64,000 bases of DNA from a virus (taxonomy: Duplodnaviria; Caudoviricetes): positions 20,736-84,735 of IMG/VR virus record IMGVR_UViG_3300020183_000042; one strand, given 5' to 3'. The position numbers were made by a program, and so were the translations under genes. Numbering within the stretch: the stretch's first letter is position 1; the number at the start of each line of letters is the position of its first letter. Shown here one piece after another: positions 1 to 64,000 of the stretch. The notes under the pieces were generated by a model, which had not been told where the DNA came from, did not search any database, and worked only from the letters and a program-made list of their open reading frames with translations.

Positions 1-632
1 TTGGGTCCGGGATTATCACAATTATGTCTGGCTCTAAAACTTTTGCGTCTGGATGGTATATTCTTTTTGATCTTCATATTAGGATCACCAAAATTCACTT
101 TCACAACATTACCTTTTTCATTTTTCACATAAACACTCATTTTTTTAGGACCACCAGGGGTTCTAAAGGGTTTATTTAAGGTAACTTTTCTACCTTGATA
201 TTCTGAAGCCTTACCTTGATAAACTAGGTATCTTTCATCTTTTTTATAGTTGCCCATTCTATCATAATAAAATAATTCAAATGTTTTAGGATCCATATAC
301 TTATACTTGGCATCGCTGTCTAAATCAGACAGATCTATTATTTCCACTTCTTCTTCCATATCTATATATTCATTGCTTTCTGGAATAATAATATCCGATA
401 AAGCAATTTCTTCTACAAAACCACAATCATCGCAATCGTTATATCCTATAGAAAATCCAAGAATTTCTAACACATTATTTAATAAGGAATTTTTTGATTT
501 ATTAGTTTGTCCTATACATATTGCGGCTCTTTGTTTAGAATCTGGATATTCTTTTTGCATGGTATTATTGCCCATACAACGAGATATAAATTTTTGTTTA
601 TCTTCATTTTGATTTGGACTAGGAATTGGCAT
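1..632 (-). CDS. Conserved phage protein, 3' end cut by window edge (MPIPSPNQNEDKQKFISRCM...GRKVTLNKPFRTPGGPKK...VNFGDPNMKIKK...RKSFRARHNCDNPGP)
   Basis: Translated by hand (not in ORF track because it has no stop in the window); ATG at 632; motifs common in large freshwater phages (DUF6321-like). Confidence 0.75.
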   Translation of the reverse strand, partial: MPIPSPNQNEDKQKFISRCMGNNTMQKEYPDSKQRAAICIGQTNKSKNSLLNNVLEILGFSIGYNDCDDCGFVEEIALSDIIIPESNEYIDMEEEVEIIDLSDLDSDAKYKYMDPKTFELFYYDRMGNYKKDERYLVYQGKASEYQGRKVTLNKPFRTPGGPKKMSVYVKNEKGNVVKVNFGDPNMKIKKNIPSRRKSFRARHNCDNPGP

Positions 633-1704
633 GATAACTACCATTCTGTAATAGGGTTTCGTTAATAATATTAGCAGTATTAGTCCAGCTATATTTCTGT
701 GCTGTAGCCAATCCTCCTCGATTTGATCTGATGTTATTCTGATACACATATTTCATATAATGCACAGTTTGTTCTAGTTGATCGTCTCCCAATTTGGCCC
801 AATTACCTTGACCAAAAAACCATTTTCCATCATTAGCTGGTTCTGTTTCATCAACAGAAATTAAAAAAGCATTATTATCATTACAATATTCTGTATGAGC
901 AGAATAGAAGGTCGTGATGATTGGTTTATCTAAAGCCATACTTTCCAGAATTTCATTGTTCCAGCCCTCTGCTCTAGATAGGAAAACACCACAATCGCAC
1001 CTATATATAAATTCAGCCAAATGATATTGTGTGGGTAGTTTACTATATACTTTAATTTTATCTTTTAGTTTAGATTGTTCTACCAAATTTAGCCACTGAT
1101 TAGTTTCTTCATCGTTTAAAAATGGGTTGTGAGGCAATAACCATAATTCTACATCGTCCTGTTCATTAAATGATAAATCAAAAGCCTTTATTAGAAGATC
1201 GTGACCTTTTCTTAGTTCCCATTTGCCAATATGAAAAAATATATACTTATTATTATTGAATCTAATTTTGGGTGGACTATTAAAGATTGTCAAATCAACC
1301 GCCAAAGGAGACACATAAATCGGAGTGTTTATACCGTTGTTCTCTAGTATTGTTTTACCCCATGTCGATGCTGTAAAAATAAAATCAGGATATTTTAAAT
1401 GATGTTTTTCTCTATCTGTAAAAGTATCTAGTTCAAAAAATGGAAACGCATAATAATGCCCCTTACCTATTCTGGAAGCAAGATCATGTTGGTGCCATAT
1501 TTTTAAACACGGGGCATCATAATCGAATTCGCTACTATTTTTCAGATAATTTTGTACAATAGACTTATCTGTTTCTGAATTAACTTCGACATTTGTTCCT
1601 ATAGGGAATAATGCTATATTATTATTGAGATTCTTCATAATGTTTAGTGAAGTAATCCCATACCCAGTACTATTAATTGTACAATTTAAATTAAGATTTT
1701 TCAT
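619..1704 (-). CDS. Glycosyltransferase family 4 (GT-B)
   Basis: HIGKWELRKG and SRAEGWN..LESMA motifs; likely start MKNLN at 1704, overlapping the guaC stop. Confidence 0.85.
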   Translation of the reverse strand: MKNLNLNCTINSTGYGITSLNIMKNLNNNIALFPIGTNVEVNSETDKSIVQNYLKNSSEFDYDAPCLKIWHQHDLASRIGKGHYYAFPFFELDTFTDREKHHLKYPDFIFTASTWGKTILENNGINTPIYVSPLAVDLTIFNSPPKIRFNNNKYIFFHIGKWELRKGHDLLIKAFDLSFNEQDDVELWLLPHNPFLNDEETNQWLNLVEQSKLKDKIKVYSKLPTQYHLAEFIYRCDCGVFLSRAEGWNNEILESMALDKPIITTFYSAHTEYCNDNNAFLISVDETEPANDGKWFFGQGNWAKLGDDQLEQTVHYMKYVYQNNIRSNRGGLATAQKYSWTNTANIINETLLQNGSYHANS

Positions 1705-2794
1705 ATATTTTATTGTGAGTGTTGTTAACTTGAATGAATGTTGTTTTTTTACCAAAGTCTTTAATTTTATTTGCTCCTATATATGTACAAGCACTACGAA
1801 TGCCACCATAAATATCTTGTATAATTTCTGATACTAATCCTTTGTATGGTACAATAACAGATTTACCTTCTGCTGTTCTATAATTTGCAACTCCATCATG
1901 GTGTTTATCCATAGCGTCTTTACTACTCATTCCATAGTATTTTAAGGACACTTTTCGCTTTATATTATTATCTTGAGGATCTATTGGTTGCCAAGTTCCT
2001 AGACTAGCTTTATATTCATAAAACCATTCTCCTTCACATTCGTCGCATCCGGCAAACATACTTCCTAACATTACAAAATCACTATTCGCCCCAAACGCTT
2101 TACAAACATCTCCAACGGTTTTGCATCCTCCATCGCTGCAAATGTGTCCACCAAGACCATGAGCAGCGTCCGTACATTCCATCACAGCGCTCAGTTGAGG
2201 ATATCCCACGCCCGTTTTTAAACGAGTGGTGCATACGCTACCTGACCCTATACCAACCTTGACTATATCGGCCTTGCCGTGAATAATAAGTTCTTCCACC
2301 ATTTCAGGCGTTACCACATTTCCTGCCATTATAATAATTTCTGGAAATAGTTTGCGAATATGTGCGGCTGTTTTCACAAATTGTTCGGTATATCCATTTG
2401 CAATATCCAAACACACATTGGGAATATAGCCTCTGCTAAGTTCTACGGTTTTAAAAACACGCTCTAGTTTTTCTATATCTTTTTTGGATGTGCCTGTTGA
2501 ATACCAAATATAATCAGTTCGTTTAACAAATAAATTAACTAATACGTCTTCATCATAGTGTTTGTGTAAGCACGTTATCGCTTTATGAAGCGATAATGAT
2601 TGCGCCATATTAATGGTTCCAACAGTATCCATGTTGGCCGCAACGATTGGAACACAACTTAGTTCTCGGGGACTATGAACAAATCTGAATGAACGATGTA
2701 GATCGACTTCTGATCGACTCTTTAATACTGAGCGTTTTGGTCGAATCAAAACATCATCGAAATCTAATTTGATTTCATTAATTATTTTTTGCAT
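1691..2794 (-). CDS. guaC: GMP reductase
   Basis: LDFDDVLIRPKRS, AANMDTVGT, DIANGY, KVGIGSGSVCTTR, GVGYPQLSA motifs. Confidence 0.93.
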   Translation of the reverse strand: MQKIINEIKLDFDDVLIRPKRSVLKSRSEVDLHRSFRFVHSPRELSCVPIVAANMDTVGTINMAQSLSLHKAITCLHKHYDEDVLVNLFVKRTDYIWYSTGTSKKDIEKLERVFKTVELSRGYIPNVCLDIANGYTEQFVKTAAHIRKLFPEIIIMAGNVVTPEMVEELIIHGKADIVKVGIGSGSVCTTRLKTGVGYPQLSAVMECTDAAHGLGGHICSDGGCKTVGDVCKAFGANSDFVMLGSMFAGCDECEGEWFYEYKASLGTWQPIDPQDNNIKRKVSLKYYGMSSKDAMDKHHDGVANYRTAEGKSVIVPYKGLVSEIIQDIYGGIRSACTYIGANKIKDFGKKTTFIQVNNTHNKIYEKS

Positions 2795-3317
2795 TGAAGA
2801 AATACCATCTATTGTGAGAATTTATTTCTGACCATGAATTAATATGTATTACATACTCTTTGACTTGATCCCACGAAGAAAATATCATTTCATGAGGAAT
2901 AGTTCCAAATAGCCAATCTGGGGCGTGTAGCTTACCCTGCACCATATGTATGATAATAGGCTTTTTCTGTCTGTTGGCCCAAAAAATTTCTTCGTATGTG
3001 CCACACGGATGAATATCTAGATCTAAATTAACTATTAAAAAATCACTAATATCTACGAGTCTTAAGTCTACGGATCGTATAACTTTCATTAACTGGGACA
3101 GTTCATCATAGTTTTTTTCTAGTTTGAGTTTGATCTTGTGTTTATGGGTTTGTTCATCTTCTTGACCAACAATAGTAGGTTTTTTAATAGGATTGAAAAC
3201 AATGACTCCTAAATCTTGTAAGAACGGAGTAATATCATCTCTCCATCCACTCCCCCTATCATGAACACGATCCATAGCGCCAGCTAAATAGACTCTTTGA
3301 TTTTTTAAACGATTCAT
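2778..3317 (-). CDS. Nucleoside 2-deoxyribosyltransferase-like protein
   Basis: VYLAGAM...FNP...DL..VD.SD...GTYEE motifs. Confidence 0.75.
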   Translation of the reverse strand: MNRLKNQRVYLAGAMDRVHDRGSGWRDDITPFLQDLGVIVFNPIKKPTIVGQEDEQTHKHKIKLKLEKNYDELSQLMKVIRSVDLRLVDISDFLIVNLDLDIHPCGTYEEIFWANRQKKPIIIHMVQGKLHAPDWLFGTIPHEMIFSSWDQVKEYVIHINSWSEINSHNRWYFFNAKNN

Positions 3318-3320
3318 ATT

Positions 3321-3389
3321 TTACTTTTTAATCTGTTCCAAACCATTAAAGATACCAACTATTATAGCTAAAGCAACTAGAATTGTCAT
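3321..3389 (-). CDS. 22-aa hydrophobic micropeptide MTILVALAIIVGIFNGLEQIKK
   Basis: Hand-translated; ATGA overlap with the upstream stop; fills the gap exactly. Confidence 0.5.
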   Translation of the reverse strand: MTILVALAIIVGIFNGLEQIKK

Positions 3390-3604
3390 GCGACACTCTC
3401 TATGTGTTCTGATGAAAGTAACATAGTTTGAGAGGGATTTAGAAAAAGATTAAAATTGTTATCTTTAGAAAATATATCGTGATGAAACATCACATGCTCA
3501 CAATCATCTCCACTATAATTACCTATTAAAAAAAAATTAGTTTTATAGATCGCCATGCCTCCAAATCCACTATTTATTCTAATCGGATCGGAACCGACCG
3601 GCAA
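3386..3604 (-). pseudogene. C-terminal remnant of a CAP59-like glycosyltransferase, paralogous to the end of 3615..4469
   Basis: NSGFGGMAIYK...DCEHV.FH...LFLNPSQTML repeats the C-terminus of the adjacent gene; no N-terminal part. Confidence 0.7.
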
Positions 3605-3614
3605 GATATGTGTT

Positions 3615-4469
3615 TCAAACCAACATTGTTTGAGATGGGTTTAAAAATAATTCAAACTCAGGATTATTATTGTATATACTATGATGAAATGTAACATGCT
3701 CGCAATCTTCGCCACTATAAGTGCCAGATAAATAATACTGAGTCTTATAGATAGTCATACCACCAAATGCGCTATTTGCTTTTATTATTGGTGATCCTAT
3801 TGGTAAAATCCAAAAACCAAACCATAACATTTGATTGTATTGATTTAAAGTTGATGGTTGAAATTCCCAGTCATGCCACCAAGTTCCTCTGTAAGCCCAA
3901 CTATCATAATTCCAAATCATAAGTTGATCTTCTTCTGGTGTTAAATATTTTAGCTCAAAACTATTACCAGCCATAGCACCTATATGTTGATTATCATTAA
4001 ACCACCCAAAAGAATTATATATACCATTAATTTCTATTTGTTTAAAATCTGTATCAAAAACAATTATAAAATCATAATCATTAAAATAGTTTGCTATATA
4101 GTTTTTTAATATATTTCTATATTCAGCTAGTGCTATTGTTCTGTTTTTATCTTTTACAGTTCCAAACTGTGGTCTATTGTATGTGTGCGATATGATCTCA
4201 ATATTAGAGTATTGATTTTTTAAATTTTCTAATTTTAATTTAGTATTATCTTCAGAATCATTTTCAAATAATATTATATTAAATCGACGACATTTATTAT
4301 TAAATATTTCTTGTATAGTATTTATATTATTTTCTATGATATTTTCCACAGATCTACAAAGACCAACTAAAGCAATCTTTTTATCTTTTAAAAAATTTAA
4401 TCCACTATTTATTTTTTTTAGATAATCTTCTTTGTAAGAATCATGCAAAATAAGATTACGTGTGTTCAT
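3615..4469 (-). CDS. GT-A glycosyltransferase, CAP59/mannosyltransferase-like
   Basis: ENDSEDNT, LAEYRN, DTD, SAFGGM.IY, CEHV motifs. Confidence 0.75.
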   Translation of the reverse strand: MNTRNLILHDSYKEDYLKKINSGLNFLKDKKIALVGLCRSVENIIENNINTIQEIFNNKCRRFNIILFENDSEDNTKLKLENLKNQYSNIEIISHTYNRPQFGTVKDKNRTIALAEYRNILKNYIANYFNDYDFIIVFDTDFKQIEINGIYNSFGWFNDNQHIGAMAGNSFELKYLTPEEDQLMIWNYDSWAYRGTWWHDWEFQPSTLNQYNQMLWFGFWILPIGSPIIKANSAFGGMTIYKTQYYLSGTYSGEDCEHVTFHHSIYNNNPEFELFLNPSQTMLV

Positions 4470-5098
4470 TATTTAATAACCTTGTTTAAAGTATTTTGAA
4501 TATTTACTAATCTTTCGGTATCATATGGAAATACTCCACAAGGATGATAAACAAAATCGCCTTCTTGCCAGTGTGATCCTGGATCTCCAGGCCCATTTCC
4601 TGGTTTATTCCAAACGCAAGAGTTAAAAGATCTTAGAGGAGCTACTGTCATAATATCACCAAGATTATTTTTATTTGCCGCTAACCAAGTTTGCCACCCA
4701 CAAACCAATGGTTCCCAAGATGCTTTGTTTTGAGTAATAGCTGTTAAAATAGCTTTGCTTTCATTAGTATTTTTCCAAACTATAGATCCACAATTAATCA
4801 AATTCCATGGTACTATGCCTTCTTCACAAACAGTCATATGCGGACCCAAGCATTCTAATTCCTCAATTTTTATATTCATATTAGTAATTAATGTATCAGC
4901 ATCCATAGTCCATAATACATCATACATATTTAATAAATTTATTAACGATGCCATACCAGCAACTATACTTTTATATGGTTGATTATTGACTATTAAAGAA
5001 TAATTATGCTTAGTACAATATTCTAGTTTATTAGGATTTGTTAATCTAGCCATAGGCTCTATTTCTTTAGACACATTAGTAAAAATCGCAACTCTCAT
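4469..5098 (-). CDS. Glycosyltransferase, GT34 (GMA12/MNN10)-like
   Basis: NK..YC.KHNY, WTMDAD, INCG, W..GDFVYH motifs. Confidence 0.75.
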   Translation of the reverse strand: MRVAIFTNVSKEIEPMARLTNPNKLEYCTKHNYSLIVNNQPYKSIVAGMASLINLLNMYDVLWTMDADTLITNMNIKIEELECLGPHMTVCEEGIVPWNLINCGSIVWKNTNESKAILTAITQNKASWEPLVCGWQTWLAANKNNLGDIMTVAPLRSFNSCVWNKPGNGPGDPGSHWQEGDFVYHPCGVFPYDTERLVNIQNTLNKVIK

Positions 5099-5151
5099 TA
5101 TAATTCTTTTATATATGGGCCTGACAGTTAAATTGTAGTATCTGTAGAAGT

Positions 5152-6261
5152 TTAAACATTATATATATTTTTTACAGTATTATTAGGCAGTAAGTCTTGG
5201 TTTATTAGGTTGTTTATATCCAATAAAAAACTATACAATGTTTTTTTATGTTCTTCTACTAAATTATTAAAATTTTCTTTAGCATTTTTAATCGTATCTC
5301 TGGCATGTTCTATTTCTTGTTTATCATTTCCATATGCAATACCACTATCAAATTCAACATTATTATATTTTAATATTCTCGATGATAAGAATTGTTTTTT
5401 ATCTATACCATCCACAGGATGTAACACTGTTATACATCCACAAAGCGGAGCCATAACTGAGTAAAATGTATTAGGATCATAGCAATAAAACTTATCACAA
5501 TTGTTAAATATTCCAATGATTGGTATTGATTTTTTTTTATTATAATGCGTATCTAAACATATGTCTTTTCGACTATGATAAGTCTGGATTTTTTTATGAA
5601 AAACACCAGGAGCGCAGTGATTAATTTTTTTATAAGCATAACAATTACGGTGTCTGTCACTAGTATTATAATTCTTAATATAAGGATCAATCCATAAATT
5701 GATCAATTGTTTTGAGTTAATATTTTTGTTTGGCTCCCAGTGATAAACCAAATCGTTTTTGTTCCATGTAAAAATTTGTTCTTTTCTAGTATCTATTCCT
5801 AACTCTAATAAAATCCATCTAATACAATATCTAGAATTAAGTGGATTACCACCCATAACTTCAGGATATATAACTATAGTTTTATCATCTATTAAATTTG
5901 GATTAAAAAACTTGTCACAAAATATATTATCATATTTTTTATAGTTATAGCTATACAAAAGAATTTCAAAATTATCTGGGGCTATTTTTTTAAGTGTTTG
6001 TGCTAAATAATGTAATACTATTACTCCGCCACAGGATATATCTAATTCTGGAGTATAAATAACTATCTTAATTTTTTCTTTATATGAACTATCTATACTA
6101 TTAGTGACTTTATCATCAGGATTCATGTTATTATGATTATAAATTAATTGGTCATAATATTGATTTCTTAAAAAATACACATCTTCGATATGATTAAAAA
6201 CAGGCGGTGGTTTTTGGAATTTAAGAGTCAAAATTTCTGGATTATAGTAAATTCTAGACAT
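5152..6261 (-). CDS. Putative glycosyltransferase-like protein (WavQ-like)
   Basis: GGVIVLHYL, IVIYPE..GNPL...RWIL, YDP.TF motifs; located in sugar cluster. Confidence 0.55.
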   Translation of the reverse strand: MSRIYYNPEILTLKFQKPPPVFNHIEDVYFLRNQYYDQLIYNHNNMNPDDKVTNSIDSSYKEKIKIVIYTPELDISCGGVIVLHYLAQTLKKIAPDNFEILLYSYNYKKYDNIFCDKFFNPNLIDDKTIVIYPEVMGGNPLNSRYCIRWILLELGIDTRKEQIFTWNKNDLVYHWEPNKNINSKQLINLWIDPYIKNYNTSDRHRNCYAYKKINHCAPGVFHKKIQTYHSRKDICLDTHYNKKKSIPIIGIFNNCDKFYCYDPNTFYSVMAPLCGCITVLHPVDGIDKKQFLSSRILKYNNVEFDSGIAYGNDKQEIEHARDTIKNAKENFNNLVEEHKKTLYSFLLDINNLINQDLLPNNTVKNIYNV

Positions 6262-7399
6262 GGTATATAAAGTTTTTTATTTGATCACATACATAATCTA
6301 CGTCTGCAATTGACATTCCATGATGAGCGCCGAGTAAAAATCCATTCCTCATTATAGTATCAGCATTATCAAAAGGCTGTAAATAATTTCTATATACAGG
6401 ATGTCTTGTAACATTACCAGCAAAAGTAACTCGTGTTTGAATATTTTTATTTTCTAAATAATGAAGTAATGTATATCGATTTTTATATTGCAAAGGTATG
6501 GCTAACCAATTCGGCTTAATTGAATCATCTGGTAATAAAATTTCTGGTATATCTTTTAAATTAGCAAGATATTTTTCAAAAATTTCTCTGCGATGTTTTT
6601 CAAACTGGTCAAATCTTTTCAGTTGAACTAATCCAAAAGCTGCATTAATTTCACTACTTTTAAAATTATATCCTAAAACTCCATATAGGAATTTATAGTC
6701 ATAACGAATACCATCTATATCATGATTAAATCTATCGTCCATATTTTCGGAGTTATCGCCTATTCTTCCCCAGTCCCTAAATTGCAAAGCTTTTTGTTTT
6801 AATTTTATATCATTATACATTACCATTCCACCAGCACCACAAGCGGTTATTACATGACTAGCATAAAAACTGGTTGTGCTAATGTCGCTGTCTGGAGTAT
6901 TTGTCATTGTGTCCGCAGAATCCTCGATTAAAACAATATCATCTCGATCAATTACAGTAAGTTCTGCTTTAAGATTTTTCCAGTCTGGTTTGTTTCCAAT
7001 AAGATTTGGTAACATTATTACTTTTGTATCATCTGATACCAAAGATAATATATCTTCTATACGAGCAACATAAGAATTTAATCCCACATCGCAAAACACA
7101 GGTTCTAGTCCTAGTTGTATTATCGGAGCAAGTGTTGTAGAGAATGTGCAGGCTGGTGTTATTACTTTTGACTCTTTTGGTAATTCTAATGATGCTAATG
7201 CAAGCAAACAAGCAGAAGATCCAGAGTTAACAAATACGCCATATTTCTTGCCAAAGAAGCTGGAAATTTTTTCTTCAAATTCTATAGATTTTGGTCCAAA
7301 ACCTGCTAATATTCCATCCCTCAAGCATTCTGTAACAGCGTTTATTTCTTCTTCTCCATAAGATTCAAATTTATTTGGAGCATACCATATCTTTTTCAT
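6254..7399 (-). CDS. DegT/DnrJ family PMP-dependent enzyme, RfbH/DdhC/ColD-like 4-keto-6-deoxy sugar 3-dehydratase
   Basis: VNSGSSA, IEDSAD, SFYASHVIT (His where aminotransferases have Lys), RDWGR, GYNFK. Confidence 0.85.
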   Translation of the reverse strand: MKKIWYAPNKFESYGEEEINAVTECLRDGILAGFGPKSIEFEEKISSFFGKKYGVFVNSGSSACLLALASLELPKESKVITPACTFSTTLAPIIQLGLEPVFCDVGLNSYVARIEDILSLVSDDTKVIMLPNLIGNKPDWKNLKAELTVIDRDDIVLIEDSADTMTNTPDSDISTTSFYASHVITACGAGGMVMYNDIKLKQKALQFRDWGRIGDNSENMDDRFNHDIDGIRYDYKFLYGVLGYNFKSSEINAAFGLVQLKRFDQFEKHRREIFEKYLANLKDIPEILLPDDSIKPNWLAIPLQYKNRYTLLHYLENKNIQTRVTFAGNVTRHPVYRNYLQPFDNADTIMRNGFLLGAHHGMSIADVDYVCDQIKNFIYHV

Positions 7400-7401
7400 A
7401 T

Positions 7402-8184
7402 TTATAAATCCATTAATATACGATAAGTCTGAAAAATTCTATTCTCTAATGTATCTAATTGTAGGCCCAGATCGGTGTGTTGACCAGTGTAATTATTGTC
7501 CAAACCATCATCACTTGTTTGAATATTGACTTTATTAGACGATAATGTATTAATAATTTTCCCAATATCATTTAGGCTATATTTAGTATTATAAACACAA
7601 TTAATATGTTTTGGTAAGTTATTTGTGCTCAATAAATAATGCTCTAAAATTTTAATAAAATCTTTCATATGAATAAAATCCATAAATTTATTTTTATGGA
7701 TAATAATATTTTCTAATTTTTTATATCTTAAAATATTAGATTTTATAAATCTAGTATCTAATTCATTATGGTCAAATATACCAAAAATTCTTAAGTTATA
7801 AAAATTATCATGACAATCTATTGATCTAGCTATGATTTTTTTGCTTAAACTATATGGTGTTTCGTGAGAGTAAAATTCTGCACCAGAACCTATATTAATT
7901 AATTTATTAAAATATTTTTTATGATCTAATAAATTATAATACATTTTTAAATTTTTTTCGATCTGACTATTATTTTCTAGGTTTAGTCTACTGCCACCTT
8001 GAATAGCTGTATGTATTACAATATCAAAGTATTGATTTTTAAAAAAATTATGAACATCTAAGAAATTTTCTAGATTAAAGTTTTTTCTACTAATTTGAAA
8101 AATTTCAAAATCAAATTGTAGACTTTCATATATTGATTTTGCTATATATCCATTACTGCCGGTAAGTAAAATTTTCTTTTTCAT
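7402..8184 (-). CDS. NAD-dependent epimerase/dehydratase
   Basis: TGSNGYIA Rossmann motif, GSGAE, YSLSK. Confidence 0.85.
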   Translation of the reverse strand: MKKKILLTGSNGYIAKSIYESLQFDFEIFQISRKNFNLENFLDVHNFFKNQYFDIVIHTAIQGGSRLNLENNSQIEKNLKMYYNLLDHKKYFNKLINIGSGAEFYSHETPYSLSKKIIARSIDCHDNFYNLRIFGIFDHNELDTRFIKSNILRYKKLENIIIHKNKFMDFIHMKDFIKILEHYLLSTNNLPKHINCVYNTKYSLNDIGKIINTLSSNKVNIQTSDDGLDNNYTGQHTDLGLQLDTLENRIFQTYRILMDL

Positions 8185-9101
8185 ATTTTTAAGATAAACT
8201 TAGTTAAACCAGTGAGTGTTTCAAAATTTGTTTTATGTAAAACTATCGGATTAGTATAATAATATTCAAATATATCTTTAATAAATGGCAATTTTTGAGG
8301 TATACCACCACTAAGTATAATAGTATAATGATCAAATAGAATATATTCCTTATATTGAATAACTAGAGTTTTTAATATAGAACTCAATAAATTATTTAAT
8401 GTAAAACTATTTTCATTAATATTAAAAATACCACCACCACCAGAATACTTATGTGATTGTTCGAAAACATTTAAATCTATATTAAGTGAAGATTTAACTA
8501 TATCTTCAATTTTAATTGATTTCATTAAATCAAATATATCTATATTTATTTCATTAAAAAATTTTGCAAATACTAGTAGTGCTCTACCAGCTGGAATATA
8601 TTTATTTATTGTATTTTTTGTAATAACTTGTGATCCAGTTCCTATATTGATAACATATTCTTGATCTTGAATATTCATACATTCTATTACACAATTAGTA
8701 TCGCCCAGAGAGCTATAAAATATATGATCATTTAAACATCCCAAAGGAATAATATTATTGATATCACCACCATGATGTTGATGAATATGATATGTTTTTT
8801 GGTCTATAAAAAGCTGGCTAATTAAACAATCTGGTTTTGATTGTTTTTTTAAAACTTTCCATGAATAATATATATCATTAATCCATTCGCCCCCAAGAAT
8901 ACTACAGGATATAATATATTTACACTCCGGATAAATGTTTAGAATATTTAAAATTATATCTAATAACTCTTGTTTAGATATAGTTTCAGATTTAGTAAAA
9001 GGAGAAGTTATACTTATCGTGGAGCTAATTTGATTAGTATTTTTATCAAATTTACAACACTTTATAAAACTTGCACCAAAATCAATTAGTAAGTATTGCA
9101 T
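8181..9101 (-). CDS. FGGY-type sugar kinase (sedoheptulokinase-like)
   Basis: IDFGASFIK, LGDTNC, INIGTGSQV, LSGG ASKHA-fold motifs. Confidence 0.65.
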   Translation of the reverse strand: MQYLLIDFGASFIKCCKFDKNTNQISSTISITSPFTKSETISKQELLDIILNILNIYPECKYIISCSILGGEWINDIYYSWKVLKKQSKPDCLISQLFIDQKTYHIHQHHGGDINNIIPLGCLNDHIFYSSLGDTNCVIECMNIQDQEYVINIGTGSQVITKNTINKYIPAGRALLVFAKFFNEINIDIFDLMKSIKIEDIVKSSLNIDLNVFEQSHKYSGGGGIFNINENSFTLNNLLSSILKTLVIQYKEYILFDHYTIILSGGIPQKLPFIKDIFEYYYTNPIVLHKTNFETLTGLTKFILKI

Positions 9102-10101
9102 CGAGTTTATTTATTAATGTATCATTAATTTCTGTTGGTACAAATCTAGTAACGCCGGGTTCATCAACCACAATTAGTGTAATTTTATCTAGTTGTGATT
9201 TTTTATCATGTTTTAATAAATGTATAATTTGTTTACTATCTATATTTTTAATTCTCTGAAGAGCTGTATACTTATGTACAGTGTCTGTAATTAATTTTGA
9301 TTTACTAAATAATTGATTTATAATTTCTATACCTAATAACACAGCTTCTCCATGAGGTATTGAATAGTTGGATGCTGCTTCAATAGCGTGTCCAAAAGAG
9401 TGTCCATAATTCAAGCATTTTCTAATATTTTTTTCAAATTCATCATATTCTACTATGATCTTTTTAATTGCTAAACCATCACGAATTTGATTCTGTAAAG
9501 CAGAGTCTAGCGAATCTAAAAAGTGTTTACCTCCAATAAGAAAAAATTTAACTATTTCTCCCATTCCACTAAGTATTTCTTGTTTTGGCAAAGATTGAAG
9601 AAATTGCGTATCTATAATTACAGATCTTGGTGCAGAAAATAGGGCTAGTTGATTTTTCGTTGATCCAAAATTAAGGGCGGTTTTACCACCAATACAACTA
9701 TCACACTGAGATAAAAGTGTAGTTGGAACATATGTCCACTTTATACCTCTTTTATATATACTACCCACAAAAGCACCTATATCTTGCGTAATACCTCCGC
9801 CAATAACATAAAGATGATTGCCCTTATTAAAGTTTTTATCTGCTAACCATCCACAAGCCATTAATGCTGTTTCAATAGTTTTATTTTTTTCTGTAGCTTC
9901 TATTATCATCATATTTGAGTGTTTGATATCATATAAATCGTATATATTTTGATCTATGATAAGAAAATCATTAGATGTAAATTCACCACTAAATTTTTCA
10001 AAAACCACATGGTAATCATTAGGTATAGATTTGATAATAAAATTATCAGAACTTATATCTTCAAACGAGAAATGTATATTATCTACAATAAAATTTTGCA
10101 T
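9082..10101 (-). CDS. AroB/dehydroquinate synthase-like sugar-phosphate cyclase
   Basis: GGGITQD, RGI..PTTLLSQCDSCIGGKT, KNQ, LNYGHSFGHAIE, HGEAV. Confidence 0.88.
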   Translation of the reverse strand: MQNFIVDNIHFSFEDISSDNFIIKSIPNDYHVVFEKFSGEFTSNDFLIIDQNIYDLYDIKHSNMMIIEATEKNKTIETALMACGWLADKNFNKGNHLYVIGGGITQDIGAFVGSIYKRGIKWTYVPTTLLSQCDSCIGGKTALNFGSTKNQLALFSAPRSVIIDTQFLQSLPKQEILSGMGEIVKFFLIGGKHFLDSLDSALQNQIRDGLAIKKIIVEYDEFEKNIRKCLNYGHSFGHAIEAASNYSIPHGEAVLLGIEIINQLFSKSKLITDTVHKYTALQRIKNIDSKQIIHLLKHDKKSQLDKITLIVVDEPGVTRFVPTEINDTLINKLDAILTN

Positions 10102-10102
10102 A

Positions 10103-10729
10103 TTAAATTCCTAGTAAACTATATCCTCCATCAATAATAATATTTTGACCAGTCATATTTCTGTTATTAAGTAAAAAAGTACATAAGTCAGCTATGTCTG
10201 ATGGTTGGGTCATACCTAGTGGTATGTTGTCTTGTAGATATTGTATTCTATCTTTAGAATTATTTTTTTCTGTTAATGGAGTTAATACAAACCCAGGAGA
10301 AATCATATTCACTTTAATATTATCAGAAGCCATCTCTATGGCTAATGTTTTAATCGCACCATACATTCCATGTTTTGATACAGTATAGGCCAATCTTCCT
10401 GCTCTAGTTTCTGTCGCATACAATGATCCTATCGCTATAATATTAGCTCCATTATTAAATTTGATTTGTTTACACAATTCTATAAAAGATAATGTATTAA
10501 CTTTTATTGTATCAATTAAATTTTGCTTTGTTAATTCTTTATAGCTGCAAGGCTTATTTATTCCAGCACAATAAATCAGTGCATCAATATTAGAAAATTC
10601 TGTAATAAATTCAGTTGATAAATCAAAACTATCACGAGATACACAGAAAATATTATGGTTAGATTTAGCACAATATTGCTTAATAGTTGAACCAATACCA
10701 CCTGTTGAACCAGTTAAAATAATATTCAT
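10103..10729 (-). CDS. Short-chain dehydrogenase/reductase
   Basis: TGSTGGIG, YTVSK, VN..SPG, TGQ.I.IDGG. Confidence 0.9.
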   Translation of the reverse strand: MNIILTGSTGGIGSTIKQYCAKSNHNIFCVSRDSFDLSTEFITEFSNIDALIYCAGINKPCSYKELTKQNLIDTIKVNTLSFIELCKQIKFNNGANIIAIGSLYATETRAGRLAYTVSKHGMYGAIKTLAIEMASDNIKVNMISPGFVLTPLTEKNNSKDRIQYLQDNIPLGMTQPSDIADLCTFLLNNRNMTGQNIIIDGGYSLLGI

Positions 10730-11898
10730 TAAAACGAATCCGATATATACATGTCAGTTAATAATCCTGGAATTATTTTGCCACTATTATCAACTCCTTT
10801 GTGTGTTACCTTTGGTTCATGTCTTTCTTTGGGGTGTGTGAAAACCTCAACAAAACATGGTTTATTATAGTTTTTAGCCTCTTTTAGACAAGTATCAATT
10901 TCATAGTTTGATCTAATAGATAAATATTTTATATCAAATGCATTACATACAGATTGAAAATTTGGTGTTGTTACACCATTTTGTGGCCCACTAGCAAATT
11001 CTAAACCTTGAAAGAAAGATTCCTGGCTCAGTTTAATTGATAAATATCCATCGTTATTAACTAATAATATTGTAATTGGTAAGTTATAGTGTTTGAGAGT
11101 TTGTAATTCTTGTAAATTCATCATTATACTTCCGTCGCCCTCAATACAAATAGTCGGGCTTTTATTATTTGCTATACAAGCGCCTATACTAGCAGGCAAC
11201 CCATAACCCATGCTCGCACAACCTACATTAGTAAAAAGTCTTTGTCCAGAATGGAGTTGGTAGGTTTGTAGTGTAATGACATGCGCACTACCATTGCTCG
11301 TGACTATTGTTTCTTTTTCCCAGATGTTTTTTGCACGATTTATTAGTTCATAAAAACTAGCATAGCCTTGAATATTTTTATGTTTAGGATAGACATATTG
11401 TTGTTTAAATCTAATATTTTTGATATATTCTAACCAATTATTTTTAGTAATTAAGTTGGGATATTCTTCAATTTCTGTGAAAAAAACGCGAAGATCTGTT
11501 ATTATTTTGAGATGTATTGGAAATGGATGTTTTGATGCTTCATTATCATCGATATCGATAATTATTTTTTTAGAATTTGGAGAAAACTCTTTGGTGTTAT
11601 AGCCTGTCATTTTAACTGGCAGTCTGGTCCCCAAACAAATTAAAAGATCGGCTTCTTGAACGATCTGATTAGATGTCAATTGACCTAGGATTCCTATTCT
11701 TCCCATGTAATTCATATATGTATTATCAATACAATCTAGCCCAGAATGTGGACCAGTAACAACTGGTAATTGGTATTTTTGTAAAAAATCTAATAATTTT
11801 TTACAAGTATTAGATAGACATATTCCGTTACCAACTATAACCAGTGGTCTTTCAGACTGTTCAATCATTTTAAATAGATTATCTAATAGATTTTTCAT
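10729..11898 (-). CDS. ThDP-dependent enzyme (acetolactate synthase/YerE-like), central and C-terminal domains
   Basis: SMGYGLPASIG, EGDGS.MMNLQEL, NNDGY ThDP-binding motif; lacks N-terminal domain. Confidence 0.85.
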   Translation of the reverse strand: MKNLLDNLFKMIEQSERPLVIVGNGICLSNTCKKLLDFLQKYQLPVVTGPHSGLDCIDNTYMNYMGRIGILGQLTSNQIVQEADLLICLGTRLPVKMTGYNTKEFSPNSKKIIIDIDDNEASKHPFPIHLKIITDLRVFFTEIEEYPNLITKNNWLEYIKNIRFKQQYVYPKHKNIQGYASFYELINRAKNIWEKETIVTSNGSAHVITLQTYQLHSGQRLFTNVGCASMGYGLPASIGACIANNKSPTICIEGDGSIMMNLQELQTLKHYNLPITILLVNNDGYLSIKLSQESFFQGLEFASGPQNGVTTPNFQSVCNAFDIKYLSIRSNYEIDTCLKEAKNYNKPCFVEVFTHPKERHEPKVTHKGVDNSGKIIPGLLTDMYISDSF

Positions 11899-12424
11899 CA
11901 ACCATAGCTCCTTGAATATCTAATGGAATATCTATCCAAACTGGACCTGGGCGACCACTAAGACAAATTTCATATGCTTTATTTAGTTCATAAACTATAT
12001 CTTCAGCATTTTTTATCATTACTGCATATTTAGTAATATTAGAAACTAATTTAACAATATCAAATTCTTGATCGCCAATTTGTCTACACCCAGTTCCTTG
12101 TGATAATTGTGATCTTGGAACTTGTCCTGATATAAAAAATCCAGGTATACTATCGAGCCACATGCCAAGTACGCCAGTAATAGTATTTGTGCCGCCTGGA
12201 CCAGTAGTAACAATATTTCCACACAGTCTATTAGATTGTCTGTAATAACCCTCCGCAGCCATAGCCAACGCTTGTTCATGATGAAAACAATATGTTGATA
12301 GACTATGATCTGCTTTACGCAAACTATCTATTAAATGTATACATCCACCACCCGAGATTGTGAATACATCACATATTTTTTTAGCAATTAAAAAATCAAT
12401 AACAAGATCAGAAATTTTTTTCAT
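11879..12424 (-). CDS. ThDP-dependent enzyme, N-terminal (Pyr) domain as a separate ORF
   Basis: HHEQA..MAAEGY, TTGPGGTN, SGRPGPVWIDIPLDIQ. Confidence 0.85.
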   Translation of the reverse strand: MKKISDLVIDFLIAKKICDVFTISGGGCIHLIDSLRKADHSLSTYCFHHEQALAMAAEGYYRQSNRLCGNIVTTGPGGTNTITGVLGMWLDSIPGFFISGQVPRSQLSQGTGCRQIGDQEFDIVKLVSNITKYAVMIKNAEDIVYELNKAYEICLSGRPGPVWIDIPLDIQGAMVDEKSIR

Positions 12425-13578
12425 GTGATATCATTATATGTTAATGGATCATCTTTTTTTAGATTGTTTTTAGCCACACAATCTTTTTCTATAAAGTTAC
12501 GAGAAGATAGTTGTCCTATTTCTTTTTGATATGGTATTGCACTATATAAATGATTTATAGTAATTTTTTCACCCTCCTTGATATTTTTCTTAAGATACAA
12601 TCCTCTATATAGAGATTCTAAGTATTCTGTTTCTTTTTGATCTATAGTTCTTCTTTCATCATATGATGTTCCACACATGGTCTGAGCGGTATGAAATGCC
12701 TTAAACCATTCGTCTATTTGATGTGGTAAAGAGCAATAGGATGATACTTCTTTTTGAATATGATTTTTAGGATATGGTATATCTATATGTCTTTCCCAAG
12801 TGCGAGCGCCCTTAGCGTAGGATATTAGCATAGATGAATGCCAATCATGGTATTCGTGTGTTGACAACCCAATCGTAATATTTGGGTACCTATTTCTTAG
12901 GTAATCTATTTGATCTAATTCAAGCTCATTATCTTCGCTTGGATATTTAGAAACACAATGATTTAATGCTAATGATATCTTTCTATTTAAAAAAAACTTA
13001 ACACTATCATCTATTTGTTTTTCGTTGGCTCCACCAGTTGATAAAATAATTGGTTTTTTTGTATTAGCTAACTTATTAAGTAAAACCCAATCATTAAGAT
13101 CCGAACTAGCAACCTTAATAATAGGTATATCAAATTTTACACACAAATCAACTGATGGTTCATCAAAAGCTGTTGCCATAGGTATACAGCCATTCTCTTT
13201 TATATAATTAACTAATTCCTCAAATTCTTCTTTAGATAATTTTGTATAGCTGGTCTTTTCTATATATCTTAGCCTTTTTGGTAAACTATTAAGATCTTTT
13301 TCTTGTTTAGCTTTAAAGTCTTTGTGAATAAAACTATCTACATCTCGAAATTGAAGTTTAATTGATGCTTTAATATTATTATCTTTAACTACTCTAGAGA
13401 ATTCTCTAATGATTTTTTTACCTCTAGATACTGAACCCCAGTGGTTATTAGCTAGTTCTAGAACAAATAGATTATCAAAAATATTCATATTATAAAATTT
13501 AGTTTCAGAATCATACATTTGACAAAATCTAGAACCTATAAATCCGCTACTTCCGAATACTGAGATTTTATTGTTCAT
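12421..13578 (-). CDS. NeuB/SpsE-family nonulosonic acid synthase with SAF domain; first 30 aa look like an epimerase remnant (core start 13488)
   Basis: ELANNH.G, KLQ, KVASSD, LSTG, HCVSKYP, GLSTH, ERH motifs. Confidence 0.85.
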   Translation of the reverse strand: MNNKISVFGSSGFIGSRFCQMYDSETKFYNMNIFDNLFVLELANNHWGSVSRGKKIIREFSRVVKDNNIKASIKLQFRDVDSFIHKDFKAKQEKDLNSLPKRLRYIEKTSYTKLSKEEFEELVNYIKENGCIPMATAFDEPSVDLCVKFDIPIIKVASSDLNDWVLLNKLANTKKPIILSTGGANEKQIDDSVKFFLNRKISLALNHCVSKYPSEDNELELDQIDYLRNRYPNITIGLSTHEYHDWHSSMLISYAKGARTWERHIDIPYPKNHIQKEVSSYCSLPHQIDEWFKAFHTAQTMCGTSYDERRTIDQKETEYLESLYRGLYLKKNIKEGEKITINHLYSAIPYQKEIGQLSSRNFIEKDCVAKNNLKKDDPLTYNDIT

Positions 13579-13887
13579 TTATAACCAATCCTTAGTATTC
13601 ATATTTTTATCATCAATAAATAAATCATAATTAGGCTTACCAAACTTTAAACCGTGATATTGAACTCCCCATTCTTTGAATTGATTTTTTGTAACTTCTG
13701 TCCAATCTAAGCCGGTTGCTGTTCCTCTGGCAGTCCAATAGATTATAGTATGACCATCATCATATAATTTATTAGCTTTTATTATATTTTCTATAATAGG
13801 AGTACTACTTATATAGTCTGGCTTATTAGGACTATGGCAGATAGTTTCGTCAATATCGATATATATGATCATTTTAATTAAATTCAC
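13579..13887 (-). CDS. HAD-like (capsule biosynthesis-type) phosphatase
   Basis: DIDETI, WTARG, FGKP..D.FIDDK. Confidence 0.8.
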   Translation of the reverse strand: MNLIKMIIYIDIDETICHSPNKPDYISSTPIIENIIKANKLYDDGHTIIYWTARGTATGLDWTEVTKNQFKEWGVQYHGLKFGKPNYDLFIDDKNMNTKDWL

Positions 13888-14623
13888 TAGTTGTATTAGT
13901 TATTCTTGGTATATTAAATTGTAGATTTGATTCTGATAAAGGAATATTTTTATCTTTAAAATAATTGGCTAATGGTGATTCAAAATCTACATTTATATAA
14001 TCATGGTCATACCAATAAGATTCTACATGGTCGTAATATTGAGATCTAAGTTCAACATAATCGATATTTCCGTGAAAAAATATGTCTTGTGTAAAATTAT
14101 CGCTAGAATATTTAGTTTTTGATAATACTAAATTTGGATTTTCAAGTTCTTTAGTATCAAGTTTAGATAGAAAGTTTATATCTAGTCTGGAACAAAAAAA
14201 TCTATCATATCTGTCATATTCTTTGGCAACATCAAAAATAGTTTTAAAAGCATATAATATATATTTTGCTGCAAATCTTGGTGGGGTTTGATGGTGGTTC
14301 CATTGAGGATGATTTTCATATTTTGGTACGGCCCATTTATGGGGTATTTCGTCCCAACTTGGGTCTTTTTCTATTATTATTTTTTTAGGATTGTATGTTG
14401 CTTTAATACGATCAAAATCTGGAGTCTTTGATCCTTCGTTTTTTAATGTTTCTGCCATAGGTCTATTCCAATCATTCCACCAAGAAGTTGTGCCGGCGTT
14501 CACCCTATCCCATGTATGAATAAAAATATCTCCTGGCATAACATTATAAATATTTTGATAAAAATTTGCATAACACTTTTTCCACGTTCTACTATGTCCT
14601 GAAAAAATATATGCTATTTTCAT
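13874..14623 (-). CDS. Hypothetical protein, glycosyltransferase-like
   Basis: KIA...SG..R, DIFIHTW, YD....R.D motifs typical of sugar-cluster proteins. Confidence 0.55.
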   Translation of the reverse strand: MKIAYIFSGHSRTWKKCYANFYQNIYNVMPGDIFIHTWDRVNAGTTSWWNDWNRPMAETLKNEGSKTPDFDRIKATYNPKKIIIEKDPSWDEIPHKWAVPKYENHPQWNHHQTPPRFAAKYILYAFKTIFDVAKEYDRYDRFFCSRLDINFLSKLDTKELENPNLVLSKTKYSSDNFTQDIFFHGNIDYVELRSQYYDHVESYWYDHDYINVDFESPLANYFKDKNIPLSESNLQFNIPRITNTTSEFN

Positions 14624-14627
14624 GTAA

Positions 14628-15575
14628 TCACCATATAAACTTATTATTGTAATAAGATATTATATCTGATAATTCATCGTCAAAAATCTTAATTGGCTCC
14701 CAGCCAAGATTTCTTAATTTAGAATCATCTAAAGCATATCTTACGTCTTGTCCATGTCTATTATAAGACAAATCTATATAATCTTCTATATCAGAATAAC
14801 CACTAATGTTTAATATTTTTTTTACTGTTTCTATATTTGATTGCTCAAAACCTCCACATATATTATATATTTGGTTTTTTACTCCAGATTGTATCATAGT
14901 AATAATTGCTCTAGCAGTATCTTCTGCATGTAACCAATTTCTAATTGGTGTTCCATTATTATGTAAGGGAATTTTTCGACCAAGTTTAATATATTTACAA
15001 GTTTTAGGTATTAATTTTTCTACATATTGACCAATTCCATAATTATTAGTCGGTCTAGCAATAATATACGGGATATTATGAGTTCGGCCCCATGCAAGTA
15101 TTAACATATCTGCTGCTGCTTTTGTGGCAGCATAAGGATTGGACGGTTTTAAGATGTCGTTCTCTGTATGATCGCCACTAATAATATCTCCATAAACTTC
15201 GTCTGTGCTAATATGTAACAACGTTGGTTTTATAAAATTTTCTTGTCTATAATTTTGTATTAGTTTTAATAGATTATGAACCCCATCTATATTAGATTTT
15301 ACAAAATCGTCGCTATTAGCTATTGAATTACCAACATGGGTTTCTGCTGCTGTATTAATTATATAATCGCAGTCATATAGAAATTTTAGATCGTTTATAT
15401 CACACTTAACAAACGAAAAATTTTCAAACGAATTAAACTCTTTTAATAATTCATCATTCGCAGCATACGTTATCTTGTCAACTCCTTTTACATACCAGCC
15501 TTTATTTAGACATAATCTAGTTATGTGAGAACCTATGAATCCTAAACATCCAGTAATATAAACTACTTTTGTCAT
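14628..15575 (-). CDS. rfbB: dTDP-glucose 4,6-dehydratase
   Basis: TGCLGFIGS, DKITYA, AAETHV, STDEVYG, PSNPYAATKA, NNYG, R.GQD.RY. Confidence 0.88.
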   Translation of the reverse strand: MTKVVYITGCLGFIGSHITRLCLNKGWYVKGVDKITYAANDELLKEFNSFENFSFVKCDINDLKFLYDCDYIINTAAETHVGNSIANSDDFVKSNIDGVHNLLKLIQNYRQENFIKPTLLHISTDEVYGDIISGDHTENDILKPSNPYAATKAAADMLILAWGRTHNIPYIIARPTNNYGIGQYVEKLIPKTCKYIKLGRKIPLHNNGTPIRNWLHAEDTARAIITMIQSGVKNQIYNICGGFEQSNIETVKKILNISGYSDIEDYIDLSYNRHGQDVRYALDDSKLRNLGWEPIKIFDDELSDIISYYNNKFIW

Positions 15576-15576
15576 T

Positions 15577-16143
15577 TTATTTTTGATAATGATAAATAAA
15601 CACGTCTAGATTAGACCAAATATCTTCGATAAGATTTGTAATAAATTTCCAGTCACCACCAGCCAATCCACAACCAAATTTTGGAGCATGAATCTGTACT
15701 TTATTATCTCTATCAAAATTATTAGCAATAAATTTATTAATACCACTCATACTTTTACATAAAGCAAAATAGTTTAATGGTCTAGTATTTCTAGTATTAA
15801 TTACACCATTCTGTGATATCATATTGGCAAAAATTAGTTTATGCCCATAATTTGTATCTTTAGCAACTTCAACGAATTGAGTATATCCTAAATTATTGTT
15901 TAAAAAATTTTGACCAAGAAGATGATAATTTTCTTTTACCAAAGGATAATGCTTGGAAACAGCAGCAGCAAATCCAGCCCCAAATAAATCGATATTATTA
16001 CATACATGAGGAACTATAATGCTACTACCATTATTTCCTTGTCGAATATATGTGTCGACATAATTAAAAATATCACCATTGATATTAACAATATTTGATT
16101 TATTGTATACTACTATAGGAATCATTATTAGATTTCTAACCAT
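15577..16143 (-). CDS. Macro-domain protein (ADP-ribose processing)
   Basis: HVCNN...GAGFA, PKFGCGLAGGDW. Confidence 0.85.
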   Translation of the reverse strand: MVRNLIMIPIVVYNKSNIVNINGDIFNYVDTYIRQGNNGSSIIVPHVCNNIDLFGAGFAAAVSKHYPLVKENYHLLGQNFLNNNLGYTQFVEVAKDTNYGHKLIFANMISQNGVINTRNTRPLNYFALCKSMSGINKFIANNFDRDNKVQIHAPKFGCGLAGGDWKFITNLIEDIWSNLDVFIYHYQK

Positions 16144-16373
16144 TTATTAATAGGACATTGTTGATCAGACCATGCTAATTTGTTAAGGAATTGTTTTTTA
16201 TTTGAAATATTACATCCACAAATCCCACACTGACTATTAATTTTATCAAAATCTTCACACGCTATACATATAGCATATCTTTGGTTTATTTGTTCTTGAC
16301 TACTTTTAGGAAGTCCTCTTTTAATATGCCACAACAAAGATTTAATAAAAGTTTTAAGTTTAAGAAACCACAT
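16128..16373 (-). CDS. Small Cys-rich protein (DUF6171-like)
   Basis: R..IC..C...C.ICGC...K......CP..KW pattern. Confidence 0.65.
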   Translation of the reverse strand: MWFLKLKTFIKSLLWHIKRGLPKSSQEQINQRYAICIACEDFDKINSQCGICGCNISNKKQFLNKLAWSDQQCPINKWLEI

Positions 16374-16596
16374 TATTTTTTTCTCTTATTTTAATTGGAA
16401 TAATATTATTATCTTTATCAAGACTGAAGATAGGGTCGGTTTCTATAACAGTTTTAGATTCTAGCCATTTAGGAGAACCATCATTTAATGAATAACACAG
16501 TTTATCTCCGTTGCGTTTAAAATCAATAGTTAAGATATAAAGATTATTTTCATATCTAAAACTATCTCCTGGAGATATTTCTTCCAAATATTTCAT
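16360..16596 (-). CDS. Hypothetical protein
   Basis: ORF tightly coupled to neighbours. Confidence 0.6.
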   Translation of the reverse strand: MKYLEEISPGDSFRYENNLYILTIDFKRNGDKLCYSLNDGSPKWLESKTVIETDPIFSLDKDNNIIPIKIREKNNVVS

Positions 16597-16784
16597 TAGT
16601 ATTTCCTATAATAATCAATATCATCTAGAATCTCATCCTCGATAATCTCTCTCATTTTATTCTTGAATGCTTTTTTAGCTTTATTGGCAAACTTTTGATC
16701 ATCACTTATATGATCTTTATTCTTCTGTTTATTACCAATAGGTTTACGAGATTTTCTTTTATCTCTATCGAAATCATCGGCCAT
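16596..16784 (-). CDS. Hypothetical charged protein
   Basis: GGAG RBS upstream; TAATG coupling to next gene. Confidence 0.6.
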   Translation of the reverse strand: MADDFDRDKRKSRKPIGNKQKNKDHISDDQKFANKAKKAFKNKMREIIEDEILDDIDYYRKY

Positions 16785-16840
16785 TTATACCATATCTCCG
16801 TTTTCTTTAAAATAGGTGTGAAGACAGTTTCGGTCAAGTT

Positions 16841-17593
16841 TTATCGTTTTTTATTTTTTAGGATCCAGTCAATAAATCTAGATACTCTAGTATGACCAGA
16901 CTCATCGCCGTATCCAGAGTTTGTATTTTTATCAGCGGCCATAACACAAGAGTTTATTCCAACTAATTCATTATCCCAATACATTGGACCACCGCTATCT
17001 CCACTTGCTATGAGAAATTCTAGTTTTGTTCTATTTGGATCATCATTTCTGGAAGGAGAACATATTAACATATCCCTAAACACACCATCAACAACATTAG
17101 ACCCTGCTCTTTTTTTACCATCGCAAGTTCTTTTACTACCAGTAAAAGTTCCAGTAAATCCGTATCCCGCTATGGAAACTATTTGACCCACCTCATCATC
17201 TCCCTCATAAAGCTTAGGATAAAAATCTAACCCAAATGATTTTTCTGAATAACCTAGCGCTATATCCGCTATGCCAAAACTATTTTCACTATAGTTTTCA
17301 TGAATAATAATTTCTGAAATACAGTATTTTTTACCATTTAATGTGAAGATACAACTACTAGCATTTGTTGCAACGTGGGCTGCGGTAAGAATGTGATGGT
17401 CATCTATAGCAACAGCGGACGCTACAAAAAACTTAGTAATATCATCACCATAATTACCAGATAACGCACCAGTGTGAATGAACCGTTTGCCAAATTCTAT
17501 ATATTTTGAATCTGAAACATTAGGATCTATAGTGCCAGCACTTATTTGTGAAACCATTATTAATAAACAAATCAAAATTATATATCTAAACAT
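16841..17593 (-). CDS. Secreted trypsin-like serine protease
   Basis: Signal peptide, LTAAHV, DIAL, GDSGGP. Confidence 0.9.
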   Translation of the reverse strand: MFRYIILICLLIMVSQISAGTIDPNVSDSKYIEFGKRFIHTGALSGNYGDDITKFFVASAVAIDDHHILTAAHVATNASSCIFTLNGKKYCISEIIIHENYSENSFGIADIALGYSEKSFGLDFYPKLYEGDDEVGQIVSIAGYGFTGTFTGSKRTCDGKKRAGSNVVDGVFRDMLICSPSRNDDPNRTKLEFLIASGDSGGPMYWDNELVGINSCVMAADKNTNSGYGDESGHTRVSRFIDWILKNKKR

Positions 17594-17611
17594 TTCAACA
17601 CCTCTTTTTAA

Positions 17612-17923
17612 CTAACGACGAGGTTTATTTTTTACTTTATTTAGGTACACTTTACAGTCACTTATTACCTCTTTATTCCAGCTTTTATAGTCCATTAAGT
17701 GGCCAAATAAGAAATGACAAGGATCATCACAAAGGGTAATGAGATTGCTAGGGTCTAATTCTCTATCTGGATTGCAATGAACCGGCTCTATATGGTGAAC
17801 CTCTAATTTTTTATTTCTTCCACAAGCCGCACAAACTGGCTGACTACTCAGGTGTTCTTTCCTTACGCTGCTCCACTTTGGTGATCTATATGCGTATCTT
17901 AAAAATTTTCTAAAATTAAACAT
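17612..17923 (-). CDS. HNH endonuclease
   Basis: CAAC...EVHHI....N LITLC..CH. Confidence 0.85.
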   Translation of the reverse strand: MFNFRKFLRYAYRSPKWSSVRKEHLSSQPVCAACGRNKKLEVHHIEPVHCNPDRELDPSNLITLCDDPCHFLFGHLMDYKSWNKEVISDCKVYLNKVKNKPRR

Positions 17924-17935
17924 TACTTAATACTC

Positions 17936-18163
17936 TCATATTTTTTTTATGTCATCTATAAACTTCTCCACAGAAATAATGTTCATCCATTCATATCTGT
18001 ATATTAGAAAATTATGGTAGTTTAATTCAATATCATTGATACGTATTGTTTTTTGAGATCCCTCTTTGATTATACCACACCCATAATCAGTATCGACAAC
18101 AAACATAGACAGATCGGTTCTGGTCGATTCATATTCTATAATACTTTCGAGGCTATCAAACAA
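17936..18163 (-). pseudogene. C-terminal fragment resembling class I SAM-methyltransferase tails
   Basis: VVDTDYGCGII...Y..F.....MNIIS..F; TTG start inside actin gene; no catalytic core. Confidence 0.45.
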
Positions 18164-19137
18164 CCCTTAGACACCGCATGTAATGGGTCGCTAGCGTGAG
18201 CAACCTCTTTAATTGGCAATGGAAAATTGTTTTCTTGTAGTTTTTGACTAAAGATTTCAATATATCCTTTTGCTTGAGATGTTCCTCCAGCAACCACAAT
18301 TTTAAGCGGACTTTTGAATTTGGGCAATGATTTATGATTGGTTAATGCAAAAGCTAGTTGTTTAGCCGTATAATCTATAAGTCTTTCATAATAAGCAGAT
18401 ACGGCGGATAACACATGATTATCATTGGGTTCACCGATTTTAAAATCGCCCCCCTCCTTCTCTGCCTGAACAACACTGTCTGGCTCTCCGGTTGCTACGG
18501 CGCTCATACGATCAATCCAGTCGCCGCTCTTGGTGGTACTAAAAACCACTGTTGGTTCGCCGTTAAGCATAACACAAACATTTGTCATACCAGCACCACA
18601 ACTAATAGCAACCCCGGTATAATCATCACCCTCTAATTCTGCATAACATAATGCTTCTGCCTCATTGATTGAGCGAGCATCATAACCACACTCTGCTAAT
18701 ACGGTTTTTACCACATCCTCATGATATCCCACATCAAAATCCTCATCTTCTTGGTCTACTGGTTGAGCAGGAACGCAGAACACTAACTTTTCTCCCGACT
18801 CTGATGCTGTTCCGACTACTTCTTTGAGAATAAAAGCGAGGATACGTTTTGCATCTTTTTCTTTTGCTGATACAACACCCCTATACATTGGGCGTTTTGC
18901 CGCATCGTTTCTTTCGACAGCTTTTTCTATAGCATCTTTACCAAGAATAATAAATGATCCGTCAGAATCTTTGATAAAAACCTTGCCAGACAAACCTTTC
19001 TCGATCATTTTTGTGGCTACTGGTGTGGTTGGTTTGATAATATAAAATGCGTCCCTAAAATCTTTGTATTGTATATTACCGTTAACTTCTTGTGATAATA
19101 CAATAAAACTTGTGCCTACATCTAAGCCACGACTCAT
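18136..19137 (-). CDS. Actin-like ATPase, volactin-like family
   Basis: GLDVGT (phosphate 1), RPM..G, VPAQP.D, YHE, INEA.A, ISCGAGMTNVC (phosphate 2), GDWID, AGGTS (adenosine). Confidence 0.85.
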   Translation of the reverse strand: MSRGLDVGTSFIVLSQEVNGNIQYKDFRDAFYIIKPTTPVATKMIEKGLSGKVFIKDSDGSFIILGKDAIEKAVERNDAAKRPMYRGVVSAKEKDAKRILAFILKEVVGTASESGEKLVFCVPAQPVDQEDEDFDVGYHEDVVKTVLAECGYDARSINEAEALCYAELEGDDYTGVAISCGAGMTNVCVMLNGEPTVVFSTTKSGDWIDRMSAVATGEPDSVVQAEKEGGDFKIGEPNDNHVLSAVSAYYERLIDYTAKQLAFALTNHKSLPKFKSPLKIVVAGGTSQAKGYIEIFSQKLQENNFPLPIKEVAHASDPLHAVSKGCLIASKVL

Positions 19138-19141
19138 AATA

Positions 19142-19468
19142 TTACCTCTTTAAGTTTTTAAGTTTATTTACGGAGTTGGAGATATTCTCTTCTGTTTGTT
19201 TTACATCTCCAAGATTATCGTATTTACGCTCCATTCCATCTGTTTTAATATCTACCACAAACCTTTTGTCATCAATAGATAGGTTGTTAACCACACGTTC
19301 TTTTTGGTCTTTTTGTTGTTTGAAAAATGATTGTGGACTATTATATACACCTTTTGAGGTAAAGACCCCTATAAAATAGCCAATAAGACCACAAATAAGA
19401 TTGAGTATTATTAGTATAGAAATTACTATAGCATCATTTGATAGAGACATTGGATAACCATTGTTCAT
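19142..19468 (-). CDS. Single-pass membrane protein upstream of the actin homolog
   Basis: N-terminal TM helix, charged cytoplasmic tail. Confidence 0.65.
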   Translation of the reverse strand: MNNGYPMSLSNDAIVISILIILNLICGLIGYFIGVFTSKGVYNSPQSFFKQQKDQKERVVNNLSIDDKRFVVDIKTDGMERKYDNLGDVKQTEENISNSVNKLKNLKR

Positions 19469-19832
19469 ATTTTTTTCTTTCGTATCCTATTATAGAGGCT
19501 TTCTGTTTACCATCAACAATATATCTTGTATCTGGTAAACTCTTAATTTTATATTTATCTCTTAGTTCTTTTTCTTTAGTAATATCAATATAACATACAA
19601 TTTTACTATCTAATAAAGTGAGAAAATATCCATCGTCTATATCCTGTTTTAAGAGTCCACAAGCAGAACAAGATTTTGCACCAAATATAAGCACTATTGG
19701 TTGATCGGTGGATTCTGATAGTGATTCTGCTATGTGTAAATCATTTGCTACTGGAAAATCTGCGAATGATATTGGTATGGTAAGAGTTGATATAAAAATC
19801 ATCATGTATGTAGTAAATAATAACTTTTTCAT
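19434..19832 (-). CDS. Exported thioredoxin-fold protein
   Basis: Signal peptide, FGAKSCSAC (CxxC), SLP cis-Pro motif. Confidence 0.75.
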   Translation of the reverse strand: MKKLLFTTYMMIFISTLTIPISFADFPVANDLHIAESLSESTDQPIVLIFGAKSCSACGLLKQDIDDGYFLTLLDSKIVCYIDITKEKELRDKYKIKSLPDTRYIVDGKQKASIIGYERKKYEQWLSNVSIK

Positions 19833-19841
19833 AAAATCCCT

Positions 19842-20705
19842 TTAAGTTTGATTAGTTAATATATGTAATGGTTTATCAAAATAATGAAAATACATAGGAT
19901 CATATTCTGGATTCCATAGTCCTTCTTTTGATGTGTGTCCCCAAGGATCAAAAAATAACTCATGATTATTTACTGAACAACGGTATTCATTCCAATATTT
20001 TTTTATCATATATGCTGGTGAAGAATGATACCATGATATAAAACAAGATCTATTAAAATTTGCACCAATATAAGCATGATAGCTTTTTCTTGATATTTCG
20101 AAGATAAACAATCTATTATTTAGTGGTAAAACAGATTTGTATAATGAACTATCTAGATTTTCATAAACACCAGTTCCGCCCCCATCGTTTTCAGTAATAT
20201 TTTCTGGATGATCGAAATAATATAATAGAGCAACACTTCTACATAATTTATTAGTATTTGGTTGTAGATCCTGACTATCATCTTCGTATACACAATTAGG
20301 AGTCGCTATATCTGCATTCGTATTAGCAAATGAACATATTGATAAGTCTCTATGTATAAAACCACTTTTGGATGGGGCTTTATGTAAATGTATAGCCGGT
20401 GCGATGTATGGTGATGTAATTATATCAAACGTGTTTTCTACAAAACTTTTAAGAGTTTGAGATGCAAATAAATTAAATCCATTAATACATTCTTGTAATT
20501 CTAAACCCTTAATATATGCTTCATAATTACTACTATTTCTAGTTGTTTGATTATATGGTATAGTGTTTTGTATTAGAAATGAAAAATATGGAATAATCTG
20601 ATTGTATATATTATTTTTAAGTAGATTATCTATAATAATATGTTTATATGGCTTTGTATAACGCTTAACGTCCAGATTATCTGATATATGAGGATGATCT
20701 AGCAT
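19842..20705 (-). CDS. 2OG-Fe(II) oxygenase
   Basis: IHRD (HxD), LLYY, GGGTG.Y, P..NR...FE...SYH...R. Confidence 0.8.
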   Translation of the reverse strand: MLDHPHISDNLDVKRYTKPYKHIIIDNLLKNNIYNQIIPYFSFLIQNTIPYNQTTRNSSNYEAYIKGLELQECINGFNLFASQTLKSFVENTFDIITSPYIAPAIHLHKAPSKSGFIHRDLSICSFANTNADIATPNCVYEDDSQDLQPNTNKLCRSVALLYYFDHPENITENDGGGTGVYENLDSSLYKSVLPLNNRLFIFEISRKSYHAYIGANFNRSCFISWYHSSPAYMIKKYWNEYRCSVNNHELFFDPWGHTSKEGLWNPEYDPMYFHYFDKPLHILTNQT

Positions 20706-21330
20706 TTTTTACAGTTTCAATGGTATCGTGATAAAATGTTATGCTTCTTATAGAAGTATCAAAATTAATATTTTCCAATAGACATTTAGAAAAATTTCTT
20801 ACATGAGAATGAAAATGGTCGGGATATACTCTCTGATTGTTGTGTTTCCAATATATAATATTGTTTTCCTCATAAAATCTATTGGTATAGTCATTGCTTC
20901 CATATAATACACATGGCCTAAATATAAGTACGTTTTTTATATTTGTAGAGATAATTAAATTTTCGATCTCTTTTTTATTTTGACCATATGCCCATAGTGG
21001 ATCATTAATTTCAAAACCACCAAATACTGCTAAAGTAGAAATAAAAATATATCTATGAAAAGATACAGTTTGTATAATGTTTAGGAAATGATTAATATTA
21101 TAGCAAGAGAAATCTATGATTGTGTCGTAGTGTTTATTTCTTAATAACTGACATTTATTTATATCTTCTCTATCTAGATTAATCCAATTTAAATAAGGAA
21201 ATAGATTCTTATTTGTTAAACCCCTATTAGCGAGATCTGGATAAATATTATTCTCAATACATAATTCTACAAAATCTCTACCAACCATCTGTGTGCCGCC
21301 AAGAACTAGCATATGTTTATCATTTTCCAT
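20677..21330 (-). CDS. NAD-dependent epimerase/reductase family protein
   Basis: LVLGGT..VG, NRG, YIFIST, YGQNK, RP..LYG. Confidence 0.75.
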   Translation of the reverse strand: MENDKHMLVLGGTQMVGRDFVELCIENNIYPDLANRGLTNKNLFPYLNWINLDREDINKCQLLRNKHYDTIIDFSCYNINHFLNIIQTVSFHRYIFISTLAVFGGFEINDPLWAYGQNKKEIENLIISTNIKNVLIFRPCVLYGSNDYTNRFYEENNIIYWKHNNQRVYPDHFHSHVRNFSKCLLENINFDTSIRSITFYHDTIETVKNARSSSYIR

Positions 21331-22231
21331 TAGTGTGTCCTAATACCCTACCTTTCTGAGTTCTTAATACAAAACCCATACGAATAAGATATGGTTCTAT
21401 ACTATTCTCTATCGTTTCTAGTGCTATTCCAGTTACAGATGATATAGACTTTAATCCGAGTGGATTGCCCCTATTCTTCTTTAGTACATCCAAGTATATT
21501 CTATCATAGGCATCCAGACCATTTTTATCAATACCTTGAAGATTGAAAATATCGTCTACAGATGAATGTTTACCAGTACATGAAATATAGTTCTGATACC
21601 ATTGTAATCTAGCATTTAAAATACGAGGAGTTCCTTTACTCCTTTGTGCTATTTCTAATAAATCAGAATCACTTATCATTAGTCCGAGCTTTTGGGCGTT
21701 CAATCCTGCTAGTTTGGCTAACTCATCGTAACTATAAAAACTCAAATGTTCCTTGATAGTAAATCGGTCATAGAATGGTTGACTAAGACTACCACCACTA
21801 GTTGTTGCTCCTACTAGAGTAAATGCTGCGACTTCTATTTCCTCTGGTTCTTTGTCCATAACTATACTAAACCTGAAATCCTCCATCACAGGATAGAGAA
21901 ATTCTTCAACCAGTTTGGGTAGTCTATGGATTTCATCTATAAAAAATACTGATCGTTTGGTCATCCTAAACATATAGGGCAAAATTGCTTTTACACTTCT
22001 AAGATTAGCAGCGTTTGCCGTATACAGATTGACCTCCATTTCGGAGGCTATAGCACCCGCCAGGGTTGTCTTACCAAGGCCAGGAGGGCCGTCTATTAAA
22101 ACATGAGGGAGGATGCTGTCGTTTTTTTTACAGCCCGCTGTGCTTATCTTTAACCGGCTAATTACATCGTTCTGACCAATAATTTCATCAAAACAAACTG
22201 GACGTTTTACCAATGTCATCGTATTCTCCAA
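21320..22231 (-). CDS. ruvB: Holliday junction branch migration helicase RuvB
   Basis: GPPGLGKTTLA, FIDEIHRL, EE.LYP.MEDF, FTLVGATT, GTPRI, EPYL...RT.KGR. Confidence 0.93.
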   Translation of the reverse strand: MENTMTLVKRPVCFDEIIGQNDVISRLKISTAGCKKNDSILPHVLIDGPPGLGKTTLAGAIASEMEVNLYTANAANLRSVKAILPYMFRMTKRSVFFIDEIHRLPKLVEEFLYPVMEDFRFSIVMDKEPEEIEVAAFTLVGATTSGGSLSQPFYDRFTIKEHLSFYSYDELAKLAGLNAQKLGLMISDSDLLEIAQRSKGTPRILNARLQWYQNYISCTGKHSSVDDIFNLQGIDKNGLDAYDRIYLDVLKKNRGNPLGLKSISSVTGIALETIENSIEPYLIRMGFVLRTQKGRVLGHTNGK

Positions 22232-22630
22232 TTAGTCACTTTTATCTTTTACCCAAAACACAAAATCATTTGACTTTTCATCATAAGCCATATCAACAAG
22301 ACCCTTTTTTACTAGGCCGTTAAGAATATTACTAACCATTCGGCTATTTATTTTTTCCAGAACATCAGTAAATATTTTCTCGTTTAGAGTGTATCTGATT
22401 CGCTTCTTGTTTTTGCTGACCTGTATCTTAACAGACTCTTTCACGATAAGCAAACACTCTTGGTGAGATATTATCTTATCAAATTCTGCTTGTTCACTTT
22501 GCTTAACAGTATCTATAAGAAAATCTAATTCATCTGATTGATCCCTTGCTCCAAAATTATTAAAGATTATAGCCCTAACTCTGTCTGTGAATTCACCTAT
22601 ATCGTTAATAATAAACCATTCTTCTTCCAT
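22232..22630 (-). CDS. Hypothetical protein (C-terminus similar to 35961..36395)
   Basis: GL..KGLVDMAYDEKSNDFVFW vs GLAKLAGQDLIECAWDNDLNDMVFW. Confidence 0.65.
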   Translation of the reverse strand: MEEEWFIINDIGEFTDRVRAIIFNNFGARDQSDELDFLIDTVKQSEQAEFDKIISHQECLLIVKESVKIQVSKNKKRIRYTLNEKIFTDVLEKINSRMVSNILNGLVKKGLVDMAYDEKSNDFVFWVKDKSD

Positions 22631-22639
22631 TTTCTACTC

Positions 22640-23017
22640 CTAGTTTAAGATATCAAATAAGCCTTTGTAATATCTGGGCTGTTGTATAAAATGAGAAGCA
22701 TTGGCTTGTATGTGTTGTTTATATTCGTTATGGATAGGATCATAAATAAAATACTTACTTTTCCATATACCTTCACCATAATAATTGGATCCCAAATACT
22801 GGAACTTTTTAGGGTTCGCAGTATTGGGATTCCAACTATTCACAGGAAACTCAACCGACGGAAAACTATTGATATTATTTATGATATCCGTCATCCATTC
22901 TGAGAACGGAGAATCATGTCCAACATCAAATGTAAAATACCATTTGTACGGATTAACATTATTATCATAATCATGATCATCATTGTATCCATCATCTTCA
23001 TCATCTTCATCGTTCAT
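22640..23017 (-). CDS. Hypothetical protein with acidic N-terminus
   Basis: ORF in operon orientation. Confidence 0.6.
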   Translation of the reverse strand: MNDEDDEDDGYNDDHDYDNNVNPYKWYFTFDVGHDSPFSEWMTDIINNINSFPSVEFPVNSWNPNTANPKKFQYLGSNYYGEGIWKSKYFIYDPIHNEYKQHIQANASHFIQQPRYYKGLFDILN

Positions 23018-23145
23018 TGTTGTGCTATACGCAAAGTGTTATGTCAGCAATATTTTGTGGATGAACATATCCTTCTGTAGTAATAAATACATCAGAATAA
23101 ATTGATTGTTTCATTATTATTACTCCTAATATAGAAAATAAAAAG

Positions 23146-23225
23146 GGAGTTGGGGGATCGAACCCCAAGAGATTCTGATGATCTTAATAAGACAATCTTT
23201 GAATCTGCTAGTCCCAGACTACTCC
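23146..23225 (-). ncRNA. tRNA-like structured RNA (atypical)
   Basis: 5-bp terminal stem GGAGT/ACTCC; canonical-looking T arm TGGGG-TTCGATC-CCCCA; long irregular central stem instead of an anticodon arm. Confidence 0.5.
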
Positions 23226-23234
23226 ATTAATTAA

Positions 23235-24101
23235 TCAGCCAGGATAAGAGTTGTCGTACTCATCCTCATCATCTTCATAATCTTCGTCGTCCTCGTCATC
23301 AAACTGATCCCAGTAATCATCGCGGATATCATAATCCTCGTCATCATCCTCGTACTCGTCCTCGGAAAAATTAGCCGAGTAAAGAGGCTTGAGAAGTTCG
23401 CCTTGATACTCTCCAACAACTTCGTATTGGCAAGTGCGAAGTTTCTCACAATTACAATCACTAGGAACACTCACAACATCACGCGGATTAATCTTAACGA
23501 TCACAATACGATCATGTGCTTCCACAGACCCATAACCAGCAACATAGTTTAATGCTCCAGCATGAAGTCCATTTGAACAACCGCGACCACGATCATCATC
23601 AACCTTGGCTCTTTGCATCTTGCAAATCTTGCCAACACTATTATCAAACGTACCACGATACTTATCCATATAATCACTTCTCACAGCCTTGTAGGCAAGG
23701 AAATGACCATCCTCAGTAATGGGCAGATGCTCATGCTCAAGGAAATCATAGAGTTCCTTTTGACTCTGCATACTAGGATTCTCCATAAGATTGTTGAGGA
23801 AATTAACAAGAGGCTGGAAAGGCAGACCCTTGCTTATAAACTCAAGAATACGCTTGCTGATGCTGCCGTGAACTTCCTCACCCTCATACATCACCTTGCC
23901 ATTCTTAATCTCAACCATACCATCGCTAAAACTGGATACGGCTTTTTCCACATCCACAATATCCAAGAGTTCATCGGCAGTTGCGGTTGGCAACGCTTCA
24001 AGAATCATCTTGTAATTAATATGATCCGGCAAAACCTGATAGGTTCTATTGTTAAGAACCAGAGTCAAATTACCATCAACCCACATAAACGGAACGCTCA
24101 T
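23235..24101 (-). CDS. rIIB: rIIB-like protein with acidic tail
   Basis: NF..NL.ENPS, LYDFLEH..LPITEDG.FLAYK, CS.GLH, KINPRDVVSVP, K.R.C.Y.V. Confidence 0.88.
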   Translation of the reverse strand: MSVPFMWVDGNLTLVLNNRTYQVLPDHINYKMILEALPTATADELLDIVDVEKAVSSFSDGMVEIKNGKVMYEGEEVHGSISKRILEFISKGLPFQPLVNFLNNLMENPSMQSQKELYDFLEHEHLPITEDGHFLAYKAVRSDYMDKYRGTFDNSVGKICKMQRAKVDDDRGRGCSNGLHAGALNYVAGYGSVEAHDRIVIVKINPRDVVSVPSDCNCEKLRTCQYEVVGEYQGELLKPLYSANFSEDEYEDDDEDYDIRDDYWDQFDDEDDEDYEDDEDEYDNSYPG

Positions 24102-24128
24102 TATTTTTCTCCTTGTTTACCTGTGAAA

Positions 24129-26762
24129 TTAACCAAAAACTTTACTAATTTGATCCCTAAACAAATCAACCTTATCTAACGTAACAAACCAACTAGATAA
24201 TCTTCTCCAACTTTGACGGTTATCAAATTGATTGAGAGGATCAGTATCTCTGAGATTTCTCAAATTACCATCAACCATGTTGGCACACATAATATACTTG
24301 AGCAGCGGGTTGCTGTCAAGTGTTGTCTTAATTGTTTTTCTTAGATCGCTAATGGGTGATAGAGTATGCTTTTTGTCTCTATCATTCTTAGTGGAAATAA
24401 GTTTCTTATATGTGTCCGAAGTATTCGGATACCAACTCTCTAAAAGACTCTTCATTGAGTTAAAGAGTAAGTTAGTATTCTTGATCTTCTTTACATCTAA
24501 GCCATTAATACCAATAGCATCAAGCAACTTGGCAATATGAGCATAGTAGTCTGTTTGCTTAAATCTTTTTAGATCATATCCATTACGATGAATAGTATCG
24601 GCAAAAAACTCCATTACAATCAGACTATCAATAGTGTTTACTAGAGTTTTGTCCGAGACATATTCTTTATAGTCCAGACCGAATATGTTCAGAATATGGT
24701 ATATAAACTGTCTATCAATATAGCCTTCGTTATAATCATGATTCATCTTGTCATCAGTGTTGTATTCTTTCTTACAGAATTCGATCACACTATTAATATC
24801 ACGCACATCACTAAACTGCGAGGAATCAATAGTCTTGAGTCGATCTTTGAACCAAGAGTTAAAATCAATTAGGTTGTACCCGTCCTTAATTAAACGATCC
24901 ACACTAGACTGTTTGATAGCATAGATATTTTCTCCACCAAACACAGAGTTATCCGTAATAATCTTATCCCAACGCTTAATACCTGCTATCTCTGGATAAT
25001 TTTCAATAGACGCATATCGTAGAATAGGAATATAAACGATAGTATCAGCATCCTCCAAATCATCCAAACGACTAGCACTAAGACTTCTCATATGAGAAGC
25101 ATCATTGTAGCCATAATTCAATGTTGTGGTATCTTGTGCATCTCCGTAAACCAGAAAAATATCTTGGTCACTAACGCTACCCTTGCTACCTTTACTTGCT
25201 CTAGTTTTTGGAGTTGACTTAATTAGATCACGATGATCCGAAACATTAAGAATATTAGACTCTCCAACATCCTTGACTAGTGCTTTAAAACCATTGGTCA
25301 CATCCTTATGATCTGTGGTATTAACCAACAGATAAGCAAAACAATCATTCTGATTGCAATACTTGGTAACAATCTTTTTGGCTGTTTCCGCAGCACTCAT
25401 ATCACACCAGAAAAACTTCATTGAATTAATCTTTTTCTGATGATTCCAATAGTATTGACCCTTGCCGGTTAGAGTTTCGTGATGAATCTTATCTGTAAGA
25501 TAAATCAGGCGTCGAGAACGATAACCCGCTGTTCTATAATTGAACACATAAAGGTTCTCATCCTTCTTGAGTTTATATTCCAAATCCTCACCAGAATTAA
25601 TAGGATGATCTTTACCATCACTATCTTTCCACGATGCTCCAACACCCCATCCACCAGCAAGATCATTCATCTGATAATAAGTCTGGATTGCTTCTACCTT
25701 GGTTTTGGCAGTAGCAATCTTGTCACTAAAATTCTGCTTCAACTCCACGAAAATATCTTGGGTCTTTTCACGCAGAGTTTTAACAACAGCCTTGGTATAC
25801 TGCAAACCTTCACGGCTAACATCCATTTCAAGTTCGCCAATACCAAAATCCAGTTCCAGATAAAGACCCTGACCAATAATTTCGCCAACAAAAGTCTTCC
25901 AAGATGCAATATCGGCCTTGTTAAAGGCTCTATTCCATTTGGCGATATGGTCTGGAGTCTCAGTCTTTTCTTCTCCTATAAGGTGAGAAACCTCAACAGG
26001 GTAGGCGATATTGCCCATCAAGGCAACAACCCCGCTTTGAATACGATAATCATTATTGGGAAACTTCATGTGATCATTATTGAGTCGGCAAACTCTCCAG
26101 CCTTCTCCATCAATCACCACGTTACGCTGACTATATTCCTTAGTAAAATCCCAATGAACTCCACCCTCAATAATGGGCTTCATTCTAAAATAATGAAAGA
26201 CCCTAACAGCCTTCTGACTAAACTCTTGGAAATCATATTGCTTAACAGCAAAACTAATCTCAAGACCATTAGGCTCATTAGTTTCTGTGCTATGAATAAG
26301 ATTCAGAGTAGGAACACCAGCATCATCAATAGCCGCAATATAAGTATATTGAGTACCATTAAAATAAGAAGTAGTTGTGAAACTCTTAGTATAAGCAAAC
26401 GGACTCTTTGAGCCTAGACCAAGACAACCAACAAAATCATTGCTATCATTCTTATTACTAGCACCATAGGTGGTGTAAAGATGTTCCATATCTTTTTGAC
26501 TAAGACCAGTGCCGTAATCTCGCACACTAAAATTAGGATTAGCGGCCGTAGGCAACGTCACCTTAAAAGGATTCTTATTGCCAGCACTAATATGAGAGTC
26601 ATAGGCATTGGTCGCAAGTTCACGAATGACTGCCATTACCTTGTCGGAATAAAGAGAGTCCGACAAGATTTTAAACATTTTGCTCGTTTGAGCAATAGTA
26701 AATTGATTAGCACTACTAATACCAGCACTATGAACTTCAACAGTTCGATCCGCAAGTTTCAT
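24129..26762 (-). CDS. rIIA: rIIA-like protein (N-terminal GHKL ATPase)
   Basis: ILS.SLY, RELATNA.D, RDYGTGLS, G.LGLGSKSPFAY, SRE.L.Y; RBS GGAG before MKLAD at 26762; upstream of rIIB. Confidence 0.88.
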   Translation of the reverse strand: MKLADRTVEVHSAGISSANQFTIAQTSKMFKILSDSLYSDKVMAVIRELATNAYDSHISAGNKNPFKVTLPTAANPNFSVRDYGTGLSQKDMEHLYTTYGASNKNDSNDFVGCLGLGSKSPFAYTKSFTTTSYFNGTQYTYIAAIDDAGVPTLNLIHSTETNEPNGLEISFAVKQYDFQEFSQKAVRVFHYFRMKPIIEGGVHWDFTKEYSQRNVVIDGEGWRVCRLNNDHMKFPNNDYRIQSGVVALMGNIAYPVEVSHLIGEEKTETPDHIAKWNRAFNKADIASWKTFVGEIIGQGLYLELDFGIGELEMDVSREGLQYTKAVVKTLREKTQDIFVELKQNFSDKIATAKTKVEAIQTYYQMNDLAGGWGVGASWKDSDGKDHPINSGEDLEYKLKKDENLYVFNYRTAGYRSRRLIYLTDKIHHETLTGKGQYYWNHQKKINSMKFFWCDMSAAETAKKIVTKYCNQNDCFAYLLVNTTDHKDVTNGFKALVKDVGESNILNVSDHRDLIKSTPKTRASKGSKGSVSDQDIFLVYGDAQDTTTLNYGYNDASHMRSLSASRLDDLEDADTIVYIPILRYASIENYPEIAGIKRWDKIITDNSVFGGENIYAIKQSSVDRLIKDGYNLIDFNSWFKDRLKTIDSSQFSDVRDINSVIEFCKKEYNTDDKMNHDYNEGYIDRQFIYHILNIFGLDYKEYVSDKTLVNTIDSLIVMEFFADTIHRNGYDLKRFKQTDYYAHIAKLLDAIGINGLDVKKIKNTNLLFNSMKSLLESWYPNTSDTYKKLISTKNDRDKKHTLSPISDLRKTIKTTLDSNPLLKYIMCANMVDGNLRNLRDTDPLNQFDNRQSWRRLSSWFVTLDKVDLFRDQISKVFG

Positions 26763-26818
26763 TTGTATTCTCCAAGGTTTCCTGTGATGCTCGTAGTATA
26801 CATCGTCATTCCGCGTTG

Positions 26819-27064
26819 TCAACCTTGATTTTTCTTTTGATTCACTCGTTGAATACTGATGTAACCAAAATAGATTGGTATTAATCCTATATACCATACT
26901 GGTAAGGCTAGAGAAGCAAACCAAAGTCCACTAACGATTGATAGTGCTGATAATATATAAACTATAAAAGATGGAAAATTTAACCTTGAGGTTAAGTATG
27001 CTAGCGGTCCAATCAAAATAGTTACTAAAACTATTAACGATGCTGCTAACGCTAAACTAGCCAT
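26819..27064 (-). CDS. Small membrane protein
   Basis: Hydrophobic, 2-3 TM segments. Confidence 0.6.
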   Translation of the reverse strand: MASLALAASLIVLVTILIGPLAYLTSRLNFPSFIVYILSALSIVSGLWFASLALPVWYIGLIPIYFGYISIQRVNQKKNQG

Positions 27065-27387
27065 TAGATTTCCTCATCGTCGTCTTGGTCTTTATAATCA
27101 TCTTTTGGAACCCATGTTTCATCAGTATCATCGATATTATAATTTTCTTCAAAATCTTCATCATCCTCTGCTAACAGAATAGTAAAATTATTGAGTATTT
27201 CTAGCATAACATCAACTTTGTGAGCAATATCTCTAACTTCTCGTTTGATTTCTATTATATCTTTAATTAGCTTGTCTTGATTTTTGCTTAGATCATCAAC
27301 ACCCCTAGATAAAGAGTCGTCTTTTTTATATAAGTCCTTATACGATTGCTCAATTTTTTTATAGATGTCGTCAATATCTCTAGACAT
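27064..27387 (-). CDS. Coiled-coil protein with acidic tail
   Basis: GGAG RBS; heptad pattern. Confidence 0.6.
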   Translation of the reverse strand: MSRDIDDIYKKIEQSYKDLYKKDDSLSRGVDDLSKNQDKLIKDIIEIKREVRDIAHKVDVMLEILNNFTILLAEDDEDFEENYNIDDTDETWVPKDDYKDQDDDEEI

Positions 27388-27396
27388 AACTACTCC

Positions 27397-27696
27397 TTAT
27401 TTGGGGTTGCGATATTCTCGTAAATCTCCATTTTCATTAATTTTCTGATCTTCATAGGATGATGCTAGTCGTCGATAGAATTCTTGCTTAATATTCTCTA
27501 ATACACCAGTTATCATAGCAATCTTCTTATATGAAACAGGTTTAATTAACTGGCCCAATACCCTGCTAAAACAATAGTTTATTCTACCAAGGTAGATGCT
27601 AAGATCGTTTGAGATTCTTTTATTACGAATAGCAATAACCATCACTGATATAGCATCGTCTAATTCTTTTCTTTCGTCTTCACTAATGTATGGCAT
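27397..27696 (-). CDS. Conserved phage protein (DUF6899-like)
   Basis: MPYI...R, G.INY, GVLE..K.EFYRR...YED.K..ENGD. Confidence 0.7.
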   Translation of the reverse strand: MPYISEDERKELDDAISVMVIAIRNKRISNDLSIYLGRINYCFSRVLGQLIKPVSYKKIAMITGVLENIKQEFYRRLASSYEDQKINENGDLREYRNPK

Positions 27697-28227
27697 TTAA
27701 TCCTCCTCGCATTTACATTCGTATCGTTTACAATAAGAACATTTTGGCCCAGGGTCGGGATTGCCCCAAGCATTTGATAATCCATCAAAACTTTCTTCAC
27801 CAGTATCTATACAGACCAATTTTTTGGTGCGTCCTCTTTTTACTAGTCCAACATTGTACCAATGACAATCCCAAAATTTCAATCCGGTCTTCTCATTGAT
27901 ATCATTAACGAGTTTTTGTATCTGCTTCATACTAATTTTTGTCGCGGCCCGATCAATGGTTGCTTTTTCTATAATATATCCCCAATCGCTTGGATCATCA
28001 AACACCATATCACCATCATCAGCAAATTTTAATCTACAAACTTTGCTATGAATTTTTGGTGCAAGATCGAACTTTTCTAGTTTTTTGTGATATGTATATG
28101 ACCGCGTAGCTTTCTTCTTATTCCTAAATTCCTTAAAGACTAAGCCACAATAACCAACTATAGGATAGACTTGACAATATCCTCCCTCATTACTCCAATC
28201 ACTATAATCTATTTGATAGTTAAGCAT
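27697..28227 (-). CDS. Protein kinase-like fold protein
   Basis: GGY..VY, VFK, DCH..NVG, CIDTG; likely start MLNYQ at 28227. Confidence 0.6.
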   Translation of the reverse strand: MLNYQIDYSDWSNEGGYCQVYPIVGYCGLVFKEFRNKKKATRSYTYHKKLEKFDLAPKIHSKVCRLKFADDGDMVFDDPSDWGYIIEKATIDRAATKISMKQIQKLVNDINEKTGLKFWDCHWYNVGLVKRGRTKKLVCIDTGEESFDGLSNAWGNPDPGPKCSYCKRYECKCEED

Positions 28228-28549
28228 TAGAGTTATTAATAATTTTGTTAGCCATAATTTCTTGAGCAATATTAATTGCCTCATTAAGATTTGTAGTTTC
28301 ACATAGTCTTATCGGCCCCTTTGGAATATCAATCCAGTAAGAACCATATACGCCATAAAAAACACCACCAAGAGAGTGGTCGTGCATTAGAAAATCAATT
28401 TTGTCGTGAAAAATATCAAAACACCATTCACCACTATCGTCTTGAGTTTCTTTTATTGTATCTACAATTAAAAATCTAAAATTAGGATGTTTAAAATCTT
28501 CATGACTATGAACTATACCACGATAAAATCTGTTTGGAATAGTAACCAT
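28220..28549 (-). CDS. Hypothetical protein
   Basis: Coupled ORF. Confidence 0.6.
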   Translation of the reverse strand: MVTIPNRFYRGIVHSHEDFKHPNFRFLIVDTIKETQDDSGEWCFDIFHDKIDFLMHDHSLGGVFYGVYGSYWIDIPKGPIRLCETTNLNEAINIAQEIMANKIINNSNA

Positions 28550-28550
28550 T

Positions 28551-28871
28551 TTATTTTCTAAATTTAGCGTAAAAATCCTTAAACTCTATTTTATTAGAAT
28601 ATAATGGAACACAAGTTGTTTCATCAGAGTAGGGATTATCTTGAGTTCGTAGATCATACAAATCTCCACGATCATTAGTTTTACCCCAAGCAACAGGATT
28701 GTCAAATATCTTTTTAAGACTAGATAATTCTTGTTCACAACTTAACCATCGTACATTATCTTCTTTTAGTTTTTTTAGTTCATCTTTTGCGTTGTTCACA
28801 ACGAACCGATCAGCACCATTTGCCCAGGCAAATTCGATAAGAAATTCGATAGGATCAGAATGTTGTTGCAT
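28551..28871 (-). CDS. Hypothetical protein
   Basis: Coupled ORF. Confidence 0.6.
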   Translation of the reverse strand: MQQHSDPIEFLIEFAWANGADRFVVNNAKDELKKLKEDNVRWLSCEQELSSLKKIFDNPVAWGKTNDRGDLYDLRTQDNPYSDETTCVPLYSNKIEFKDFYAKFRK

Positions 28872-28872
28872 T

Positions 28873-29094
28873 TTAGATAAATCCTATGCGAGTTTTTTCT
28901 GTAGTAACAATGTTCTCTATATCAGTAGAGTTAAAAATTTCCTTGCAATATGATCTTCCATTCCACCATCCGCACTCATAAGAGATAGAGTTATTTGAAC
29001 CAATATTAACACCAATAATAGTTCCATGAACATCATCTGTTAGTTTAACTTTGGTTCCAATATTGTAAAATTCTAGAATATTATTTTTACTCAT
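28873..29094 (-). CDS. Hypothetical protein (YodC-like small beta protein)
   Basis: IG.KV.L...G.I....Y.C.WWNG; AAGGA RBS. Confidence 0.55.
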   Translation of the reverse strand: MSKNNILEFYNIGTKVKLTDDVHGTIIGVNIGSNNSISYECGWWNGRSYCKEIFNSTDIENIVTTEKTRIGFI

Positions 29095-29127
29095 TTGTTT
29101 TCCTTTTAGTTAATAATTCCTAATTAA

Positions 29128-29200
29128 TAGGAGTGGTGGGAGTCGAACCCACACTGTACGGATTTTAAGTCCGTTGTCTCTGCCATTGGACTACACTCCC
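29128..29200 (-). tRNA. tRNA-Leu(TAA), short variable loop
   Basis: GGGAGTG/CACTCCT acceptor; ACGGA-CTTAAAA-TCCGT anticodon arm; GGTTCGACTCC. Confidence 0.92.
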
Positions 29201-29288
29201 AAATGATAATCGACTACAACAACTAAAGGTATGAGGTTGATTATTTGTGGGCCTCTCCCGTTTAAACTGTTGTAGCCGACTACCGTTT
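29201..29288 (-). ncRNA. Unclassified structured RNA, ~24-bp G-U-rich stem enclosing ~40 nt
   Basis: AAACGGTAGTCGGCTACAACAGTT pairs with AGTTGTTGTAGTCGATTATCATTT with one mismatch and several G-U pairs on the - strand. Confidence 0.55.
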
Positions 29289-29304
29289 GATTTTATAAAG
29301 AGTC

Positions 29305-29586
29305 TCAGCCGTTGTTGTGAGCCTTTAGACGACGCACAATCTCGGCCATAGCCTCAACATTATCAACCGTCTTAGTGGGCTTCGCACGCTCCATAGCGGG
29401 AAGATCAATACCCTTCTTAGCCAGAGCGGCCTTAGTACGAGCATAACGAGCCATCGTACTAGCAACCTTCTGACCAGTCTTGGTAGCAATCTCAGCATAA
29501 GTCTTGGACGAATAAACCGCCTCAAGAAAAGCCTCGTCGCTGCAACGAACACGGGTCTGCTTCTCAACATTAGTACCTTCAGCCAT
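29305..29586 (-). CDS. Small basic helical protein, possibly DNA-binding
   Basis: GGAGG RBS, own promoter, GC-richer codons than neighbours. Confidence 0.7.
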   Translation of the reverse strand: MAEGTNVEKQTRVRCSDEAFLEAVYSSKTYAEIATKTGQKVASTMARYARTKAALAKKGIDLPAMERAKPTKTVDNVEAMAEIVRRLKAHNNG

Positions 29587-30024
29587 AATAATCAACCTCC
29601 AAATTAATCCAACCTTACTTCGCGGTTCAGTCACGCGACCGAATCACCCGCGTTGTATCATCATTCTATCACGGGTTATCGGCTTGTCAACCCCTTCAAC
29701 TTGAATTTTTCAGTCAGCACCAACCAGTTCATTGTCTTTTTTGTCGCTAAAAAACGACAGAGCATCTGTTAAAATTTCATTATGAATTTCCAGATTATTA
29801 ATGATAGCATTGGCTTGTTCTAGTGCTTTGGTTAGATGATAAACTTTATTAGCAAGTTCATCGGCCACATAGTTTTTCATAATCATGGTAGCCTCCTTTA
29901 TTTAGGGACAGTATTAATTACACTTTTTCTTTTTCTTTTTAAATATTCTGTGCCAATTCTTATCCCATATTTTTTGGTCAATATTGCGTGGTCGTCTTTT
30001 ACTCCCTTTACTATTCTGGCTGAT

Positions 30025-30729
30025 TTAATCCTCCAGCACAAAACTCCAGTAGCGACTATCGTTCTTCTTTTGTAGAGCGTCCCAATAAATTGATCGTGCA
30101 ATATATGATGGTATCTTGTTTTTTCCACAATTAATCATCCAATGACGCTCCATCTTTTTATACGAGTCCGTACCACTTCTACTCTTATTGTACTTGAGAT
30201 GTTCCATATCGTAAAGTCGAAGTTGATGAATATCTCCACACAATACTCTTGCCTCATTGGGATGGATCATTTCCAAAGCAAAACTAACTTTTGCTAACCC
30301 GATCCCATTAATTTTACTAACAATAGTATCACGCTTCTTAACATGACCCTTTTGAGTGGTAAAATAAAAATCTTTAGGATTGGCCCAAAACTTTGTGGCA
30401 AAATCCCAAATATATTTTGTACGATTGTTATGAAGTCCAACTCCGCTTTTGTGAAGTTTATCTCTCAAGATATTCTCATCACTAATCCACTCATCAAAGT
30501 TCTTGATAGCATTATAGCCAGAGCAATTACCTTTCCAAGTAGTATGAACAGAACAGTAAGCAAAGAGATAACGCCTAAAAATATCAGAGGTATTCTGTGG
30601 GCGTACACTTTCCCAATATTCCTTGTATGCTACAATCTTTTCTCTCTGAAATGTGGCGAAGAAAATATCTGCCTTAGTCCTATCAAGAGTAGTATTCTGA
30701 ACTGGAATTACTGTGTTCTCAACAATCAT
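30025..30729 (-). CDS. HhH DNA glycosylase-like (Ogg/8-oxoG family)
   Basis: GL.NNRTKYI, R..IV..I.GIGLAK.SF..E, D.H motifs; GGAGG RBS. Confidence 0.65.
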   Translation of the reverse strand: MIVENTVIPVQNTTLDRTKADIFFATFQREKIVAYKEYWESVRPQNTSDIFRRYLFAYCSVHTTWKGNCSGYNAIKNFDEWISDENILRDKLHKSGVGLHNNRTKYIWDFATKFWANPKDFYFTTQKGHVKKRDTIVSKINGIGLAKVSFALEMIHPNEARVLCGDIHQLRLYDMEHLKYNKSRSGTDSYKKMERHWMINCGKNKIPSYIARSIYWDALQKKNDSRYWSFVLED

Positions 30730-30782
30730 AGAGTCCTCCAATGTGTATTCTGCGATTTTACACTACGGATCAGCGTTGTCAA

Positions 30783-31439
30783 CTATCTACGAAAAAAACC
30801 TAAACTTTCCTCTAAGGACCAATCAACATTAGTATCTATAATATGTTTAATATTATCAGGAACATAATATGGATATTTATTTTCTAACACTGGTGCATCA
30901 CCAATATTTTTTAGATGAAATCTGTGCGAGATAATATTAATATAGGAATAATAGTTTTTTATGAGCATATCATATGAAAATAAGATATAGTTAGAAGCAA
31001 TAACAGGCATAATCTCATTGAGGTATCTATACTTAGTAGTCCTCATATCGAATATGTTTTTGTATCTTTTTTTTGTTATTGGATTTCTATCTGCTGGTAT
31101 TTCTCTAATTTCGATATCGGTAGAAAACCATTCACTTAATAAGAATGTTTCCCAGTTTACCATTCTGTGATGATGGATATGATGAGGCATATTAATCATA
31201 GCCATGATCCAGTCGTATGGATTTCTAACTATACCTATAAACAGGACATGTTTATCCTTATAAGAAATTGTTTCTGGTTTTGTCCATCCAAACCAGTGTT
31301 TATTACCGTAGAAATGAGTTCTAGTTAATCCAAATTTTTGAGTAAATATTTTCTCTGTGAGATTTGTTCCAGAGTGTCTTTCTCCATAAATTACAAACTT
31401 ATCAAGATATGATCTATACTCGGAACATATTTGTAACAT
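30783..31439 (-). CDS. Sulfotransferase-like protein
   Basis: GERHSGTN (5'-PSB-like), KH, VRNPYDW (3'-PB-like). Confidence 0.65.
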   Translation of the reverse strand: MLQICSEYRSYLDKFVIYGERHSGTNLTEKIFTQKFGLTRTHFYGNKHWFGWTKPETISYKDKHVLFIGIVRNPYDWIMAMINMPHHIHHHRMVNWETFLLSEWFSTDIEIREIPADRNPITKKRYKNIFDMRTTKYRYLNEIMPVIASNYILFSYDMLIKNYYSYINIISHRFHLKNIGDAPVLENKYPYYVPDNIKHIIDTNVDWSLEESLGFFRR

Positions 31440-31442
31440 TTG

Positions 31443-32762
31443 TCATATTTGTCTATTAGAACCATGTAGGATTTTAAATGTAGGAAATCTTAGACTGATA
31501 CCACCATCTTGGTTTTCTGTTTCTTCAAAATATTGAACAGTAATTGTCTTACCAAGAATATGTTTCGGGTGCTTGTAAAAGTTTTGACGTTGTTCAATAC
31601 TAAAGCCACTACCAACACGCACAGTATGTCCCTTATGATTAATAGTTACACAAGAAAGCATGGTTTCTTCATGTTCTTTACCGTTTAATACATATCGAAA
31701 TGGTCCCATTTCTGTGTCGATAACTTCGTACTCATCATCAAAAAATTTCTTAACCTTGAGCAAATCTTTGCTACGCTTTCCCTTATATGGTTCATCTGCT
31801 CGCAACATTACTCCTTCCCATCCTTTATCAGCGGCTTCTTTTACCCACTCTTGGAAATGCTCATCATTATGAATCAATTCTTGTTCAAGCACAGTCAGGA
31901 TTGGATATGACTGGTAATATTGCATAGCACCACAAATATCAGCATATCGAATAGAATAAGGTCTATTACTCTTACCCTTCTTACTATAAAACTCATCAGT
32001 AGTTATCGCATCAAAAATCTTAAAAGACGGATTAGGAATAGTATGATCCTTCTTACGCAGTTCCTTCATCACTCCCTGGAAATCCTCATTACCATCTTCA
32101 TCTACCAGACAAAGTTCGCCGTCCAAAACAATACTATTAAGACCAATAGCCTTAATACCATCTGCAACTACTTCTAGAGTATCGAATACTTTTCCTGTTC
32201 TTGAAAGGAATGTAACTTCTCCAGCCTCATCAACAATAGCGATACATCTGGCCCCATCAATCTTACGAGAGACATACCATCCATCATTCCAATCAACAAG
32301 TTTAGGCTCATACTTTTCTGCTAGAGCAACACTAAACTCTGGAATCCAATCTGGAATAGCCTTGTTGATAATTTTATCGCCAGCACGGGTTTTCAAATCT
32401 TTATCAATAACACAATGAATAAGTTCCTCATAATCACTGTGATGTTCGATAAAACTATTGACCGCAGCAATAGCATCGTGACCAGTAATCTTGCGATTCT
32501 TTAGATCTTCAAGGAGATCAAAAAAATTATTGTATTCATTTTTACGAGCCACAAGATGACTCTTTTTCTTTAGATTATCGCTAGTAACATTATATTGCCA
32601 AAGAGGATGATAGGTATACAGCAGAATCTTCTTGGCAAAATTTGCAGAAGCATTATTAAAGATACCACAGTTTATTTTGATAATATCTTCTTTTTCTTTC
32701 GTACTGCTAGTTGCCCTAAGAGCATTAACCATATTCTGAACATAATTAAAATCGTGAGTCAT
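31443..32762 (-). CDS. lig: ATP-dependent DNA ligase
   Basis: KIDGAR, LDGEL, FDA, EGVML, KRS..LLKVK, VGSGFS, LRFPTF. Confidence 0.93.
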   Translation of the reverse strand: MTHDFNYVQNMVNALRATSSTKEKEDIIKINCGIFNNASANFAKKILLYTYHPLWQYNVTSDNLKKKSHLVARKNEYNNFFDLLEDLKNRKITGHDAIAAVNSFIEHHSDYEELIHCVIDKDLKTRAGDKIINKAIPDWIPEFSVALAEKYEPKLVDWNDGWYVSRKIDGARCIAIVDEAGEVTFLSRTGKVFDTLEVVADGIKAIGLNSIVLDGELCLVDEDGNEDFQGVMKELRKKDHTIPNPSFKIFDAITTDEFYSKKGKSNRPYSIRYADICGAMQYYQSYPILTVLEQELIHNDEHFQEWVKEAADKGWEGVMLRADEPYKGKRSKDLLKVKKFFDDEYEVIDTEMGPFRYVLNGKEHEETMLSCVTINHKGHTVRVGSGFSIEQRQNFYKHPKHILGKTITVQYFEETENQDGGISLRFPTFKILHGSNRQI

Positions 32763-32818
32763 CCAAATAGTCTCCTGTGTTGCTACCCATTCTACACTAC
32801 TGTTATCGGCTTGTCAAG

Positions 32819-33169
32819 TCACCGTTCTTGAATTTTTCTTTTTGAAAGAAGATAATTCATAGCGTTGGTTATTCCTTCTAAACTATCGTCGAATTTTCCT
32901 AATCCCGTGTTGCAGCGGTCACACAACCATCCTCTAAAAGTATCATCACTATGATCGTGATCCATTGTCCATTTACGAGGAATCTTTTTGCAACATTCAC
33001 AAACTTCTGGTTTTGGTGGAGCCTTTTTATGTAGTTTGTTTCTTATCTTGGTTTGCTTTTTAATACAACTTCTACATCTACTATCCAGATTATCTTTATG
33101 AGAAATATGTTTGGGAAAACTTTTTAAGTTCTTCCTTTTCTTGCAGTAAAGACAAATTTTTCTGGGCAT
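32819..33169 (-). CDS. Endonuclease VII domain protein
   Basis: CECC, DHDH...RGWLC.RCN.GLG. Confidence 0.85.
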   Translation of the reverse strand: MPRKICLYCKKRKNLKSFPKHISHKDNLDSRCRSCIKKQTKIRNKLHKKAPPKPEVCECCKKIPRKWTMDHDHSDDTFRGWLCDRCNTGLGKFDDSLEGITNAMNYLLSKRKIQER

Positions 33170-33171
33170 AT

Positions 33172-33873
33172 TTAAGTGATAGAATCTTTATCCATCCTAT
33201 TATAAGCATCTGATCTTTCTTTATTAGATTCTCCAGAGGACAAATCAGTATGATCATAATCCATAATATCTGTGTCTGGAGTTACCCATCTCATGTTTCT
33301 TTCAGCGGTCCATAGTGTGCTGTTGTATTTGCGATGAATCACAAGGTCTTTTTTAATTGTGAATGATGGATCGTGCATAACCAATCTATTGTTTGGTTGA
33401 ATAGCAAAATTACCATTATCCATCATGATAAAATGACCACACTTATGTTGTGATGGAAATTCGCTCAGAGTAAAATCTGTATCCCCACTATCAGTAGAAC
33501 TTGCCCAATCAAGAGTGAACAAATATCGTCCAGTATATTCTACTCGTCGGCGTGAAATAAATTTGCAAGTATGATTTCGTAGTATAGGATACGAAGTTAC
33601 CGAAACATGATAACTAAAAGAATCCCACAACACTAACTCATCTAACTCTTGTTGTTCACTATCTTCTTTCCAACAAAAAGCATGAATGGGCATCCTCCAC
33701 CACAATCCACCATCCTCCATAATAAAATGGAATAATGGTGCTTGTGCTGGTATAGAAGTCATACCAAAAATATAACACGGAAACTTTTTGTCAAAAGAAT
33801 CCTCTTGATTGCGTAGAAAATTTCCACGCACATAACCACTAACAACAGGAATTGGAATGTTTAAGTATGCCAT
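33172..33873 (-). CDS. Conserved phage hypothetical protein
   Basis: MAYLN.., PIHAF, LWD.FSY, YLFTLDW, HKC, GNFA.QPNNR. Confidence 0.7.
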   Translation of the reverse strand: MAYLNIPIPVVSGYVRGNFLRNQEDSFDKKFPCYIFGMTSIPAQAPLFHFIMEDGGLWWRMPIHAFCWKEDSEQQELDELVLWDSFSYHVSVTSYPILRNHTCKFISRRRVEYTGRYLFTLDWASSTDSGDTDFTLSEFPSQHKCGHFIMMDNGNFAIQPNNRLVMHDPSFTIKKDLVIHRKYNSTLWTAERNMRWVTPDTDIMDYDHTDLSSGESNKERSDAYNRMDKDSIT

Positions 33874-33883
33874 ATTATTTTAG

Positions 33884-34237
33884 TGGATGCGGCGGCATCG
33901 AAGCCGCGTCCTAGCATAAATCAAATTACATCTTCTACAAGTTTATTTTGTTCATGAGTTAAATAGGAATACAGAACAAACAAGATTCATCCTATCTTAC
34001 CAACTGCTCTTAACCTACAACCCGTTGGATATTGTAAGTGCAGAGGGATTTAACATCAGACTTTTGATCGCTACCCTCATTCGCAACCGCAGTCTGTTAC
34101 TGCCCTTTTTTGTCAGGCAGCAAGTGCTAACTGATTATTGCCAGTTAAAGCATTTAGTAGACTTTTATAGTGGCCTGTCTACCAACCACTACTTGCTAAC
34201 ATAACTCTCCGTATGTAGTCGAAACCTTTACGCACCC
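33884..34237 (-). ncRNA. ssrA: tmRNA; tag (A)GNNQLALAA* at 34142..34113
   Basis: GGGTGCG/CGCATCC-A acceptor with G3-U70; 5' GGTTTCGAC; T arm GCGGC-TTCGAT-GCCGC; 354 nt; ALAA-ending tag. Confidence 0.92.
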
Positions 34238-34349
34238 GTATTGTTATTATACACTGTTGGTTTGAGAAGTCAATAGGCATAGAAAAATTTGCTTTTAGTC
34301 GAAAATGGTGTATGATACTTTATCAAGTTACAATGTATTGAGTTCGATT

Positions 34350-34859
34350 ATGAATCATTGTGTCAATTGTTCAAAAGAAACAAATAATCCTAAATTTTGT
34401 TGTAGATCATGCGGAGTATCGCATAATAATCGACTACAGCCTAAAAGGATGGCTAAAAAAAGATATTTCAAATGTTTGTGTTGTAAAAAACAAACCGAGT
34501 TTTATACTAATAATCCTAGAAAATATTGTTCAAAAAAATGTCAAATCAAACATAAAAGAGAAAAATCAGATAATATTATAGAAAAACAAGGCTTCGGTAA
34601 TGGTTACTACCACAATGTAAGAATTAGAAAATACTTTATACGCAAGTATGGTAACAATTGTATGATCTGTGGGCAGTCTGGAGATAACTGGAATGGAAAA
34701 CCTATAACTCTTATTGTGGATCACATAGATGGGAAATCTAATAATAATAAATTAGATAACCTGCGTATTGTTTGTCCTAACTGTGATTGTCAATTACCAA
34801 CGTACAAAGCCAAAAATAAAGGTAATAGCACCAGACAATATTTTATAGTTCAGAAATAG
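34350..34859 (+). CDS. HNH homing-type endonuclease with N-terminal Zn-ribbon repeats
   Basis: KFCCRSC, KYCS..C, C.ICG, VDHIDG...NN...NLR..CPNC; inserted opposite-strand between tmRNA and tRNA-Ile. Confidence 0.85.
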   Translation: MNHCVNCSKETNNPKFCCRSCGVSHNNRLQPKRMAKKRYFKCLCCKKQTEFYTNNPRKYCSKKCQIKHKREKSDNIIEKQGFGNGYYHNVRIRKYFIRKYGNNCMICGQSGDNWNGKPITLIVDHIDGKSNNNKLDNLRIVCPNCDCQLPTYKAKNKGNSTRQYFIVQK

Positions 34860-34929
34860 GGCCGGGTAGAATCGAACCACCTTGACGAATTTATAAGATT
34901 CGCATCTTAGACCATTAGATGACGGCCCC
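34857..34929 (-). tRNA. tRNA-Ile(TAT)
   Basis: GGGGCCG/CGGCCCT; CGAAT-CTTATAA-ATTCG; GGTTCGATTC. Confidence 0.88.
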
Positions 34930-34984
34930 ATATTGTAAAAGATCAACCACCGACCAATACATTATACACTATCGACCACCACTG

Positions 34985-35326
34985 TCAACCCTTGAGTCTA
35001 AAATCCCAAATTTTCAAGTTGTATTCTTTGGCTAAATCAAACATCATCTGAGTTCCTTTTCCTCCAGTGAATAAAACGCAACCATCAGCATATTCTGCCA
35101 TTTGTTTGTTTCGTAAGTATCCTGCTTTTTTACCATAGGTTTTCCAATCAGCAGGAAAAATTTTAATTGGAATATTATTTTTTCTAGCCCATAATTCTCC
35201 ACAAGAGTCAACCCCTCTTGCTGCTCCACTAACTACTTGAGAAATGTTGCTTGATAGTTCATCTAACTTTAGTATATCTTCGTCGTTCAAATAGTAATCT
35301 CTCCCTCCAGCAATAATAGTTTTCAT
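34985..35326 (-). CDS. SLOG/YspA-like (DUF2493) protein
   Basis: IIAGGRD, VVSG.ARGVD, ADW..YGK.AG..RN..MA. Confidence 0.8.
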   Translation of the reverse strand: MKTIIAGGRDYYLNDEDILKLDELSSNISQVVSGAARGVDSCGELWARKNNIPIKIFPADWKTYGKKAGYLRNKQMAEYADGCVLFTGGKGTQMMFDLAKEYNLKIWDFRLKG

Positions 35327-35865
35327 TTTGTAGACTCCATAAAATTTCTATACATAGCCATAACGATTCCACTAGTAGTTCCCACATTTAATGAACGAAC
35401 ACTACCATAATTGGGTATGGTAAGAATAACATTGGCACGATTCAGAATAAGGTTACTCAATCCTTTGTTTTCCTCTCCAAAAATAAACATTGGTTGACTA
35501 ATATGGGTATTAGGATTAAATTTATAATCAAAGAGATTAATTGTCTTATCAGCATACTCTGGAATATTGTTCTCTATTGCAATAAGAGTTCGTCCAGAAC
35601 ATTGAAGAAGAAAAAATTCTTCATTCTTATGATGGTAAATAGGAGTATAGTGATGCGTTCCAACACTACCCCTTTTATCCCACTTCTTTTTACCAACATA
35701 ATGAACACTACGAAATCCAAAAAAGTTTGCATTACGAATCATTGTGCTAAGATTAAAGTCTCCGCCGATATTTACCATAGCAACACTTGCGATAATGCTT
35801 TTACTATGACAATAGTTCGCAATATCTGGTACACTCAAATCTTTAAGATTGTCGATTACGTTCAT
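35323..35865 (-). CDS. SpoU/TrmH family RNA methyltransferase
   Basis: N...IRNA..FG, IFGEE..GL, IP.YGSVRSLNV. Confidence 0.88.
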   Translation of the reverse strand: MNVIDNLKDLSVPDIANYCHSKSIIASVAMVNIGGDFNLSTMIRNANFFGFRSVHYVGKKKWDKRGSVGTHHYTPIYHHKNEEFFLLQCSGRTLIAIENNIPEYADKTINLFDYKFNPNTHISQPMFIFGEENKGLSNLILNRANVILTIPNYGSVRSLNVGTTSGIVMAMYRNFMESTK

Positions 35866-36025
35866 TTTCCAAATCTCTTAGTTGTTGTTCCAAAGTTTTA
35901 AGTTGATTATACAGAGAAACACAGTTGGTACAGAAATCTGAACTAATGTACTCTCTAGTATCAGCAATCTTGTTCTTTATTGCCCATATCTTTTCGTCTA
36001 GACTTAGGTTTGGATCGTTTAGCAT
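35843..36025 (-). CDS. Hypothetical protein (CxxC)
   Basis: Short ORF in operon; overlaps both neighbours. Confidence 0.45.
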   Translation of the reverse strand: MLNDPNLSLDEKIWAIKNKIADTREYISSDFCTNCVSLYNQLKTLEQQLRDLENERNRQS

Positions 36026-36395
36026 TTGGCTTTTTCTCTTTCTTAGTCTTTTTATCTTTGGCCCAAAACACCATGTCGTTCAAATCATTATCCCAGGCAC
36101 ATTCAATAAGGTCTTGACCAGCCAATTTTGCTAAACCAACATTATGAATCCAGACAGTAACATCTTCGTAAATGCTTTCATTAATAGTTTCATCAAGAAT
36201 TGGTCGATCCATATCATCATATCCAATGCACTTTTGCTTGACCAAATTGATAACTTGACCAACTGAAACATAATTATCAAGATCATTCGATGGAGCATCA
36301 GAGAGAGTTTTTGCTGCTGCATTTATTATTTCTTGAGCATATCCATCCAAATTACTAATCGCATAAACTTCTGGTTTTGACATTGTATTCTCCAA
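35961..36395 (-). CDS. Hypothetical protein, paralog-like to 22232..22630
   Basis: Shared C-terminal A(W/Y)D...ND.VFW motif. Confidence 0.65.
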   Translation of the reverse strand: MENTMSKPEVYAISNLDGYAQEIINAAAKTLSDAPSNDLDNYVSVGQVINLVKQKCIGYDDMDRPILDETINESIYEDVTVWIHNVGLAKLAGQDLIECAWDNDLNDMVFWAKDKKTKKEKKPNAKRSKPKSRRKDMGNKEQDC

Positions 36396-36656
36396 TTATT
36401 GAATAAATTTAGATACACCACCGCCACTATGATTCTTGTCTCTAATTCGGTCAATAGTGTTTTGTAAAGTTAATCGTCCTCTAGGAAGCCACTTGGTATC
36501 ATTATACAGAGCAGTTACGATCTGAGGAATCCAATGTTGATAAGCATCAGAATATTCTTTGGGAAAATTCTCTTTCAACAGAGTTTGCATAGCCTGAATA
36601 TCTTTGCTAATATTCTCTCGTAAATCAAGCAGAATATTAATCTGTTCGGTATTCAT
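36396..36656 (-). CDS. Hypothetical protein
   Basis: TAATG coupling. Confidence 0.6.
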   Translation of the reverse strand: MNTEQINILLDLRENISKDIQAMQTLLKENFPKEYSDAYQHWIPQIVTALYNDTKWLPRGRLTLQNTIDRIRDKNHSGGGVSKFIQ

Positions 36657-37078
36657 TATGCAAATTCTCGGTTGGACACAACCTCTTTCCTCTTGAGTTT
36701 AAGAATTTTGTGCTTAGTTTTATAGATACCAGTATCTTGATTTTGGTAATCTGGCCCCATATAAATGTGTGCAAACCCAGCGTTCTTATCAAGACCCCAT
36801 GCTTGAATACCTTTATCGTCAACTTTCTCAACCACAAACTTTCCTCTGTATCCCATAGGGATTAACTCTCCCTCATGAATATAATATGGGCCTCCACCAA
36901 CCTTAACTTTATCTCCCTTTTGAAGTTGACTCCAATGAAAGTTAGAGTCGGCTTTCATGGTGCGTTTTTCGGTATTAGTTACCTTGAAAGAAAAGATATG
37001 ATTACAATTCTTGCAAACATAGGCTCGCGGACCAGTAAGATTTCCGCAATCTGGACAAGTTTTTTTGCCTTTTGGCAT
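36656..37078 (-). CDS. Zn-ribbon + SH3-like hypothetical protein
   Basis: KTCPDCG...CKNCNH.F; own promoter and GGAG RBS. Confidence 0.7.
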   Translation of the reverse strand: MPKGKKTCPDCGNLTGPRAYVCKNCNHIFSFKVTNTEKRTMKADSNFHWSQLQKGDKVKVGGGPYYIHEGELIPMGYRGKFVVEKVDDKGIQAWGLDKNAGFAHIYMGPDYQNQDTGIYKTKHKILKLKRKEVVSNREFA

Positions 37079-37131
37079 CGTGTTTCTCCGTTGTTAGTGA
37101 TAACCCAAGTATACCACAGTTATCGGAGTTG

Positions 37132-37365
37132 TCAAGAAGGATTCTTTAGACCATCTACGATTGTGAGTTTACCCGGTTCATAGCGAGCAAAATAACTATT
37201 ATGAATTTTTCGTTTGATTAAATTGTCTTGATAGATTTCAGTATAAACATTAATACGATATCTATTATCCCATACATTAATAATCTTGGTCATTAGATGA
37301 TTCTTAGGTTTTTCAACTTGTTTAAAAAGTAAACTCTCAATTTCAAGATCCATTATTGTCTCCAA
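37132..37365 (-). CDS. Hypothetical protein
   Basis: NVWDNRYRINVY motif. Confidence 0.6.
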   Translation of the reverse strand: METIMDLEIESLLFKQVEKPKNHLMTKIINVWDNRYRINVYTEIYQDNLIKRKIHNSYFARYEPGKLTIVDGLKNPS

Positions 37366-37546
37366 CTAATGTATCAATATCCAAAACGATTCTATTATTA
37401 TGATGCTCTATCATTAGGTCTGCCACATAATATTGTCCTAAATTTCTATCATATATTGTAACTTCTTTTTGCCAATTGAAACTACCAAGATTTTTAATAT
37501 CGTTTGCTCGTTCATTTAGAAATTGAAAAAGATCAATCCATTTCAT
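37343..37546 (-). CDS. Hypothetical protein
   Basis: ATGA coupling. Confidence 0.55.
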   Translation of the reverse strand: MKWIDLFQFLNERANDIKNLGSFNWQKEVTIYDRNLGQYYVADLMIEHHNNRIVLDIDTLVGDNNGS

Positions 37547-37761
37547 CTTGCTCTCCTATTTGCTCGATCAAGTTTGCGAATAGTCTCAGCAGCATTAGCA
37601 GGAACCATCACAAGACTAGGGGCAGTTTTGTGTCCCCAATCCATAAAGCCAATCGCTCTAGTTTCTCTAGAACAAATAATGCAAACCAGGGTTCTCCCCG
37701 TGTCATTAAGAAACTCTAATCTCGATTCTGGAATCGCACTATCACAATAAATACAATTCAT
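37543..37761 (-). CDS. TraR/DksA C4 zinc-finger protein
   Basis: C..C...IP..RLE......C..C pattern; GGAGG RBS; own promoter. Confidence 0.7.
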   Translation of the reverse strand: MNCIYCDSAIPESRLEFLNDTGRTLVCIICSRETRAIGFMDWGHKTAPSLVMVPANAAETIRKLDRANRRAR

Positions 37762-37829
37762 AGGTATCCTCCGTTGGATGGATTATACCATAGTATCGTC
37801 CGTTGTCAAGCGAACCTTTAAGGAAAGCA

Positions 37830-38378
37830 TCACTGTAAACTATTATAGACAGATAAAAATTTATCTATAAATACTGTGTGCATAGATTGTTTATAACACT
37901 GTTCAGCAAATATACCATCAGCATATCTTATTGGTAATTTCCATTCCAAATTTTTGCAAATTTCATAAGATACTAAAAAATTATGACTATCAATATAATC
38001 AAGTTTAATTTGTTTTGATAATAACCTTACAGTACCGTCTTTCCATAATTGTTTAAACCATATGAAATCATATTTTTCTAAATCATAAATATTTTCCCAT
38101 AGTTTTGGATGAATAATTGTATCGTCATCATTAAAATAAACGTGTCCATATTCGACTTTTGACAATCCATAATTTCTTTGAGCATTACCATAAACACTAT
38201 TTTTATTTGTTGTGTAAAAAATATCAGTATTTTTTGATATTTTTGATATTTTTGTATGTATCTTACTTGTATCTACAATAATAATCCAACGATAGTTCTT
38301 GGATGGAATATTAATACTATCAGCAATTTTAGATAGATTATCTGGTCTAGAACAAGGAGTTATGATATTAAGAAACAT
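37830..38378 (-). CDS. Glycosyltransferase family 2-like
   Basis: IITPC.R, G.AQRN.GL, F.DDD, ADG.F. Confidence 0.7.
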   Translation of the reverse strand: MFLNIITPCSRPDNLSKIADSINIPSKNYRWIIIVDTSKIHTKISKISKNTDIFYTTNKNSVYGNAQRNYGLSKVEYGHVYFNDDDTIIHPKLWENIYDLEKYDFIWFKQLWKDGTVRLLSKQIKLDYIDSHNFLVSYEICKNLEWKLPIRYADGIFAEQCYKQSMHTVFIDKFLSVYNSLQ

Positions 38379-38380
38379 AA

Positions 38381-38788
38381 TTATAATCTAGTAAAAGAAC
38401 CATCATCATTACTATGATAACAAGAATTTAAACCAACAGCATTTAATAGTTTATTACAATTTTCGCACGGTTTACTTCCGAGAATTAATCCTTTCCTGTT
38501 GATACGCAGTACCACAATATTCCAATTAGGATCAATGGTATTATAACTATCCAACAGATTACTAATAAGATGGCTTTCAGCATGAACAAACGGATACTCA
38601 ATATACTTAGCCAAATTAAATTGTTCACCAATTCTGTGTGCCTTGGCATTGGTTTTAATTGGGTTGTTTTGGGTGAAACAAATCATCTTATTGCCATCAA
38701 ATGCGGCAGCATAATGATAGCATCTAATCAGTTTGCTCGGTTTCCAACTTTTGTATGCTTTGCGAATTGTTTTGGTTATTATTTTCAT
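38381..38788 (-). CDS. Cytidine/deoxycytidylate deaminase-fold protein
   Basis: HAE...SKPCENC Zn-binding motifs. Confidence 0.8.
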   Translation of the reverse strand: MKIITKTIRKAYKSWKPSKLIRCYHYAAAFDGNKMICFTQNNPIKTNAKAHRIGEQFNLAKYIEYPFVHAESHLISNLLDSYNTIDPNWNIVVLRINRKGLILGSKPCENCNKLLNAVGLNSCYHSNDDGSFTRL

Positions 38789-38936
38789 TTGATATTTTAC
38801 TTGCTAGAACAATACCACACCCAGAAGATTCTATTACTTCATAGTCTATTGATTTTAGTGGTATTTTTATAGGTTCTTTTGATCTTGGATTATCGGTAAG
38901 TGGTATTTTAGTTGGCTCAATTATTTTATTCCTCAT
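38724..38936 (-). CDS. Hypothetical protein
   Basis: ATGA-coupled to upstream micro-ORF. Confidence 0.45.
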   Translation of the reverse strand: MRNKIIEPTKIPLTDNPRSKEPIKIPLKSIDYEVIESSGCGIVLASKISNENNNQNNSQSIQKLETEQTD

Positions 38937-39079
38937 TTATTTGCTAACATATATAATCCCACATTAGCAAAGGAGTAACCAATATAAGTGATAAGCATAC
39001 CAGTATTGCCCTTGTAGCCTTGCTCTAAAGCCACATAAAGATAAATTGCTCCAGTAAATGCTATTAACCAAGCACTCAT
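38933..39079 (-). CDS. 48-aa membrane protein MSAWLIAFTG...GYSFANVGL
   Basis: Hand-translated; ATGA overlaps at both ends. Confidence 0.65.
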   Translation of the reverse strand: MSAWLIAFTGAIYLYVALEQGYKGNTGMLITYIGYSFANVGLYMLANK

Positions 39080-39993
39080 ACAATTACTCCATTACATATT
39101 TTAGAGTGGTGTTCTATAGCATAGTCTTTCATTTTGAGTTCCATGTCAATATCAAATTCTAATCCGTATGTATTAAATGGATTTTCAGCAAAATCAGCAT
39201 GGGAACGAGGATTATTTCCGGGTTTACTTTCGCTGTAATGAAAAAGCGGTCTATATCCATGCCATGTATCATAACACATTCTTAGTGCTGTTTCTTCGTC
39301 CAGATTGTCTGGATTACATTTGTGATGAAGATAATCGAAAGTAATTGGTATATTGGTTGCTTTGTGAAAAATATTAACTAGTTCGTTCACATTCCAGCAG
39401 TTAATTTTGTCATCATTTTCAATAACCAGTCTGCTCCTACAATTAGGATCAAGACGATTAAAATTTTGAATAAAGCGACTAATGATTTCAGAGTGTGTTC
39501 CATTTTTGTTGTGAACATGAAGGTTCATTGGGTTGGTATAATTTGCTTCAAGGCCAATTCTGTCGAAGAAACTGCTGTAGAAATTGAGTTCTGTGATTGT
39601 TTTATCCACGGCTTTCTGGTTAGTGGAAGCGAGGACATTAAATTCACTAGGATGAGCAGAAACACGAACCCCAGTGCGGGAAATAGTTTGTGCAATATTA
39701 TCAAACTCATCTTGAATAGCATCATGATTAGGTAAATCTTCTAGGCTAACATTAGCCTCGTCAAAAGTAATTAGAGGAAAAATATCGCTACTAACTCGGT
39801 AAACATAATTATTTTCAGCACAAAATTCAATAGTCTTATCTGTTACCATAAGATTGTTTTGAATTCTGCTACCAAGAATTTCTAGTGCTTCTTCTCGCGG
39901 TAAACTAGAAAAACGCTTATAGGTCATAGTCTGATGACTAAAACCATCCTCTTTAAGTTTGAGACTAATACAGCAAAGGCCGAGTCTGTTCAT
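39076..39993 (-). CDS. uvsE: UV damage endonuclease UvsE, apparently leaderless
   Basis: RLGLCCI, YRVSS.IFP, S.HP..F.VL.S, IENDD, FDYLHH, HYSES, HAD, E.K.KD. Confidence 0.9.
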   Translation of the reverse strand: MNRLGLCCISLKLKEDGFSHQTMTYKRFSSLPREEALEILGSRIQNNLMVTDKTIEFCAENNYVYRVSSDIFPLITFDEANVSLEDLPNHDAIQDEFDNIAQTISRTGVRVSAHPSEFNVLASTNQKAVDKTITELNFYSSFFDRIGLEANYTNPMNLHVHNKNGTHSEIISRFIQNFNRLDPNCRSRLVIENDDKINCWNVNELVNIFHKATNIPITFDYLHHKCNPDNLDEETALRMCYDTWHGYRPLFHYSESKPGNNPRSHADFAENPFNTYGLEFDIDMELKMKDYAIEHHSKICNGVIV

Positions 39994-40024
39994 GGGTGAA
40001 ATCATACCACAGTATCGGCAAAAG

Positions 40025-40222
40025 TCAAGCAGCGTCTTGAGAAATTTCTTCCGCACTATGAATTTTTACCACATGAAATTCTATGCTTGGAGAGTATAAG
40101 ATATTGAATTTTTTAATAGCATCTTCTGATGATTCGGCGTCTAATACCTCATTAACTAACAGATGTTGTTTGTATGGATCGTATAATCTATATACTTGTG
40201 CTGTAATATTAAATTGTTTCAT
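40025..40222 (-). CDS. Hypothetical protein
   Basis: Coupled ORF. Confidence 0.55.
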
Positions 40223-40859
40223 TGTGCCACCCTAATGCTTCTCCAATAATAGGAAATTGTTCAGTAAAAATACGTTTACATTCTTTGGCTATGATTTGAT
40301 GTTCTTTTTGAGTGCCGTTACTAGAACGCAAATCTATATAATGAATCCATGAGCGAATTGATCCACTCATATAAAGTCTAGTGGGAGTTGCTAGTGGTAA
40401 TATGAATCTGGCACACTCTTTTGCTATTCCATCCTCTATCATTCCATCATACAACGCTTTTGATTTAGCAAAATGCTCGCGGATTCTAGTATACCATTTT
40501 ACTTTGGTTTCAACTTGTATATCGTCTATACTGTTTTGTCTATTTTTAGTATCTTGACGACGAAGTTCAAACAATGGTATTTCTTCTGATAATAATGTTG
40601 TATCAGCATATCGCTGAGAAAATTCTTGATAAGTAAAACTTCTGTGTCGTAGAATTTGAGCAGCAAGTCCTCTTGTGGTATTGATTTCCACAGTCATAAA
40701 TGCCATCTCAAAAATACTCCAGTGTTGGTGATCTATGCAGTATTTTAACAACTTGGATATATTGTCATTATTCTGATTGTTAGGATTGCTTACTCTAGCA
40801 CAGTATGCTATGTGTTTTTCTGCATCTGGAGTAACGCTTACTAGTTTCACATTATCCAT
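40209..40859 (-). CDS. thyX: Flavin-dependent thymidylate synthase
   Basis: [14 protein letters not shown] ThyX signature; HWSIFE; KECAR..LP. Confidence 0.95.
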
Positions 40860-41109
40860 AATTACTATCACTAATATGAGCGTCTGTTTTTTCTAGGTTG
40901 TTTTGATATTCTTTTTGGTATTCAACCCACTTATTATCTGTTATATGATTGAAAATCGCTCTAGCAAGTTTACTAACACTTGGAGCAACACCGCTAGTAT
41001 TAGGATCATTAGAATCCAATTTTGCCCAATAATACTGATTATCGTCCTTATCTTTAATAGTCTCATAGCCTTTATTCTTTGCCCAACTTTTAGTTTCTTT
41101 CCAAAGCAT
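40852..41109 (-). CDS. Hypothetical protein
   Basis: Coupled ORF. Confidence 0.6.
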
Positions 41110-41110
41110 A

Positions 41111-41722
41111 TTATGTTCCGTGTTTGTATTTTTGATAGAGAGAGTTTATTTTTCTAAAAACTTCTGGAGGAGTATTTTCTACAATAAATTTATCTTCATT
41201 ATCTGTTATGTATGCTTGAAGTTCATCGTTTAATACATCGTTATTATAACCTTTGTCTAAGATAAACTGTCTTACCTTTTTCATTTTTTTCTTGTTGTTG
41301 TCTAATATAGAGTTAACTGTTCGTGCATATTGATCATTTGCGGAATACAAAGCATGACTTAATTCGTGTCTTAAAGTTGCTTGATCTTGAGCGCCAATGA
41401 TATAGAAATTATCGTGTCTGTATCTGAAAAATTCTAGTAGATTGGTTTCGTACTCTGTTAGTGGGTCAAATAAACCTTTTTTAAATGGGTCTAATACTTT
41501 GCTTGGAAAATTAAAACCAATCCAATCTTTGTGATAAGTATCTCCACCATAAGTTAGCGAATACCATTCTCGTAATTGTCCAACTGTGAAAATTTTATCT
41601 CTAAAATCTGGATTGATACTCTCATAATGCTCTTGAAAACGCATAAAAGATAGAGACAATTCTTGCTGAGAATCTGCCTTTATCCACACGCTATTATGCG
41701 GTTGTTTTTGAATAGTGAGCAT
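41111..41722 (-). CDS. Zincin-like (HExxH) protein
   Basis: RFQEHYES, GFNFP, HELSH, DE.QAY. Confidence 0.65.
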   Translation of the reverse strand: MLTIQKQPHNSVWIKADSQQELSLSFMRFQEHYESINPDFRDKIFTVGQLREWYSLTYGGDTYHKDWIGFNFPSKVLDPFKKGLFDPLTEYETNLLEFFRYRHDNFYIIGAQDQATLRHELSHALYSANDQYARTVNSILDNNKKKMKKVRQFILDKGYNNDVLNDELQAYITDNEDKFIVENTPPEVFRKINSLYQKYKHGT

Positions 41723-41919
41723 TATTTATTGTCTTTACCAAGCCATTGAGGAAAATTACTAATATCTAAAGATCCCAACAAAAGCATAGATGGTTTTTCT
41801 GCTAGATTACGAATAGCATAACACTTATTGTGATTAGAATCATAACCACAATCAATAACATCATACTCTGTTACACTATGCAACATTTGTATGAGAGTTT
41901 CAATATCATTCATAATCAA
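41722..41919 (-). CDS. Hypothetical protein
   Basis: Coupled ORF. Confidence 0.5.
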   Translation of the reverse strand: MIMNDIETLIQMLHSVTEYDVIDCGYDSNHNKCYAIRNLAEKPSMLLLGSLDISNFPQWLGKDNK

Positions 41920-42143
41920 GATGGAATTTGTTTATTCTCTGTGTTAGATAGAACATATTTGTTTAGTGTTGCTAGTTTACTATCGGCACTATCTAACAAA
42001 TCAACATATTTCTTTAACTCTAACAACAAATCAGAATGTTCACCAATTCCAACGGGTGAATTTAGGTATACTGATAATGTAGCAACCGCTTCGCTAATTT
42101 GAGCATTGTAATGATCCACAAGGGCTTTTGTAAGAGGATTCAT
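41916..42143 (-). CDS. Conserved small phage protein
   Basis: YL.SPVGIGEH motif. Confidence 0.7.
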   Translation of the reverse strand: MNPLTKALVDHYNAQISEAVATLSVYLNSPVGIGEHSDLLLELKKYVDLLDSADSKLATLNKYVLSNTENKQIPS

Positions 42144-42152
42144 ATTTTCTTT

Positions 42153-42377
42153 CTAGGTTTTGGGTTCGTAATAATTGTTTTTGATTAGTTCCACAACATA
42201 TCGTGAAGTGTCTGGCACGTTGTTACCACCCATATAATAACTAGCCAGAAAATCGAACAAACGTAGTAATTTTTGTTTCTCAACATACTCAGCATGATAT
42301 GATTCGTATTCTAATCCAATATATTCTCCAACACTGTTAGAGAATTTGATGATATTATTGTATAATTGTTTGTTCAT
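42153..42377 (-). CDS. Hypothetical protein
   Basis: ORF in operon. Confidence 0.55.
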   Translation of the reverse strand: MNKQLYNNIIKFSNSVGEYIGLEYESYHAEYVEKQKLLRLFDFLASYYMGGNNVPDTSRYVVELIKNNYYEPKT

Positions 42378-42383
42378 AATAAC

Positions 42384-42692
42384 TCAATGAAGATCAGGGC
42401 AAGTGTTGTTGTTTTGTTTTTGTATCATATCCAGAGCATTATGATATCCATCAGCATAAGCGGATGTTGTATCTCCTTCGTTAGTTGCATATAAAACAAC
42501 TGTTTTATCATCTAAATTTACGAATAAATGCTCATTACCAATACCAAACTGTGCTATAGCAGCATTGTGTCCTAAAAATCTTTCGTATGTATATACGGAT
42601 ATAATTTCTTTTTCCATAATTATACTATCTGTTTGTTTTGCACAACCACAGATTACTGTTATTAGCATAATTAGAATCTTATATTTGGTCAT
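42384..42692 (-). CDS. Putative lipoprotein
   Basis: Signal peptide with lipobox-like ICGC. Confidence 0.55.
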   Translation of the reverse strand: MTKYKILIMLITVICGCAKQTDSIIMEKEIISVYTYERFLGHNAAIAQFGIGNEHLFVNLDDKTVVLYATNEGDTTSAYADGYHNALDMIQKQNNNTCPDLH

Positions 42693-42958
42693 AGTTGCTC
42701 CAGTTTTTCTCTAGATGCTCCAGCGTTAGTCTAGTTGTACCATCGTCGTAGAAACAGTCAAGGTCTGTCTGAGTAATTTTTTTATATTCTGTGGGCCAAG
42801 TGTGGTACAAAACATTCATAACCGATTGACCGTATCACATATCTTCATGTGAACCATATGTTTCATCAACAAGATCTAGGAATATCTGGTTTATCGTAGT
42901 CATCTTTCCCAACTCTGTGATCTATCGCTCTTGCTAAAATAAGCAAATACCTATTCAT
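42682..42958 (-). pseudogene. Fused remnants of two small genes, one with an in-frame TGA (FLDLVDETY...M*YGQ...TDLDCFYDD)
   Basis: Hand translation: MNRYLLILARAIDHRVG... changes frame into a second gene that lacks a start and has a nonsense codon. Confidence 0.5.
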
Positions 42959-43173
42959 AGAACGCTAACACTTGTTTTTGGTTTCTGATTATTTTTACAA
43001 TCTGCTAGTTCTCCCTTTAATTTAATAACATATCTCATCCAGGCATCTATTTCTTCTTGCATATTTAATAATTCGCACTGAACATCCATTAATAATTCTG
43101 GTTGAACGGAACCATATTCATTGACCCAACTATCAAATTTCGACCAAATGTTTTGTCGTCTTTGATTATCCAT
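42955..43173 (-). CDS. Hypothetical protein
   Basis: Coupled ORF. Confidence 0.55.
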   Translation of the reverse strand: MDNQRRQNIWSKFDSWVNEYGSVQPELLMDVQCELLNMQEEIDAWMRYVIKLKGELADCKNNQKPKTSVSVL

Positions 43174-43177
43174 GAAT

Positions 43178-43900
43178 TTATGTCCATAAGTGATGTCGGA
43201 TTTTGATCAATTCGATCAACATCTTTGTATCTTCCTCGTCGTATTCTTCTTCTAGTTCATAAACTTTCTTATATAACTTCTGTTTACTTTTAACTTGTTT
43301 TGTGTCTGTTATATCCTCAATACCCAATTCTGGATTATCAAGAGGATCTTTTCTTAGAGTACGTTTATATTTCCACCACTCATACAATTCTTTGATCTTG
43401 CGAGAACCTTTAGCCTGCTTTGTTAATCGACCTTGGTGCTTTAGGTGATTCGCCCACTGAAAATAATCGTCCTGTGCTTGTTGGCAACGATCTTTTACAA
43501 ACTTATAGTTTTTATCCTTATTCCATTTCATTAAAGAGGAAAGTTCCAACTCTACAAAATCCACCAACTCATTAAATAAGCCATACAGAATACGATGATC
43601 AAGATCATAATACTCACCGGGTTTTAGTCCAGTATGAAGATACTGAATCTTATCAATCCACCTATTACGAATATAAACTTTCGCTGTGTGATAAACATCC
43701 ACTGGAAAATAAATTATGTTCTGTAGTTTGTTGAGAAATTTTTCGCTCAACCAATATCTAAAAGGATGAAGTTTTTTTTGGTTGTTGTGCCATTCTTCCC
43801 ATTTGTGCCATTCAAGAACACAGGGTTTATTATCTCTCCTTATCCAAGTGGCTAATCTTGAACTACTCCAGTAATGTATTCTACTTCTTATCAGTCTCAT
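43178..43900 (-). CDS. Conserved phage hypothetical protein
   Basis: D.D.RIL..LF..LVDFVE.E, ELY.WW, ML..LI.IR..LWT. Confidence 0.7.
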   Translation of the reverse strand: MRLIRSRIHYWSSSRLATWIRRDNKPCVLEWHKWEEWHNNQKKLHPFRYWLSEKFLNKLQNIIYFPVDVYHTAKVYIRNRWIDKIQYLHTGLKPGEYYDLDHRILYGLFNELVDFVELELSSLMKWNKDKNYKFVKDRCQQAQDDYFQWANHLKHQGRLTKQAKGSRKIKELYEWWKYKRTLRKDPLDNPELGIEDITDTKQVKSKQKLYKKVYELEEEYDEEDTKMLIELIKIRHHLWT

Positions 43901-43910
43901 AAATCACCAC

Positions 43911-44246
43911 TTATTCTGGTTCGTATGGTTTAACAATCCACCCTAATCTTATAAGATCAAGACGAATTTCATCTGTTACAAATCCTTCGGTTACAAATCC
44001 ATTTCTATCAGATATTCCAGAACAATAGTAGTCAATATAATCACCATTAGTATCTACCAAATCTGCAACTATTCCACCAGCGTGTCTCCAAGAACAACTC
44101 CATTGTTCGTCGTTATAAAAGAATCTGTTATTACATAATGCGGCATAAAGATTCTGAGCATAAACTGAACTATGTATTGCTTTATTAGCAATAGTATCAC
44201 TTTTGTATAAATCTTTTTCCAAATCTGCTGCCATATTATTTTCCAC
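43911..44246 (-). CDS. Conserved phage hypothetical protein
   Basis: YAQNLYAALCNN, SCSWR.AGGIVA, GDY.D.YCSG. Confidence 0.7.
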   Translation of the reverse strand: MENNMAADLEKDLYKSDTIANKAIHSSVYAQNLYAALCNNRFFYNDEQWSCSWRHAGGIVADLVDTNGDYIDYYCSGISDRNGFVTEGFVTDEIRLDLIRLGWIVKPYEPE

Positions 44247-45225
44247 CTATATTAAAAGATTTTCGTGCGTTTTCTCTAGAGGCAATTAAACTATCGTTAT
44301 CATTATTTTCTTGAGGAATGTGATTTGCCACAACAACCTGACCAGTATTTGGTTGTATTGCTACCCAAAAAGCATCTATTATGGATAATCCTTTGTTTGA
44401 TATCATATCTCTGCGATTAACAATGAAGAAATATACTATCTCAAAAGGATCAATGTATGATACTGGTTTTTGTTTTACTAGAGCATCAAGACAACCAAGT
44501 TTATCAAATACTACTCCTATAGATCCTTCTTGTGATAAATCTCCCCATGTTTGAGAGGTATCATTCCCACTACCACTATATCGGAAATATATAGTCGCAA
44601 CTTTAGGAAAAATCATAGCAACTCCACTTTTTATTGGATGTCTTGCTACTCCAGCAATAATATTTGTTTTTGGTTGAGAGTTGTCTAATCCCCCACAATC
44701 TAATAGTGGATGCCAATAAGAGTTTCGTGAGTTTTGACTAGTTTCTTTATCAATAGATACTTTTGCTGTTGGTGGATTTTCATAGTTGAAACAATACCAT
44801 TCGGACATTTGAAGTCCTCTATAACTCTGATTGGTGGAGTCTGATTGAGCATAAAATCGAACTTTATAACCTCGTTTTAAATCATCCAATGACGCATTGA
44901 GAGGATTTAAACCAACGTCTATTGAGGATGGATAAACTCCGTTGTTTACTGGATTTGGCATTTTAGTAACCTTACATTCTATGAATGGTAGAATATAAGA
45001 ATTACTAATAACAATTCCAGAATTAGATTCTGGTTCTATTACTACTCCGTCACCAACCTCATTACATAATGCTTTGGATTTTGTGTTTCGTAATATACTA
45101 GCAAATTCTTGAGCCGCACTTTTTACTGTTCGACCATCACCGGGTCTACCAAGTAGTAAACCAAATAGTACCACCATTATTGTGGTTACTACTAATAGTT
45201 CTATTACTGTGAACCCCTTACGCAT
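44236..45225 (-). CDS. Prepilin-type (type IV pilin/pseudopilin, FimT/GspH-like) protein
   Basis: MRKG|FTVIELLVV class III signal peptide with E+5; following amphipathic helix. Confidence 0.75.
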   Translation of the reverse strand: MRKGFTVIELLVVTTIMVVLFGLLLGRPGDGRTVKSAAQEFASILRNTKSKALCNEVGDGVVIEPESNSGIVISNSYILPFIECKVTKMPNPVNNGVYPSSIDVGLNPLNASLDDLKRGYKVRFYAQSDSTNQSYRGLQMSEWYCFNYENPPTAKVSIDKETSQNSRNSYWHPLLDCGGLDNSQPKTNIIAGVARHPIKSGVAMIFPKVATIYFRYSGSGNDTSQTWGDLSQEGSIGVVFDKLGCLDALVKQKPVSYIDPFEIVYFFIVNRRDMISNKGLSIIDAFWVAIQPNTGQVVVANHIPQENNDNDSLIASRENARKSFNIGGK

Positions 45226-45287
45226 AACAGCAATCAATACTAATAATTCCACAGCAGCACCTCTACAACTATGATTCTTATACCTTA

Positions 45288-45458
45288 TCAATTTCTTTTT
45301 TTAAATACCTCTTTATAGGAAGGAGCAAAGCACACTACTTGTAAAATTAAAACTGATCCATCTTGGAATTTAAGAGTCAAAATTTCTGGATTACTGAAAG
45401 TCAGAGTATAACTTACAATATCTTTGTGCTGACGTAAAATTTCCAGCAGTTTTTCCAT
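45288..45458 (-). CDS. 56-aa hypothetical protein containing NPEILTLKFQ
   Basis: Hand-translated; TGATG coupling upstream. Confidence 0.5.
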   Translation of the reverse strand: MEKLLEILRQHKDIVSYTLTFSNPEILTLKFQDGSVLILQVVCFAPSYKEVFKKRN

Positions 45459-45643
45459 CACTTCTTCTTTTTAAGAGTCTTGAGAATAGTTATGTATCGT
45501 TCAGCATCAGTCTTATTATCAAATTCTGTGGTAACACTTGCCCCATCACTCTTGGGGAGTTGAATGGGTTGACCATTACTAGCCACAATAAACTTACCAC
45601 GCTTCTCAACCACACTCAGATTATCAGTCATATTAGTCCTCAA
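45458..45643 (-). CDS. Hypothetical protein
   Basis: GAGG RBS; promoter upstream. Confidence 0.6.
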   Translation of the reverse strand: MRTNMTDNLSVVEKRGKFIVASNGQPIQLPKSDGASVTTEFDNKTDAERYITILKTLKKKK

Positions 45644-45684
45644 AAGTTAGTTACAACACACACCATTATTATACATCAAGCCTG

Positions 45685-46128
45685 TTACTTGTCAATGGCC
45701 GCTCTAGAATTCATTATTTTTTGTATTTCCTTAAAACTAACCAGTTTTCCATCACGAACAACAAATACTGTGACCTTACCACTAGACCTAATATAGTCTC
45801 GTCCACCATCAATCATGTTGCCATTGTTGAAACTCTTATAATCATGGCGACTCTGACTATACTCTAACTGCCCCTCATCATTCTCTACCATACCAAAAGT
45901 TAGATTCTCAATACCGTCAGCATTACCCACATACATATCATCACCACGAAAAAATAGGCAAAAATACTTGTTGCCAAACTTTGGATGGGGCGTTTCTCTA
46001 TAGAAAACATCACCAACAGCATCACCAAATTCTGTGGAGCAAACGTGCTTTACCTCAACTCCATCCTTTTCAGAATAGACTTTTTCCGCTTGCTCAATTT
46101 TAGTAATTGGATAGTGTTTGATATTCAT
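45685..46128 (-). CDS. Conserved phage hypothetical protein
   Basis: HP.FGN.YF, YS..RHDY, IDGGRDY.R. Confidence 0.7.
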   Translation of the reverse strand: MNIKHYPITKIEQAEKVYSEKDGVEVKHVCSTEFGDAVGDVFYRETPHPKFGNKYFCLFFRGDDMYVGNADGIENLTFGMVENDEGQLEYSQSRHDYKSFNNGNMIDGGRDYIRSSGKVTVFVVRDGKLVSFKEIQKIMNSRAAIDK

Positions 46129-46300
46129 ACAACCAATCTCCCCAATAAATTTTTAATAGTCTCACTAATATTTACGCCGTTCACAATAAGATCACTATCT
46201 GGATAAGGATTCACCAATAGGCTATGTTTTTCCACATAATCCATAGCACGACTATAACACCAATAAATAGCGTACTTTTCGTCTTTACTTAGTTCTGTGT

Positions 46301-46534
46301 TCATGCTAAAAAATAGATGCTAGGAAGATAATAAAAATCGTAAATCTGTTGCCATGTTGGGAACTCATAAAATGGTTCACCTTCATTTACGCACGATCCA
46401 CTGTTATCATAAACATCGTAAAAATCTACTTTGCGATTATCATAGTCCTCAATACTATTGTAACAAGCAAATACGTTGTAGGTTCCGTATGGAACAGTTT
46501 TGTCATAAATATAAGATGCTACCTGTTCTGTCAT
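46301..46534 (-). CDS. Hypothetical protein
   Basis: GGAG RBS; first gene after a composite promoter. Confidence 0.6.
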   Translation of the reverse strand: MTEQVASYIYDKTVPYGTYNVFACYNSIEDYDNRKVDFYDVYDNSGSCVNEGEPFYEFPTWQQIYDFYYLPSIYFLA

Positions 46535-46603
46535 AGTTGTTCTCCAATGGGTTGTTCAGAGTATACCACAGCATCGGCGTTTGTCAAGCCGAATCTTTAG
46601 AGA

Positions 46604-47257
46604 TTATTTGGAACTTCGTGGATGACCCGTTGGAAGAAGATCATTATCCTGTTTGTAGTTGGGATTTGATGGGCGGCCATTTCTTAGCAAATATAAAAAT
46701 GCGTTAACTCTTGCTATGGCCCATCCATCCCTACTCATTTTAGGAGCATGACTTGTACTAAATGCTCCTGCTCCCCTTCTGTAAACAGCCTTTAACATAC
46801 CAAGAGTAGCCTTACTACCCTTATCTTTTTTATTATGTTCAGTAACTAATGCTTGTAATCTTTTAATTACTGATTCATCAAGAGTTATTTTACCCTTGTC
46901 ATCTTTTGCACTATCTGGTTTGTTTTTCTTTGATCCTTTTTTCTGATCTTTTTTAGGGGCTGGAGTTTTGCGTGGATCATTTGGTCCGGGTTTTCCATAT
47001 TGTAGTGCTTTAGTATTTAGTTTGGATAAATATTCTTCATGATTTTTACCCGGCATAAAAACATTTTTACCATCCTTAGTTTTCATGGTGTGGATATTTT
47101 CTAATCCCATTTCTTTGGCTCGTTTCATAGCCTCGCCAGGATTATCAAATATGTCTTTAGAAAGTTCTTTGCTAGTTCCAGAACTATTATTACAATAACT
47201 CATATCCTTAGCGGATACATAGTCTTGAATTGCTTGTAAGTATTTATTGGTACGCAT
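46604..47257 (-). CDS. Multi-domain basic phage protein (DUF3721-like + DUF5824-like)
   Basis: A..RA.E.G...H......MPG..H; LKAVYRRGAGA...W..ARVN.F; preceded by GGTGTA motif. Confidence 0.65.
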   Translation of the reverse strand: MRTNKYLQAIQDYVSAKDMSYCNNSSGTSKELSKDIFDNPGEAMKRAKEMGLENIHTMKTKDGKNVFMPGKNHEEYLSKLNTKALQYGKPGPNDPRKTPAPKKDQKKGSKKNKPDSAKDDKGKITLDESVIKRLQALVTEHNKKDKGSKATLGMLKAVYRRGAGAFSTSHAPKMSRDGWAIARVNAFLYLLRNGRPSNPNYKQDNDLLPTGHPRSSK

Positions 47258-47277
47258 ACACAGCCTCCTACTGTATA

Positions 47278-47496
47278 TTACACCATATTAATGGGTTTTT
47301 CCACCATGTTATTAATAAAATCGGCCAACCCCATTAATTCATTCCTTGTAAAATTCAAACTCAATATGTCCCAACTAATACTATCACTAAGATCAACACG
47401 ATACAAATCATCTGATATATGCTCAATATCAAATCTGTAAACATCAAGTTTGTGAAAATCTTTTTTGATTAGTGGATTATTCATATCTCTCCTCAC
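47278..47496 (-). CDS. Hypothetical protein
   Basis: GAGGAG RBS. Confidence 0.55.
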   Translation of the reverse strand: MRRDMNNPLIKKDFHKLDVYRFDIEHISDDLYRVDLSDSISWDILSLNFTRNELMGLADFINNMVEKPINMV

Positions 47497-47591
47497 ACCC
47501 TGCTCTACAATCTTTTACCATATTACTCTGAATACAACGCCAGAGTTTACCATTCTTATGAACGGCCACACAATTCATAGCCCCATGCTTT

Positions 47592-48384
47592 TTACAATAA
47601 GATCAAATCAAGATTAACCAAAGACTCTAACACAACACCCATCTTCTGCTTAACTGGTTTCTTCTTTTTTGTAGTTTTCTTTTTCATTATTTATTCTGCA
47701 AATACTTATTAAGTAAGTTATATAATCCTATATATAGAGCCGGGAATAAAAGCAACAAATCTTGTAAATCAAAATGGGAATGTGGACATGGACACAGCCC
47801 AATCATGTGAAGAATGTAATTAATCATTAGTTATTCTACAATAGAACTAAAACAGATCGCCATAGCCGTTATACCAATCGTACACTCTAATGCAAGCCAT
47901 ATAGCCAAGTACGGCAAAAAGAACTAATCCGGCCATTATTTATTCTCCAAATATCCTATCTATAAATGCTACAACTTGCATAAGTGCTATAAAATATAGA
48001 CAATAATATTCCCAGCGAGGTATAGTTATCATTATTCAATCTCAGTTATGCTCAAGAAATTCTATTATTCTAATTTGTTTATCTGAAGGTTTCATTATTT
48101 ATTCTCCAAAATTATTGTTGAGATCATTATAGCAAACAAAATTGACATAATTAATCCTACCAGACTACCTCCAAACCATGCTCCCACAGTCCATATAATT
48201 GCTTCTCTACTCATTATTTATTCTCCTTTAACCAACTATAAAAAATAGCACTAGCCTCAGAATATGATTGGCACATTAGCAATCTGGTAAACTTACCATT
48301 ACTTTTCATACGAAGAATCTCACGGCCCCAAATCATCTCATTACCTTGAGGTTGGCCTAATAGTTTAGTATATTTGTTTTCCAT
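47592..48384 (-). other. Array of 7 coupled micro-ORFs (17-56 aa)
   Basis: 48384-48214, 48214-48095, 48095-48042, 48032-47940, 47936-47847, 47827-47687, 47687-47592; junctions (G)GAGAATAAATAATG or variants. Confidence 0.6.
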
Positions 48385-48738
48385 TTGATTTGTTTCCCAT
48401 TTGTGGAATGATAGCCCTAATCGATACTCTGATTATAAGTTTTTGTGGGTTTGATACCCAATAGACGGCTATGAATTATGGTCAAATTTCGATGCTCTGG
48501 AGTCAATTTCTCGTGAAGATAATCACCAATGACCCTCTTCAAGAGAGCAATTTCTTTATCGGTCAACAATACATTCTTATACATTTTCATCTATACCTAT
48601 TAAGAAAAATACCACTACCCCTAGTAGAGTATACCACACCAATAGGGGTTGTCAAGAGACTTTATCGGCCATTTCCCAGTTTGGCCTTTAATCTTTTTTT
48701 TACCACCGGCAAATTCAATAAGTAAAAATACGCCGATT

Positions 48739-48942
48739 TTATTGAGAAACAGATGATATCCCCTCATTTTCTGGCACTTTTGGCTCAGAGTAGGATTCAG
48801 AAGATGTATAAATGGGGGTTTTATAAGATAGATTGATATAATAATTAACAATATAGTGACTAGAAACCATAGCAAACAGTGTTACTAGACCCACAACAAT
48901 TAAACCTTTGATAAAAGGCTTGTGAAATTCTTCAGTTATCAT
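48739..48942 (-). CDS. Small membrane protein
   Basis: AGGAG RBS; one TM segment. Confidence 0.55.
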   Translation of the reverse strand: MITEEFHKPFIKGLIVVGLVTLFAMVSSHYIVNYYINLSYKTPIYTSSESYSEPKVPENEGISSVSQ

Positions 48943-49360
48943 TTTTGCTCCTATTTATATAGATGGTGGAAATTATGCAGAAAAGAAGTGTGAGTGATAA
49001 AAATATCCAACAAAGAGTTTCATTCATGGTCGTCAGTCTCTTTGGAATATGAGTAGTCTAAGTAGGAATAAAGGGAACCCCAAAGTATTAGACAAATTGA
49101 AATTATAATGGGGCTGTAATCCCTCATAAGACCCAGGGATTATCGTTCATACTTTCTTTTCCTATCTGGAAAATTCTTCATAAAATCTGGATACTCGTTG
49201 GTTACTGTGGGAATAGTGGGGCTTGGTTTCAATAGAAGATATAGAATCCAAATATAAATACTAGTAGTAAGAACCAATCCCAAAAATAAAATCATCTTAA
49301 TCTCCTTTTTTCACTGACTATGAGCAACTGGGGCAAACTTATTAGTTGGGGTAAAACAAA

Positions 49361-49543
49361 TTATTTCTCCTCTTTCTTATATTCTAGTTTTAGAACGTGA
49401 CTAGTATCTTCGGTGGTAATATTTCTAATCTCCAGTATTAAAAGTTTGTTTTGTATATTCTCCCTATTTTCCTGAATGAGTTTATTAATATCTGCTATAA
49501 TTTTTTCTGCCGCAATAGACCTATCTAGTTTATAGACTATCAT
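49361..49543 (-). CDS. Hypothetical protein flanked by two 45-bp elements
   Basis: ORF lies exactly between the copies at 49357 and 49549. Confidence 0.55.
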   Translation of the reverse strand: MIVYKLDRSIAAEKIIADINKLIQENRENIQNKLLILEIRNITTEDTSHVLKLEYKKEEK

Positions 49544-50083
49544 ATCTCGCTGACTACGACCAAAAAAATCAAACCTAAAAGGTTGGCTGGGACAGGTGGG
49601 ACTTCCTGCTAAGAATATGATAGATCAAATGATCTCTCTCTGGAGCGTGAAAAATTTTATGCGGCTCACTATGATTTTAAGTTTTAAGTATTAAAATAAA
49701 TTTGAATGATCGTGGAAACTCTTATCATAAGAACACACATAAAAAGTTTTTTCACTTGACAGATTCTTGGCGATCTTGTATATATTATGCAGAGGGGAAC
49801 AGTAATATTCTACTAACTACTCTTAATAACTCTCATCCCCTGCATAACACCAAGAACGATAGACAAACAAATAACAGCGGTAATAATTAATCTCCTTAAC
49901 AAAGGCAAAGTTGACAAACGGCGCGCACCCTCCCATTATACAGTATCGGCCTGTGAACGCAAACCCTTGTGGGACCAGGGGTTATATAACTGGCTGGATT
50001 TGGGCCAATTTACGAAAGTTTTTGAGATGATGATAAGTGGTGTATAGTATCTATAGAGATACCCTACATTCGGAGAATCATTC

Positions 50084-50407
50084 ATGGCATTTAATCCCAG
50101 CCCCACAGGATATTTTAACGGAATAGTAACATTAGCATCAGGTGACTCGACTCCTAGTAGCGGAGTATTCTTTCCATATTCTGCATTTGAAAGTTATAAT
50201 GCTAGTACTAGTGGTGATATTAGACAGTTAGTATATTCATTTATTGAGAATATCTATGATGAATATGATTCTCTAGCATCAGAAGATAAACCATCAAAAA
50301 TATCCATATCAAGAACATCCACAGTTCCAGAAGATAATATTATTCGTAATACTTATAATCTAGTTATTAATCTAGCATATGAAGGATTACTGGTTGTTAA
50401 TGAGTAA
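50084..50407 (+). CDS. Hypothetical protein (possibly virion-associated), opposite strand
   Basis: GGAG RBS; TGGTGTATAGTAT motif upstream; Ser/Thr-rich. Confidence 0.7.
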   Translation: MAFNPSPTGYFNGIVTLASGDSTPSSGVFFPYSAFESYNASTSGDIRQLVYSFIENIYDEYDSLASEDKPSKISISRTSTVPEDNIIRNTYNLVINLAYEGLLVVNE

Positions 50408-50627
50408 TATCTTTCATTGGCGACCATTCGGGATAAATCATTTTATACAAACCAGGAAAAGTATCCATTAAATCCCTTCTCTGCTTAATTTCCATAGTAC
50501 TAAGCAAACGCTCAAGTACAACCCTAATCTGATAGGGACTCATATTATCCAGACTAGGTTTATGATCTTTTCCCACTAGGCTATAATCAGTTCTCATTTT
50601 CTTTCCTTTCTGCATAAATAGAACCAT
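50397..50627 (-). CDS. Hypothetical protein
   Basis: AAAGGAA RBS before MRTDY. Confidence 0.55.
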   Translation of the reverse strand: MVLFMQKGKKMRTDYSLVGKDHKPSLDNMSPYQIRVVLERLLSTMEIKQRRDLMDTFPGLYKMIYPEWSPMKDITH

Positions 50628-50951
50628 ACCTTTGGCTGACTACCAGCAACGGCAGCAAATCCGCTAGATTAGGTAAAACAGATTCTTATTTTTTGCAGCA
50701 AAATAAACAGTAGAATAGTGCTGCTATCATAATAAAGATTTCCAAACTAATCTAGTCTCCTAATATTAGTCATAAACCCAGTAGTACCAACACCTTACGT
50801 TACATTGTATCGTCAAACCAGTGGACTTGCAAGCAACCTTTTTGAGATTCTTTGACTAAGTTTCGTAATCGTTACCTTAAAAAATTGTAACTTGACATTT
50901 TGGCAGGCGGCGCGCCCGGTCTGCCATTTTGGCAGTCAACATATGTACGCA

Positions 50952-50986
50952 GAAAAGCCGCCGCAGGATTTCTCCCACGGCGGCTC
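50952..50986 (-). terminator. Intrinsic terminator after the DUF932 gene
   Basis: AGCCGCCGTGGG-AGAAA-TCCTGCGGCGGCT-TTTCT. Confidence 0.75.
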
Positions 50987-51013
50987 TCACCGCGACACCC
51001 CACGAAAGGAAGG

Positions 51014-51958
51014 TCAAATAGCGTTGGCAAACTCTAGAGCACTCTCCAACGCCTTATTATTCTCATTAGCATTTTGACCGAACCACAAACTATCGAGACG
51101 ATTATCGGTGGTACGACCCTTACCATAGTTAAGATATTCATTGAAGCCATTATAAGCAGCCCACCAAGTACCAGCCACACCAACAGCACTCTGCTTCGGA
51201 CCCTCAATACGAGCCAGAATATCGTCCATAATATTACGGGTACGAGTCTTAATATCCTCGTCAGCACCCTTAATATTCAGCACAATCTTAACATACTTCT
51301 CAATATCCTTCTGGTTGAACTGCTTGGTAGCCAGGAAACGATACTGTTCCGCAGTAGCCTCAAATCCAGCGTTAATATTGTCCATAACATCACGCACCGT
51401 TTCCAGATTCTTCTGGCTGGAGCGGGTATGACGAATACGGATCAGTTTACTATCATTATGCTTGTGGGCATAAGACAGCGTATTAACACACACAACACGA
51501 ATCGGGGTATAACCCACGCGAATAGCAGTCGAGCCGTCGTGACTATTACTTAGCAGGATAAACTTGCTGACCTCATCACCGCGAACAATCTCGCTGTTAT
51601 CACGATTCAACTGAGCAAGTACCCAAACCTTCTGACCGCTATGAAGCGATCCGGCAGTATGAATAGCACACTCATTAGCATCCAGAAATGGCTGGAACCA
51701 ATCAAAAGCATCCTTATTCTGGAGCGGGGTATAACGCGGACCCACAACACCCAGGATGCTACCATCGGTCTTACGATAGGTTGCACGATGGTTAACGGGT
51801 GTACCGTCAACAGTCTGCAAATCCTTCAGTCCGACTTCCCAATCCAGACCAGCCTCGACAATAGCGTCGTTAATCGTGACGCCCTCATCAACCTTGTTCC
51901 CCAGACCGTGCCAGGGAGTCTCACCGACAAACATCATCTTCTCAACAGCAGCAGGCAT
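51014..51958 (-). CDS. DUF932/DUF945 phage/plasmid protein (TIGR03299-like)
   Basis: PWHGLG, AGLDWEV, LGVVG.RY..LQN..AF, AGSL..G..VW, LL.NSHDGS, RVVC.NTL, T.WAAYN. Confidence 0.88.
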   Translation of the reverse strand: MPAAVEKMMFVGETPWHGLGNKVDEGVTINDAIVEAGLDWEVGLKDLQTVDGTPVNHRATYRKTDGSILGVVGPRYTPLQNKDAFDWFQPFLDANECAIHTAGSLHSGQKVWVLAQLNRDNSEIVRGDEVSKFILLSNSHDGSTAIRVGYTPIRVVCVNTLSYAHKHNDSKLIRIRHTRSSQKNLETVRDVMDNINAGFEATAEQYRFLATKQFNQKDIEKYVKIVLNIKGADEDIKTRTRNIMDDILARIEGPKQSAVGVAGTWWAAYNGFNEYLNYGKGRTTDNRLDSLWFGQNANENNKALESALEFANAI

Positions 51959-52087
51959 AATCAACTCCTTCGTGGTTAGTGTCACTCGCTTCGATGCACT
52001 GATTCTACCATAGGTTATCGGCAAGTCAACAGGGCGGCTTGAAAGTTTTTTTCTGCCATTTTGGCAGCCGGGCCGGCCGCTCTGCCA

Positions 52088-52594
52088 TTATGGCAGTTCG
52101 GTAACATTCAGGAGAGGAACTCCCAAATCACGTTGGCACAATTTAGAACCATCAATGTTAGAGCGATAAGCACACTCATCCGGCATATAGCAATAAACTC
52201 CAACACATTTTGCCATTGGGATTTCTTCTTTGATAAGATTTTTAATACGACGAACTGTTCTTCCACTACAGATGAGATCATCAATAATGATATAACGATA
52301 GGGAGATACTCCCTCAATTTTAAAAGAACTATAACATCGTTCATGTTTTCTAATCACAATAATATGCTTATCAAGTAATTCTGCGATTTGTGGAACCACC
52401 ATCAATCCGCTAGTACCACAGCACGCGATACTATCAAAATCATTGATTATTTTTCTAAGATTACAAACAGCACGAATAATAATCTTGTTTCGTGTTTTAT
52501 GATTCAGAATAAGAGAAGTATAGGAAGAACCCTGAATATATCTACCATCATTCATTTTACGATGAGCATCAATATCAGAATCAAGAATATTCAT
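52088..52594 (-). CDS. Phosphoribosyltransferase domain protein
   Basis: G.SG, IRK, IIIDDLICSGRT PRPP-binding loop. Confidence 0.8.
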   Translation of the reverse strand: MNILDSDIDAHRKMNDGRYIQGSSYTSLILNHKTRNKIIIRAVCNLRKIINDFDSIACCGTSGLMVVPQIAELLDKHIIVIRKHERCYSSFKIEGVSPYRYIIIDDLICSGRTVRRIKNLIKEEIPMAKCVGVYCYMPDECAYRSNIDGSKLCQRDLGVPLLNVTELP

Positions 52595-52597
52595 AAA

Positions 52598-52689
52598 AGC
52601 GGATGGTACGATTTGAACGTACTAAGAAAGGAAGATAAAGCGTATTATTGCTTATAAATAGAATACTTGTCCCACCAAGTTGCATCCGC
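52598..52689 (-). ncRNA. tRNA-like RNA with no recognisable anticodon arm
   Basis: Perfect 7-bp acceptor GCGGATG/CATCCGC; D-like arm CTTG-GTGGGA-CAAG; T arm GTACG-TTCAAAT-CGTAC; ~43-nt AU-rich middle. Confidence 0.65.
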
Positions 52690-52699
52690 CGAGAAAAGG

Positions 52700-52876
52700 T
52701 TATTCGTCCGAAAGTTCATCCATTATGTCGTGATAATAACAGTCAAATTCCCGTTCATTAGAATAGTAGTAATCATACTCATCATCAGAGTAAATATCCT
52801 CGTCATCGTCCTCATAGAGAGCATCACTGTCCTCTACAATACGATCATAATCATACTCATATTCATCATCAAACAT
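52700..52876 (-). CDS. 58-aa extremely acidic, Tyr-rich protein
   Basis: Hand-translated MFDDEYEYDYD...; AAGGAG RBS; promoter upstream. Confidence 0.7.
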   Translation of the reverse strand: MFDDEYEYDYDRIVEDSDALYEDDDEDIYSDDEYDYYYSNEREFDCYYHDIMDELSDE

Positions 52877-52927
52877 AAGCCTTTTCTCCTTTATCCTATT
52901 CTACACCAAACGGGCCAAACTGTCAAG

Positions 52928-52998
52928 TAGGGGTGGAAGGTAATGCTCCTTCTTCAATAGATTAAAAGTCTATTGCATCACTTTAATGCTTCGCCCCC
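52928..52998 (-). tRNA. tRNA-Lys(TTT), degenerate (non-canonical T loop AGCATTA, A8)
   Basis: ATAGA-CTTTTAA-TCTAT anticodon arm; all four stems form. Confidence 0.65.
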
Positions 52999-53117
52999 GC
53001 AGGGAGATCCAACTATATCATAGGTTATCGGCTTGTCAATCCCGCTACTTCAAAGAAAATTTCTGTCATTTTGGCTGACTACAGCCACCCTAGCCAAATC
53101 TGTAGGATTAGGTAAAA

Positions 53118-53204
53118 CGGAATCTGAGGGATTCGAACCCCCGGAGGATTTTAACCCTCGGCGGTTTAGTAAACCGCTGCCTTAAACCACTCGGCCAAGA
53201 TTCC
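53118..53204 (-). tRNA. tRNA-Ser(ACT), long variable arm
   Basis: GGAATCT/AGATTCC-G; GCGGT-TTACTAA-ACCGC; GGTTCGAATCC. Confidence 0.88.
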
Positions 53205-53207
53205 AAA

Positions 53208-53280
53208 CTGCCCAAGTAGGACTCGAACCTACAACCCAGCGGTTAACAGCCGCTTGCAACTACCATTGTGCTACTGAGCA
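53208..53280 (-). tRNA. tRNA-Asn(GTT)
   Basis: AGCGG-CTGTTAA-CCGCT; GGTTCGAGTCC. Confidence 0.9.
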
Positions 53281-53309
53281 ACACTCGTAACTCTAACGTC
53301 AGCCTCCGA

Positions 53310-53380
53310 TTCCGGGACTACGATTTGAACGTAGAATAAAGGGTCCAAAGCCCTCTGTGATACCGTTTCACCATCCCGGA
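53310..53380 (-). tRNA. tRNA-Gln(TTG)
   Basis: TCCGGGA/TCCCGGA; GAGGG-CTTTGGA-CCCTT; GTTCAAATC. Confidence 0.87.
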
Positions 53381-53452
53381 AGCCAGCAGAGGGAATCGAA
53401 CCCCCGACAGGTTGTTTACAAAACAACTACTCTACCACTGAGTTAGGCTGGC
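53381..53452 (-). tRNA. tRNA-Thr(TGT)
   Basis: GTTGT-TTTGTAA-ACAAC; GGTTCGATTCC. Confidence 0.88.
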
Positions 53453-53487
53453 GAGACTACATATAATACTCATCACGCCAGTGCTTG

Positions 53488-53826
53488 TCAACGGCGGATC
53501 GGGTACGCAGTCGCTTGGGCCTGTTGTCCATAACTGTGTCCCGATACTCCTTGTGTCCCGTAGGGATTTCCCAACGCTTCTTGACCTTGATCTGGATATT
53601 CTCGTATTTTCGGCGGGAAGTCATACCATTGTCCGTTTTCGTGTTGATAAAAAACTTTTCTAAGGTTAGGATCGTAAGCCATCAGACAGTATTGTACAGG
53701 ATAGGTTGGTTTTGTCAATACGGGTTTTTGAGGCAAAGGGATTTTAATATCACCCTTTTGATAATCTTTCAATCCTGTATATGCTAATCCCAACAATGCT
53801 ACCAATACACCTATCCATTGTATCAT
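53488..53826 (-). CDS. Membrane-anchored hypothetical protein
   Basis: GAGGA RBS before MIQWIG; N-terminal TM; preceded by a sigma28-only promoter. Confidence 0.65.
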   Translation of the reverse strand: MIQWIGVLVALLGLAYTGLKDYQKGDIKIPLPQKPVLTKPTYPVQYCLMAYDPNLRKVFYQHENGQWYDFPPKIREYPDQGQEALGNPYGTQGVSGHSYGQQAQATAYPIRR

Positions 53827-53947
53827 ACCCGATCCTCTTTGCAAGCGCCCTCTGGAAACCATACCATTTTATCGGCAAACCAGCAGCAAAAACTTTAACT
53901 GCCATTTTGGCAGCTCGGCCGCGCCGCCTGCCGTTTTGGCAGAATAA

Positions 53948-54019
53948 TAGCCCCAGGAGGAATCGAACCTCCAATAACTGCTTAGAAGGCAGTTGTTATA
54001 TCCATTTAACTATGGGGCC
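53948..54019 (-). tRNA. tRNA-Arg(TCT)
   Basis: ACTGC-CTTCTAA-GCAGT; GGTTCGATTCC. Confidence 0.9.
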
Positions 54020-54021
54020 AT

Positions 54022-54064
54022 AAAAGCCGATAGCCGCCAGTATCACTACCAGCGGTCTATCGGT
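54022..54064 (-). terminator. Hairpin/terminator-like structure before tRNA-Arg
   Basis: CCGATAGACCGCTGGTA-GTGA-TACTGGCGGCTATCGG-CTTTT. Confidence 0.6.
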
Positions 54065-54084
54065 ATTATAGCATATTGTTATAC

Positions 54085-54333
54085 TCAGGCAACAGTCTCC
54101 GCTTCAACCTTGCTGTTGTGAGCATCACCAGCCTGCTTCGCGGTCACACCAGTGACCCTAGCACGCCACACCTTATAACCCTGCTCGCTAAACGCCTTGA
54201 CTTCGCCAGCCTTGACGTTAGCATGAACGTCACCCGGAAGTGCATCACTCAGGCAGGACGAAATCGAATCCACAACAGTATCACGATCCAGTTCATCGGC
54301 CACAACATCGACAATAAAAGAAAACTTCTTCAT
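54085..54333 (-). CDS. Hypothetical protein
   Basis: GGAGG RBS before MKKFS. Confidence 0.7.
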   Translation of the reverse strand: MKKFSFIVDVVADELDRDTVVDSISSCLSDALPGDVHANVKAGEVKAFSEQGYKVWRARVTGVTAKQAGDAHNSKVEAETVA

Positions 54334-54649
54334 AGCAAACCTCCAAGTTAGTGTTAGTTCCAAACCAGTAAACCAATCATATCACGAACCATATCATTTG
54401 TCAAGGGGCCAATCTGAACTTTTGTAGTGTTGAGATCAGTTGGCTTCTTGTCGTGTGATGCTATCATTCTACCATAGGTATCGGCACTGTCAACCTCCCT
54501 ACATGAATATTTTTTGGGTGCCATTTTGGCAGCTCGGCCGCACCGCCTGCCGTTTTGGCATTTGGCTTTATGCTAGGCGTTCAGTACACAACATTCACAA
54601 CCACAAGCGGCCAAGCTCACCATCTCACGAATCGTCATGCCAACATTGA

Positions 54650-55057
54650 TCATGTTCTTTCCTCCAAAACGTAAACTTGTTTGCCTTGTGTAATCAGAGA
54701 GTCATATTGTGAATCGTCCCATGCGAACTCTCCACAATCACTTTCTCGTCGCCAGTAAACATCGCGGATTGGATTGTAATACAACTTCTCTAGATTGTCA
54801 ACACCAATCTCATTATTTATGATAACCGTATCACACTTTACCCAACCAGCCACATCCTTCACACCAGCCTCATGAACTTTCTTAGCCTTATTCACTTTAT
54901 TTACCAGTTTGCAACTCAACATCTCTAACTGATAAAGAGCCGGATCATAATAAAACTCTTGCAGTTTCTTTCTACCACACATGGCCTTGACTTGCCAGTG
55001 CATATAGTTTGGCCCACGAGCCAGATGAAATCGTACTTCGTAGTGTGTTCGTGTCAT
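54650..55057 (-). CDS. Hypothetical protein, leaderless
   Basis: RFHLARG.N..HWQV motif; ATG 6 nt after TATACT -10. Confidence 0.7.
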   Translation of the reverse strand: MTRTHYEVRFHLARGPNYMHWQVKAMCGRKKLQEFYYDPALYQLEMLSCKLVNKVNKAKKVHEAGVKDVAGWVKCDTVIINNEIGVDNLEKLYYNPIRDVYWRRESDCGEFAWDDSQYDSLITQGKQVYVLEERT

Positions 55058-55149
55058 GCGACTAGTATACCTTATTGGTTATTGGTTGTCAAGACTATAC
55101 ACTTTCGCTGACTATCGCCAAGACCGCAAATCCGTAGGATTAGGAAAAA

Positions 55150-55227
55150 CAATGTCGGCTTCCGCCATACTCGACCAGCATTTCAGATAGCCTCTTTTGA
55201 TATCATTGTGGCTATCTCCGTACATTG
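55150..55227 (-). ncRNA. Candidate multi-stem small RNA
   Basis: CAATGT/ACATTG closing stem; AGATAGCC/GGCTATCT; GGC-GGAA-GCC; own promoter; 45-bp element abuts 3' end. Confidence 0.5.
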
Positions 55228-55336
55228 TTCGTTCTAAGTATACCCTATAGATCGGCATTATCAATAGGATTCTTTAGTGCCATTTTGGCAGATCGGCCGC
55301 GGCTCCTGCCGTTTTGGCAGGAGTTATTCTATTCCA

Positions 55337-55585
55337 TTATTTTCCCCTCCCAATAATCAAACACGGAGTACCAACCTTCTCATCCGTAAACTTCACACAC
55401 GCATGAGGCCCATAATACCAAGCATTATTCTGTGAGAAATCGAATACAATCTCTTCGATCTTCAACCCCACATCATTATACCCACCCTCATACAGACCCG
55501 ATGGCCAAGAAATCCCACCAAGAGTAAGAACCCGCATATCGCCCGGATAGTTCTTCAACTGCTCAATAAGTTCAGAAACGGTCAT
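55337..55585 (-). CDS. Hypothetical protein (MTV.ELIE.L..YP.D..V...GYEGG family)
   Basis: Common phage N-terminal motif. Confidence 0.65.
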   Translation of the reverse strand: MTVSELIEQLKNYPGDMRVLTLGGISWPSGLYEGGYNDVGLKIEEIVFDFSQNNAWYYGPHACVKFTDEKVGTPCLIIGRGK

Positions 55586-55625
55586 TTTACAGTCTCTTTC
55601 TGCTGTTTCTGCCACTCTAATACCA

Positions 55626-55760
55626 TTACCGATACTTGAGACGTATCATAACATCGCGAGCAGACCAGAGAATATCCCAAAATCGCTCATCACGATACAT
55701 CTTCCAATCTTCCTCAGTAATCATACCTTTCATGTACCATCTAAACATCTTCTCGTACAT
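55626..55760 (-). CDS. 44-aa hypothetical protein
   Basis: Hand-translated; AAAGGA RBS. Confidence 0.5.
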   Translation of the reverse strand: MYEKMFRWYMKGMITEEDWKMYRDERFWDILWSARDVMIRLKYR

Positions 55761-55789
55761 TGTTTTTCCTTTCTATATACTTGTGTTGA

Positions 55790-55898
55790 TCGTGGTGGGG
55801 ACGCTATCCCCCATAGACTAGTATCGGTTCCCAGAGCATAACCGGCTCATTCGTCCCCGATAGGTTATCTAATCTAGTCCCGAGCCATGGACCCACGA
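55790..55898 (-). ncRNA. Candidate pseudoknotted structured RNA
   Basis: TCGTGG/CCACGA, GACTAG/CTAGTC, TATCGG/CCGATA, GAGC/GCTC; loop GGTTAT complementary to bulge ATAACC; 3' hairpin TGGGG..CCCCA. Confidence 0.55.
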
Positions 55899-55906
55899 AA
55901 GTTTTT

Positions 55907-55988
55907 GTGATGGTTGTCTCTCTACCCTAAAGGCGAGGGTTGGTTTTACCCGACAACTAGGTTGTGGCCTCCACTTTGCCAGCACCAC
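55907..55988 (-). ncRNA. Candidate structured RNA
   Basis: GTGGTG/CATCAC, TGGC/GCCA, GTTGTC/GACAAC, ACCCT/AGGGT; begins ~20 nt after a promoter -10. Confidence 0.5.
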
Positions 55989-56118
55989 TTTGTTTTGTCT
56001 TACTCAATCATTCTACACTCTAGTATCGGCTTGTCAACAGCAAGAATCCAAGAAAAATGTTGTGCCATTTTGGCAGTTGTCGCGGCCCATCTGCCGTTTT
56101 GGCAGCGTGGGTTTTGTT

Positions 56119-56583
56119 TTATGTTTCTACTTCATCAGTAAAAAACTCGTCAAGGTTGTAATCTTCCCACACTCTAACAGGAATCACACCCTTATCATTT
56201 CCATATTCCGTACACAGATCATCACCATCATGCCAAATACCACAATAGCCGATTCCAGGCTCAAAATAACTAGCATCAACCATAAACCCCAACCTATCCA
56301 ACTCCTCATACAATCCAATGGGAGGACTCCAAGCACTATCAAAACTCATGGTAGCCTCATTATCCACAATCGTAGGATGTAGTCCGTGAACTTCACCATT
56401 ATCACTACCAATATCCCACTTGGTTCCCCAGTTTTTGATATTCCAGTTGTACCAATCTTCACCCTCTGGCATCGGCAAATAATGTTCACAAGCCTTACCC
56501 TCCTTGAAGGCATGAACAAACTCCATAACCTTAGACCGATCCTCATGGCTAATCTTCAACTTGTTCAAGCACCAGTTAGGCAT
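56119..56583 (-). CDS. DUF1281/YubB ferredoxin-like domain protein
   Basis: MPNWC.N, WYNW...NWGTKWD, F.SAWSPP, Y.EPG..YCG. Confidence 0.8.
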   Translation of the reverse strand: MPNWCLNKLKISHEDRSKVMEFVHAFKEGKACEHYLPMPEGEDWYNWNIKNWGTKWDIGSDNGEVHGLHPTIVDNEATMSFDSAWSPPIGLYEELDRLGFMVDASYFEPGIGYCGIWHDGDDLCTEYGNDKGVIPVRVWEDYNLDEFFTDEVET

Positions 56584-56627
56584 AACTTTCTCCTTTGGTT
56601 CGATTCTACACTAGTCGTTATCGGTTG

Positions 56628-57103
56628 TCAAGCGGCCAAAACTTTACCAAACATCTTTTTTCCCACACGCAAATCTCTGTGGCTATATTTAGAACCAACA
56701 TATTTAGCAACAGTTCTAGTATCCATAACCCTAGCGGTCAAACCCTCTGGGCTAACAAACACCATAACCAGTTTGTGAAAGTTATTGGGGCAAATATGCT
56801 GAAACTTATAAGTATACTTGATTGTTCCACCAACAATGGTCATTCTGGCCAGACTAGACTTGACCTCTACCTTGCGACCATTCACAAGCATATCAAAAGA
56901 GTGACTACCACCAATATAAGAAACAGTGTGACCAGCATCCTTATAATAATCCCTAATCATACGTTCAATCGCACCACCCCTTACTGACTACTCATCCTAG
57001 ACAGTCTATAGGCCAACATATTCTTTTTCGGGCAAAAAATACTTTTCTTGTGGAATCCACGAACTTCGCACAAAACCTTATTCAAATGAGTTGTAGTAAA
57101 CAT
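56628..57103 (-). pseudogene. PD-(D/E)XK nuclease-like gene with a frameshift near 56983
   Basis: AAAGGAG-ATG at 57103 runs 40 codons to TAA; another frame carries RGGAIE...FDMLVNGRKVEVKSS. Confidence 0.6.
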
Positions 57104-57208
57104 AGTGATCTCCTTTGGGCGTATTCTAATACTAAATATCGTCTTGTCAACAGATAAAACTTTATTGCCATTTTGGCAGTCGGGGCGCCCGGTCTGCCGT
57201 TTTGGCAG

Positions 57209-57454
57209 TTATTCATCCTCTTCGAATAGTTCGGGCTGTGATGCCAAGATAACATCCTCTGTGCGAATAACAGTAGTAGTAGGTGTAGCAGTTAGATAAT
57301 CTCTCATACCACATTCATCAACATAAAAATATTCATCGATAACATCATTCTTATTACAACCCATAAGAGTTCTAACAGCCGCCTCCAAAGGATCGCAGCA
57401 ACTAGTAATAAGTTCAGCAGTATTACTCTTTACATAAAACTTAGGCATGATCAA
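57209..57454 (-). CDS. Hypothetical protein
   Basis: GGGAG RBS; coupled. Confidence 0.6.
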   Translation of the reverse strand: MIMPKFYVKSNTAELITSCCDPLEAAVRTLMGCNKNDVIDEYFYVDECGMRDYLTATPTTTVIRTEDVILASQPELFEEDE

Positions 57455-57711
57455 CTCCCTAGACTAATCAAAACAAAACCATCATCATTATAACACTCGT
57501 CATAATCTAATGTGTCATTGACAATCTCGGCATCATAAAGAATAGTATCTAAATCTCGATTGGTCATAAGAGTATCATAGTTAGTACCAAAACTGATATC
57601 ACTATCACAAACTGCCTGAATAACCCTATCGTAGTCTAAATCGTTATGCTTACACACGTCTTTGAGCATCAAATAAGTATAACTATAACTTCTCATTATT
57701 TTGTCTTTCAA
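57451..57711 (-). CDS. Hypothetical acidic protein
   Basis: Coupled ORF. Confidence 0.55.
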   Translation of the reverse strand: MKDKIMRSYSYTYLMLKDVCKHNDLDYDRVIQAVCDSDISFGTNYDTLMTNRDLDTILYDAEIVNDTLDYDECYNDDGFVLISLGS

Positions 57712-58412
57712 TGGGCGGGAAACAAAACATTAGCCAGACCACGCACACACAAGTCACATGATATACTATCCTTCGTGCCAGTGCAAGTGATTGTTGCTCG
57801 ACCACGACGGATTTCCGGGCAGACCACAAACTTGGTCGCGTTCAGTACCACCAACTTCGGCAGACTAGCCCTCCAAGCATCAGCCTTTTTCTTGCTACGG
57901 GGACGTTTCGGTGCAATCTTTTCGTCGCTATCACACCACGCGAACAACTTGAATCCTTGTGCTAGAGCCTCGCCCATATCGTTATCGTCGTGAACACTAG
58001 CATACACGGCCATATACTTGTCGAGACTAACAAGCCGACTATCATAAATATGGGTATAAAACCACATATCGGGCAGACTATCACCATCAGCAAGAATACT
58101 CTCACACGCCCATGTCACATTAGCAACATATTCTACGTCAAGTTCGCCGTTGAGAAACCAGTCACCCCGCTCGTGCCAACGGATACTCTTTTCACGACGC
58201 TTCGCATCCAGAATCATAGCACGGATTTTGTTTTTCTCTGTGACTATGTTAGCAAACCCCGCGGTACGGGCGTTTTTATACTGATTCTCGGTAGCCTCGG
58301 CATAGCAGCCGTTGCCGAGATAGTCACAATCGGGCGGACAAGTATCGCCAACGGGACGCGACACCACAACGCAACCCTTGCCCAACTTATCATTTCCGTC
58401 TGCGGTTTTCAT
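57708..58412 (-). CDS. Gp88-like Cys-rich protein (radical-SAM-related fold suspected)
   Basis: N.KLG, TCP..C.....CYA, IRWH..GD, W.YT, CP...C..C.LC, F..H; start MKTAD at 58412. Confidence 0.7.
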   Translation of the reverse strand: MKTADGNDKLGKGCVVVSRPVGDTCPPDCDYLGNGCYAEATENQYKNARTAGFANIVTEKNKIRAMILDAKRREKSIRWHERGDWFLNGELDVEYVANVTWACESILADGDSLPDMWFYTHIYDSRLVSLDKYMAVYASVHDDNDMGEALAQGFKLFAWCDSDEKIAPKRPRSKKKADAWRASLPKLVVLNATKFVVCPEIRRGRATITCTGTKDSISCDLCVRGLANVLFPAH

Positions 58413-58601
58413 ATTTGTTTCTCCGTGTCTCTCGATTCTACAGTGTGGTATCGGCTTGTCAACACACAAACTTGAGCATAAAAAAAGATTTTGTTTGGCA
58501 CAAGGTTTGCTCGTTGCCATTTTGGCAGGGCGGCCGGCCGAGCTGCCATTTTGGCTGACTATCGCCACGACTGCCAAATCCGTAGGATTAGGAAAAACAA
58601 A

Positions 58602-58674
58602 TAGCCCCACGGAGGATCGAACTCCGATCTCCGGGATGAAAGCCCGGTATACTAAACCATTATACTATGGGGCC
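58602..58674 (-). tRNA. tRNA-Glu(TTC)
   Basis: GGCCCCA/TGGGGCT; CCGGG-CTTTCAT-CCCGG; AGTTCGATCCT. Confidence 0.88.
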
Positions 58675-58823
58675 GACACTCGCTCTACCCAAACATTATC
58701 ACCGTGTTTTTTTTGAGCAAGTAGATAAGCGTTCATTTGAGAAAGAGACACAACATATCCAACAAAGCGATTATTCTTGAAAACTCTCCAAATATAACCA
58801 CTATAGCAAAACGCGGTATTCAT
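58665..58823 (-). CDS. 52-aa leaderless ORF whose stop lies inside tRNA-Glu
   Basis: ATG 6 nt after TAGAAT; hand-translated MNTAFCYSGYIWRVFKNNRFVGYV... Confidence 0.55.
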   Translation of the reverse strand: MNTAFCYSGYIWRVFKNNRFVGYVVSLSQMNAYLLAQKKHGDNVWVERVSAP

Positions 58824-58927
58824 ACGGTTATTCTAACAGTTAGTATCGGCTTGTCAAGAGGCAAAACTTTAGTGTCATTTTGGCAGTTTTCGCGGCCGGC
58901 CTGCCAAGATGGCAGAGCCAGAACCCC

Positions 58928-59332
58928 TCAAAAGAGGAGGCTGGCCAAGCCGGTCTTGAAAGCCACCCCACCCAGGAGGGGCCGACGCACGTTAGTGGTA
59001 CGCTCCGCATAGAAGTTGCGAATCTTACCATCGGGCGTTTGAGCAGTCACCAAATGCTGGCTACGCTGAAACGTCGGATCATCCCTACGATAGCGACTCT
59101 TACGATTGAGTCGAGCAAGATAATCCGCGGAAAACTCGTGAACCTCAAGCACCTTTGCCATGAACCGCTCACGATCACCCGTGACCGGCTGCACATACTC
59201 AAAGTTATACACACCACCAACCTTAGCGTTGGTCAGACTATCGTGAAGACCAGAAAAAAGATGAAAGCACACAAAAGCCACAACACCAGCAACCAACCCA
59301 CAACCAATCGCAACCATAGTCATCGTATCCAT
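58928..59332 (-). CDS. Membrane-anchored protein, WYL-like beta domain
   Basis: N-terminal TM; F.Y......R.....V; G.IRNFY..R. Confidence 0.6.
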   Translation of the reverse strand: MDTMTMVAIGCGLVAGVVAFVCFHLFSGLHDSLTNAKVGGVYNFEYVQPVTGDRERFMAKVLEVHEFSADYLARLNRKSRYRRDDPTFQRSQHLVTAQTPDGKIRNFYAERTTNVRRPLLGGVAFKTGLASLLF

Positions 59333-59575
59333 AGTATTAGCCTTTCGTTGTTATATCCCAAACTCAATAAAACTAGTATACCACACTTATCGGCGTTTGT
59401 CAAGCGTCAACTTCACAAAGTTTAGTTGTCAAACGAAGAAAATATTTTTGCCATTTTGGCAGATCGGGCGCCCAGGCTGCCATTTTGTCTAACTACAGCC
59501 ACCCTAGCAAATCCGGGAGGATTAGGAAGAACAAGCCCGCCGCATCAATCCCTACTCTTTGGGGGTCGGCGTTTG

Positions 59576-59926
59576 TCAAGCGTCAACTTCAACATTTTCC
59601 AAAAGATGCTCCGCGATTTCTAGCCAGTTAGTTACAGAAAGAGCAGCACCAAGCAAGTCTGCCCATACACTCGCGGTCAACTTTGTTTGTTCAAGTATTT
59701 CGTCCTTGGCTTCTTCGTAATAATCCCTCAGCCTATCAGCCATTAGATACACGGCCTCGTCCATGCGTGACATACCGATATCGGTATTGTCGCGTGTGTG
59801 GTTGTGGTATACATCTTCCGCAACTTCTCGCCAGTAATCGTGGGTACCTTCTTCGTTGTCCATCCACAGATTCACAACCCACGTTTCGTAGTTAGTCCAG
59901 CCGTTGTAGTTCTTGTCGTTGTCCAT
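59576..59926 (-). CDS. Conserved phage protein (YNGW.NYETW family)
   Basis: YNGWTNYETW...LW.DN, NW.EIA; AAGGAG RBS. Confidence 0.75.
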   Translation of the reverse strand: MDNDKNYNGWTNYETWVVNLWMDNEEGTHDYWREVAEDVYHNHTRDNTDIGMSRMDEAVYLMADRLRDYYEEAKDEILEQTKLTASVWADLLGAALSVTNWLEIAEHLLENVEVDA

Positions 59927-59990
59927 TCTTTCTTTCTCCTTGGTATCCCTCAAGTCTACTCTATATATCGGTTTGTCAACCCCCGAAACT

Positions 59991-60248
59991 TTACTTTTGC
60001 AAGTATTCGATTTCCTGGCCGTTAGCGATCATGGAAGCATACAGTTCGATGCGACGATCCTTTTCCCGCTTTTCGATTTGATGATCCGTTTCGATTCTTT
60101 CGCGTCGGTCACACTTAGCATCCAATGCGGCCAGCGTCACACTATCGGTGCGATTATCGCGGAAGTCCTCGGGCAGCCAACTATTCGGCACCACAATACA
60201 ATCTTTGATAATCCGCTGAAACTCCGCCATCAGTTCGTAGCCGTTCAT
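59991..60248 (-). CDS. Hypothetical protein (similar to 62742..63116)
   Basis: GGAGG RBS before MNGYE; FQR.I and R...(Y/L)A motifs shared. Confidence 0.6.
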   Translation of the reverse strand: MNGYELMAEFQRIIKDCIVVPNSWLPEDFRDNRTDSVTLAALDAKCDRRERIETDHQIEKREKDRRIELYASMIANGQEIEYLQK

Positions 60249-60562
60249 GGTTTCCTCCGTTGTTGTGTGGATTATACAGATGGAAAAGTGGATGTCAACT
60301 CGAAAAAAAGCAGTAGCAAATACTGTGCCAAAGTGGCAGATCGGGCGCGCCACCCGCCATTGTGGCAGATGGTCTTTTTTAGATTAGGGATAGAAAGTAG
60401 GTCATAACAATAAAACCAGCCAGAAATCCCACAATATTTTCAATCATTATTTTCCCTCATTGGAAAAACCAAATCAGAAACAAACCAACTACTAACAATG
60501 CCAGCAACAAATCCCACACCTACTAGTACCCAGTTGATATCGACCATCCTTGGCCCCTTTCT

Positions 60563-60772
60563 TTATTTTTTATATCCAACCCAGAAAACTTCGCCCCGAT
60601 CATTAGTCATTTCCACAGGATTATCCAGAAAATCCCTACGAATCCTCAGATGCTCCCTGCGTCGTTTCCATCCGATGATACTATCACAAATGGCCCCACA
60701 AATCAATAGTAAAAACTCCACAAGGCCCACAGCCATTATTGGAAAAGCGATGAATAGTACAATATATTTCAT
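60563..60772 (-). CDS. Small membrane protein
   Basis: ATGA coupling; TM segment. Confidence 0.55.
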   Translation of the reverse strand: MKYIVLFIAFPIMAVGLVEFLLLICGAICDSIIGWKRRREHLRIRRDFLDNPVEMTNDRGEVFWVGYKK

Positions 60773-61080
60773 CCCTGCACCACCATATTTTCCATAAAAG
60801 GATATTCCTTGCCGTTGATTCTCACAAACCATTCGTATTTTCGCTGGTACACTCTCACCGGGCTATACTGGTTTATTCTATCCTTGGTTGTGGCCGTTTG
60901 CCATCCCCCCGTTTGCAGGGTATAGGTATTGTCAGGATGAATCTTCACCACATAGGTGTTGTGGAGCAAAATGCCCACGCTGCCGTCACTCAGAATCTCA
61001 GCGTAGGTGTTGTTGCCGATCTTCCGGCTATCCTTGTTCTGCTTGCCCCGAACCATATTGACCGCTTCGGTGTGAGTCAT
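60769..61080 (-). CDS. Conserved phage protein
   Basis: K..NNTY, LH.T.V, GGW.T.TTK.RIN. Confidence 0.7.
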   Translation of the reverse strand: MTHTEAVNMVRGKQNKDSRKIGNNTYAEILSDGSVGILLHNTYVVKIHPDNTYTLQTGGWQTATTKDRINQYSPVRVYQRKYEWFVRINGKEYPFMENMVVQG

Positions 61081-61220
61081 TTCAACGCTCCGTATAGTTA
61101 GTGAGTTCATTTTTTCCTCTTTCCTTTATATCGGTATTCTACAGCCCAAACTTTACTTGTCAAGCACTTTTCGCTGACTACAGCCACACCAGCCAAACCC
61201 GGAGGGTTAGGTGAGACAGT

Positions 61221-61373
61221 CTACTCCTTCCAGTTGTCGTTGTATTCGGGATCGGTAGGGTCGGGATAGTATTCAAGGATTGGGGTACAATGCTCAAGGC
61301 AGCAAGCACAGAAATCGTAGCCTTGAACCTTGTCGCCGCAGCAATCGGAAACTATCACTTCAATCATTCTCAT
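61221..61373 (-). CDS. 50-aa Cys-rich protein (SDCCG...C..C.EHC)
   Basis: Hand-translated; paralog of 63187..63381. Confidence 0.6.
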   Translation of the reverse strand: MRMIEVIVSDCCGDKVQGYDFCACCLEHCTPILEYYPDPTDPEYNDNWKE

Positions 61374-61556
61374 GGTCAACTTCCTTTCTTCTATCTTTAT
61401 ATCGGTATTCTACAGCGTAAACTTGAGATTGCAAGCGAAATTTTCAAATATAATTTCATGCCAAATAAAAAATATTTTTGTGGCACGATATTTGCTATGT
61501 CTGTCAATATGGCAGATCGGGCGGCCGCGCTGCCATTTTGGCAGTCGCGGTTTTGC

Positions 61557-61775
61557 TCAATAATCGTTATCCTCCCCGAAATAGCCGTAGTCCTCGTCGG
61601 TTCCCCAACCCGCCGACTCCATCGCACTATCATGGTCGCCATCCGTGCTGTCGTCGTAGAAATCGTCGTAGTCGTCGTAGTTAGGATCGTCGTTGTCGTG
61701 CGATTCGTCGTCGATCCACGGCCAAATCGTACGCTCCGCCATATCATCAAATCGGTCACAAGAATCATCGCTCAT
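61557..61775 (-). CDS. 72-aa highly acidic protein
   Basis: GAGGAG RBS; SAG.GTDEDYG motif; 28/72 D+E. Confidence 0.7.
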   Translation of the reverse strand: MSDDSCDRFDDMAERTIWPWIDDESHDNDDPNYDDYDDFYDDSTDGDHDSAMESAGWGTDEDYGYFGEDNDY

Positions 61776-61802
61776 CGTATTCTCCTCATCGGGTGAGTCA
61801 TC

Positions 61803-62015
61803 TCAAAAAACATCCCAAACAACGCTGTGCTCATCGACCATCGGCTCAGGATACAACTCATCCCACAGCCCCGCGACTTCCGCATAATCAAACGGACAGC
61901 AATCGGGCTCGTCAATCGGCTCGACCATACGCTCATCGACCAGTTCCGCGAGGATAGCGTTCACCGTGTCGGTATCTTCAAGCAAACCCATCATTCGAGG
62001 AAAGTGATTCATCAT
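61803..62015 (-). CDS. Acidic hypothetical protein
   Basis: AGGAG RBS; promoter upstream. Confidence 0.65.
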   Translation of the reverse strand: MMNHFPRMMGLLEDTDTVNAILAELVDERMVEPIDEPDCCPFDYAEVAGLWDELYPEPMVDEHSVVWDVF

Positions 62016-62203
62016 CGTTTCTCCTGGGGTGTACTACCGTTATACAGTCTATATCGGTGTTTGCAAGCGGAAAAAATAGTGGAAAAAAAGTTTTTTGCGG
62101 CACAACATTTGCTGATGCTGCCATTTTGGCAGTTCGGGCGCGATTTCTGCCATTTTGGCTAGCTGTCGCCATTTTCGCCAGCCGATAGGATCGGATGAGA
62201 CAG

Positions 62204-62419
62204 TCAACTTACTCCCATCCATGAGGCGTTTTCTACACAATAATCATAAAACATATCGTTCAACATATCACGATAGTTACTATCGGTCAACCGGCGACGA
62301 TCCATCGTAAACTCACACTCAGCATAGATTCTACCGTCCGGAGTTGCAAGGAAAGAAATCTGGTAACTCTCGCTTCCCCAGATCTGACGAATCGCATCCC
62401 GAATCTTATTCGTTTCCAT
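62204..62419 (-). CDS. Hypothetical protein
   Basis: AGGAGG RBS; promoter upstream. Confidence 0.65.
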   Translation of the reverse strand: METNKIRDAIRQIWGSESYQISFLATPDGRIYAECEFTMDRRRLTDSNYRDMLNDMFYDYCVENASWMGVS

Positions 62420-62741
62420 CTTCTATTTCCTCCTGCTAGGTATATCGGTATCCTACATTCGGTCTCTTGAATGTCAAATAGAAAAAATCGCTCAAAAAAA
62501 AGATTTTGTTTGGCACAAGATTTGCTCTGCCTGCCATTTTGGCAGTTTTCGCGGCCTGCCTGCCATTTTGGCAGCTTTTTGACTGGCTGACTGTCATTAT
62601 TGTCAGCCGATAGGATCGGCTAGGACAAACGGGGGGAGTATCCCCTATAAGGTGCCATTTTGGCAGATCGGGCGCGCCGCCTGCCATTTTGGCAGAGACC
62701 CCTCATTGGTGGGGGAGCGGCACCATACCCCTAGTGGGGGG

Positions 62742-63116
62742 TTATTCCCCATCCCACCCAAAGGGGGAGACTTCCTCTCCGCTGGCGAGAATCGCACCAT
62801 ACTGTTCGGCCAGAGCCTTTTTTCGCTCATCGGAACCGGGCTTTCCAACCTTGATAATCATCGTATCATCACCCCCCTTGTAGCGGGGGTCAACCCTCTC
62901 GACCTTACGCTTGCCCATGCGACGCAACGCCTTGCGATTGAACTTGAGAACCTTTTCGGTCATCACCTTACGCTGTCGATCACCGACACCATAAACATAG
63001 TCTACGCCGTCGATCACCCGATCATCGGGCACGTCGATAGCGTCGGGAATAGCGATTCCATCGAACCAGTTGATGATAGCACGCTGAAAATCACGCAGAA
63101 TCGGACTAGTTGCCAT
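62742..63116 (-). CDS. Hypothetical protein
   Basis: GGAG RBS before MATSP; GKPGS.ER..AL..QY motif. Confidence 0.65.
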   Translation of the reverse strand: MATSPILRDFQRAIINWFDGIAIPDAIDVPDDRVIDGVDYVYGVGDRQRKVMTEKVLKFNRKALRRMGKRKVERVDPRYKGGDDTMIIKVGKPGSDERKKALAEQYGAILASGEEVSPFGWDGE

Positions 63117-63186
63117 GATGCTTTGCTCCAAAGGATTATTGACTGTACCAAAAAACTTTTTTGACCACAACCCCCACCATGGGGGA

Positions 63187-63381
63187 CTACCATCCATTCT
63201 GCCGACAAGTCTCATCCCACGAGTCCTGTTCACGACGCTGGGAGCGGGTCATCGGCTCGTCGCCAAGGCACCACTCATCGCGGGCCGCATCGTACCCGTC
63301 GTCCGAAACATCACAATGCTCGCCACAACGCGAGCAAATATCCTGAAACCGAACCACAGCACCACAGCAATCACTTAGCAT
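63187..63381 (-). CDS. Cys-rich small protein (SDCCG...C..C.EHC)
   Basis: GGAG RBS before MLSDCC; promoter upstream. Confidence 0.65.
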   Translation of the reverse strand: MLSDCCGAVVRFQDICSRCGEHCDVSDDGYDAARDEWCLGDEPMTRSQRREQDSWDETCRQNGW

Positions 63382-63642
63382 TTTCAGTCTCCGTTTCTTT
63401 CTTTCTTTCTTTCTATATCGGATTATACGGTCTGAAACTTGAAAAGCAAACCGAAAAAAATCGGGAGAGAAAAATATTTTGTGGCACAGTATTTGCTGGC
63501 GCGATTTTGGCACAAGATTTGCTAGCCTGCCATTTTGGCAGTTCGCGCGGCCGATCTGCCATTTTGGCAGTCTGGCTGACTGTCATTATGGCAGCCAGCC
63601 GATAGGATCGGCTAGAACACCCCCCTAGAGGGGTAGAGCCCC

Positions 63643-63855
63643 CTACTTGAGGGGGTATGCTCCGATCCAATCAATATGACGGATCCACTCCCTCGCGTGG
63701 GGGGTTCCGTGCCTCTTGCGAATCAAACGGAGTTGACTGGCCAACTCCCCCCTATAGCGGGGGTGGCTCCCTCGCTTGATCCATTCGCCAATCCACCGAT
63801 TCGCGGGCACAGCCACAAGCAAACCAACGTCGAAAACTATCATTTGATCCTCCAT
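63643..63855 (-). CDS. Hypothetical protein
   Basis: ORF in cassette orientation. Confidence 0.5.
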   Translation of the reverse strand: MEDQMIVFDVGLLVAVPANRWIGEWIKRGSHPRYRGELASQLRLIRKRHGTPHAREWIRHIDWIGAYPLK

Positions 63856-64000
63856 TGTGAGCCCCCCAACGGGGGGGTGTGGTCGATCCATCCATCGGGG
63901 AAGCCTAGAATATCGCGGGCTGCTCTGTGGTCCACGTAATACAGTCTTCTAAATAGATCGACCTGTAGGCTGGATTCTGAACTTTTACAGTTCGACCGTT

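Follow-up and report, generated by a model that had tools for sequence, protein, structure and literature searches.

In an uncultured large phage from a lake, early and middle genes are accompanied on their own strand by a two-box element, T(A/C)AAG-N16/17-CCGATA, which by its sequence is a promoter of the sigma-28 (FliA) type, with a spacing 1-2 bp longer than that of the E. coli and Pseudomonas form. The window analysed here (64,000 nucleotides) comes from an 84.7-kb fragment of this phage, of which it makes up the early and middle part. Nearly all genes of the window are on its minus strand, and their starts are provided with near-consensus sigma-70 promoters (TTGACA-N16/17-TAnAAT), often with the TG extension. 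We infer that the element works as a promoter. About half of the sigma-70 promoters, as well as a few promoterless places, would thus carry a second signal, recognized most likely by a host sigma factor of the sigma-28 type, and the same genes could be started by either form of the host RNA polymerase, from points about 10 nt apart. We give even chances to the recognition of the element by the host sigma-28-type holoenzyme; if it takes place, two RNA polymerase forms can probably start the same early and middle genes. The proposal that dual promoters serve expression in both motile and sessile host states is a speculation.

The two-box element and sigma-70 promoters

The full form of the signal is T(A/C)AAG-N16/17-CCGATA(A/T/C), co-oriented with the sigma-70 promoters. 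The element is strand-specific and limited to the early and middle region: the exact pattern T(A/C)AAG-N16/17-CCGATA occurs 16 times, six with N16 and ten with N17, on the gene (minus) strand between 29.6 and 63.4 kb of the window (Table 1), and is absent from the opposite strand. At all other spacings from N5 to N24, T[AC]AAG-Nx-CCGATA was absent from the gene strand, and it occurred once at N25 and once at N26. In 300 dinucleotide shuffles of the region, the mean number of copies was 0.03 (maximum 2). GCCGATA occurs 23 times in the window, compared with a mean of 3.95 (maximum 10) in shuffles. Both patterns are enriched over shuffled controls. One-mismatch copies at about 24-64 kb of the window number 11 on the gene strand, 8 of them located at promoters, vs. 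1 on the other strand.

The earlier figure of about 20 promoters with the element is fair, given 16 exact and 8 promoter-linked near-copies. Its presence at nearly every transcription unit start was overstated: among 35 sigma-70-like sites (at most 2 mismatches, scored on the gene strand at 26,795-63,450), the element is exact at 11, has one mismatch at 7, and is missing at 17, which gives 18/35 with any form, while the reverse-complement control gave 0 exact and 0 one-mismatch pairings. No sigma-70-like site defined in this way accompanies five of the exact elements. All coordinates quoted earlier were correct: CCGATA lies in the sigma-70 spacer at 52042-52016 and 58871-58844, and just downstream of the -10 box at 61155-61129, 61426-61400, 62470-62443, and 63442-63416, and the interval between boxes is devoid of TTGACA at 53897-53870 and 48690-48663.

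Table 1. Copies of the two-box element in the window, all on the minus strand (register A, CCGATA in the sigma-70 spacer; register B, CCGATA just downstream of the -10 box).
Element	Position (strand)	Context
TCAAG-N16-CCGATA	63416..63442 (-)	CCGATA right after TATAAT; weak sigma-70-like promoter, -35 TTTGCT
TCAAG-N17-CCGATA	62443..62470 (-)	register B; TTGACA 2 nt 5' of TCAAG; TAGGAT, 1 nt, CCGATA
TCAAG-N16-CCGATA	61400..61426 (-)	register B (TTGCAA ... TAGAAT-A-CCGATA)
TAAAGTTT-N13-CCGATAT	61129..61155 (-)	register B (TTGACA-AG-TAAAG ... TAGAAT-A-CCGATA); upstream of ORF 60769-61110
TAAAG-N17-CCGATA	59966..59993 (-)	spacer contains TTGACA; upstream of ORF 59576-59953
TAAAG-N17-CCGATA	58844..58871 (-)	register A (TTGACA-AG-CCGATA-N8-TAGAAT)
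TCAAG-N16-CCGATA	58449..58475 (-)	register A
TAAAG-N17-CCGATA	56619..56646 (-)	register A; upstream of ORF 56119-56583
TAAAGTTT-N14-CCGATAA	53870..53897 (-)	no TTGACA between boxes; weak sigma-70-like promoter ~53 nt downstream
TCAAG-N16-CCGATA	52016..52042 (-)	register A; upstream of DUF932 gene (51014-52024 as called)
TAAAG-N17-CCGATA	48663..48690 (-)	stand-alone; separate TTGACA-N16-TATACT promoter from 7 nt downstream; ortholog in G004
TAAAG-N16-CCGATA	44579..44605 (-)	within ORF 44236-45291; no sigma-70-like partner
TCAAG-N17-CCGATA	40013..40040 (-)	register A; upstream of UvdE gene 39076-40056
TAAAG-N17-CCGATA	37121..37148 (-)	register A; upstream of ORF 36656-37078
TCAAG-N17-CCGATA	32804..32831 (-)	register A; upstream of DNA ligase gene 31443-32762
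TCAAG-N17-CCGATA	29677..29704 (-)	register A; upstream of ORF 29305-29634
TGAAG-N17-CCGATA (one mismatch)	59388..59415 (-)	on TTGACA-N17-TATACT promoter
TAAAG-N17-ACGATA (one mismatch)	57137..57164 (-)	on TTGACA-N16-TAGAAT promoter
TAAAG-N16-CCGATC (one mismatch)	55250..55276 (-)	on TTGATA-N16-TATACT promoter
TCATG-N17-CCGATA (one mismatch)	54479..54506 (-)	on TTGACA-N16-TAGAAT promoter
TGAAG-N16-CCGATA (one mismatch)	53026..53052 (-)	on TTGACA-N16-TATAGT promoter
ACAAG-N16-CCGATA (one mismatch)	49944..49970 (-)	TATAAT follows
TAAAG-N17-CCGATG (one mismatch)	46572..46599 (-)	on TTGACA-N16-TATACT promoter
TAAAG-N16-ACGATA (one mismatch)	37794..37820 (-)	on TTGACA-N16-TATAAT promoter

Spacing and register in related phages

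A motif search in relatives, which had been proposed as a check, revealed the element in nine related phage records, five with 33 forward, 2 reverse, and 1 control matches, and four further ones with 23 forward, 0 reverse, and 0 control matches. Overall, there are 71 non-redundant sites, and in the ten genomes 72 matches are forward, i.e., co-directional with genes, and 2 reverse. When spacings from N13 to N20 were scanned in the ten genomes, 16 or 17 was found in 72 of 80 gene-strand occurrences (N16 in 23, N17 in 49), N13-15 and N18-20 together in 8, and N15 in 1. The commonest spacing of the 71 non-redundant sites is N17 (48, with N16 in 23), and canonical N15 is represented by none of them. 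The TTAAG variant at N16/17 occurs only five times in the ten genomes.

The position of the sigma-70 -10 box relative to CCGATA varies among the 71 sites: the offset is +12 to +16 in 47, -7/-6 in 10, +8/9 in 2, +28 in 1, +35/36 in 3, and +53/54 in 3, and five sites are partnerless. The claim that box spacing is constant while the register relative to sigma-70 changes thus holds for the ten genomes, and supports the view that the boxes belong together as a separate unit, variable in register with respect to TTGACA and TAnAAT. Of the earlier claim of an independent second promoter, the separate two-box unit matching sigma-28 in sequence stands, and a sigma-28 holoenzyme may transcribe from it, giving two start sites. 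A search for RNA runs containing this DNA gave none. Where CCGATA follows the -10 box (10/71 sites), the ribosome-binding site begins 7-13 nt past CCGATA, so that transcription starting about 9 nt beyond CCGATA would begin at the ribosome-binding site or barely upstream of it, which counts against the reading that we favour.

Conservation between and around the boxes does not exceed 0.5 bit per position, except for the position immediately 5' of each box (0.8-0.9 bit), which argues that the copies are not recent duplicates of one cassette. At orthologous sites of relatives, the boxes are retained and the spacers differ (e.g., 48663-48690 compared with G004; 62443-62470 compared with G004 and G005).

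Candidate readers of the element

The phage encodes one sigma factor, of 219 aa (genome positions 18830-19489, just beyond the window), and a sigma28-like factor of its own had been proposed for an early-to-middle switch. In such a scenario, which we consider rather unlikely, the phage sigma would be made from a sigma-70-type promoter, read the element on the double promoters, and sustain early and middle genes after the displacement of host sigma-70. In each of the five genomes with its gene, a sigma-70-type promoter indeed precedes the gene, and no two-box element was found at this promoter. All five clade genomes containing the relevant block (G000, G002, G003, G370, and G372) encode this sigma, so that on co-occurrence it could be the reader as well. 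Its sigma4 is well conserved (Sigma70_r4, 45-56 bits), which suggests the use of a -35 box, present in the element and absent from the late motif described below; the element spacing of 16/17 is also not that of canonical sigma-28 promoters. Yet the boxes closely match the sigma-28 consensus, and the phage sigma is not FliA-like: it scores 26.3 bits against the FliA_WhiG model (cut-off 189.6), and its closest solved relatives are RpoS, RpoD, and SigA regions 3-4, with WhiG only at E = 0.002. The predicted structure has sigma2 at residues 26-113 and sigma4 at 154-218, joined by a low-confidence linker; a sigma3 domain is absent. Moreover, the element is present on the earliest genes, transcribed before any phage sigma exists. 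Thus, the expectation of a sigma gene in the phage was borne out, and that of its FliA/WhiG type was not.

The phage sigma more likely serves the late motif GGTGTAT(A/T). This motif (G-GTGTAT-A/T) is carried by late genes, at 59 non-redundant sites 25-80 nt ahead of start codons, none of them with a -35 element. Sigma-70-like promoters are missing at late structural genes, which hence need a dedicated factor, and in complete relatives the phage sigma is the sole sigma found. The reading of a -10-only motif by a phage sigma has a precedent in gp36 of phiEco32, which recognizes a single -10-like AATGTA centred at -11.5 (PMC12276001). This protein is a likely model for the sigma of the clade and its late motif without -35, a parallel that leaves the two-box element aside and concerns late promoters; the phage sigma and gp36 were not found to be related in sequence, and a tblastn search against cultured phages gave no match. 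Altogether, its profile scores and predicted structure suggest that the phage sigma is a poor candidate for the reader of the element.

The two boxes may also be a site of a phage or host DNA-binding regulator that tunes or shuts sigma-70 promoters, and not a promoter, which seems improbable to us. Of the 71 sites, 66 overlap a sigma-70 promoter or lie no more than about 55 bp ahead of it, which is consistent with this, as are two registers overlapping -35 or -10/+1, where a bound protein would block polymerase, and TGCCAAAATGGCA pairs, repeated protein-site-like boxes that adjoin the same promoters in the phage and three relatives and point to dense regulation. However, asymmetric, unlike half-sites 16-17 bp apart correspond to the geometry of a sigma factor rather than that of a usual dimeric regulator; positions from +1 overlap to about 55 bp ahead of the -10 box fit no one way of activating or repressing; and the orientation is that of the genes (72 forward, 2 reverse). 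Both halves also fit the sigma-28 consensus (PMC2859248). A functionless element, arisen by chance or hitchhiking on recent copies of one promoter cassette, as the string TTGACAAGCCGATA common to many copies might suggest, is highly improbable and contradicted by the shuffles (16 copies vs. 0.03), the unconserved sequence between and around the boxes, their retention at orthologous sites with differing spacers, and their shifts relative to TTGACA.

Comparison with known systems

The host sigma-28-type reading is based on the likeness of the element to class 3 flagellar promoters, the FliA targets of E. coli, Salmonella, and P. aeruginosa, which have the same -35 TAAAG(TTT) and -10 (G)CCGATA(A/T) in the same order and orientation (PMC2859248 and PMC12784957). 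The E. coli consensus is TAAAGTTT-n11-GCCGATAA (PMC2859248), and in P. aeruginosa, TCTAAAG is located at -36/-30 of the fliC promoter, followed by GCCGATAA at -15/-8 (PMC12784957). In contrast to the flagellar N15, the phage spacer is N16/17, and the phage element is found on early and middle phage genes, interleaved with a consensus sigma-70 promoter. SigD and WhiG are further sigma factors of the sigma-28 type. The N16/17 spacing is typical also of two-domain (ECF-type) sigma factors, which counts against the reading by a host sigma-28.

In Bdellovibrio bacteriovorus, TTAAG-N16-CCGATA was reported in 92 of 140 TSS-mapped attack-phase promoters (PMC3627812). This FliA regulon shares the CCGATA box and N16 with the phage and extends the use of sigma-28 far beyond flagellar genes, as would be the case here, but the phage has TAAAG/TCAAG as the -35 box, more common N17, and phage-borne double promoters.

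The spacing of the phage also recurs in Planctomycetota: among 150 listed of 223 matches to TAAAG-Nx-GCCGATAA in 201 genomes, total lengths of 28 (30 matches) and 29 (25) form a peak over lengths 25, 26, 31, and 32 (6-15 each), the comparison being made with other lengths that are not multiples of three. In 151 Pseudomonadota genomes (150 listed of 198 matches), the peak is at the canonical length of 27, with 41 matches, vs. 12 at 28 and 10 at 29. Both sets were counted by hand and have a 3-base periodicity from coding sequence. Of 13 planctomycete N16 sites examined, four lie ahead of flagellar genes (one FlgM, two FliD, and one flagellin gene), while among seven N17 sites none precedes a classic flagellar gene and one precedes a PseB-like gene. 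Five planctomycete genomes, a biased sample picked for having hits, have 113 matches, 46 of them with N16 and 26 with N17, and in these genomes TAAAG as well as TCAAG is in use. The alternation of these boxes and the spacing are thus common with the phage, but N16 dominates in planctomycetes (46 vs. 26) and N17 in the phage (48 vs. 23), bacterial precedents for long spacing being mainly N16, a point against the favoured reading. The earlier assignment of a FliA-type match with a spacing 1-2 nt longer agrees with natural N16 sites in Bdellovibrio (PMC3627812) and at planctomycete flagellar genes. A DNA search of 401 genomes for a link between the phage and this phylum gave tRNA-level matches only. 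We know of no paper on N16/N17 sigma-28-type sites in Planctomycetota.

Our literature search found no published description of a sigma-28-type element nested in phage sigma-70 promoters. In T4 middle promoters, a MotA box is combined with a sigma-70 -10 element through sigma appropriation. There, likewise, an extra phage box on a sigma-70-type promoter alters which polymerase form fits; however, the MotA box has a fixed position and substitutes for the -35 box, whereas the element described here has two boxes of its own and is mobile with respect to both sigma-70 boxes.

The two-box element and its pairing with sigma-70-like promoters

The string GCCGATA occurs 23 times in the window compared with 3.95 occurrences expected, and the pattern T[AC]AAG-Nx-CCGATA is present on the gene strand in six copies with a spacer of 16 nt and ten copies with a spacer of 17 nt, with no copy at any other length in the range N5-N24 and none on the opposite strand at N16/17. 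Dinucleotide-preserving shuffles of the region that contains these copies (window positions 26,795-63,450; 300 shuffles) averaged 0.03 copies and never exceeded 2, versus the 16 observed, in agreement with the sequence-only reading, which took the two boxes for a second promoter of the sigma-28 (FliA) type nested in sigma-70-like promoters. All sites quoted in that reading were located at their coordinates. When one mismatch was allowed, 11 additional copies were found on the gene strand versus one on the opposite strand (window ~24-64 kb), eight of the 11 being placed on recognisable promoters. The statement that nearly every transcription unit starts with such a double promoter proved too strong. 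Sites of the form TTGACA-N16-18-TAnnnT, which is the consensus of sigma-70 promoters in PMC12276001, number 49 genome-wide on the gene strand with up to two mismatches, 35 of them in the region under study; the element accompanies 11 of these 35 in its exact form and seven with one mismatch, and is absent from 17, while a reverse-complement control gave neither exact nor one-mismatch pairs. One copy of the element (44,579-44,605) is located inside an ORF (44236-45291), has no sigma-70-like partner, and might drive the downstream genes from within that ORF.

The nine related phage records, which share 6 to 68 ORFs with the genome under study at mean identities of 50-64%, all contain the element in a strand-restricted form (33 forward, 2 reverse and 1 control copies in five records; 23, 0 and 0 in the four others). 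Over the ten genomes, 72 copies are forward, i.e., co-directional with genes, and 2 are reverse. The pooled spacing is N16 in 23 cases and N17 in 49, versus eight for N13-15 and N18-20 together; the set was reduced to 71 non-redundant sites. At N16/17 the upstream box, searched for as T[AC]AAG, is TAAAG in 43 copies and TCAAG in 29, and the bases that follow it are T-rich (T at 55% and 64%) where TTGACA does not overlap, as in the TAAAG(TTT) -35 box of sigma-28 promoters. The downstream box agrees with the sigma-28 -10 box GCCGATAA, of which CCGATA was fixed by the search pattern; the base 5' of CCGATA is G at 66% of sites, and the base 3' of it is A at 56% of sites, or T at 59% of those outside the main register, in which CCGATA lies within the sigma-70 spacer. 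A ribosome-binding site (RBS) and a start codon follow within 200 nt at 54 of the 71 sites, the nearest being 7 nt past the box. In a viral contig collection, the exact string TTGACAAGCCGATA was found at least 129 times in at least 126 stretches, and about 50 of those 129 matches have a correctly spaced T[AC]AAG and a -10 hexamer.

The independence of the element from the sigma-70 boxes, as proposed earlier, is borne out by the ten genomes: the two boxes keep their mutual distance and the sigma-70 boxes float relative to them. Measured from CCGATA, the best sigma-70-like promoter nearby has its -10 hexamer at +12 to +16 at 47 sites, at -7/-6 at ten and at +8/9 at two, with further values of +28 (one site), +35/36 (three) and +53/54 (three); a partner is missing at five sites. 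The information content between and beside the boxes is at most 0.5 bit per position, apart from the single base just 5' of each box (0.8-0.9 bit), and in orthologous sites of relatives the boxes are kept and the spacers have diverged. The fixed spacing, the unconserved flanks and the retention of the boxes in orthologues indicate that selection acts on the element as one unit, and that the copying of cassettes does not account for it.

Judging by its layout, a double promoter would offer the host core polymerase two overlapping landing sites. A sigma-28 holoenzyme would be expected to start transcription about 8 nt past the -10 box. The main register has T(A/C)AAG 8-9 bp 5' of TTGACA and CCGATA at the beginning of the sigma-70 spacer, which would put the sigma-28-type start some 12 nt 5' of the sigma-70 start. 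The second register has CCGATA one base past the -10 hexamer, which would put the sigma-28-type start about 9 nt downstream of the sigma-70 start; here the RBS begins just 7-13 nt past CCGATA, so that the sigma-28-type message would be nearly leaderless. At other sites the two promoters are arranged in tandem. Either holoenzyme would produce a nearly identical message, and a plausible benefit for the phage is the exploitation of a sigma factor abundant in swimming cells or the avoidance of competition for sigma-70.

The phage sigma factor and the late motif

Another possibility raised by the sequence-only reading was a sigma-28-like factor of the phage itself. A gene for a sigma-70-family protein is indeed present left of the window, but its product is not FliA-like according to profile score, solved relatives or predicted structure. 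The protein scores 45 bits with Sigma70_r4 and 50.7 bits with the generic superfamily model TIGR02937 (cut-off 42.9), versus 26.3 bits with the FliA_WhiG model TIGR02479 (cut-off 189.6), TIGR02937 being the only one of these two models whose cut-off is exceeded. In a profile search of PDB, a YlxM-like UPF0122 helix-turn-helix protein ranked first; among sigma factors, regions 3-4 of RpoS, RpoD and SigA matched best, with WhiG reaching only E = 0.002. In the AlphaFold model (five orthologues; mean pLDDT 67.7), helices span residues 26-113 and 143-218, and the pLDDT below 50 of residues 110-152 would leave no room for a folded sigma3. With moderate confidence, we predict a sigma2 domain, a disordered linker and a sigma4 domain, in place of the three-domain build of FliA/WhiG. 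Orthologues in four relatives (G002, G003, G370 and G372) are 44-52% identical, and each is the sole sigma factor detected in its genome. In all five genomes the gene has its own sigma-70-type promoter, which in four of them is a TTGACA-N17-TAAAAT conserved within the preceding ORF amid varying synonymous positions, and which in G370 is intergenic.

The late structural genes have neither a sigma-70-like promoter nor the two-box element. At 25-80 nt 5' of their start codons, often directly after terminator-like hairpins, we found a putative late-promoter motif, G-GTGTAT-A/T, with no conserved -35 region (59 non-redundant sites in the genome under study, e.g., at genome position ~16,323, and in all nine relatives), versus 0-3 matches per genome for scrambled controls. 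According to PMC12276001, gp36 of phage phiEco32 is a phage sigma factor that reads a single -10-like box, AATGTA. This precedent, together with the late motif devoid of a -35 region, suggests that the simplest cascade leads from host sigma-70 to the phage sigma factor and on to the late motif, in which case the two-box element would fall to a factor of the host. We infer both assignments, of the late motif to the phage sigma factor and of the element to the host.

Less probably, the phage sigma factor itself reads the element: its sigma4 domain is well kept, and the 16/17 spacing of the element would also speak for it. Two relatives alone, G369 and G371, combine the element (three and ten copies, respectively) with the lack of a sigma gene; they also have three and four late motifs. 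Both lack the whole block around the sigma gene, G371 lacks all replication genes as well, and both genomes are probably incomplete, which makes their lack of the gene uninformative. The idea that sigma packaged in the virion serves the early promoters when the next cell is infected, prompted by the adjoining head protease gene, found no support.

Gene content and other repeats

The source contig of 84,735 bp (window, bases 20,736-84,735) is classed as linear with an estimated completeness of 61%, and nearly all its ORFs are on the minus strand. The G+C content of the window is mostly 26-38%, rising to 42-51% in 50-64 kb.

Features of the contig, with positions in window or genome coordinates
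Feature	Position	Strand	Remarks
Sugar-biosynthesis cluster	window 619-16,143	minus	G+C 26-31%
rIIA and rIIB	window 23235-26924		family scan
DNA ligase, endonuclease VII, UvdE, ThyX, SpoU methylase, clamp loader	within window		family scans
Ten tRNA genes	window 29,127-29,201; 34,856-34,930; 52,928-53,452; 53,947-54,020; 58,602-58,674		six clustered at 52.9-53.5 kb; 52,928-52,998 detected by Rfam only
tmRNA gene	window 33,881-34,237	minus	Rfam 103 bits; tag peptide GNNQLALAA
TGCCAAAATG(G/A)CA boxes	window 50,934-63,593	minus	putative regulator sites
Hairpin repeat AGCCGAT-(2-3 nt)-ATCGGCT	window 62,180-62,200; 62,605-62,625; 63,597-63,617	plus-strand reading	three copies
Leader of the outermost promoter	window 63,390-63,415	minus	short AGAA tandem run ending ...ACGGAGA, just 5' of the start codon
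Sigma-70-family gene (219 aa)	genome 18830-19489	minus	locus L002; ~1.2-1.9 kb left of window start
Ribonucleotide reductase, PhoH, dCMP deaminase, tail-fibre-like protein, head protease	genome left of window		

The sugar-biosynthesis cluster, to which a related one exists in G002, a complete relative, encodes a glycosyltransferase, a dehydrogenase, an aminotransferase, epimerases, a heptose-isomerase-like protein and a phosphatase. One ORF in the structural module of G002 (99,161-117,121; loci L136-L137) runs to about 5,990 codons and has a homologue in G371 that is 57% identical across the aligned part. A TTGACT-N16-TATAAT promoter is situated at ~34,273, 5' of the tmRNA gene.

The TGCCAAAATG(G/A)CA boxes lie just 5' of many promoters, often abutting TAAAG, and are mostly paired at 29 bp start to start around a G+C-rich spacer. 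The gene strand has 18 exact copies of them and the opposite strand none, and they explain part of the high G+C at 50-64 kb. Three of the nine relatives have them (16 copies in G004, 15 in G005 and 13 in G372); from the other six they are essentially missing, with one reverse-strand copy in G002. By their arrangement they look like binding sites of a dimeric regulator. The TGCCAAAATGGCA boxes were rejected as sigma-54 sites, their GG-to-GC distance being 9-10 and not 12. The AGCCGAT hairpins separate the earliest transcription units, and on the gene strand TGCCA...GGCA boxes follow each of them, as does a conserved stretch, AGCAAAT-N-TTGTGCCA.

Host candidates and likeness to bacterial sigma-28 promoters

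Early promoters of phages are generally taken to use the housekeeping sigma factor of the host, with phage factors acting later, and the sigma-28-type promoter itself is textbook knowledge. Large uncultured lake phages of an entire clade, the ten genomes studied here among them, appear to embed a second, alternative-sigma promoter in those same early promoters. A full-text literature search listed no paper in which sigma-28 reads a phage promoter, and, as far as searched, it is unpublished that a widespread clade of phages systematically nests such an element in its early promoters. If host sigma-28 reads it, phage expression would be tied to the motility or developmental state of the host, and the element would give a hint to the host from sequence.

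Searches for cultured relatives gave no close one: blastn with 7.9 kb matched tRNAs only, blastn with one promoter gave a single chance match, and tblastn found distant matches (at most 37.5% identity) for rIIA and none for the phage sigma factor. The 24 public runs that contain window positions 52001-62000 are all DNA metagenomes from lakes or freshwater, with no RNA run among them. Several routes to the host proved uninformative. Species-representative genomes gave eight matches to a 19-base composite pattern, roughly as many as expected by chance, and three or four of these resemble phage contigs binned into MAGs with unrelated labels. Several of the same double promoters are present on a 141-kb contig (G006; loci L163 and L169) of a species-representative MAG labelled 'bacterium' whose nearest relatives are 0.5-1.0 Mb; it is probably a mis-binned phage contig of the clade. 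A comparison of 20 kb of the window with 401 Planctomycetota genomes, aimed at shared DNA or CRISPR spacers, gave, among the 150 matches listed, only tRNA-cluster matches at 78-92% identity. The tmRNA tag resembles the planctomycete tags ADNQLAMAA and GENDLAMAA, but short tags of the ...ALAA type are widespread and a single phylum was compared, so that this likeness is not evidence for a host. The actinophage marker WhiB and the anti-sigma-28 factor FlgM had no match in the five genomes scanned for each.

TAAAG-N12..20-GCCGATAA gave 223 matches in 201 Planctomycetota genomes; among the 150 of them listed, counted by hand, total lengths of 25 to 33 are represented by 13, 15, 21, 30, 25, 14, 8, 6 and 18 matches, respectively. 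For 151 Pseudomonadota genomes, the corresponding hand counts, among 150 of 198 matches listed, are 12, 17, 41, 12, 10, 31, 6, 5 and 16. Lengths that are multiples of three are presumably inflated by coding sequence in both phyla; allowing for this, the matches listed peak at the canonical 27 in Pseudomonadota and at 28-29, i.e., the N16/17 of the phages, in Planctomycetota. The sequence-only reading had named this phylum as an example for a comparison with flagellar promoters. Of 20 planctomycete sites fetched, four of the 13 with N16 immediately precede a FlgM gene, two FliD genes and a flagellin gene; no classic flagellar gene follows any of the seven with N17. In a biased sample of five planctomycete genomes, picked for having matches, TMAAG-N13..19-CCGATAW occurs 8, 3, 12, 46, 26, 9 and 9 times from N13 to N19, and both TAAAG and TCAAG are used.

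The spacing and box variants could be a fingerprint of the host sigma-28, the clade infecting bacteria whose FliA reads T(A/C)AAG-N16/17-CCGATA and being able, through the double coding of every early promoter, to start in swimming, sigma-28-rich cells as well as in growing ones, although we regard this as rather unlikely. If it is so, Planctomycetota would be the best host candidate seen here, predatory Bdellovibrio-like bacteria may be another, and in such bacteria sigma-28 drives the entire programme of the free-swimming cell; promoter grammar could then assign hosts to uncultured phages and would reveal a so far unseen phage group of those bacteria.

The sigma-28 consensus of E. coli is TAAAGTTT-n11-GCCGATAA (PMC2859248), and in the fliC promoter of P. 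aeruginosa (PMC12784957) positions -36/-30 read TCTAAAG and positions -15/-8 GCCGATAA. Both equate to TAAAG-N15-CCGATA, whereas the phage element departs from this canonical spacing and is 1-2 bp longer, as was rightly noted from the sequence: N15 is seen in 1 of the 80 pooled occurrences and N16/17 in 72. In the attack phase of Bdellovibrio, PMC3627812 describes TTAAG-N16-CCGATA at 92 of 140 promoters with mapped transcription start sites and assigns it to FliA, so that a FliA using the longer spacing does exist. The planctomycete and Bdellovibrio sites thus indicate that some bacterial sigma-28 regulons, at least, normally use a spacing and box variants like those of the phage element.

Follow-up and report, generated by a model that had tools for sequence, protein, structure and literature searches.

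A previously undescribed, co-oriented hairpin repeat in the early-gene region of uncultured giant phages

The REP/BIME sequences of enterobacteria are short (~35-45 nt) extragenic repeats made of a hairpin and a conserved non-palindromic end; they are chromosomal and mostly palindrome, are found in either orientation and as doublets, and are associated with RAYT transposases. REPs stabilise the upstream mRNA and, near a stop codon, affect translation termination. In phages, PeSL cassettes are composed of a promoter and a stem-loop, the latter lying at various places within the promoter, and in phi1/RB49 a reporter showed the stem-loop to act as a terminator or attenuator, according to the portions of PMC2839356 and PMC4122927 drawn on here. 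The promoters of the N4 virion polymerase are described in passages of PMC4496689 as template-strand hairpins with a 5-7 bp stem and a 3-nt loop that contains a sheared G:A pair, and GNA mini-hairpins, CCGAAGG included, are placed at the G4 origin, at ssiA and in the N4 promoters in passages of PMC13037366.

The element described here was found in an 84.7-kb viral contig, which contains exactly 11 copies of it, 41-45 nt each. All 11 lie between positions 49313 and 63618 (14.3 kb) of the window, by which we mean the whole 64,000-nt stretch of DNA that was analysed, and each one points in the sense direction of the minus-strand genes; every copy claimed in the initial annotation was recovered at its place. 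In the list that follows, bits are scores against a covariance model trained on 128 copies, those of the window among them, and a box is a 42-bp double palindrome.

Copy a, 49313..49357, minus strand: 38 bits, E 3.1e-08; degenerate hairpin; 3 nt past the stop of ORF 49361-49543, with the Shine-Dalgarno sequence and ATG of ORF 49140-49295 coming next.
Copy b, 49549..49593, minus strand: 53 bits; stem AACCU/AGGUU; the ATG of ORF 49361-49543 begins 5 nt after its tail.
Copy c, 50635..50679, minus strand: 55.4 bits; 6 nt past a 14-codon mini-ORF (read from the sequence) and upstream of ORF 50397-50627.
Copy d, 53074..53118, minus strand: 64.9 bits; abuts the tRNA-Ser 3' end; its tail overlaps a half-box, after which comes an early promoter with its -35 at 53039.
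Copy e, 55107..55150, minus strand: 68.1 bits; no box; preceded by the conserved non-coding stretch 55151-55240, with the -35 (55092) of the next early promoter ~14 nt further on.
Copy f, 58554..58598, minus strand: 72.1 bits; 3 nt past tRNA-Glu; its tail overlaps box 58515-58556.
Copy g, 59488..59532, minus strand: 48.7 bits; degenerate tail (TAGTTAGA); placed between a duplicated promoter segment and box 59449-59490.
Copy h, 61173..61217, minus strand: 66.7 bits; stem AACCC/GGGTT; no box; 3 nt past the stop of ORF 61221-61379, with an early promoter at 61163 directly downstream.
Copy i, 62158..62201, minus strand: 40.8 bits; CCGAU/AUCGG stem subfamily; 2 nt past the stop of ORF 62204-62419; its tail overlaps box 62119-62160.
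Copy j, 62586..62626, minus strand: 41 nt, 34 bits, fold z -2.6; flanked by two boxes; stem GCCGAU/AUCGGC; its 3' half is able to pair with the tail.
Copy k, 63575..63618, minus strand: 38.3 bits, fold z -1.8; upstream of box 63528-63569; a box-half-like palindrome replaces the direct 9-mers in its 3' half.

The neighbours that had been assigned to these copies were found as well: tRNA-Ser ends at 53117/53118 and tRNA-Glu at 58602, ORFs stop at 49361, 61221 and 62204, 2-3 nt from an element, ORF 49361-49543 is bracketed by copies a and b, and four copies (at 53074, 58554, 59488 and 62158) have their start within the final bases of a box or half-box. A covariance model search of the 84 kb placed all 11 copies on the minus strand with E <= 4.4e-07, and the best match after them has only E = 0.36; because the window copies were in the model, their scores are partly so by construction. 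For the head octamer GCTGACTA, 1.0 occurrence is expected in the window and 8 are present, a count that 0/100 shuffles reach; six of these eight occurrences are element copies, and those at 17839 and 26126 are not elements.

Members of the family are about 45-50 nt long, with ~20 positions almost invariant across otherwise diverged contigs. Read along the sense strand, the element opens with a pyrimidine-rich head, to which a triloop hairpin and a tandem pair of 9-nt units are joined, and it closes with a single-stranded tail that is almost invariant (TAGTCAGC); the spacing from hairpin to tail is 13-14 nt in 113/115 copies. The hairpin has a stem of 5-8 bp (223/255 unique copies), a loop of 3 nt in most copies and a conserved U.U mismatch, and diverged subfamilies retain it with different stems. 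The palindrome is limited to the central 13-19 of ~45 nt; the tail (...TAGTCAGC) is not the inverse complement of the head (TGTYTY...), and no -35/-10 pair can be read in the element itself. In 134/255 unique copies the sense-strand loop is T-N-C, which reads as G-N-A closed by C:G on the template strand, with the middle base free (A 67, T 48, G 10, C 9). Such a G-N-A loop closed by C:G on the template is a signature of DNA mini-hairpins in passages of PMC13037366, which speaks against an RNA reading. Within the two 9-nt units, the variable bases at positions 9 nt apart change together by identity. This is the strongest coupling within the element, and it lies outside the reach of RNA pairing, which does not explain it, another point against an RNA reading; we know of no described cis element that is under such an identity constraint.

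The initial annotation had proposed compensatory changes in the hairpin. The alternative stems AATCC/GGATT, AACCC/GGGTT, AACC/GGTT and GCCGAT/ATCGGC all exist, but their statistical support is modest: a fixed-register alignment of 128 copies has 12 cells with two-sided changes vs 8.6 in shuffles, 65/500 shuffles equal it, and the covariation of the hairpin in fixed register is not significant. Compared with mononucleotide shuffles, the hairpin region has a mean folding z of -1.9 (p <= 0.05 in 49% of 255 copies) and the 3' half a mean z of -0.75, and the whole 45-mers of 9/11 window copies fold no better than shuffles (z -0.31 to +0.56). G.U pairs number 101 on the sense vs 49 on the antisense strand in free folds and only 6 vs 4 in the canonical register, and the wobble-pair test picks no strand. 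We would also like to note that the hairpin, with 5 bp and a triloop, is weak as RNA, which counts against an RNA reading.

An nhmmer search yielded 340 copies in 136/184 sources, mostly other IMG/VR contigs. In all sources with two or more copies (94/94) the copies are on a single strand, and relative to the dominant ORF strand 207 copies have the same orientation, 12 the opposed one and 68 an unclear one. Five complete phage genomes (205-238 kb) carry 6-12 copies each, on one strand and in one region of 15-22 kb; in genomes G000-G005, a block of small ORFs and tRNAs of 14-22 kb contains all copies, and in G003 the block with the elements begins at a strand-switch point. At the gathering score, Rfam 15 has no match to the 11 copies, and at E <= 5 it gives nothing credible, with only chance matches in the tRNA region touching copy d; cultured phage records gave no match to the element, and among loci matched in bacterial genomes a real copy stands at only 1/120. 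A description in the literature was not found either, and "unnamed", as the element had been called, is apt: it is a real, previously undescribed repeat in the early-gene region of uncultured giant phages. A solitary CRISPR repeat, serving as an RNA anti-CRISPR mimic, is not supported by a search for exact matches. The pattern of 18 specified bases from the hairpin and plus-strand 3' end had 26 single matches in 185,579 species genomes and no locus with two or more, that is, no regularly spaced array; by our own estimate, ~17 chance matches are expected for this 18-base pattern.

At a typical site, the element lies directly past a stop codon or tRNA 3' end, and the next feature 3' of it is a start codon, a tRNA, an early sigma70-type promoter or a box. 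It stands past a tRNA at -2 to +12 nt in 34/264 contexts, a tRNA begins 3-5 nt after it in 4 contexts, and arrays of the kind tRNA-element-tRNA-element-ORF-element are seen. The upstream ORF terminates at the element's own TAA in 24/96 clear cases, and an open ORF starts <=18 nt from the tail, with no promoter or box between, in 43/262 contexts. An early -35 is found <=45 nt downstream of 103/266 copies (mode 11 nt), and in 55 of these 103 promoter-linked copies it is placed 9-11 nt after the tail; a sigma70-type promoter <=100 nt upstream accompanies only 6/264 copies, and 137/266 have neither promoter nor box <=45 nt. A box follows only 26/266 copies, and 11/16 boxes in the window are without an element. 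Ahead of the promoters in the window stands either a box, with or without an element, or, at copies e and h, just an element; the element therefore fills the same slot as the box. The region is rich in near-consensus sigma70 promoters, which point to the host polymerase.

Our preferred reading, which we hold tentatively, is that the element may be a boundary module of early transcripts that acts on RNA processing, stability or attenuation and has been spread by recombination, with a loose resemblance to PeSL or REP elements. A signal borne by the transcript is plausible: the copies are strictly co-oriented with genes and lie between stop and start codons or between tRNAs with no promoter between. 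With an early -35 downstream of 103/266 copies and few promoters upstream, its position is at the end of a unit rather than at the start of one. The element would be transcribed within a polycistronic early RNA and be active there, marking the end of a unit through endonucleolytic processing and/or an effect on the upstream unit's 3' end (protection or attenuation), and its tail would form a leader and a weak ribosome-binding region for the downstream unit. Copies may have been exchanged between junctions by mutual recombination, as proposed for the PeSL cassettes of T4-type phages.

Termination and antitermination, two roles suggested in the initial annotation, do not find much in their favour. 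Classical termination is not supported: the hairpin is not followed by a U-tract, the region has 15 terminator-like sites where 12.1 are expected, which is no enrichment, and stems just upstream of the U-rich head show no excess (23/227 vs 22/227 controls); antitermination is weakened by the small numbers of copies followed by a box (26/266) or preceded by a promoter within 100 nt (6/264). These same counts make it very unlikely that the element is a nut-like site of processive antitermination, where a single-stranded box and a short hairpin in the nascent RNA would lead to read-through of the box or of later terminators. A conserved single-stranded segment does lie beside a 5-bp hairpin, five window copies stand between a gene end and a box, and the head UGUYUY may loosely resemble the boxA consensus, but 11/16 window boxes lack an element, no U-tract can be read in the sense-strand sequence of the box, and many copies come directly before the next promoter, where read-through would be purposeless. 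Also improbable is a double-stranded DNA site at which a putative box-binding protein would regulate or insulate the adjacent early promoter. The 9-nt units are laid out 6+3 like a box half (arm, 3 nt, arm) and, like the box arm, start with TGG(C), copies j and k and their relatives have a box-half-like palindrome as their 3' half, four window copies overlap a box, copies e and h occupy the place that the box has at other promoters, and the preferred distance of the -35 (9-11 nt past the tail in 55/103) would suit such a site. However, 137/266 copies have no promoter or box <=45 nt, the exact box arm is almost never found in the units, a sequence-reading protein needs no identity between the variable bases of the units, and the stems vary in sequence yet stay complementary. 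A single-stranded or cruciform DNA signal, in which an extra-stable template-strand C-GNA-G mini-hairpin, a ruler of 13-14 nt and the tail would form a polymerase or primase start (an N4-type hairpin promoter or ssi-type priming site) for the following unit, is in our view unlikely. It agrees with the template loop of 134/255 unique copies and its free middle base, comparable GNA hairpins being carried by N4 promoters and G4/ssiA signals in passages of PMC4496689 and PMC13037366, with the constant spacing (113/115 copies), with the start codon, tRNA or conserved non-coding stretch that often lies within a few bases downstream, and with the strict co-orientation with genes; identity between the 9-nt units may be the constraint expected of a realignment step. 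Nevertheless, no homologue of the N4 mini-vRNAP, a divergent family searched without a positive control, was detected at E <= 1 in G000 and four complete genomes, neither the T7-type polymerase domain PF00940 (again without a positive control) nor a beta-subunit domain was found, and the near-consensus sigma70 promoters that fill the region suggest transcription by the host polymerase. The fit is also poorer for copies that precede a box or another promoter or whose first 12 nt are coding, and in free folds G.U pairs are commoner on the sense strand than on the template. We give little credence to the fuller proposal that the element acts as DNA and not as RNA, combining a template mini-hairpin start signal with prime-and-realign via the 9-nt units. 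In that case, the mini-hairpin would be extruded on supercoiled or transiently single-stranded phage DNA, and hairpin, ruler and tail would be read by a still unrecognised polymerase or primase of the phage or the host. The 9-nt length of the unit matches that of the RNA:DNA hybrid. Were this proposal true, the identity covariation would be explained, and hairpin promoters or priming sites, to our knowledge described until now for N4-like podoviruses and small replicons, would become a feature of giant phages.

A different possibility, which we regard as doubtful, is a recombination scaffold or selfish repeat with no expression function of its own, whose copies recombine and carry neighbouring genes with them in modular shuffling. 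It draws on 27 filled sites that have candidate empty counterparts at orthologous junctions, with clean presence or absence between the same flanks (tRNA-Ser, 2 nt, tRNA vs tRNA-Ser, element, tRNA; tRNA-Glu, promoter vs tRNA-Glu, element, promoter), on different 3'-half subtypes at one junction in different contigs, on tandem copies, near-tandem copies and solo tails, on arrays of paralogous small ORFs in which each member is preceded by a copy, and on the duplicated promoter segments that flank copy g; PeSL cassettes, too, are documented to recombine and to flank indels in passages of PMC2839356 and PMC4122927. That the element is dispensable at orthologous sites is, in its own right, a point against an RNA reading. 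Against a mere scaffold stand a length, a spacing and ~20 positions that are nearly invariant across otherwise diverged contigs, an orientation never seen reversed, the absence of terminal inverted repeats and, at the orthologous filled and empty sites, of target duplications, and conserved ends of 9-12 nt, which are short for homologous exchange. Moreover, the genomes searched yielded no transposase or recombinase: the Y1 transposase PF01797 is absent from all six genomes G000-G005 (control positive in 6/14 genomes), a serine recombinase or resolvase was not found in G000, and the tyrosine recombinase that the initial annotation had suggested looking for (PF00589, Phage_integrase) is absent from G000, G001, G002, G003 and G005, with the control positive in 14/14 genomes. 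With no recombinase among the search results, an integron-like site lacks support, and an attC-like or other site-specific recombination site for gene cassettes seems to us scarcely credible. The arrangement does recall one, in that small ORFs form a one-orientation array and a similar site, conserved at its ends and variable in the middle, comes after each of them, that indel polymorphism is seen and that ORFs terminate inside the site; however, one end is not the inverse complement of the other, the palindrome is confined to the central 13-19 nt, and most units have a promoter of their own. For the cassette recombination site that the initial annotation offered as one option, neither a recombinase nor complementary ends were found, but at orthologous sites the element comes and goes as a module, and the cassette idea therefore holds at the level of recombinational shuffling.

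Compared with described systems, the element is similar to the lambda nut site (boxA and boxB) in having a conserved single-stranded segment and a small hairpin on early RNA, and nutR, too, stands between a gene end and a terminator; however, it has a triloop where boxB has a GNRA-like pentaloop, and its copies are too many and mostly not before a terminator. Like REPs, it is found just past stop codons or between co-transcribed genes and varies in presence between relatives. It differs from REPs in being phage-borne (1/120 matched bacterial loci has a real copy), in its single orientation (94/94 multi-copy sources), in a palindrome that makes up a third of its length and in the lack of a Y1/RAYT gene (PF01797) in G000-G005. 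With attC it shares conserved ends, a variable middle, a place after small ORFs in a one-way array and a stop codon that may be inside the site, but integrase and complementary core and inverse-core sites are missing and the cassettes have their own promoters. The likeness to N4, ssi and G4 signals, as these appear in passages of PMC4496689 and PMC13037366, lies in a template-strand hairpin with a stem of 5-7 bp and a G-N-A triloop closed by C:G, in a fixed distance to conserved downstream bases and in an early-region position; by the hairpin definition in PMC4496689, the loop is present in 134/255 copies and stems of 5-8 bp in 223/255. Genomes with the element have 6-12 copies each rather than the 3 of N4; other bases are conserved around the hairpin, host-type promoters dominate the region, and no matching polymerase was detected in searches that were partly without a positive control.

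The PeSL/PmSL cassettes differ from the element in including a promoter: the element has none of its own, an early -35 lies <=45 nt downstream in 103/266 copies only, and 137/266 have no promoter nearby. Its length, moreover, is fixed, its head and tail are conserved and it contains tandem 9-mers; its carriers are not T4-type by a single test, the Gp23 domain, which is absent from the five complete genomes in a search without a positive control. Nevertheless, its copies occupy a single 14-22 kb block of small orphan ORFs in G000-G005, and with 27 candidate empty counterparts the element is itself an indel. In the sections of Arbiol et al. 2010 (PMC2839356) and Comeau et al. 2014 (PMC4122927) drawn on here, PeSLs are likewise repeated intergenic modules of a plastic region crowded with small orphan genes, where stem-loops are combined with strong sigma70-like early promoters and are tied to insertions, deletions and replacements between relatives, and they are proposed, as the element may be under our preferred reading, to mark unit boundaries and to mediate shuffling.

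The eleven copies (a to k) of a repeat of about 45 nt that the initial annotation placed at 49313-63618 on the minus strand are real and correctly located. They exceed chance, the head octamer occurring 8 times against 1.0 expected, and a covariance model built from 128 copies, those of the window included, found all 11 on the minus strand at E <= 4.4e-07 with no other credible match in 84 kb. The neighbours reported for them (tRNA-Ser, tRNA-Glu, a non-coding stretch and three stop codons) proved correct, as did the overlap of four copies with a palindrome box and the bracketing of one ORF by two copies. The element had been called unnamed, and Rfam indeed holds no family resembling it; a literature search on intergenic motifs of jumbo phages found nothing relevant, and mimicry of a CRISPR repeat was rejected, no arrays having been found.

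Using a two-anchor pattern together with a pattern for the box (a 42-bp double-palindrome site), 183 loci were taken from IMG/VR, and nhmmer reported 340 element copies in 136 of 184 sources. All copies lay on one strand in each of the 94 sources with at least two, and relative to the dominant ORF strand 207 copies were co-oriented, 12 opposed and 68 unclear. Among the motif-bearing relatives are five complete genomes (205-238 kb; two have terminal repeats), and each of the five carries 6-12 copies by the model, on a single strand and within one block of 15-22 kb. In one of these, G003, the block is syntenic with the window and starts at a gene-orientation switch, and boxes, early promoters and elements all end after about 25 kb. 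An origin in bacteria, or as a host repeat, was rejected, as nhmmer recognized a real copy in only 1 of 120 GTDB loci with the two-anchor pattern (L195, a 3.4-kb contig of a metagenome-assembled genome), the others being chance matches; that one copy among 120 pattern matches aside, bacterial and archaeal genomes are without the element. The element is a new, well-delimited family.

The window covers the final 64 kb of a viral contig from IMG/VR, 84.7 kb long with a CheckV completeness of 61%, and its minus strand holds nearly all of its genes, among them those for rIIA, an ATP-dependent DNA ligase, UvdE, sugar-biosynthesis enzymes, PhoH and ribonucleotide reductase. Its RNA genes comprise nine or ten tRNAs (ARAGORN calls nine) and a tmRNA.

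RNA features of the window
33881-34237, minus strand: tmRNA (Rfam, 103 bits) with tag peptide GNNQLALAA
52928-52998, minus strand: tRNA-like sequence (Rfam, 41 bits), uncalled by ARAGORN, just downstream of copy d (53074-53118) and its promoter

Composition changes in a sharp step, from a G+C content of 26-38% over positions 1-48000 to 41-51% in the last 14 kb, and this G+C-richer block contains all elements, all boxes and most early promoters. A megablast of positions 49000-64000 returned no match among cultured phages, the only cultured-phage matches in a distant blastn of the tRNA-Glu, element and box stretch were to the tRNA-Glu of Cellulophaga phages, and rIIA is at most 26-37% identical to its cultured relatives. 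A search of the five complete genomes for a T4 Gp23-type capsid domain, run without a positive control, found none. The carrier is an uncultured giant phage, which we do not call T4-like.

In its genomic context, the element behaves like an optional boundary module of locked orientation that stands where early units end. A tRNA, mostly Glu or Ser, stands a few bases upstream in 34 of 264 contexts, and where the upstream ORF is clear (96 contexts), its stop falls just before the head or within the element, being the element's own TAA in 24 (one of which, at L045, is a spurious frame across tRNAs). Downstream, an early -35 lies within 45 nt in 103 of 266 contexts (mode 11 nt), a box is found in 26 and neither in 137. 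An open start codon follows no more than 18 nt from the tail in 43 of 262 contexts, and the tail reads AGA, AGT or AGG in 21 of these 43, against 29 of 102 copies before promoters. Sigma70-type promoters are rare on the upstream side, only 6 of 264 contexts having one within 100 nt. Arrays of the kind tRNA-element-tRNA-element-ORF-element exist, in which members of one small-protein family each have a preceding copy; these proteins of about 60-70 aa start MI.Y.L.K.I… and are encoded at 49361-49543 of the window (minus strand), at L027:12310-12520, and in L018, L029, L060, L081 and L034. The family gene of L027 has its final four codons and its stop within the next element.

Promoter-like sites in the window number 75 on both strands against 29.5 expected, and the 16 best all belong to the minus strand. 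Ahead of each promoter stands a box, an element plus a box, or only an element (copies e, 55107-55150, and h, 61173-61217). The initial annotation had also offered termination as a role, which is not supported, and an intrinsic terminator was rejected: the element has no U-tract, terminator-like sites are not enriched in the window (15 against 12.1 expected), and stems are not in excess just upstream of the head.

Transcript features of the element region
55151-55240, minus strand: candidate small RNA, preceded by an early-type promoter (-35 at 55264) and followed by copy e
50945-50985, minus strand: canonical intrinsic terminator, one of few in the region, a G+C stem then a sense-strand T-run, after a DUF932 gene and just before a box

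Many other contigs repeat the 3' end of the candidate small RNA (…GGCGGAAGCCGA…) ahead of their elements. We also observed many short G/C hairpins, CCCC(C)-N4-6-GGGG(G), at 62600-63900, several of them directly before elements j (62586-62626) and k (63575-63618); they recur before boxes in relatives.

Boxes and sigma54-type motifs of the window
16 sites within 50893-63569 (e.g., 53900-53941 and 62532-62573): 42-bp box of two 15-bp palindromes (arm, 3 nt, arm)
58496-58510, 61481-61495, 62098-62112, 62511-62525, 63482-63496 and 63508-63522, plus strand: sigma54-type motifs
60316-60330, minus strand: sigma54-type motif

The box, which lies upstream of most early promoters and recurs in other viral contigs (at least 79 stretches), has its palindromes always spaced 29 bp start to start around a G+C-rich centre, with the loop T-run almost always on the plus strand, and is probably a protein-binding or insulator site. 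Near-perfect sigma54-type motifs (TGGCAC-N5-TTGC, at most 1 mismatch) occur 8 times against 2.1 expected, seven of them in the element region, and six are antisense to genes and adjoin a box, keeping the register of its arms as a third arm would. Five phage records searched for a sigma54 activator domain yielded none. Real antisense promoters are one possible reading of these motifs; they could also trap polymerase or belong to the site of the box protein.

Read on the sense (minus) strand, the element opens with a pyrimidine-rich head, TGTYTYWCC, and continues with a hairpin whose 5-bp core stem, usually AAUCC/GGAUU, is extended by a conserved U.U mismatch and two C-G pairs and closes a 3-nt loop, U-N-C. 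Two tandem 9-nt units follow, each a 6-mer beginning TGG plus 3 nt, the second ending in TAG, and the near-invariant tail, TAGTCAGC(G/C)A(A/G)A, is continuous with the second. Of 115 pattern-scanned copies, 113 have a hairpin-to-tail spacing of 13 or 14 nt, and copies j and k carry a box-half palindrome in place of the 9-nt units. Solo tail motifs also occur outside full elements (e.g., L013:6941, L080:6467, L083:3201 and L148:5064); most share the same orientation, and a start codon often follows after a few bases. In all, 23 of 259 tail matches lie outside the elements called by nhmmer, some of the 23 in degenerate elements.

Support for the hairpin, for which compensatory changes had been claimed, is moderate: subfamilies retain it with alternative stems (AACCC/GGGUU, AAUCU/AGAUU, CCGAU/AUCGG and CCGAG/CUCGG) and its region scores a mean z of -1.9 against shuffles, but fixed-register covariation is not significant. 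As RNA, 9 of the 11 whole window 45-mers fold no better than shuffles, and RNAalifold found no consensus structure in the HMM alignment. An extended pairing between head and first 9-nt unit was rejected, only 35-57% of cells being paired, as was pairing of the second unit with the tail, which is restricted to some subtypes. Counts of wobble (G.U) pairs, 101 in sense against 49 in antisense for free folds and only 6 against 4 when the canonical register is used, choose neither strand.

The most distinctive property of the family is an identity coupling at offset 9. Among 255 unique copies, the strongest mutual information links columns 9 nt apart, across the two units, and the coupling is one of identity, not complementarity (best pair: CC 88, TT 61, GG 30, AA 18), with a mean identity of 0.52 at offset 9 against 0.21-0.38 at other offsets. 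Between near-identical copies (at most 6 differences), both coupled columns differ in 80 cases and a single one in 99, whereas in control column pairs both differ in 73 and one alone in 709. None of the 51 element columns is a cis partner for the variable 9-mer bases, nor is there a complementary partner within the element, and slippage in 9-mer copy number was rejected, a single-unit copy being found in only 1 of 115. Any mechanism must account for this unusual constraint, under which bases separated by 9 nt keep a concerted identity and stand at a set distance from a hairpin.

Candidate empty counterparts were found among the loci for 27 filled element sites. In one pair, two tRNAs lie 2 nt apart or have the element between them; in another, tRNA-Glu directly abuts the upstream A/T-rich stretch of a promoter or has the element interposed. 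Different 3'-half subtypes occupy the same junction in different contigs. The idea of a cassette recombination site thus held as to presence and absence at matching sites, but sites of gain and loss show no target duplications and no inverted termini, and the proposed tyrosine recombinase did not emerge, an integrase search of the phage record G000 and four complete relatives being negative; no resolvase was found in G000 and no Y1 transposase in six genomes (G000-G005). Spread and subtype swapping would be best explained by recombination among element copies. Copy g (59488-59532) and its box are flanked by two occurrences of one promoter segment (59388-59420 and 59560-59590), an arrangement that recombination between promoters might leave.

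As to function, we tentatively favour a role at the RNA level, because the element lies within operons and tRNA clusters, shares bases with stop codons and ribosome-binding regions, and is never inverted. The element would act in processing and/or in 3'-end protection or attenuation of the RNA of the upstream unit, and its tail would serve as a leader for the next. This reading carries serious caveats, namely the weak RNA hairpin, the non-selective wobble test and an identity coupling for which it does not account. A search for sequencing runs with positions 53001-63000 of the window listed no RNA run. A signal for starts at the DNA level, with a template-strand mini-hairpin at a fixed ruler distance from the conserved tail, appears unlikely. 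The ruler, with a start codon or tRNA soon after, would suit it, and on the template strand 134 of 255 copies have a G-N-A loop closed by C:G with the middle base free, a likeness to the extra-stable DNA mini-hairpins described in PMC4496689 and PMC13037366 for N4 virion-polymerase promoters and the G4 and ssiA priming signals. However, host-type promoters occur throughout the region, and five records yielded no N4 mini-vRNAP or T7-type polymerase (both searches without a positive control) and no beta-subunit polymerase domain.

A purely selfish or recombinational repeat seems to us similarly doubtful. The 6+3 unit layout common to element and box, together with the box-half palindrome that substitutes for the units in copies j and k, would fit a double-stranded protein site related to the box, for which we see a slim chance. 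A nut-like site, after the antitermination site of lambda, is very improbable, and a site like the attC of integrons even more so.

Most of the unknown genes with which large phages take over the host and counter its defences lie in their early regions, where the delimiting and shuffling of the many small units is poorly understood. The element provides a precise, searchable marker of unit boundaries across a clade of uncultured 200-kb-class phages, and its alignment and model are ready for finding further members. A role in processing or as a start signal, if shown, would make it a new tool-like cis element; should it be a recombination scaffold only, it would document shuffling like that of the PeSL (promoter-early stem-loop) cassettes outside the T4 group. 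Phage intergenic regulatory or recombination repeats are a kind already known, while the architecture and the identity coupling are new. Similar to the element, the PeSL cassettes of T4-type phages have been proposed, in PMC2839356 and PMC4122927, to undergo recombination among their copies.

Follow-up and report, generated by a model that had tools for sequence, protein, structure and literature searches.

A sigma-54-like element as a conserved, optional module of one presumed-early promoter subclass in large uncultured freshwater phages

The window is the whole stretch of DNA analysed, 64,000 nucleotides of an 84.7-kb phage contig. Within it lie 16 nodes, each marked by a twin palindrome. 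The palindrome boxes, whose core is 13 bp long, number 33 where 1.24 are expected. A promoter scan found 16 sigma-70-type sites with 11–12 of 12 matches, every one on the minus strand. Terminator-like sites are not enriched (15 against 10.9), and a search of positions 28000–64000 with Rfam returned tRNAs, one tmRNA and nothing else. At one end of the node array, in positions 58496–63523, are clustered all seven copies of an element that resembles the −24/−12 promoter of sigma-54 (RpoN). The features of this region are as follows.

58435–58462, minus strand: sigma-70-type promoter of the first node (TTGACA-16-TAGAAT)
58463–58495, minus strand: A/T-rich, UP-element-like tract between motif and −35, part of the same insertion module as the motif
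58496–58511, plus strand: exact sigma-54-like element (TGGCAC-AAGGT-TTGCT), pointing away from the downstream minus-strand gene 57708–58412; 3 nt before the palindrome core at 58515 and 33 nt from the −35 at 58462
58515–58556: twin palindrome (two TGCCA-N3-TGGCA boxes 29 bp apart), adjoining the 58496 copy
60326–60367, 61502–61543, 62119–62160, 62532–62573 and 63528–63569: equivalent twin palindromes
60271–60298, 61407–61434 and 62450–62477, minus strand: equivalent sigma-70-type promoters
62039–62066 and 63422–63450, minus strand: equivalent sigma-70-type promoters, read from the sequence rather than from the promoter scan
60315–60330, minus strand: exact element pointing toward the gene, 16 nt upstream of the −35 TTGACA at 60298
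61458–61465, minus strand: −24-like half only, TTTGGCAT then GAAATTATA, lacking TTGC; the same variant recurs in relatives
61481–61496, plus strand: exact element, 5 nt before the core at 61502 and 46 nt from the −35 TTGCAA at 61434
62098–62113, plus strand: element with one mismatch (CGGCAC), GG-N10-GC kept; 5 nt before the core at 62119 and 31 nt from the −35 TTGCAA at 62066–62061 (hexamer read from the sequence)
62511–62526, plus strand: exact element, 5 nt before the core at 62532 and 33 nt from the −35 at 62477
63482–63497, plus strand: exact element, the one nearer the promoter of two tandem copies spaced 26 nt; its distance to the −35-like TTTGCT (63450–63445, hexamer read from the sequence) is 31 nt
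63508–63523, plus strand: exact element, palindrome-proximal member of the tandem pair, 4 nt before the core at 63528

Exact matches to TGGCAC-N5-TTGCT number six in the window, against 0.01 expected from 100 shuffles, and no further TGGCAYN5TTGCW occurs anywhere in the whole 84.7-kb contig. The first count upholds the original prediction of an array of sites with the RpoN consensus. When up to two mismatches are allowed, 21 matches are found where 11.5 are expected, so that only the seven clustered copies stand out. The prediction had listed six exact plus-strand sites. Five of these are exact (58496, 61481, 62511, 63482 and 63508), and the one at 62098 begins CGGCAC while keeping the spacing. 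The minus-strand copy at 60315–60330 was correctly described as borrowing a palindrome half-site, its TGGCA being the TGCCA half of 60326–60338. The distance to the palindromes, given earlier as 5–7 bp, is shorter: plus-strand copies end 3–5 nt before the 13-bp core.

The motif is present at six of the nine nodes at or above position 58515 and at none of the seven below. Away-pointing copies in the window lie 31–46 nt from the −35 of the minus-strand sigma-70-type promoter, and the 60315 copy lies 16 nt from it. Downstream of the plus-strand copies there is no sizeable plus-strand reading frame of their own, just palindromes and the antisense of the upstream minus-strand gene.

Exact copies also occur in 52 of 65 related viral loci. 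A family set of 123 distinct copies was selected from these 65 loci at no more than one mismatch. TTGC follows TGGCAY at exactly five nucleotides 141 times, compared with 1–3 times at the other spacings from N2 to N8. The copies thus have −24 and −12 elements with a fixed spacing, as in a sigma-54-dependent promoter. The 53 single mismatches in the family fall at −26 (5), −23 (6), −21 (25, all C to T) and −11 (17). GG, A−22 and TTGC are untouched by them and never change, whereas the spacer has 33 forms and the flanks differ among copies.

The base at −20 was not part of the selection criteria. It is a purine in all 123 copies and all 33 distinct spacers, and likewise in 93 of 100 copies from other clades. 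A hand count of the 29 intergenic sigma-54 sites listed for Salmonella (PMC3844500) gives a purine in every one. The sigma-54 consensus is quoted in the literature as TGGCACN5-7TTGCT. Family copies also fix TT at −28/−27, A at −17 and T at −16, which is tighter than sigma-54 requires, and the family element can be written TTTGGCAY-R-N2-AT-TTGCW, a sigma-54 sequence of the high-affinity type, plus an A/T tract. Each genome has 2–9 copies. These comparisons confirm that the motif is real and under selection, with the consensus, spacing and degeneracy of sigma-54 sites, as its original naming as an RpoN consensus implied.

The same motif is found outside the family. In 41 of 94 other viral loci there are 2–10 copies each, adjoining different palindromes and without the twin palindromes of this group. 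Such recurrence in clades with different palindromes fits a host factor of universal specificity. On one viral contig, L109, seven copies lie on the same strand, each 30–45 nt before an ATG, and look like real −24/−12 promoters. A Sigma54_activat match on L109 was considered as an activator and rejected as a ClpB-like chaperone.

Within a node, the module has the operator-like twin palindromes on one side and the −35 of a strong sigma-70-type promoter on the other. Orthologous nodes without the motif also lack the distal A/T tract, both being missing together. The module is optional at orthologous promoters (12 of 15, 8 of 11 and 2 of 8), with 1–3 copies per node. The gap to the −35 falls into classes of 30–33, 41–46, 52–56 and 62–66 nt, a ladder that is in part the product of inserted modules and shared descent. 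The −35 hexamer TTGCAA is enriched among motif-bearing promoters: 17 of 97 use it, and it is outside the top eight hexamers of the 152 promoters that lack the motif. Among 57 away-pointing copies, 41 lie 3–6 nt from a palindrome, which covers the predicted start, 3–6 nt past TTGCT. The proposed docking onto twin palindromes is not a defining feature, since 157 of 209 palindrome nodes lack the motif and the motif occurs in phages without these palindromes.

Only the nodes closest to where the presumed early region meets the structural genes carry the motif. Of the 27 clustered copies in five complete relatives, 24 face the structural block, which is itself free of the motif. In a complete relative, a terminator-like hairpin and T run follow the outermost copy, and the first structural-block genes have their own TTGACT-16-TATAAT promoter. 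The 24 sequencing runs that contain the locus are all DNA, from lake or fresh water. The element is a conserved, optional cis-module of one promoter subclass, presumably early, in large uncultured freshwater phages.

The copies were originally described as pointing away from the genes. This is true of six of the seven in the window and 107 of 129 in the family, which are thus not placed upstream of and pointing toward a transcribed gene. The remaining 22 of 129 point toward the gene, and in other clades about six nodes in ten have away-pointing copies. The away orientation is a bias and no rule. Overlapping inverted pairs are also present; their members are 3 nt apart, so that the predicted start of each copy falls within its partner. 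The two orientations and the inverted pairs favour a binding site and disfavour a working antisense promoter, one of the functions first suggested. Likewise, the predominance of away-pointing copies makes protein docking likelier than an mRNA start.

Which protein would read the element was approached by searching phages and candidate hosts. No sigma-54 DNA-binding domain was found in the contig, the five complete relatives or five other motif-bearing phage records. The search for an enhancer-binding AAA+ activator gave no true enhancer-binding protein (PF00158) in the contig or the five complete relatives, weak PF00158 matches being RuvB. No enhancer-like site is evident upstream of the copies; paired dyads occur only downstream of them, where they cover the predicted start. 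The phages thus show neither the activator nor the upstream enhancer of a sigma-54 system.

Other readers were considered and rejected. A 213-aa protein encoded where the structural block begins matches Sigma70_r2 at 22.3 bits, below the 24-bit cut-off, and was rejected because the motif is absent from that block. The consensus sequences of IHF, Fis, LexA, CRP and NtrC, compared by eye, do not fit the element.

A scan of genome-bin contigs found phage-matching DNA in one cellular bin of 1.8 Mb, on a single 1.8-kb contig. The bin also contains a terminase with 76% identity, and has no Sigma54_DBD. Its family has genomes of 0.5–1.2 Mb, and in none of 31 does Sigma54_DBD exceed the cut-off. This host assignment is a weak lead, resting on one oversized bin, with the terminase in 1 of 31 family genomes. 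Positions 56500–64000 gave no blastn match among deposited phages. The protein relatives are all distant: a DUF932 protein has 47% identity to one in a 595-kb uncultured phage without twin palindromes, the terminase is 21–25% identical to those of Bacillus and Clostridium phages, and the polymerase reaches at most 36% identity. No host could be inferred from them. The lack of a sigma-54 domain or activator in the phages, and of Sigma54_DBD in the single bin-based host lead, count against sigma-54 docking.

The explanation tentatively preferred is that the element may be a docking site for unfired host sigma-54 holoenzyme, with a cis effect on the sigma-70 unit beside it. Even when no activator is present, sigma-54 holoenzyme gives closed complexes that are stable. 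In the proposed mechanism, host sigma-54 RNA polymerase, or sigma-54 itself, would dock at the element as a closed complex. No activator would fire it, and no transcript would arise from the element. The docked complex would then act where successive early units adjoin, as a barrier or modulator. Sigma-54 as reader, the early timing of the promoters and the barrier or modulator effect are inferred; the motif, the selection on it, its placement and its orientation-independence are observed directly. Repression or interference has been proposed for non-promoter sigma-54 sites in a Salmonella study (PMC3844500). A stronger form, in which several clades of large freshwater phages park host sigma-54 polymerase without an activator at early nodes, both as an insulator and as a sigma-54 trap on the replicating genome, is doubtful.

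A close rival, itself a real possibility, is that another DNA-binding protein, from the host or made early or delivered by the phage, binds the element and so activates or represses the sigma-70 promoter beside it. Resemblance to sigma-54 sites would then be a coincidence, made easier because the phage uses TGGCA half-sites widely. TGGCA is the palindrome half-site too and a −24-only variant exists, so a TGGCA-reading protein could be the reader. An operator of this kind would account for the fixed place upstream of the −35, the gap classes about 10 bp apart, both orientations, the 1–3 copies and inverted pairs, the optional presence at orthologous promoters and the association with TTGCAA. 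The conserved bases at −28/−27 and −17/−16 go beyond the sigma-54 consensus, and neither the phages nor the single host lead encodes sigma-54 machinery. However, all 11 consensus positions, the exact spacing, and Y−21, R−20 and W−11 match sigma-54 sites. The motif is also unchanged in clades with differing palindromes, which would be unusual for a phage-specific operator, and elements of early promoters should have to be read before phage proteins are made.

Working antisense promoters and decoy arrays are less likely than either docking or another protein's site. If a host enhancer-binding protein or a phage activator fired the copies as sigma-54 promoters, divergent or antisense RNAs could run through the palindromes into the upstream early gene and toward the structural block, as a timing switch. 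The facing of clustered copies toward that block from the nearest nodes, the module's own upstream A/T tract and the arrangement on L109 agree with this. It is nevertheless unlikely, given the occurrence of both orientations and of mutually overlapping inverted pairs, the palindrome on the predicted start, the want of an upstream enhancer or phage-encoded activator and of a gene downstream, and the block's own promoter and the hairpin after the outermost copy. More improbable still is a decoy, or sponge, titrating host sigma-54 in trans as phage DNA replicates, which would shut sigma-54-dependent host responses or free core polymerase. Consensus-grade sites that are indifferent to orientation, unlinked to genes, present in several copies and conserved across clades would suit it. 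Yet 2–9 sites per genome are few, only a few nodes, all toward one end of the array, have them, and a decoy needs neither tight placement by the palindrome nor discrete gap classes; fixed placement beside a promoter argues against a pure decoy. Finally, the copies might be decayed palindromes or functionless by-products of intergenic cassette duplication. The nodes are clearly paralogous, and the −24 half lies about 29 bp (28–30) from the TGGCA of the next palindrome, the period of the twin. This idea is scarcely credible: TTGC is kept in 123 of 123 family copies, GG and A−22 are as invariant amid changing spacers, the spacing is strict, and clades without these palindromes conserve the motif.

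If sigma-54 reads the element, these would be, as far as searched, the first natural phage arrays of conserved non-promoter sigma-54 sites; a literature search found no report of such phages. They would allow clean, repeatable study of the role of unfired sigma-54 closed complexes, a question that dates from the mapping of many non-promoter sigma-54 sites in enterobacteria (PMC3844500). The host of an abundant lake phage group would be narrowed to bacteria with rpoN, and parking of unfired sigma-54 would be a use that is neither promoter nor bacterial. If another protein reads it, the element is a well-defined new operator of ordinary interest.

The closest known system is the sigma-54 promoter, as listed for Salmonella (PMC3844500). 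It shares the consensus TGGCAC-N5-TTGCW and GG-N10-GC spacing, as well as the tolerated C/T at −21, purine at −20, A/T at −11 and T-rich run before GC. Unlike such promoters, the phage copies mostly face away from the nearest gene, have a palindrome on the predicted start, lack an enhancer 80–150 bp upstream and an activator gene, and occur as overlapping inverted pairs. The intragenic and antisense sites found by ChIP in Salmonella are likewise not tied to a downstream gene, and repression, interference or small RNAs are proposed for them there, but they are weaker matches scattered inside bacterial genes (PMC3844500). The phage copies, in contrast, are of consensus grade, lie between genes, form modules tied to sigma-70 promoters and recur from one phage clade to another.

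Strong sigma-70 promoters, such as rrnB P1 with Fis, combine a factor site, an UP element and a core promoter. The phage nodes have a candidate protein site, an A/T tract and a near-consensus −35/−10 in that order, the midpoint of the element being about 76 bp upstream (about −60 in the toward-pointing copy), with gap classes about one helical turn apart. A fixed, roughly helically phased site upstream of a sigma-70 promoter resembles an ordinary activator site, which also counts against sigma-54 docking, and to our knowledge sigma-54 holoenzyme has no such upstream activator role. The element differs from sites of the rrnB P1 type in being asymmetric, in occurring in both orientations and in matching no activator that could be named. 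A further comparison is the MotA box of T4, which stands in place of the −35 and is recognised by a phage protein. In the nodes studied here the element lies well upstream of a −35 that is itself intact; as with MotA, one subclass of phage promoters is set apart by a short conserved sequence.

The exact sigma-54-like -24/-12 element TGGCAC-N5-TTGCT, numbered from -26 (T) to -11 (last T), is found six times in the window, compared with 0.01 expected. The original prediction listed six exact sites on the + strand. Five of these are exact, but the one at 62098 starts with CGGCAC. No further copies of TGGCAYN5TTGCW are present in the whole contig.

Motif copies in the window, by sequence match
58496, + strand, exact motif copy
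61481, + strand, exact motif copy
62511, + strand, exact motif copy
63482, + strand, exact motif copy
63508, + strand, exact motif copy
60315, - strand, exact motif copy
62098, variant motif copy CGGCAC, one mismatch

The source record in IMG/VR consists of 84,735 bases (completeness 61% by CheckV); the window is its final 64 kb and ends where the contig ends. All sizeable ORFs of the window lie on the - strand. The first 50 kb or so have a GC content of 26-38%, and the stretch from 50 to 64 kb one of 41-51%. The GC-richer part is filled by a row of small genes, tRNA genes among them, each preceded by a - strand sigma-70-type promoter of near-consensus sequence. Promoter-like sites number 70, compared with 26.8 expected, and the best 16, with 11 or 12 of 12 matches, lie without exception on the - strand. 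From its promoter type and layout, this row is presumed to be the early region. Its GC content is 8-15 points above that of the rest of the genome (window 50000-64000 compared with 1-50000). Assembly chimera as the source of this region was ruled out, since complete relatives show the same rise, for instance at 178988-186823 plus 1-9000 in the complete relative G003. The window also carries a full-length tmRNA gene at 33881-34237 (- strand; 103 bits, Rfam) with the tag peptide GNNQLALAA, and nine tRNA genes, five of them grouped at 52928-53452.

Boxes of the form TGCCA-N3-TGGCA occur 33 times, compared with 1.24 expected. Two such boxes 29 bp apart form a twin palindrome, which together with the adjoining - strand promoter region is called a node. 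Read on the gene strand, a node starts with the end of the upstream gene, followed by hairpin elements, palindrome 1, a 14-nt GC-rich spacer and palindrome 2. Next come the motif as AGCAA-N5-GTGCCA (in some nodes), an A/T tract, the -35, the -10, the ribosome site and the ATG. The motif is present in 6 of the 9 twin-palindrome nodes at or above 58515 and in none of the 7 below; in motif-free nodes, palindrome 2 is just 14-25 nt from the -35. The + strand copies do precede a TGCCA-N3-TGGCA core as predicted, but at 3-5 nt rather than 5-7 nt, and the -35 of the - strand promoter is 31-46 nt from them. Likewise, the - strand copy at 60315 was expected to use a palindrome half-site, and its TGGCA is indeed common to the palindrome; a -35 follows 16 nt downstream of this copy.

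Several smaller elements accompany the nodes. A conserved pair of hairpins comes after the ends of genes or tRNAs and before the twin palindromes.

Two-hairpin elements of about 45 nt in the window
58553-58598, two-hairpin element
59487-59530, two-hairpin element
61173-61218, two-hairpin element
62586-62625, two-hairpin element
63574-63617, two-hairpin element

The stems of this element vary in compensatory fashion (AGCCGAT/ATCGGCT compared with CCTAATCC/GGATTTGG), and it matches no Rfam family. Short CCCC-loop-GGGG hairpins are numerous at gene ends (window 62690-62760 and 63620-63900; viral locus L070 8590-8690), some of them followed by T runs on the non-coding strand. CCGATA(T/A/C) is near-universal in nodes, with 298 distinct contexts in 60 loci (window 58454, 62448 and 63421, - strand). 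It stands directly after the -35 or directly after the -10 and is preceded by TCAAG or TAAAG. The combination resembles a sigma-28 promoter, with a spacer 1-2 nt longer than in the consensus.

When viral contigs were scanned for the twin palindrome, 65 loci turned up, on contigs of up to 224 kb, and 52 of these contain exact motif copies. An exact copy lies within 90 nt of 52 of 209 distinct twin nodes. It points away from the gene of the neighbouring promoter in 48 of these 52, mostly 3-6 nt past palindrome 2, and toward it in 5, of which 3 share the palindrome half-site. In alignments of upstream regions, the motif behaves as an insertion module that orthologous nodes may have or lack; it occurs in 12 of 15, 8 of 11 and 2 of 8 of them. 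Where it is missing, motif and distal A/T tract are cleanly deleted together; the copies that are present keep GCAA and GTGCC but vary in the spacer.

Near palindromes, 123 distinct copies have at most one mismatch: 70 are exact and 53 have a single mismatch. The mismatches are confined to -26 (5), -23 (6), -21 (25, all C to T) and -11 (17), and none of the 53 affects the GG, A-22 or TTGC. TGGCAY is separated from TTGC by exactly N5 141 times, compared with 1-3 times at each of the other spacings from N2 to N8. The spacer takes 33 forms. At its first position, -20, which had no role in choosing the copies, all 123 copies and all 33 distinct forms carry a purine. Additional constraints, beyond what sigma-54 needs, are TT at -28/-27, A at -17 and T at -16. 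A T run ahead of the GC is said to make sigma-54 closed complexes stronger. The sigma-54 consensus appears as TGGCACN5-7TTGCT in an excerpt of PMC12316311. By hand count, all 29 Salmonella intergenic sigma-54 sites in the excerpted list of PMC3844500 have a purine at -20; 28 of them have C/T at -21 and 27 have A/T at -11. Thus, judged by its sequence, the motif matches sigma-54 sites in consensus, spacing and degeneracy.

In the family, 92 distinct sigma-70-type promoters have a motif copy within 140 nt upstream. With the promoter-proximal copy first and away and toward written as A and T, the arrangements are A 51, AA 19, T 9, ATA 5, AT 5 and TA 3. The prediction that the sites point away from the genes agrees with 107 copies; 22 point toward them, and inverted pairs also depart from it. 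The proximal away copy is 30-33 nt from the -35 at 44 promoters, 41-46 nt at 10, 52-56 nt at 16 and 62-66 nt at 5; toward copies are at 16, 26-27, 35-36 or 47 nt. The steps between gap classes approximate one helical turn. This phasing is suggestive only, because the steps come in part from inserted modules and shared descent. A further module, GGGGAAGTTTTCACCAA, which contains an inverted TGAA/TTCA pair, separates motif and A/T tract in roughly twelve nodes, at promoters with gaps of 52-63 (for example loci L036, L028 and L037). In loci L052 and L020, four tandem copies of a unit lie between a toward copy and the promoter, ending in ATCCTAAC (the third in ATCCTAAT). The inverted pairs of one subclade consist of TGGCAC-N5-TTGCT, 3 nt and AGCAA/TGCAA-N5-GTGCCA. 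Since the predicted start of each falls within its partner, there is presumably no room for two holoenzymes at once, and transcription by either one would have to cross the other.

Complete genomes place the nodes in context. In G003 (186.8 kb, terminal repeat 126 bp), the twin palindromes form a single block of about 16 kb with raised GC, wrapping the record ends, with all genes in one direction. At about 9 kb it meets a divergent structural block, which opens with its own TTGACT-16-TATAAT promoter and whose first genes include a 213-aa protein and a terminase. At this boundary G003 also encodes a 75-aa protein, presumably an early one. The 213-aa protein, encoded by the structural block's first sizeable gene (L070 9133-9774, + strand, and G003), matches Sigma70_r2 at 22.3 bits, below the cut-off of 24, and may be a late sigma factor of the phage itself. 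The structural block also holds unannotated open frames of 5389 codons (G003 37982-54151, + strand), 3031 and 1837 codons. G003 has four motif copies, in the nodes closest to the block boundary and aimed at it; the outermost lacks a twin palindrome, and a hairpin with a T run comes after it on the same strand. Across five complete relatives, TGGCAYN5TTGCW occurs 2-9 times per genome, compared with none for the reversed-pattern control. There, 27 of 29 copies lie in one 3-8-kb cluster at the boundary, and 24 of these 27 aim at the structural block. About 2 chance matches are calculated for 930 kb, in agreement with the 2 copies outside clusters.

The motif also extends beyond the palindrome family. 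A scan of viral contigs for the extended motif only returned at least 120 stretches. Among the matches listed are 97 new loci, 3 in the family and 94 outside it, and 41 of these 94 have 2-10 copies of TGG[CT]A[CT]N5TTGC[AT] without TGCCA-N3-TGGCA boxes. The outside loci have different palindromes; inverted pairs and the -24-only variant recur there as in the family, and the promoters are similar. Their arrangements at 68 promoters, again among the matches listed, are A 33, T 16, AT 8, TA 6, TT 3, ATA 1 and AATA 1. In these other clades -20 is a purine in 93 of 100 listed copies not fitting the scan pattern. The motif therefore outlives the palindromes, and from its distribution its reader appears more conserved than that of the operators. 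A virus-classed contig of another kind, L109 (222 kb, GC 0.34), has seven sigma-54-like elements on one strand at 2690-11683, each with an ATG 30-45 nt on. By eye they are without sigma-70-type promoters and resemble working -24/-12 promoters.

The reader of the motif is probably sigma-54, given the sequence evidence and the constancy of the motif across clades, and given that elements of first-used promoters would need a reader already in the cell. Against this, the motif is placed as an ordinary upstream activator site would be, and TGGCA is also the half-site of the phage's own palindromes. Search results count against sigma-54 as well: Sigma54_DBD was absent from the contig, five complete relatives and five other motif-bearing records; the phages searched had no enhancer-binding protein; and relative searches found no close cultured relative. 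Weak PF00158 matches proved to be RuvB, and the one in L109 a ClpB-like chaperone. The sole cellular bin with this phage's DNA belongs to a family with genomes of 0.5-1.2 Mb, for which it is oversized. In that family 0 of 31 genomes had Sigma54_DBD above cut-off, a further point against sigma-54. Phage terminase is found in one bin alone among the 31. This bacterium-labelled bin, G006 (1.8 Mb), holds at least 2 contigs of the phage group (L069, L085), and the 30 other members of its family are about half as large; this suggests that the phage DNA entered it by a binning mistake.

If sigma-54 polymerase is the reader, it is predicted to dock at the motif without firing and to act in cis on the adjoining sigma-70 unit, as a barrier or modulator. 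This docking site is tentatively proposed as the function of the motif. A somewhat less likely possibility is the site of another DNA-binding protein, with which the activator-like placement and shared half-site would fit. Productive divergent or antisense promoters are unlikely: both orientations and inverted pairs occur, no gene lies downstream, the palindrome covers the predicted start, the phages searched are without the activator, and the structural block has an independent promoter. A decoy acting in trans is more doubtful still, as placement is tight. A decayed palindrome is hardly credible.

A literature search, mostly of listings, found no report of phage arrays of such sites. Compared with a sigma-54 promoter, the proposed docking site has the same sequence in its motif, but it is not aimed at a gene, and activator and enhancer are absent. 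It is alike to the Salmonella non-promoter sigma-54 sites in the excerpted list of PMC3844500, whereas the phage motif is consensus-grade, modular and phage-borne.
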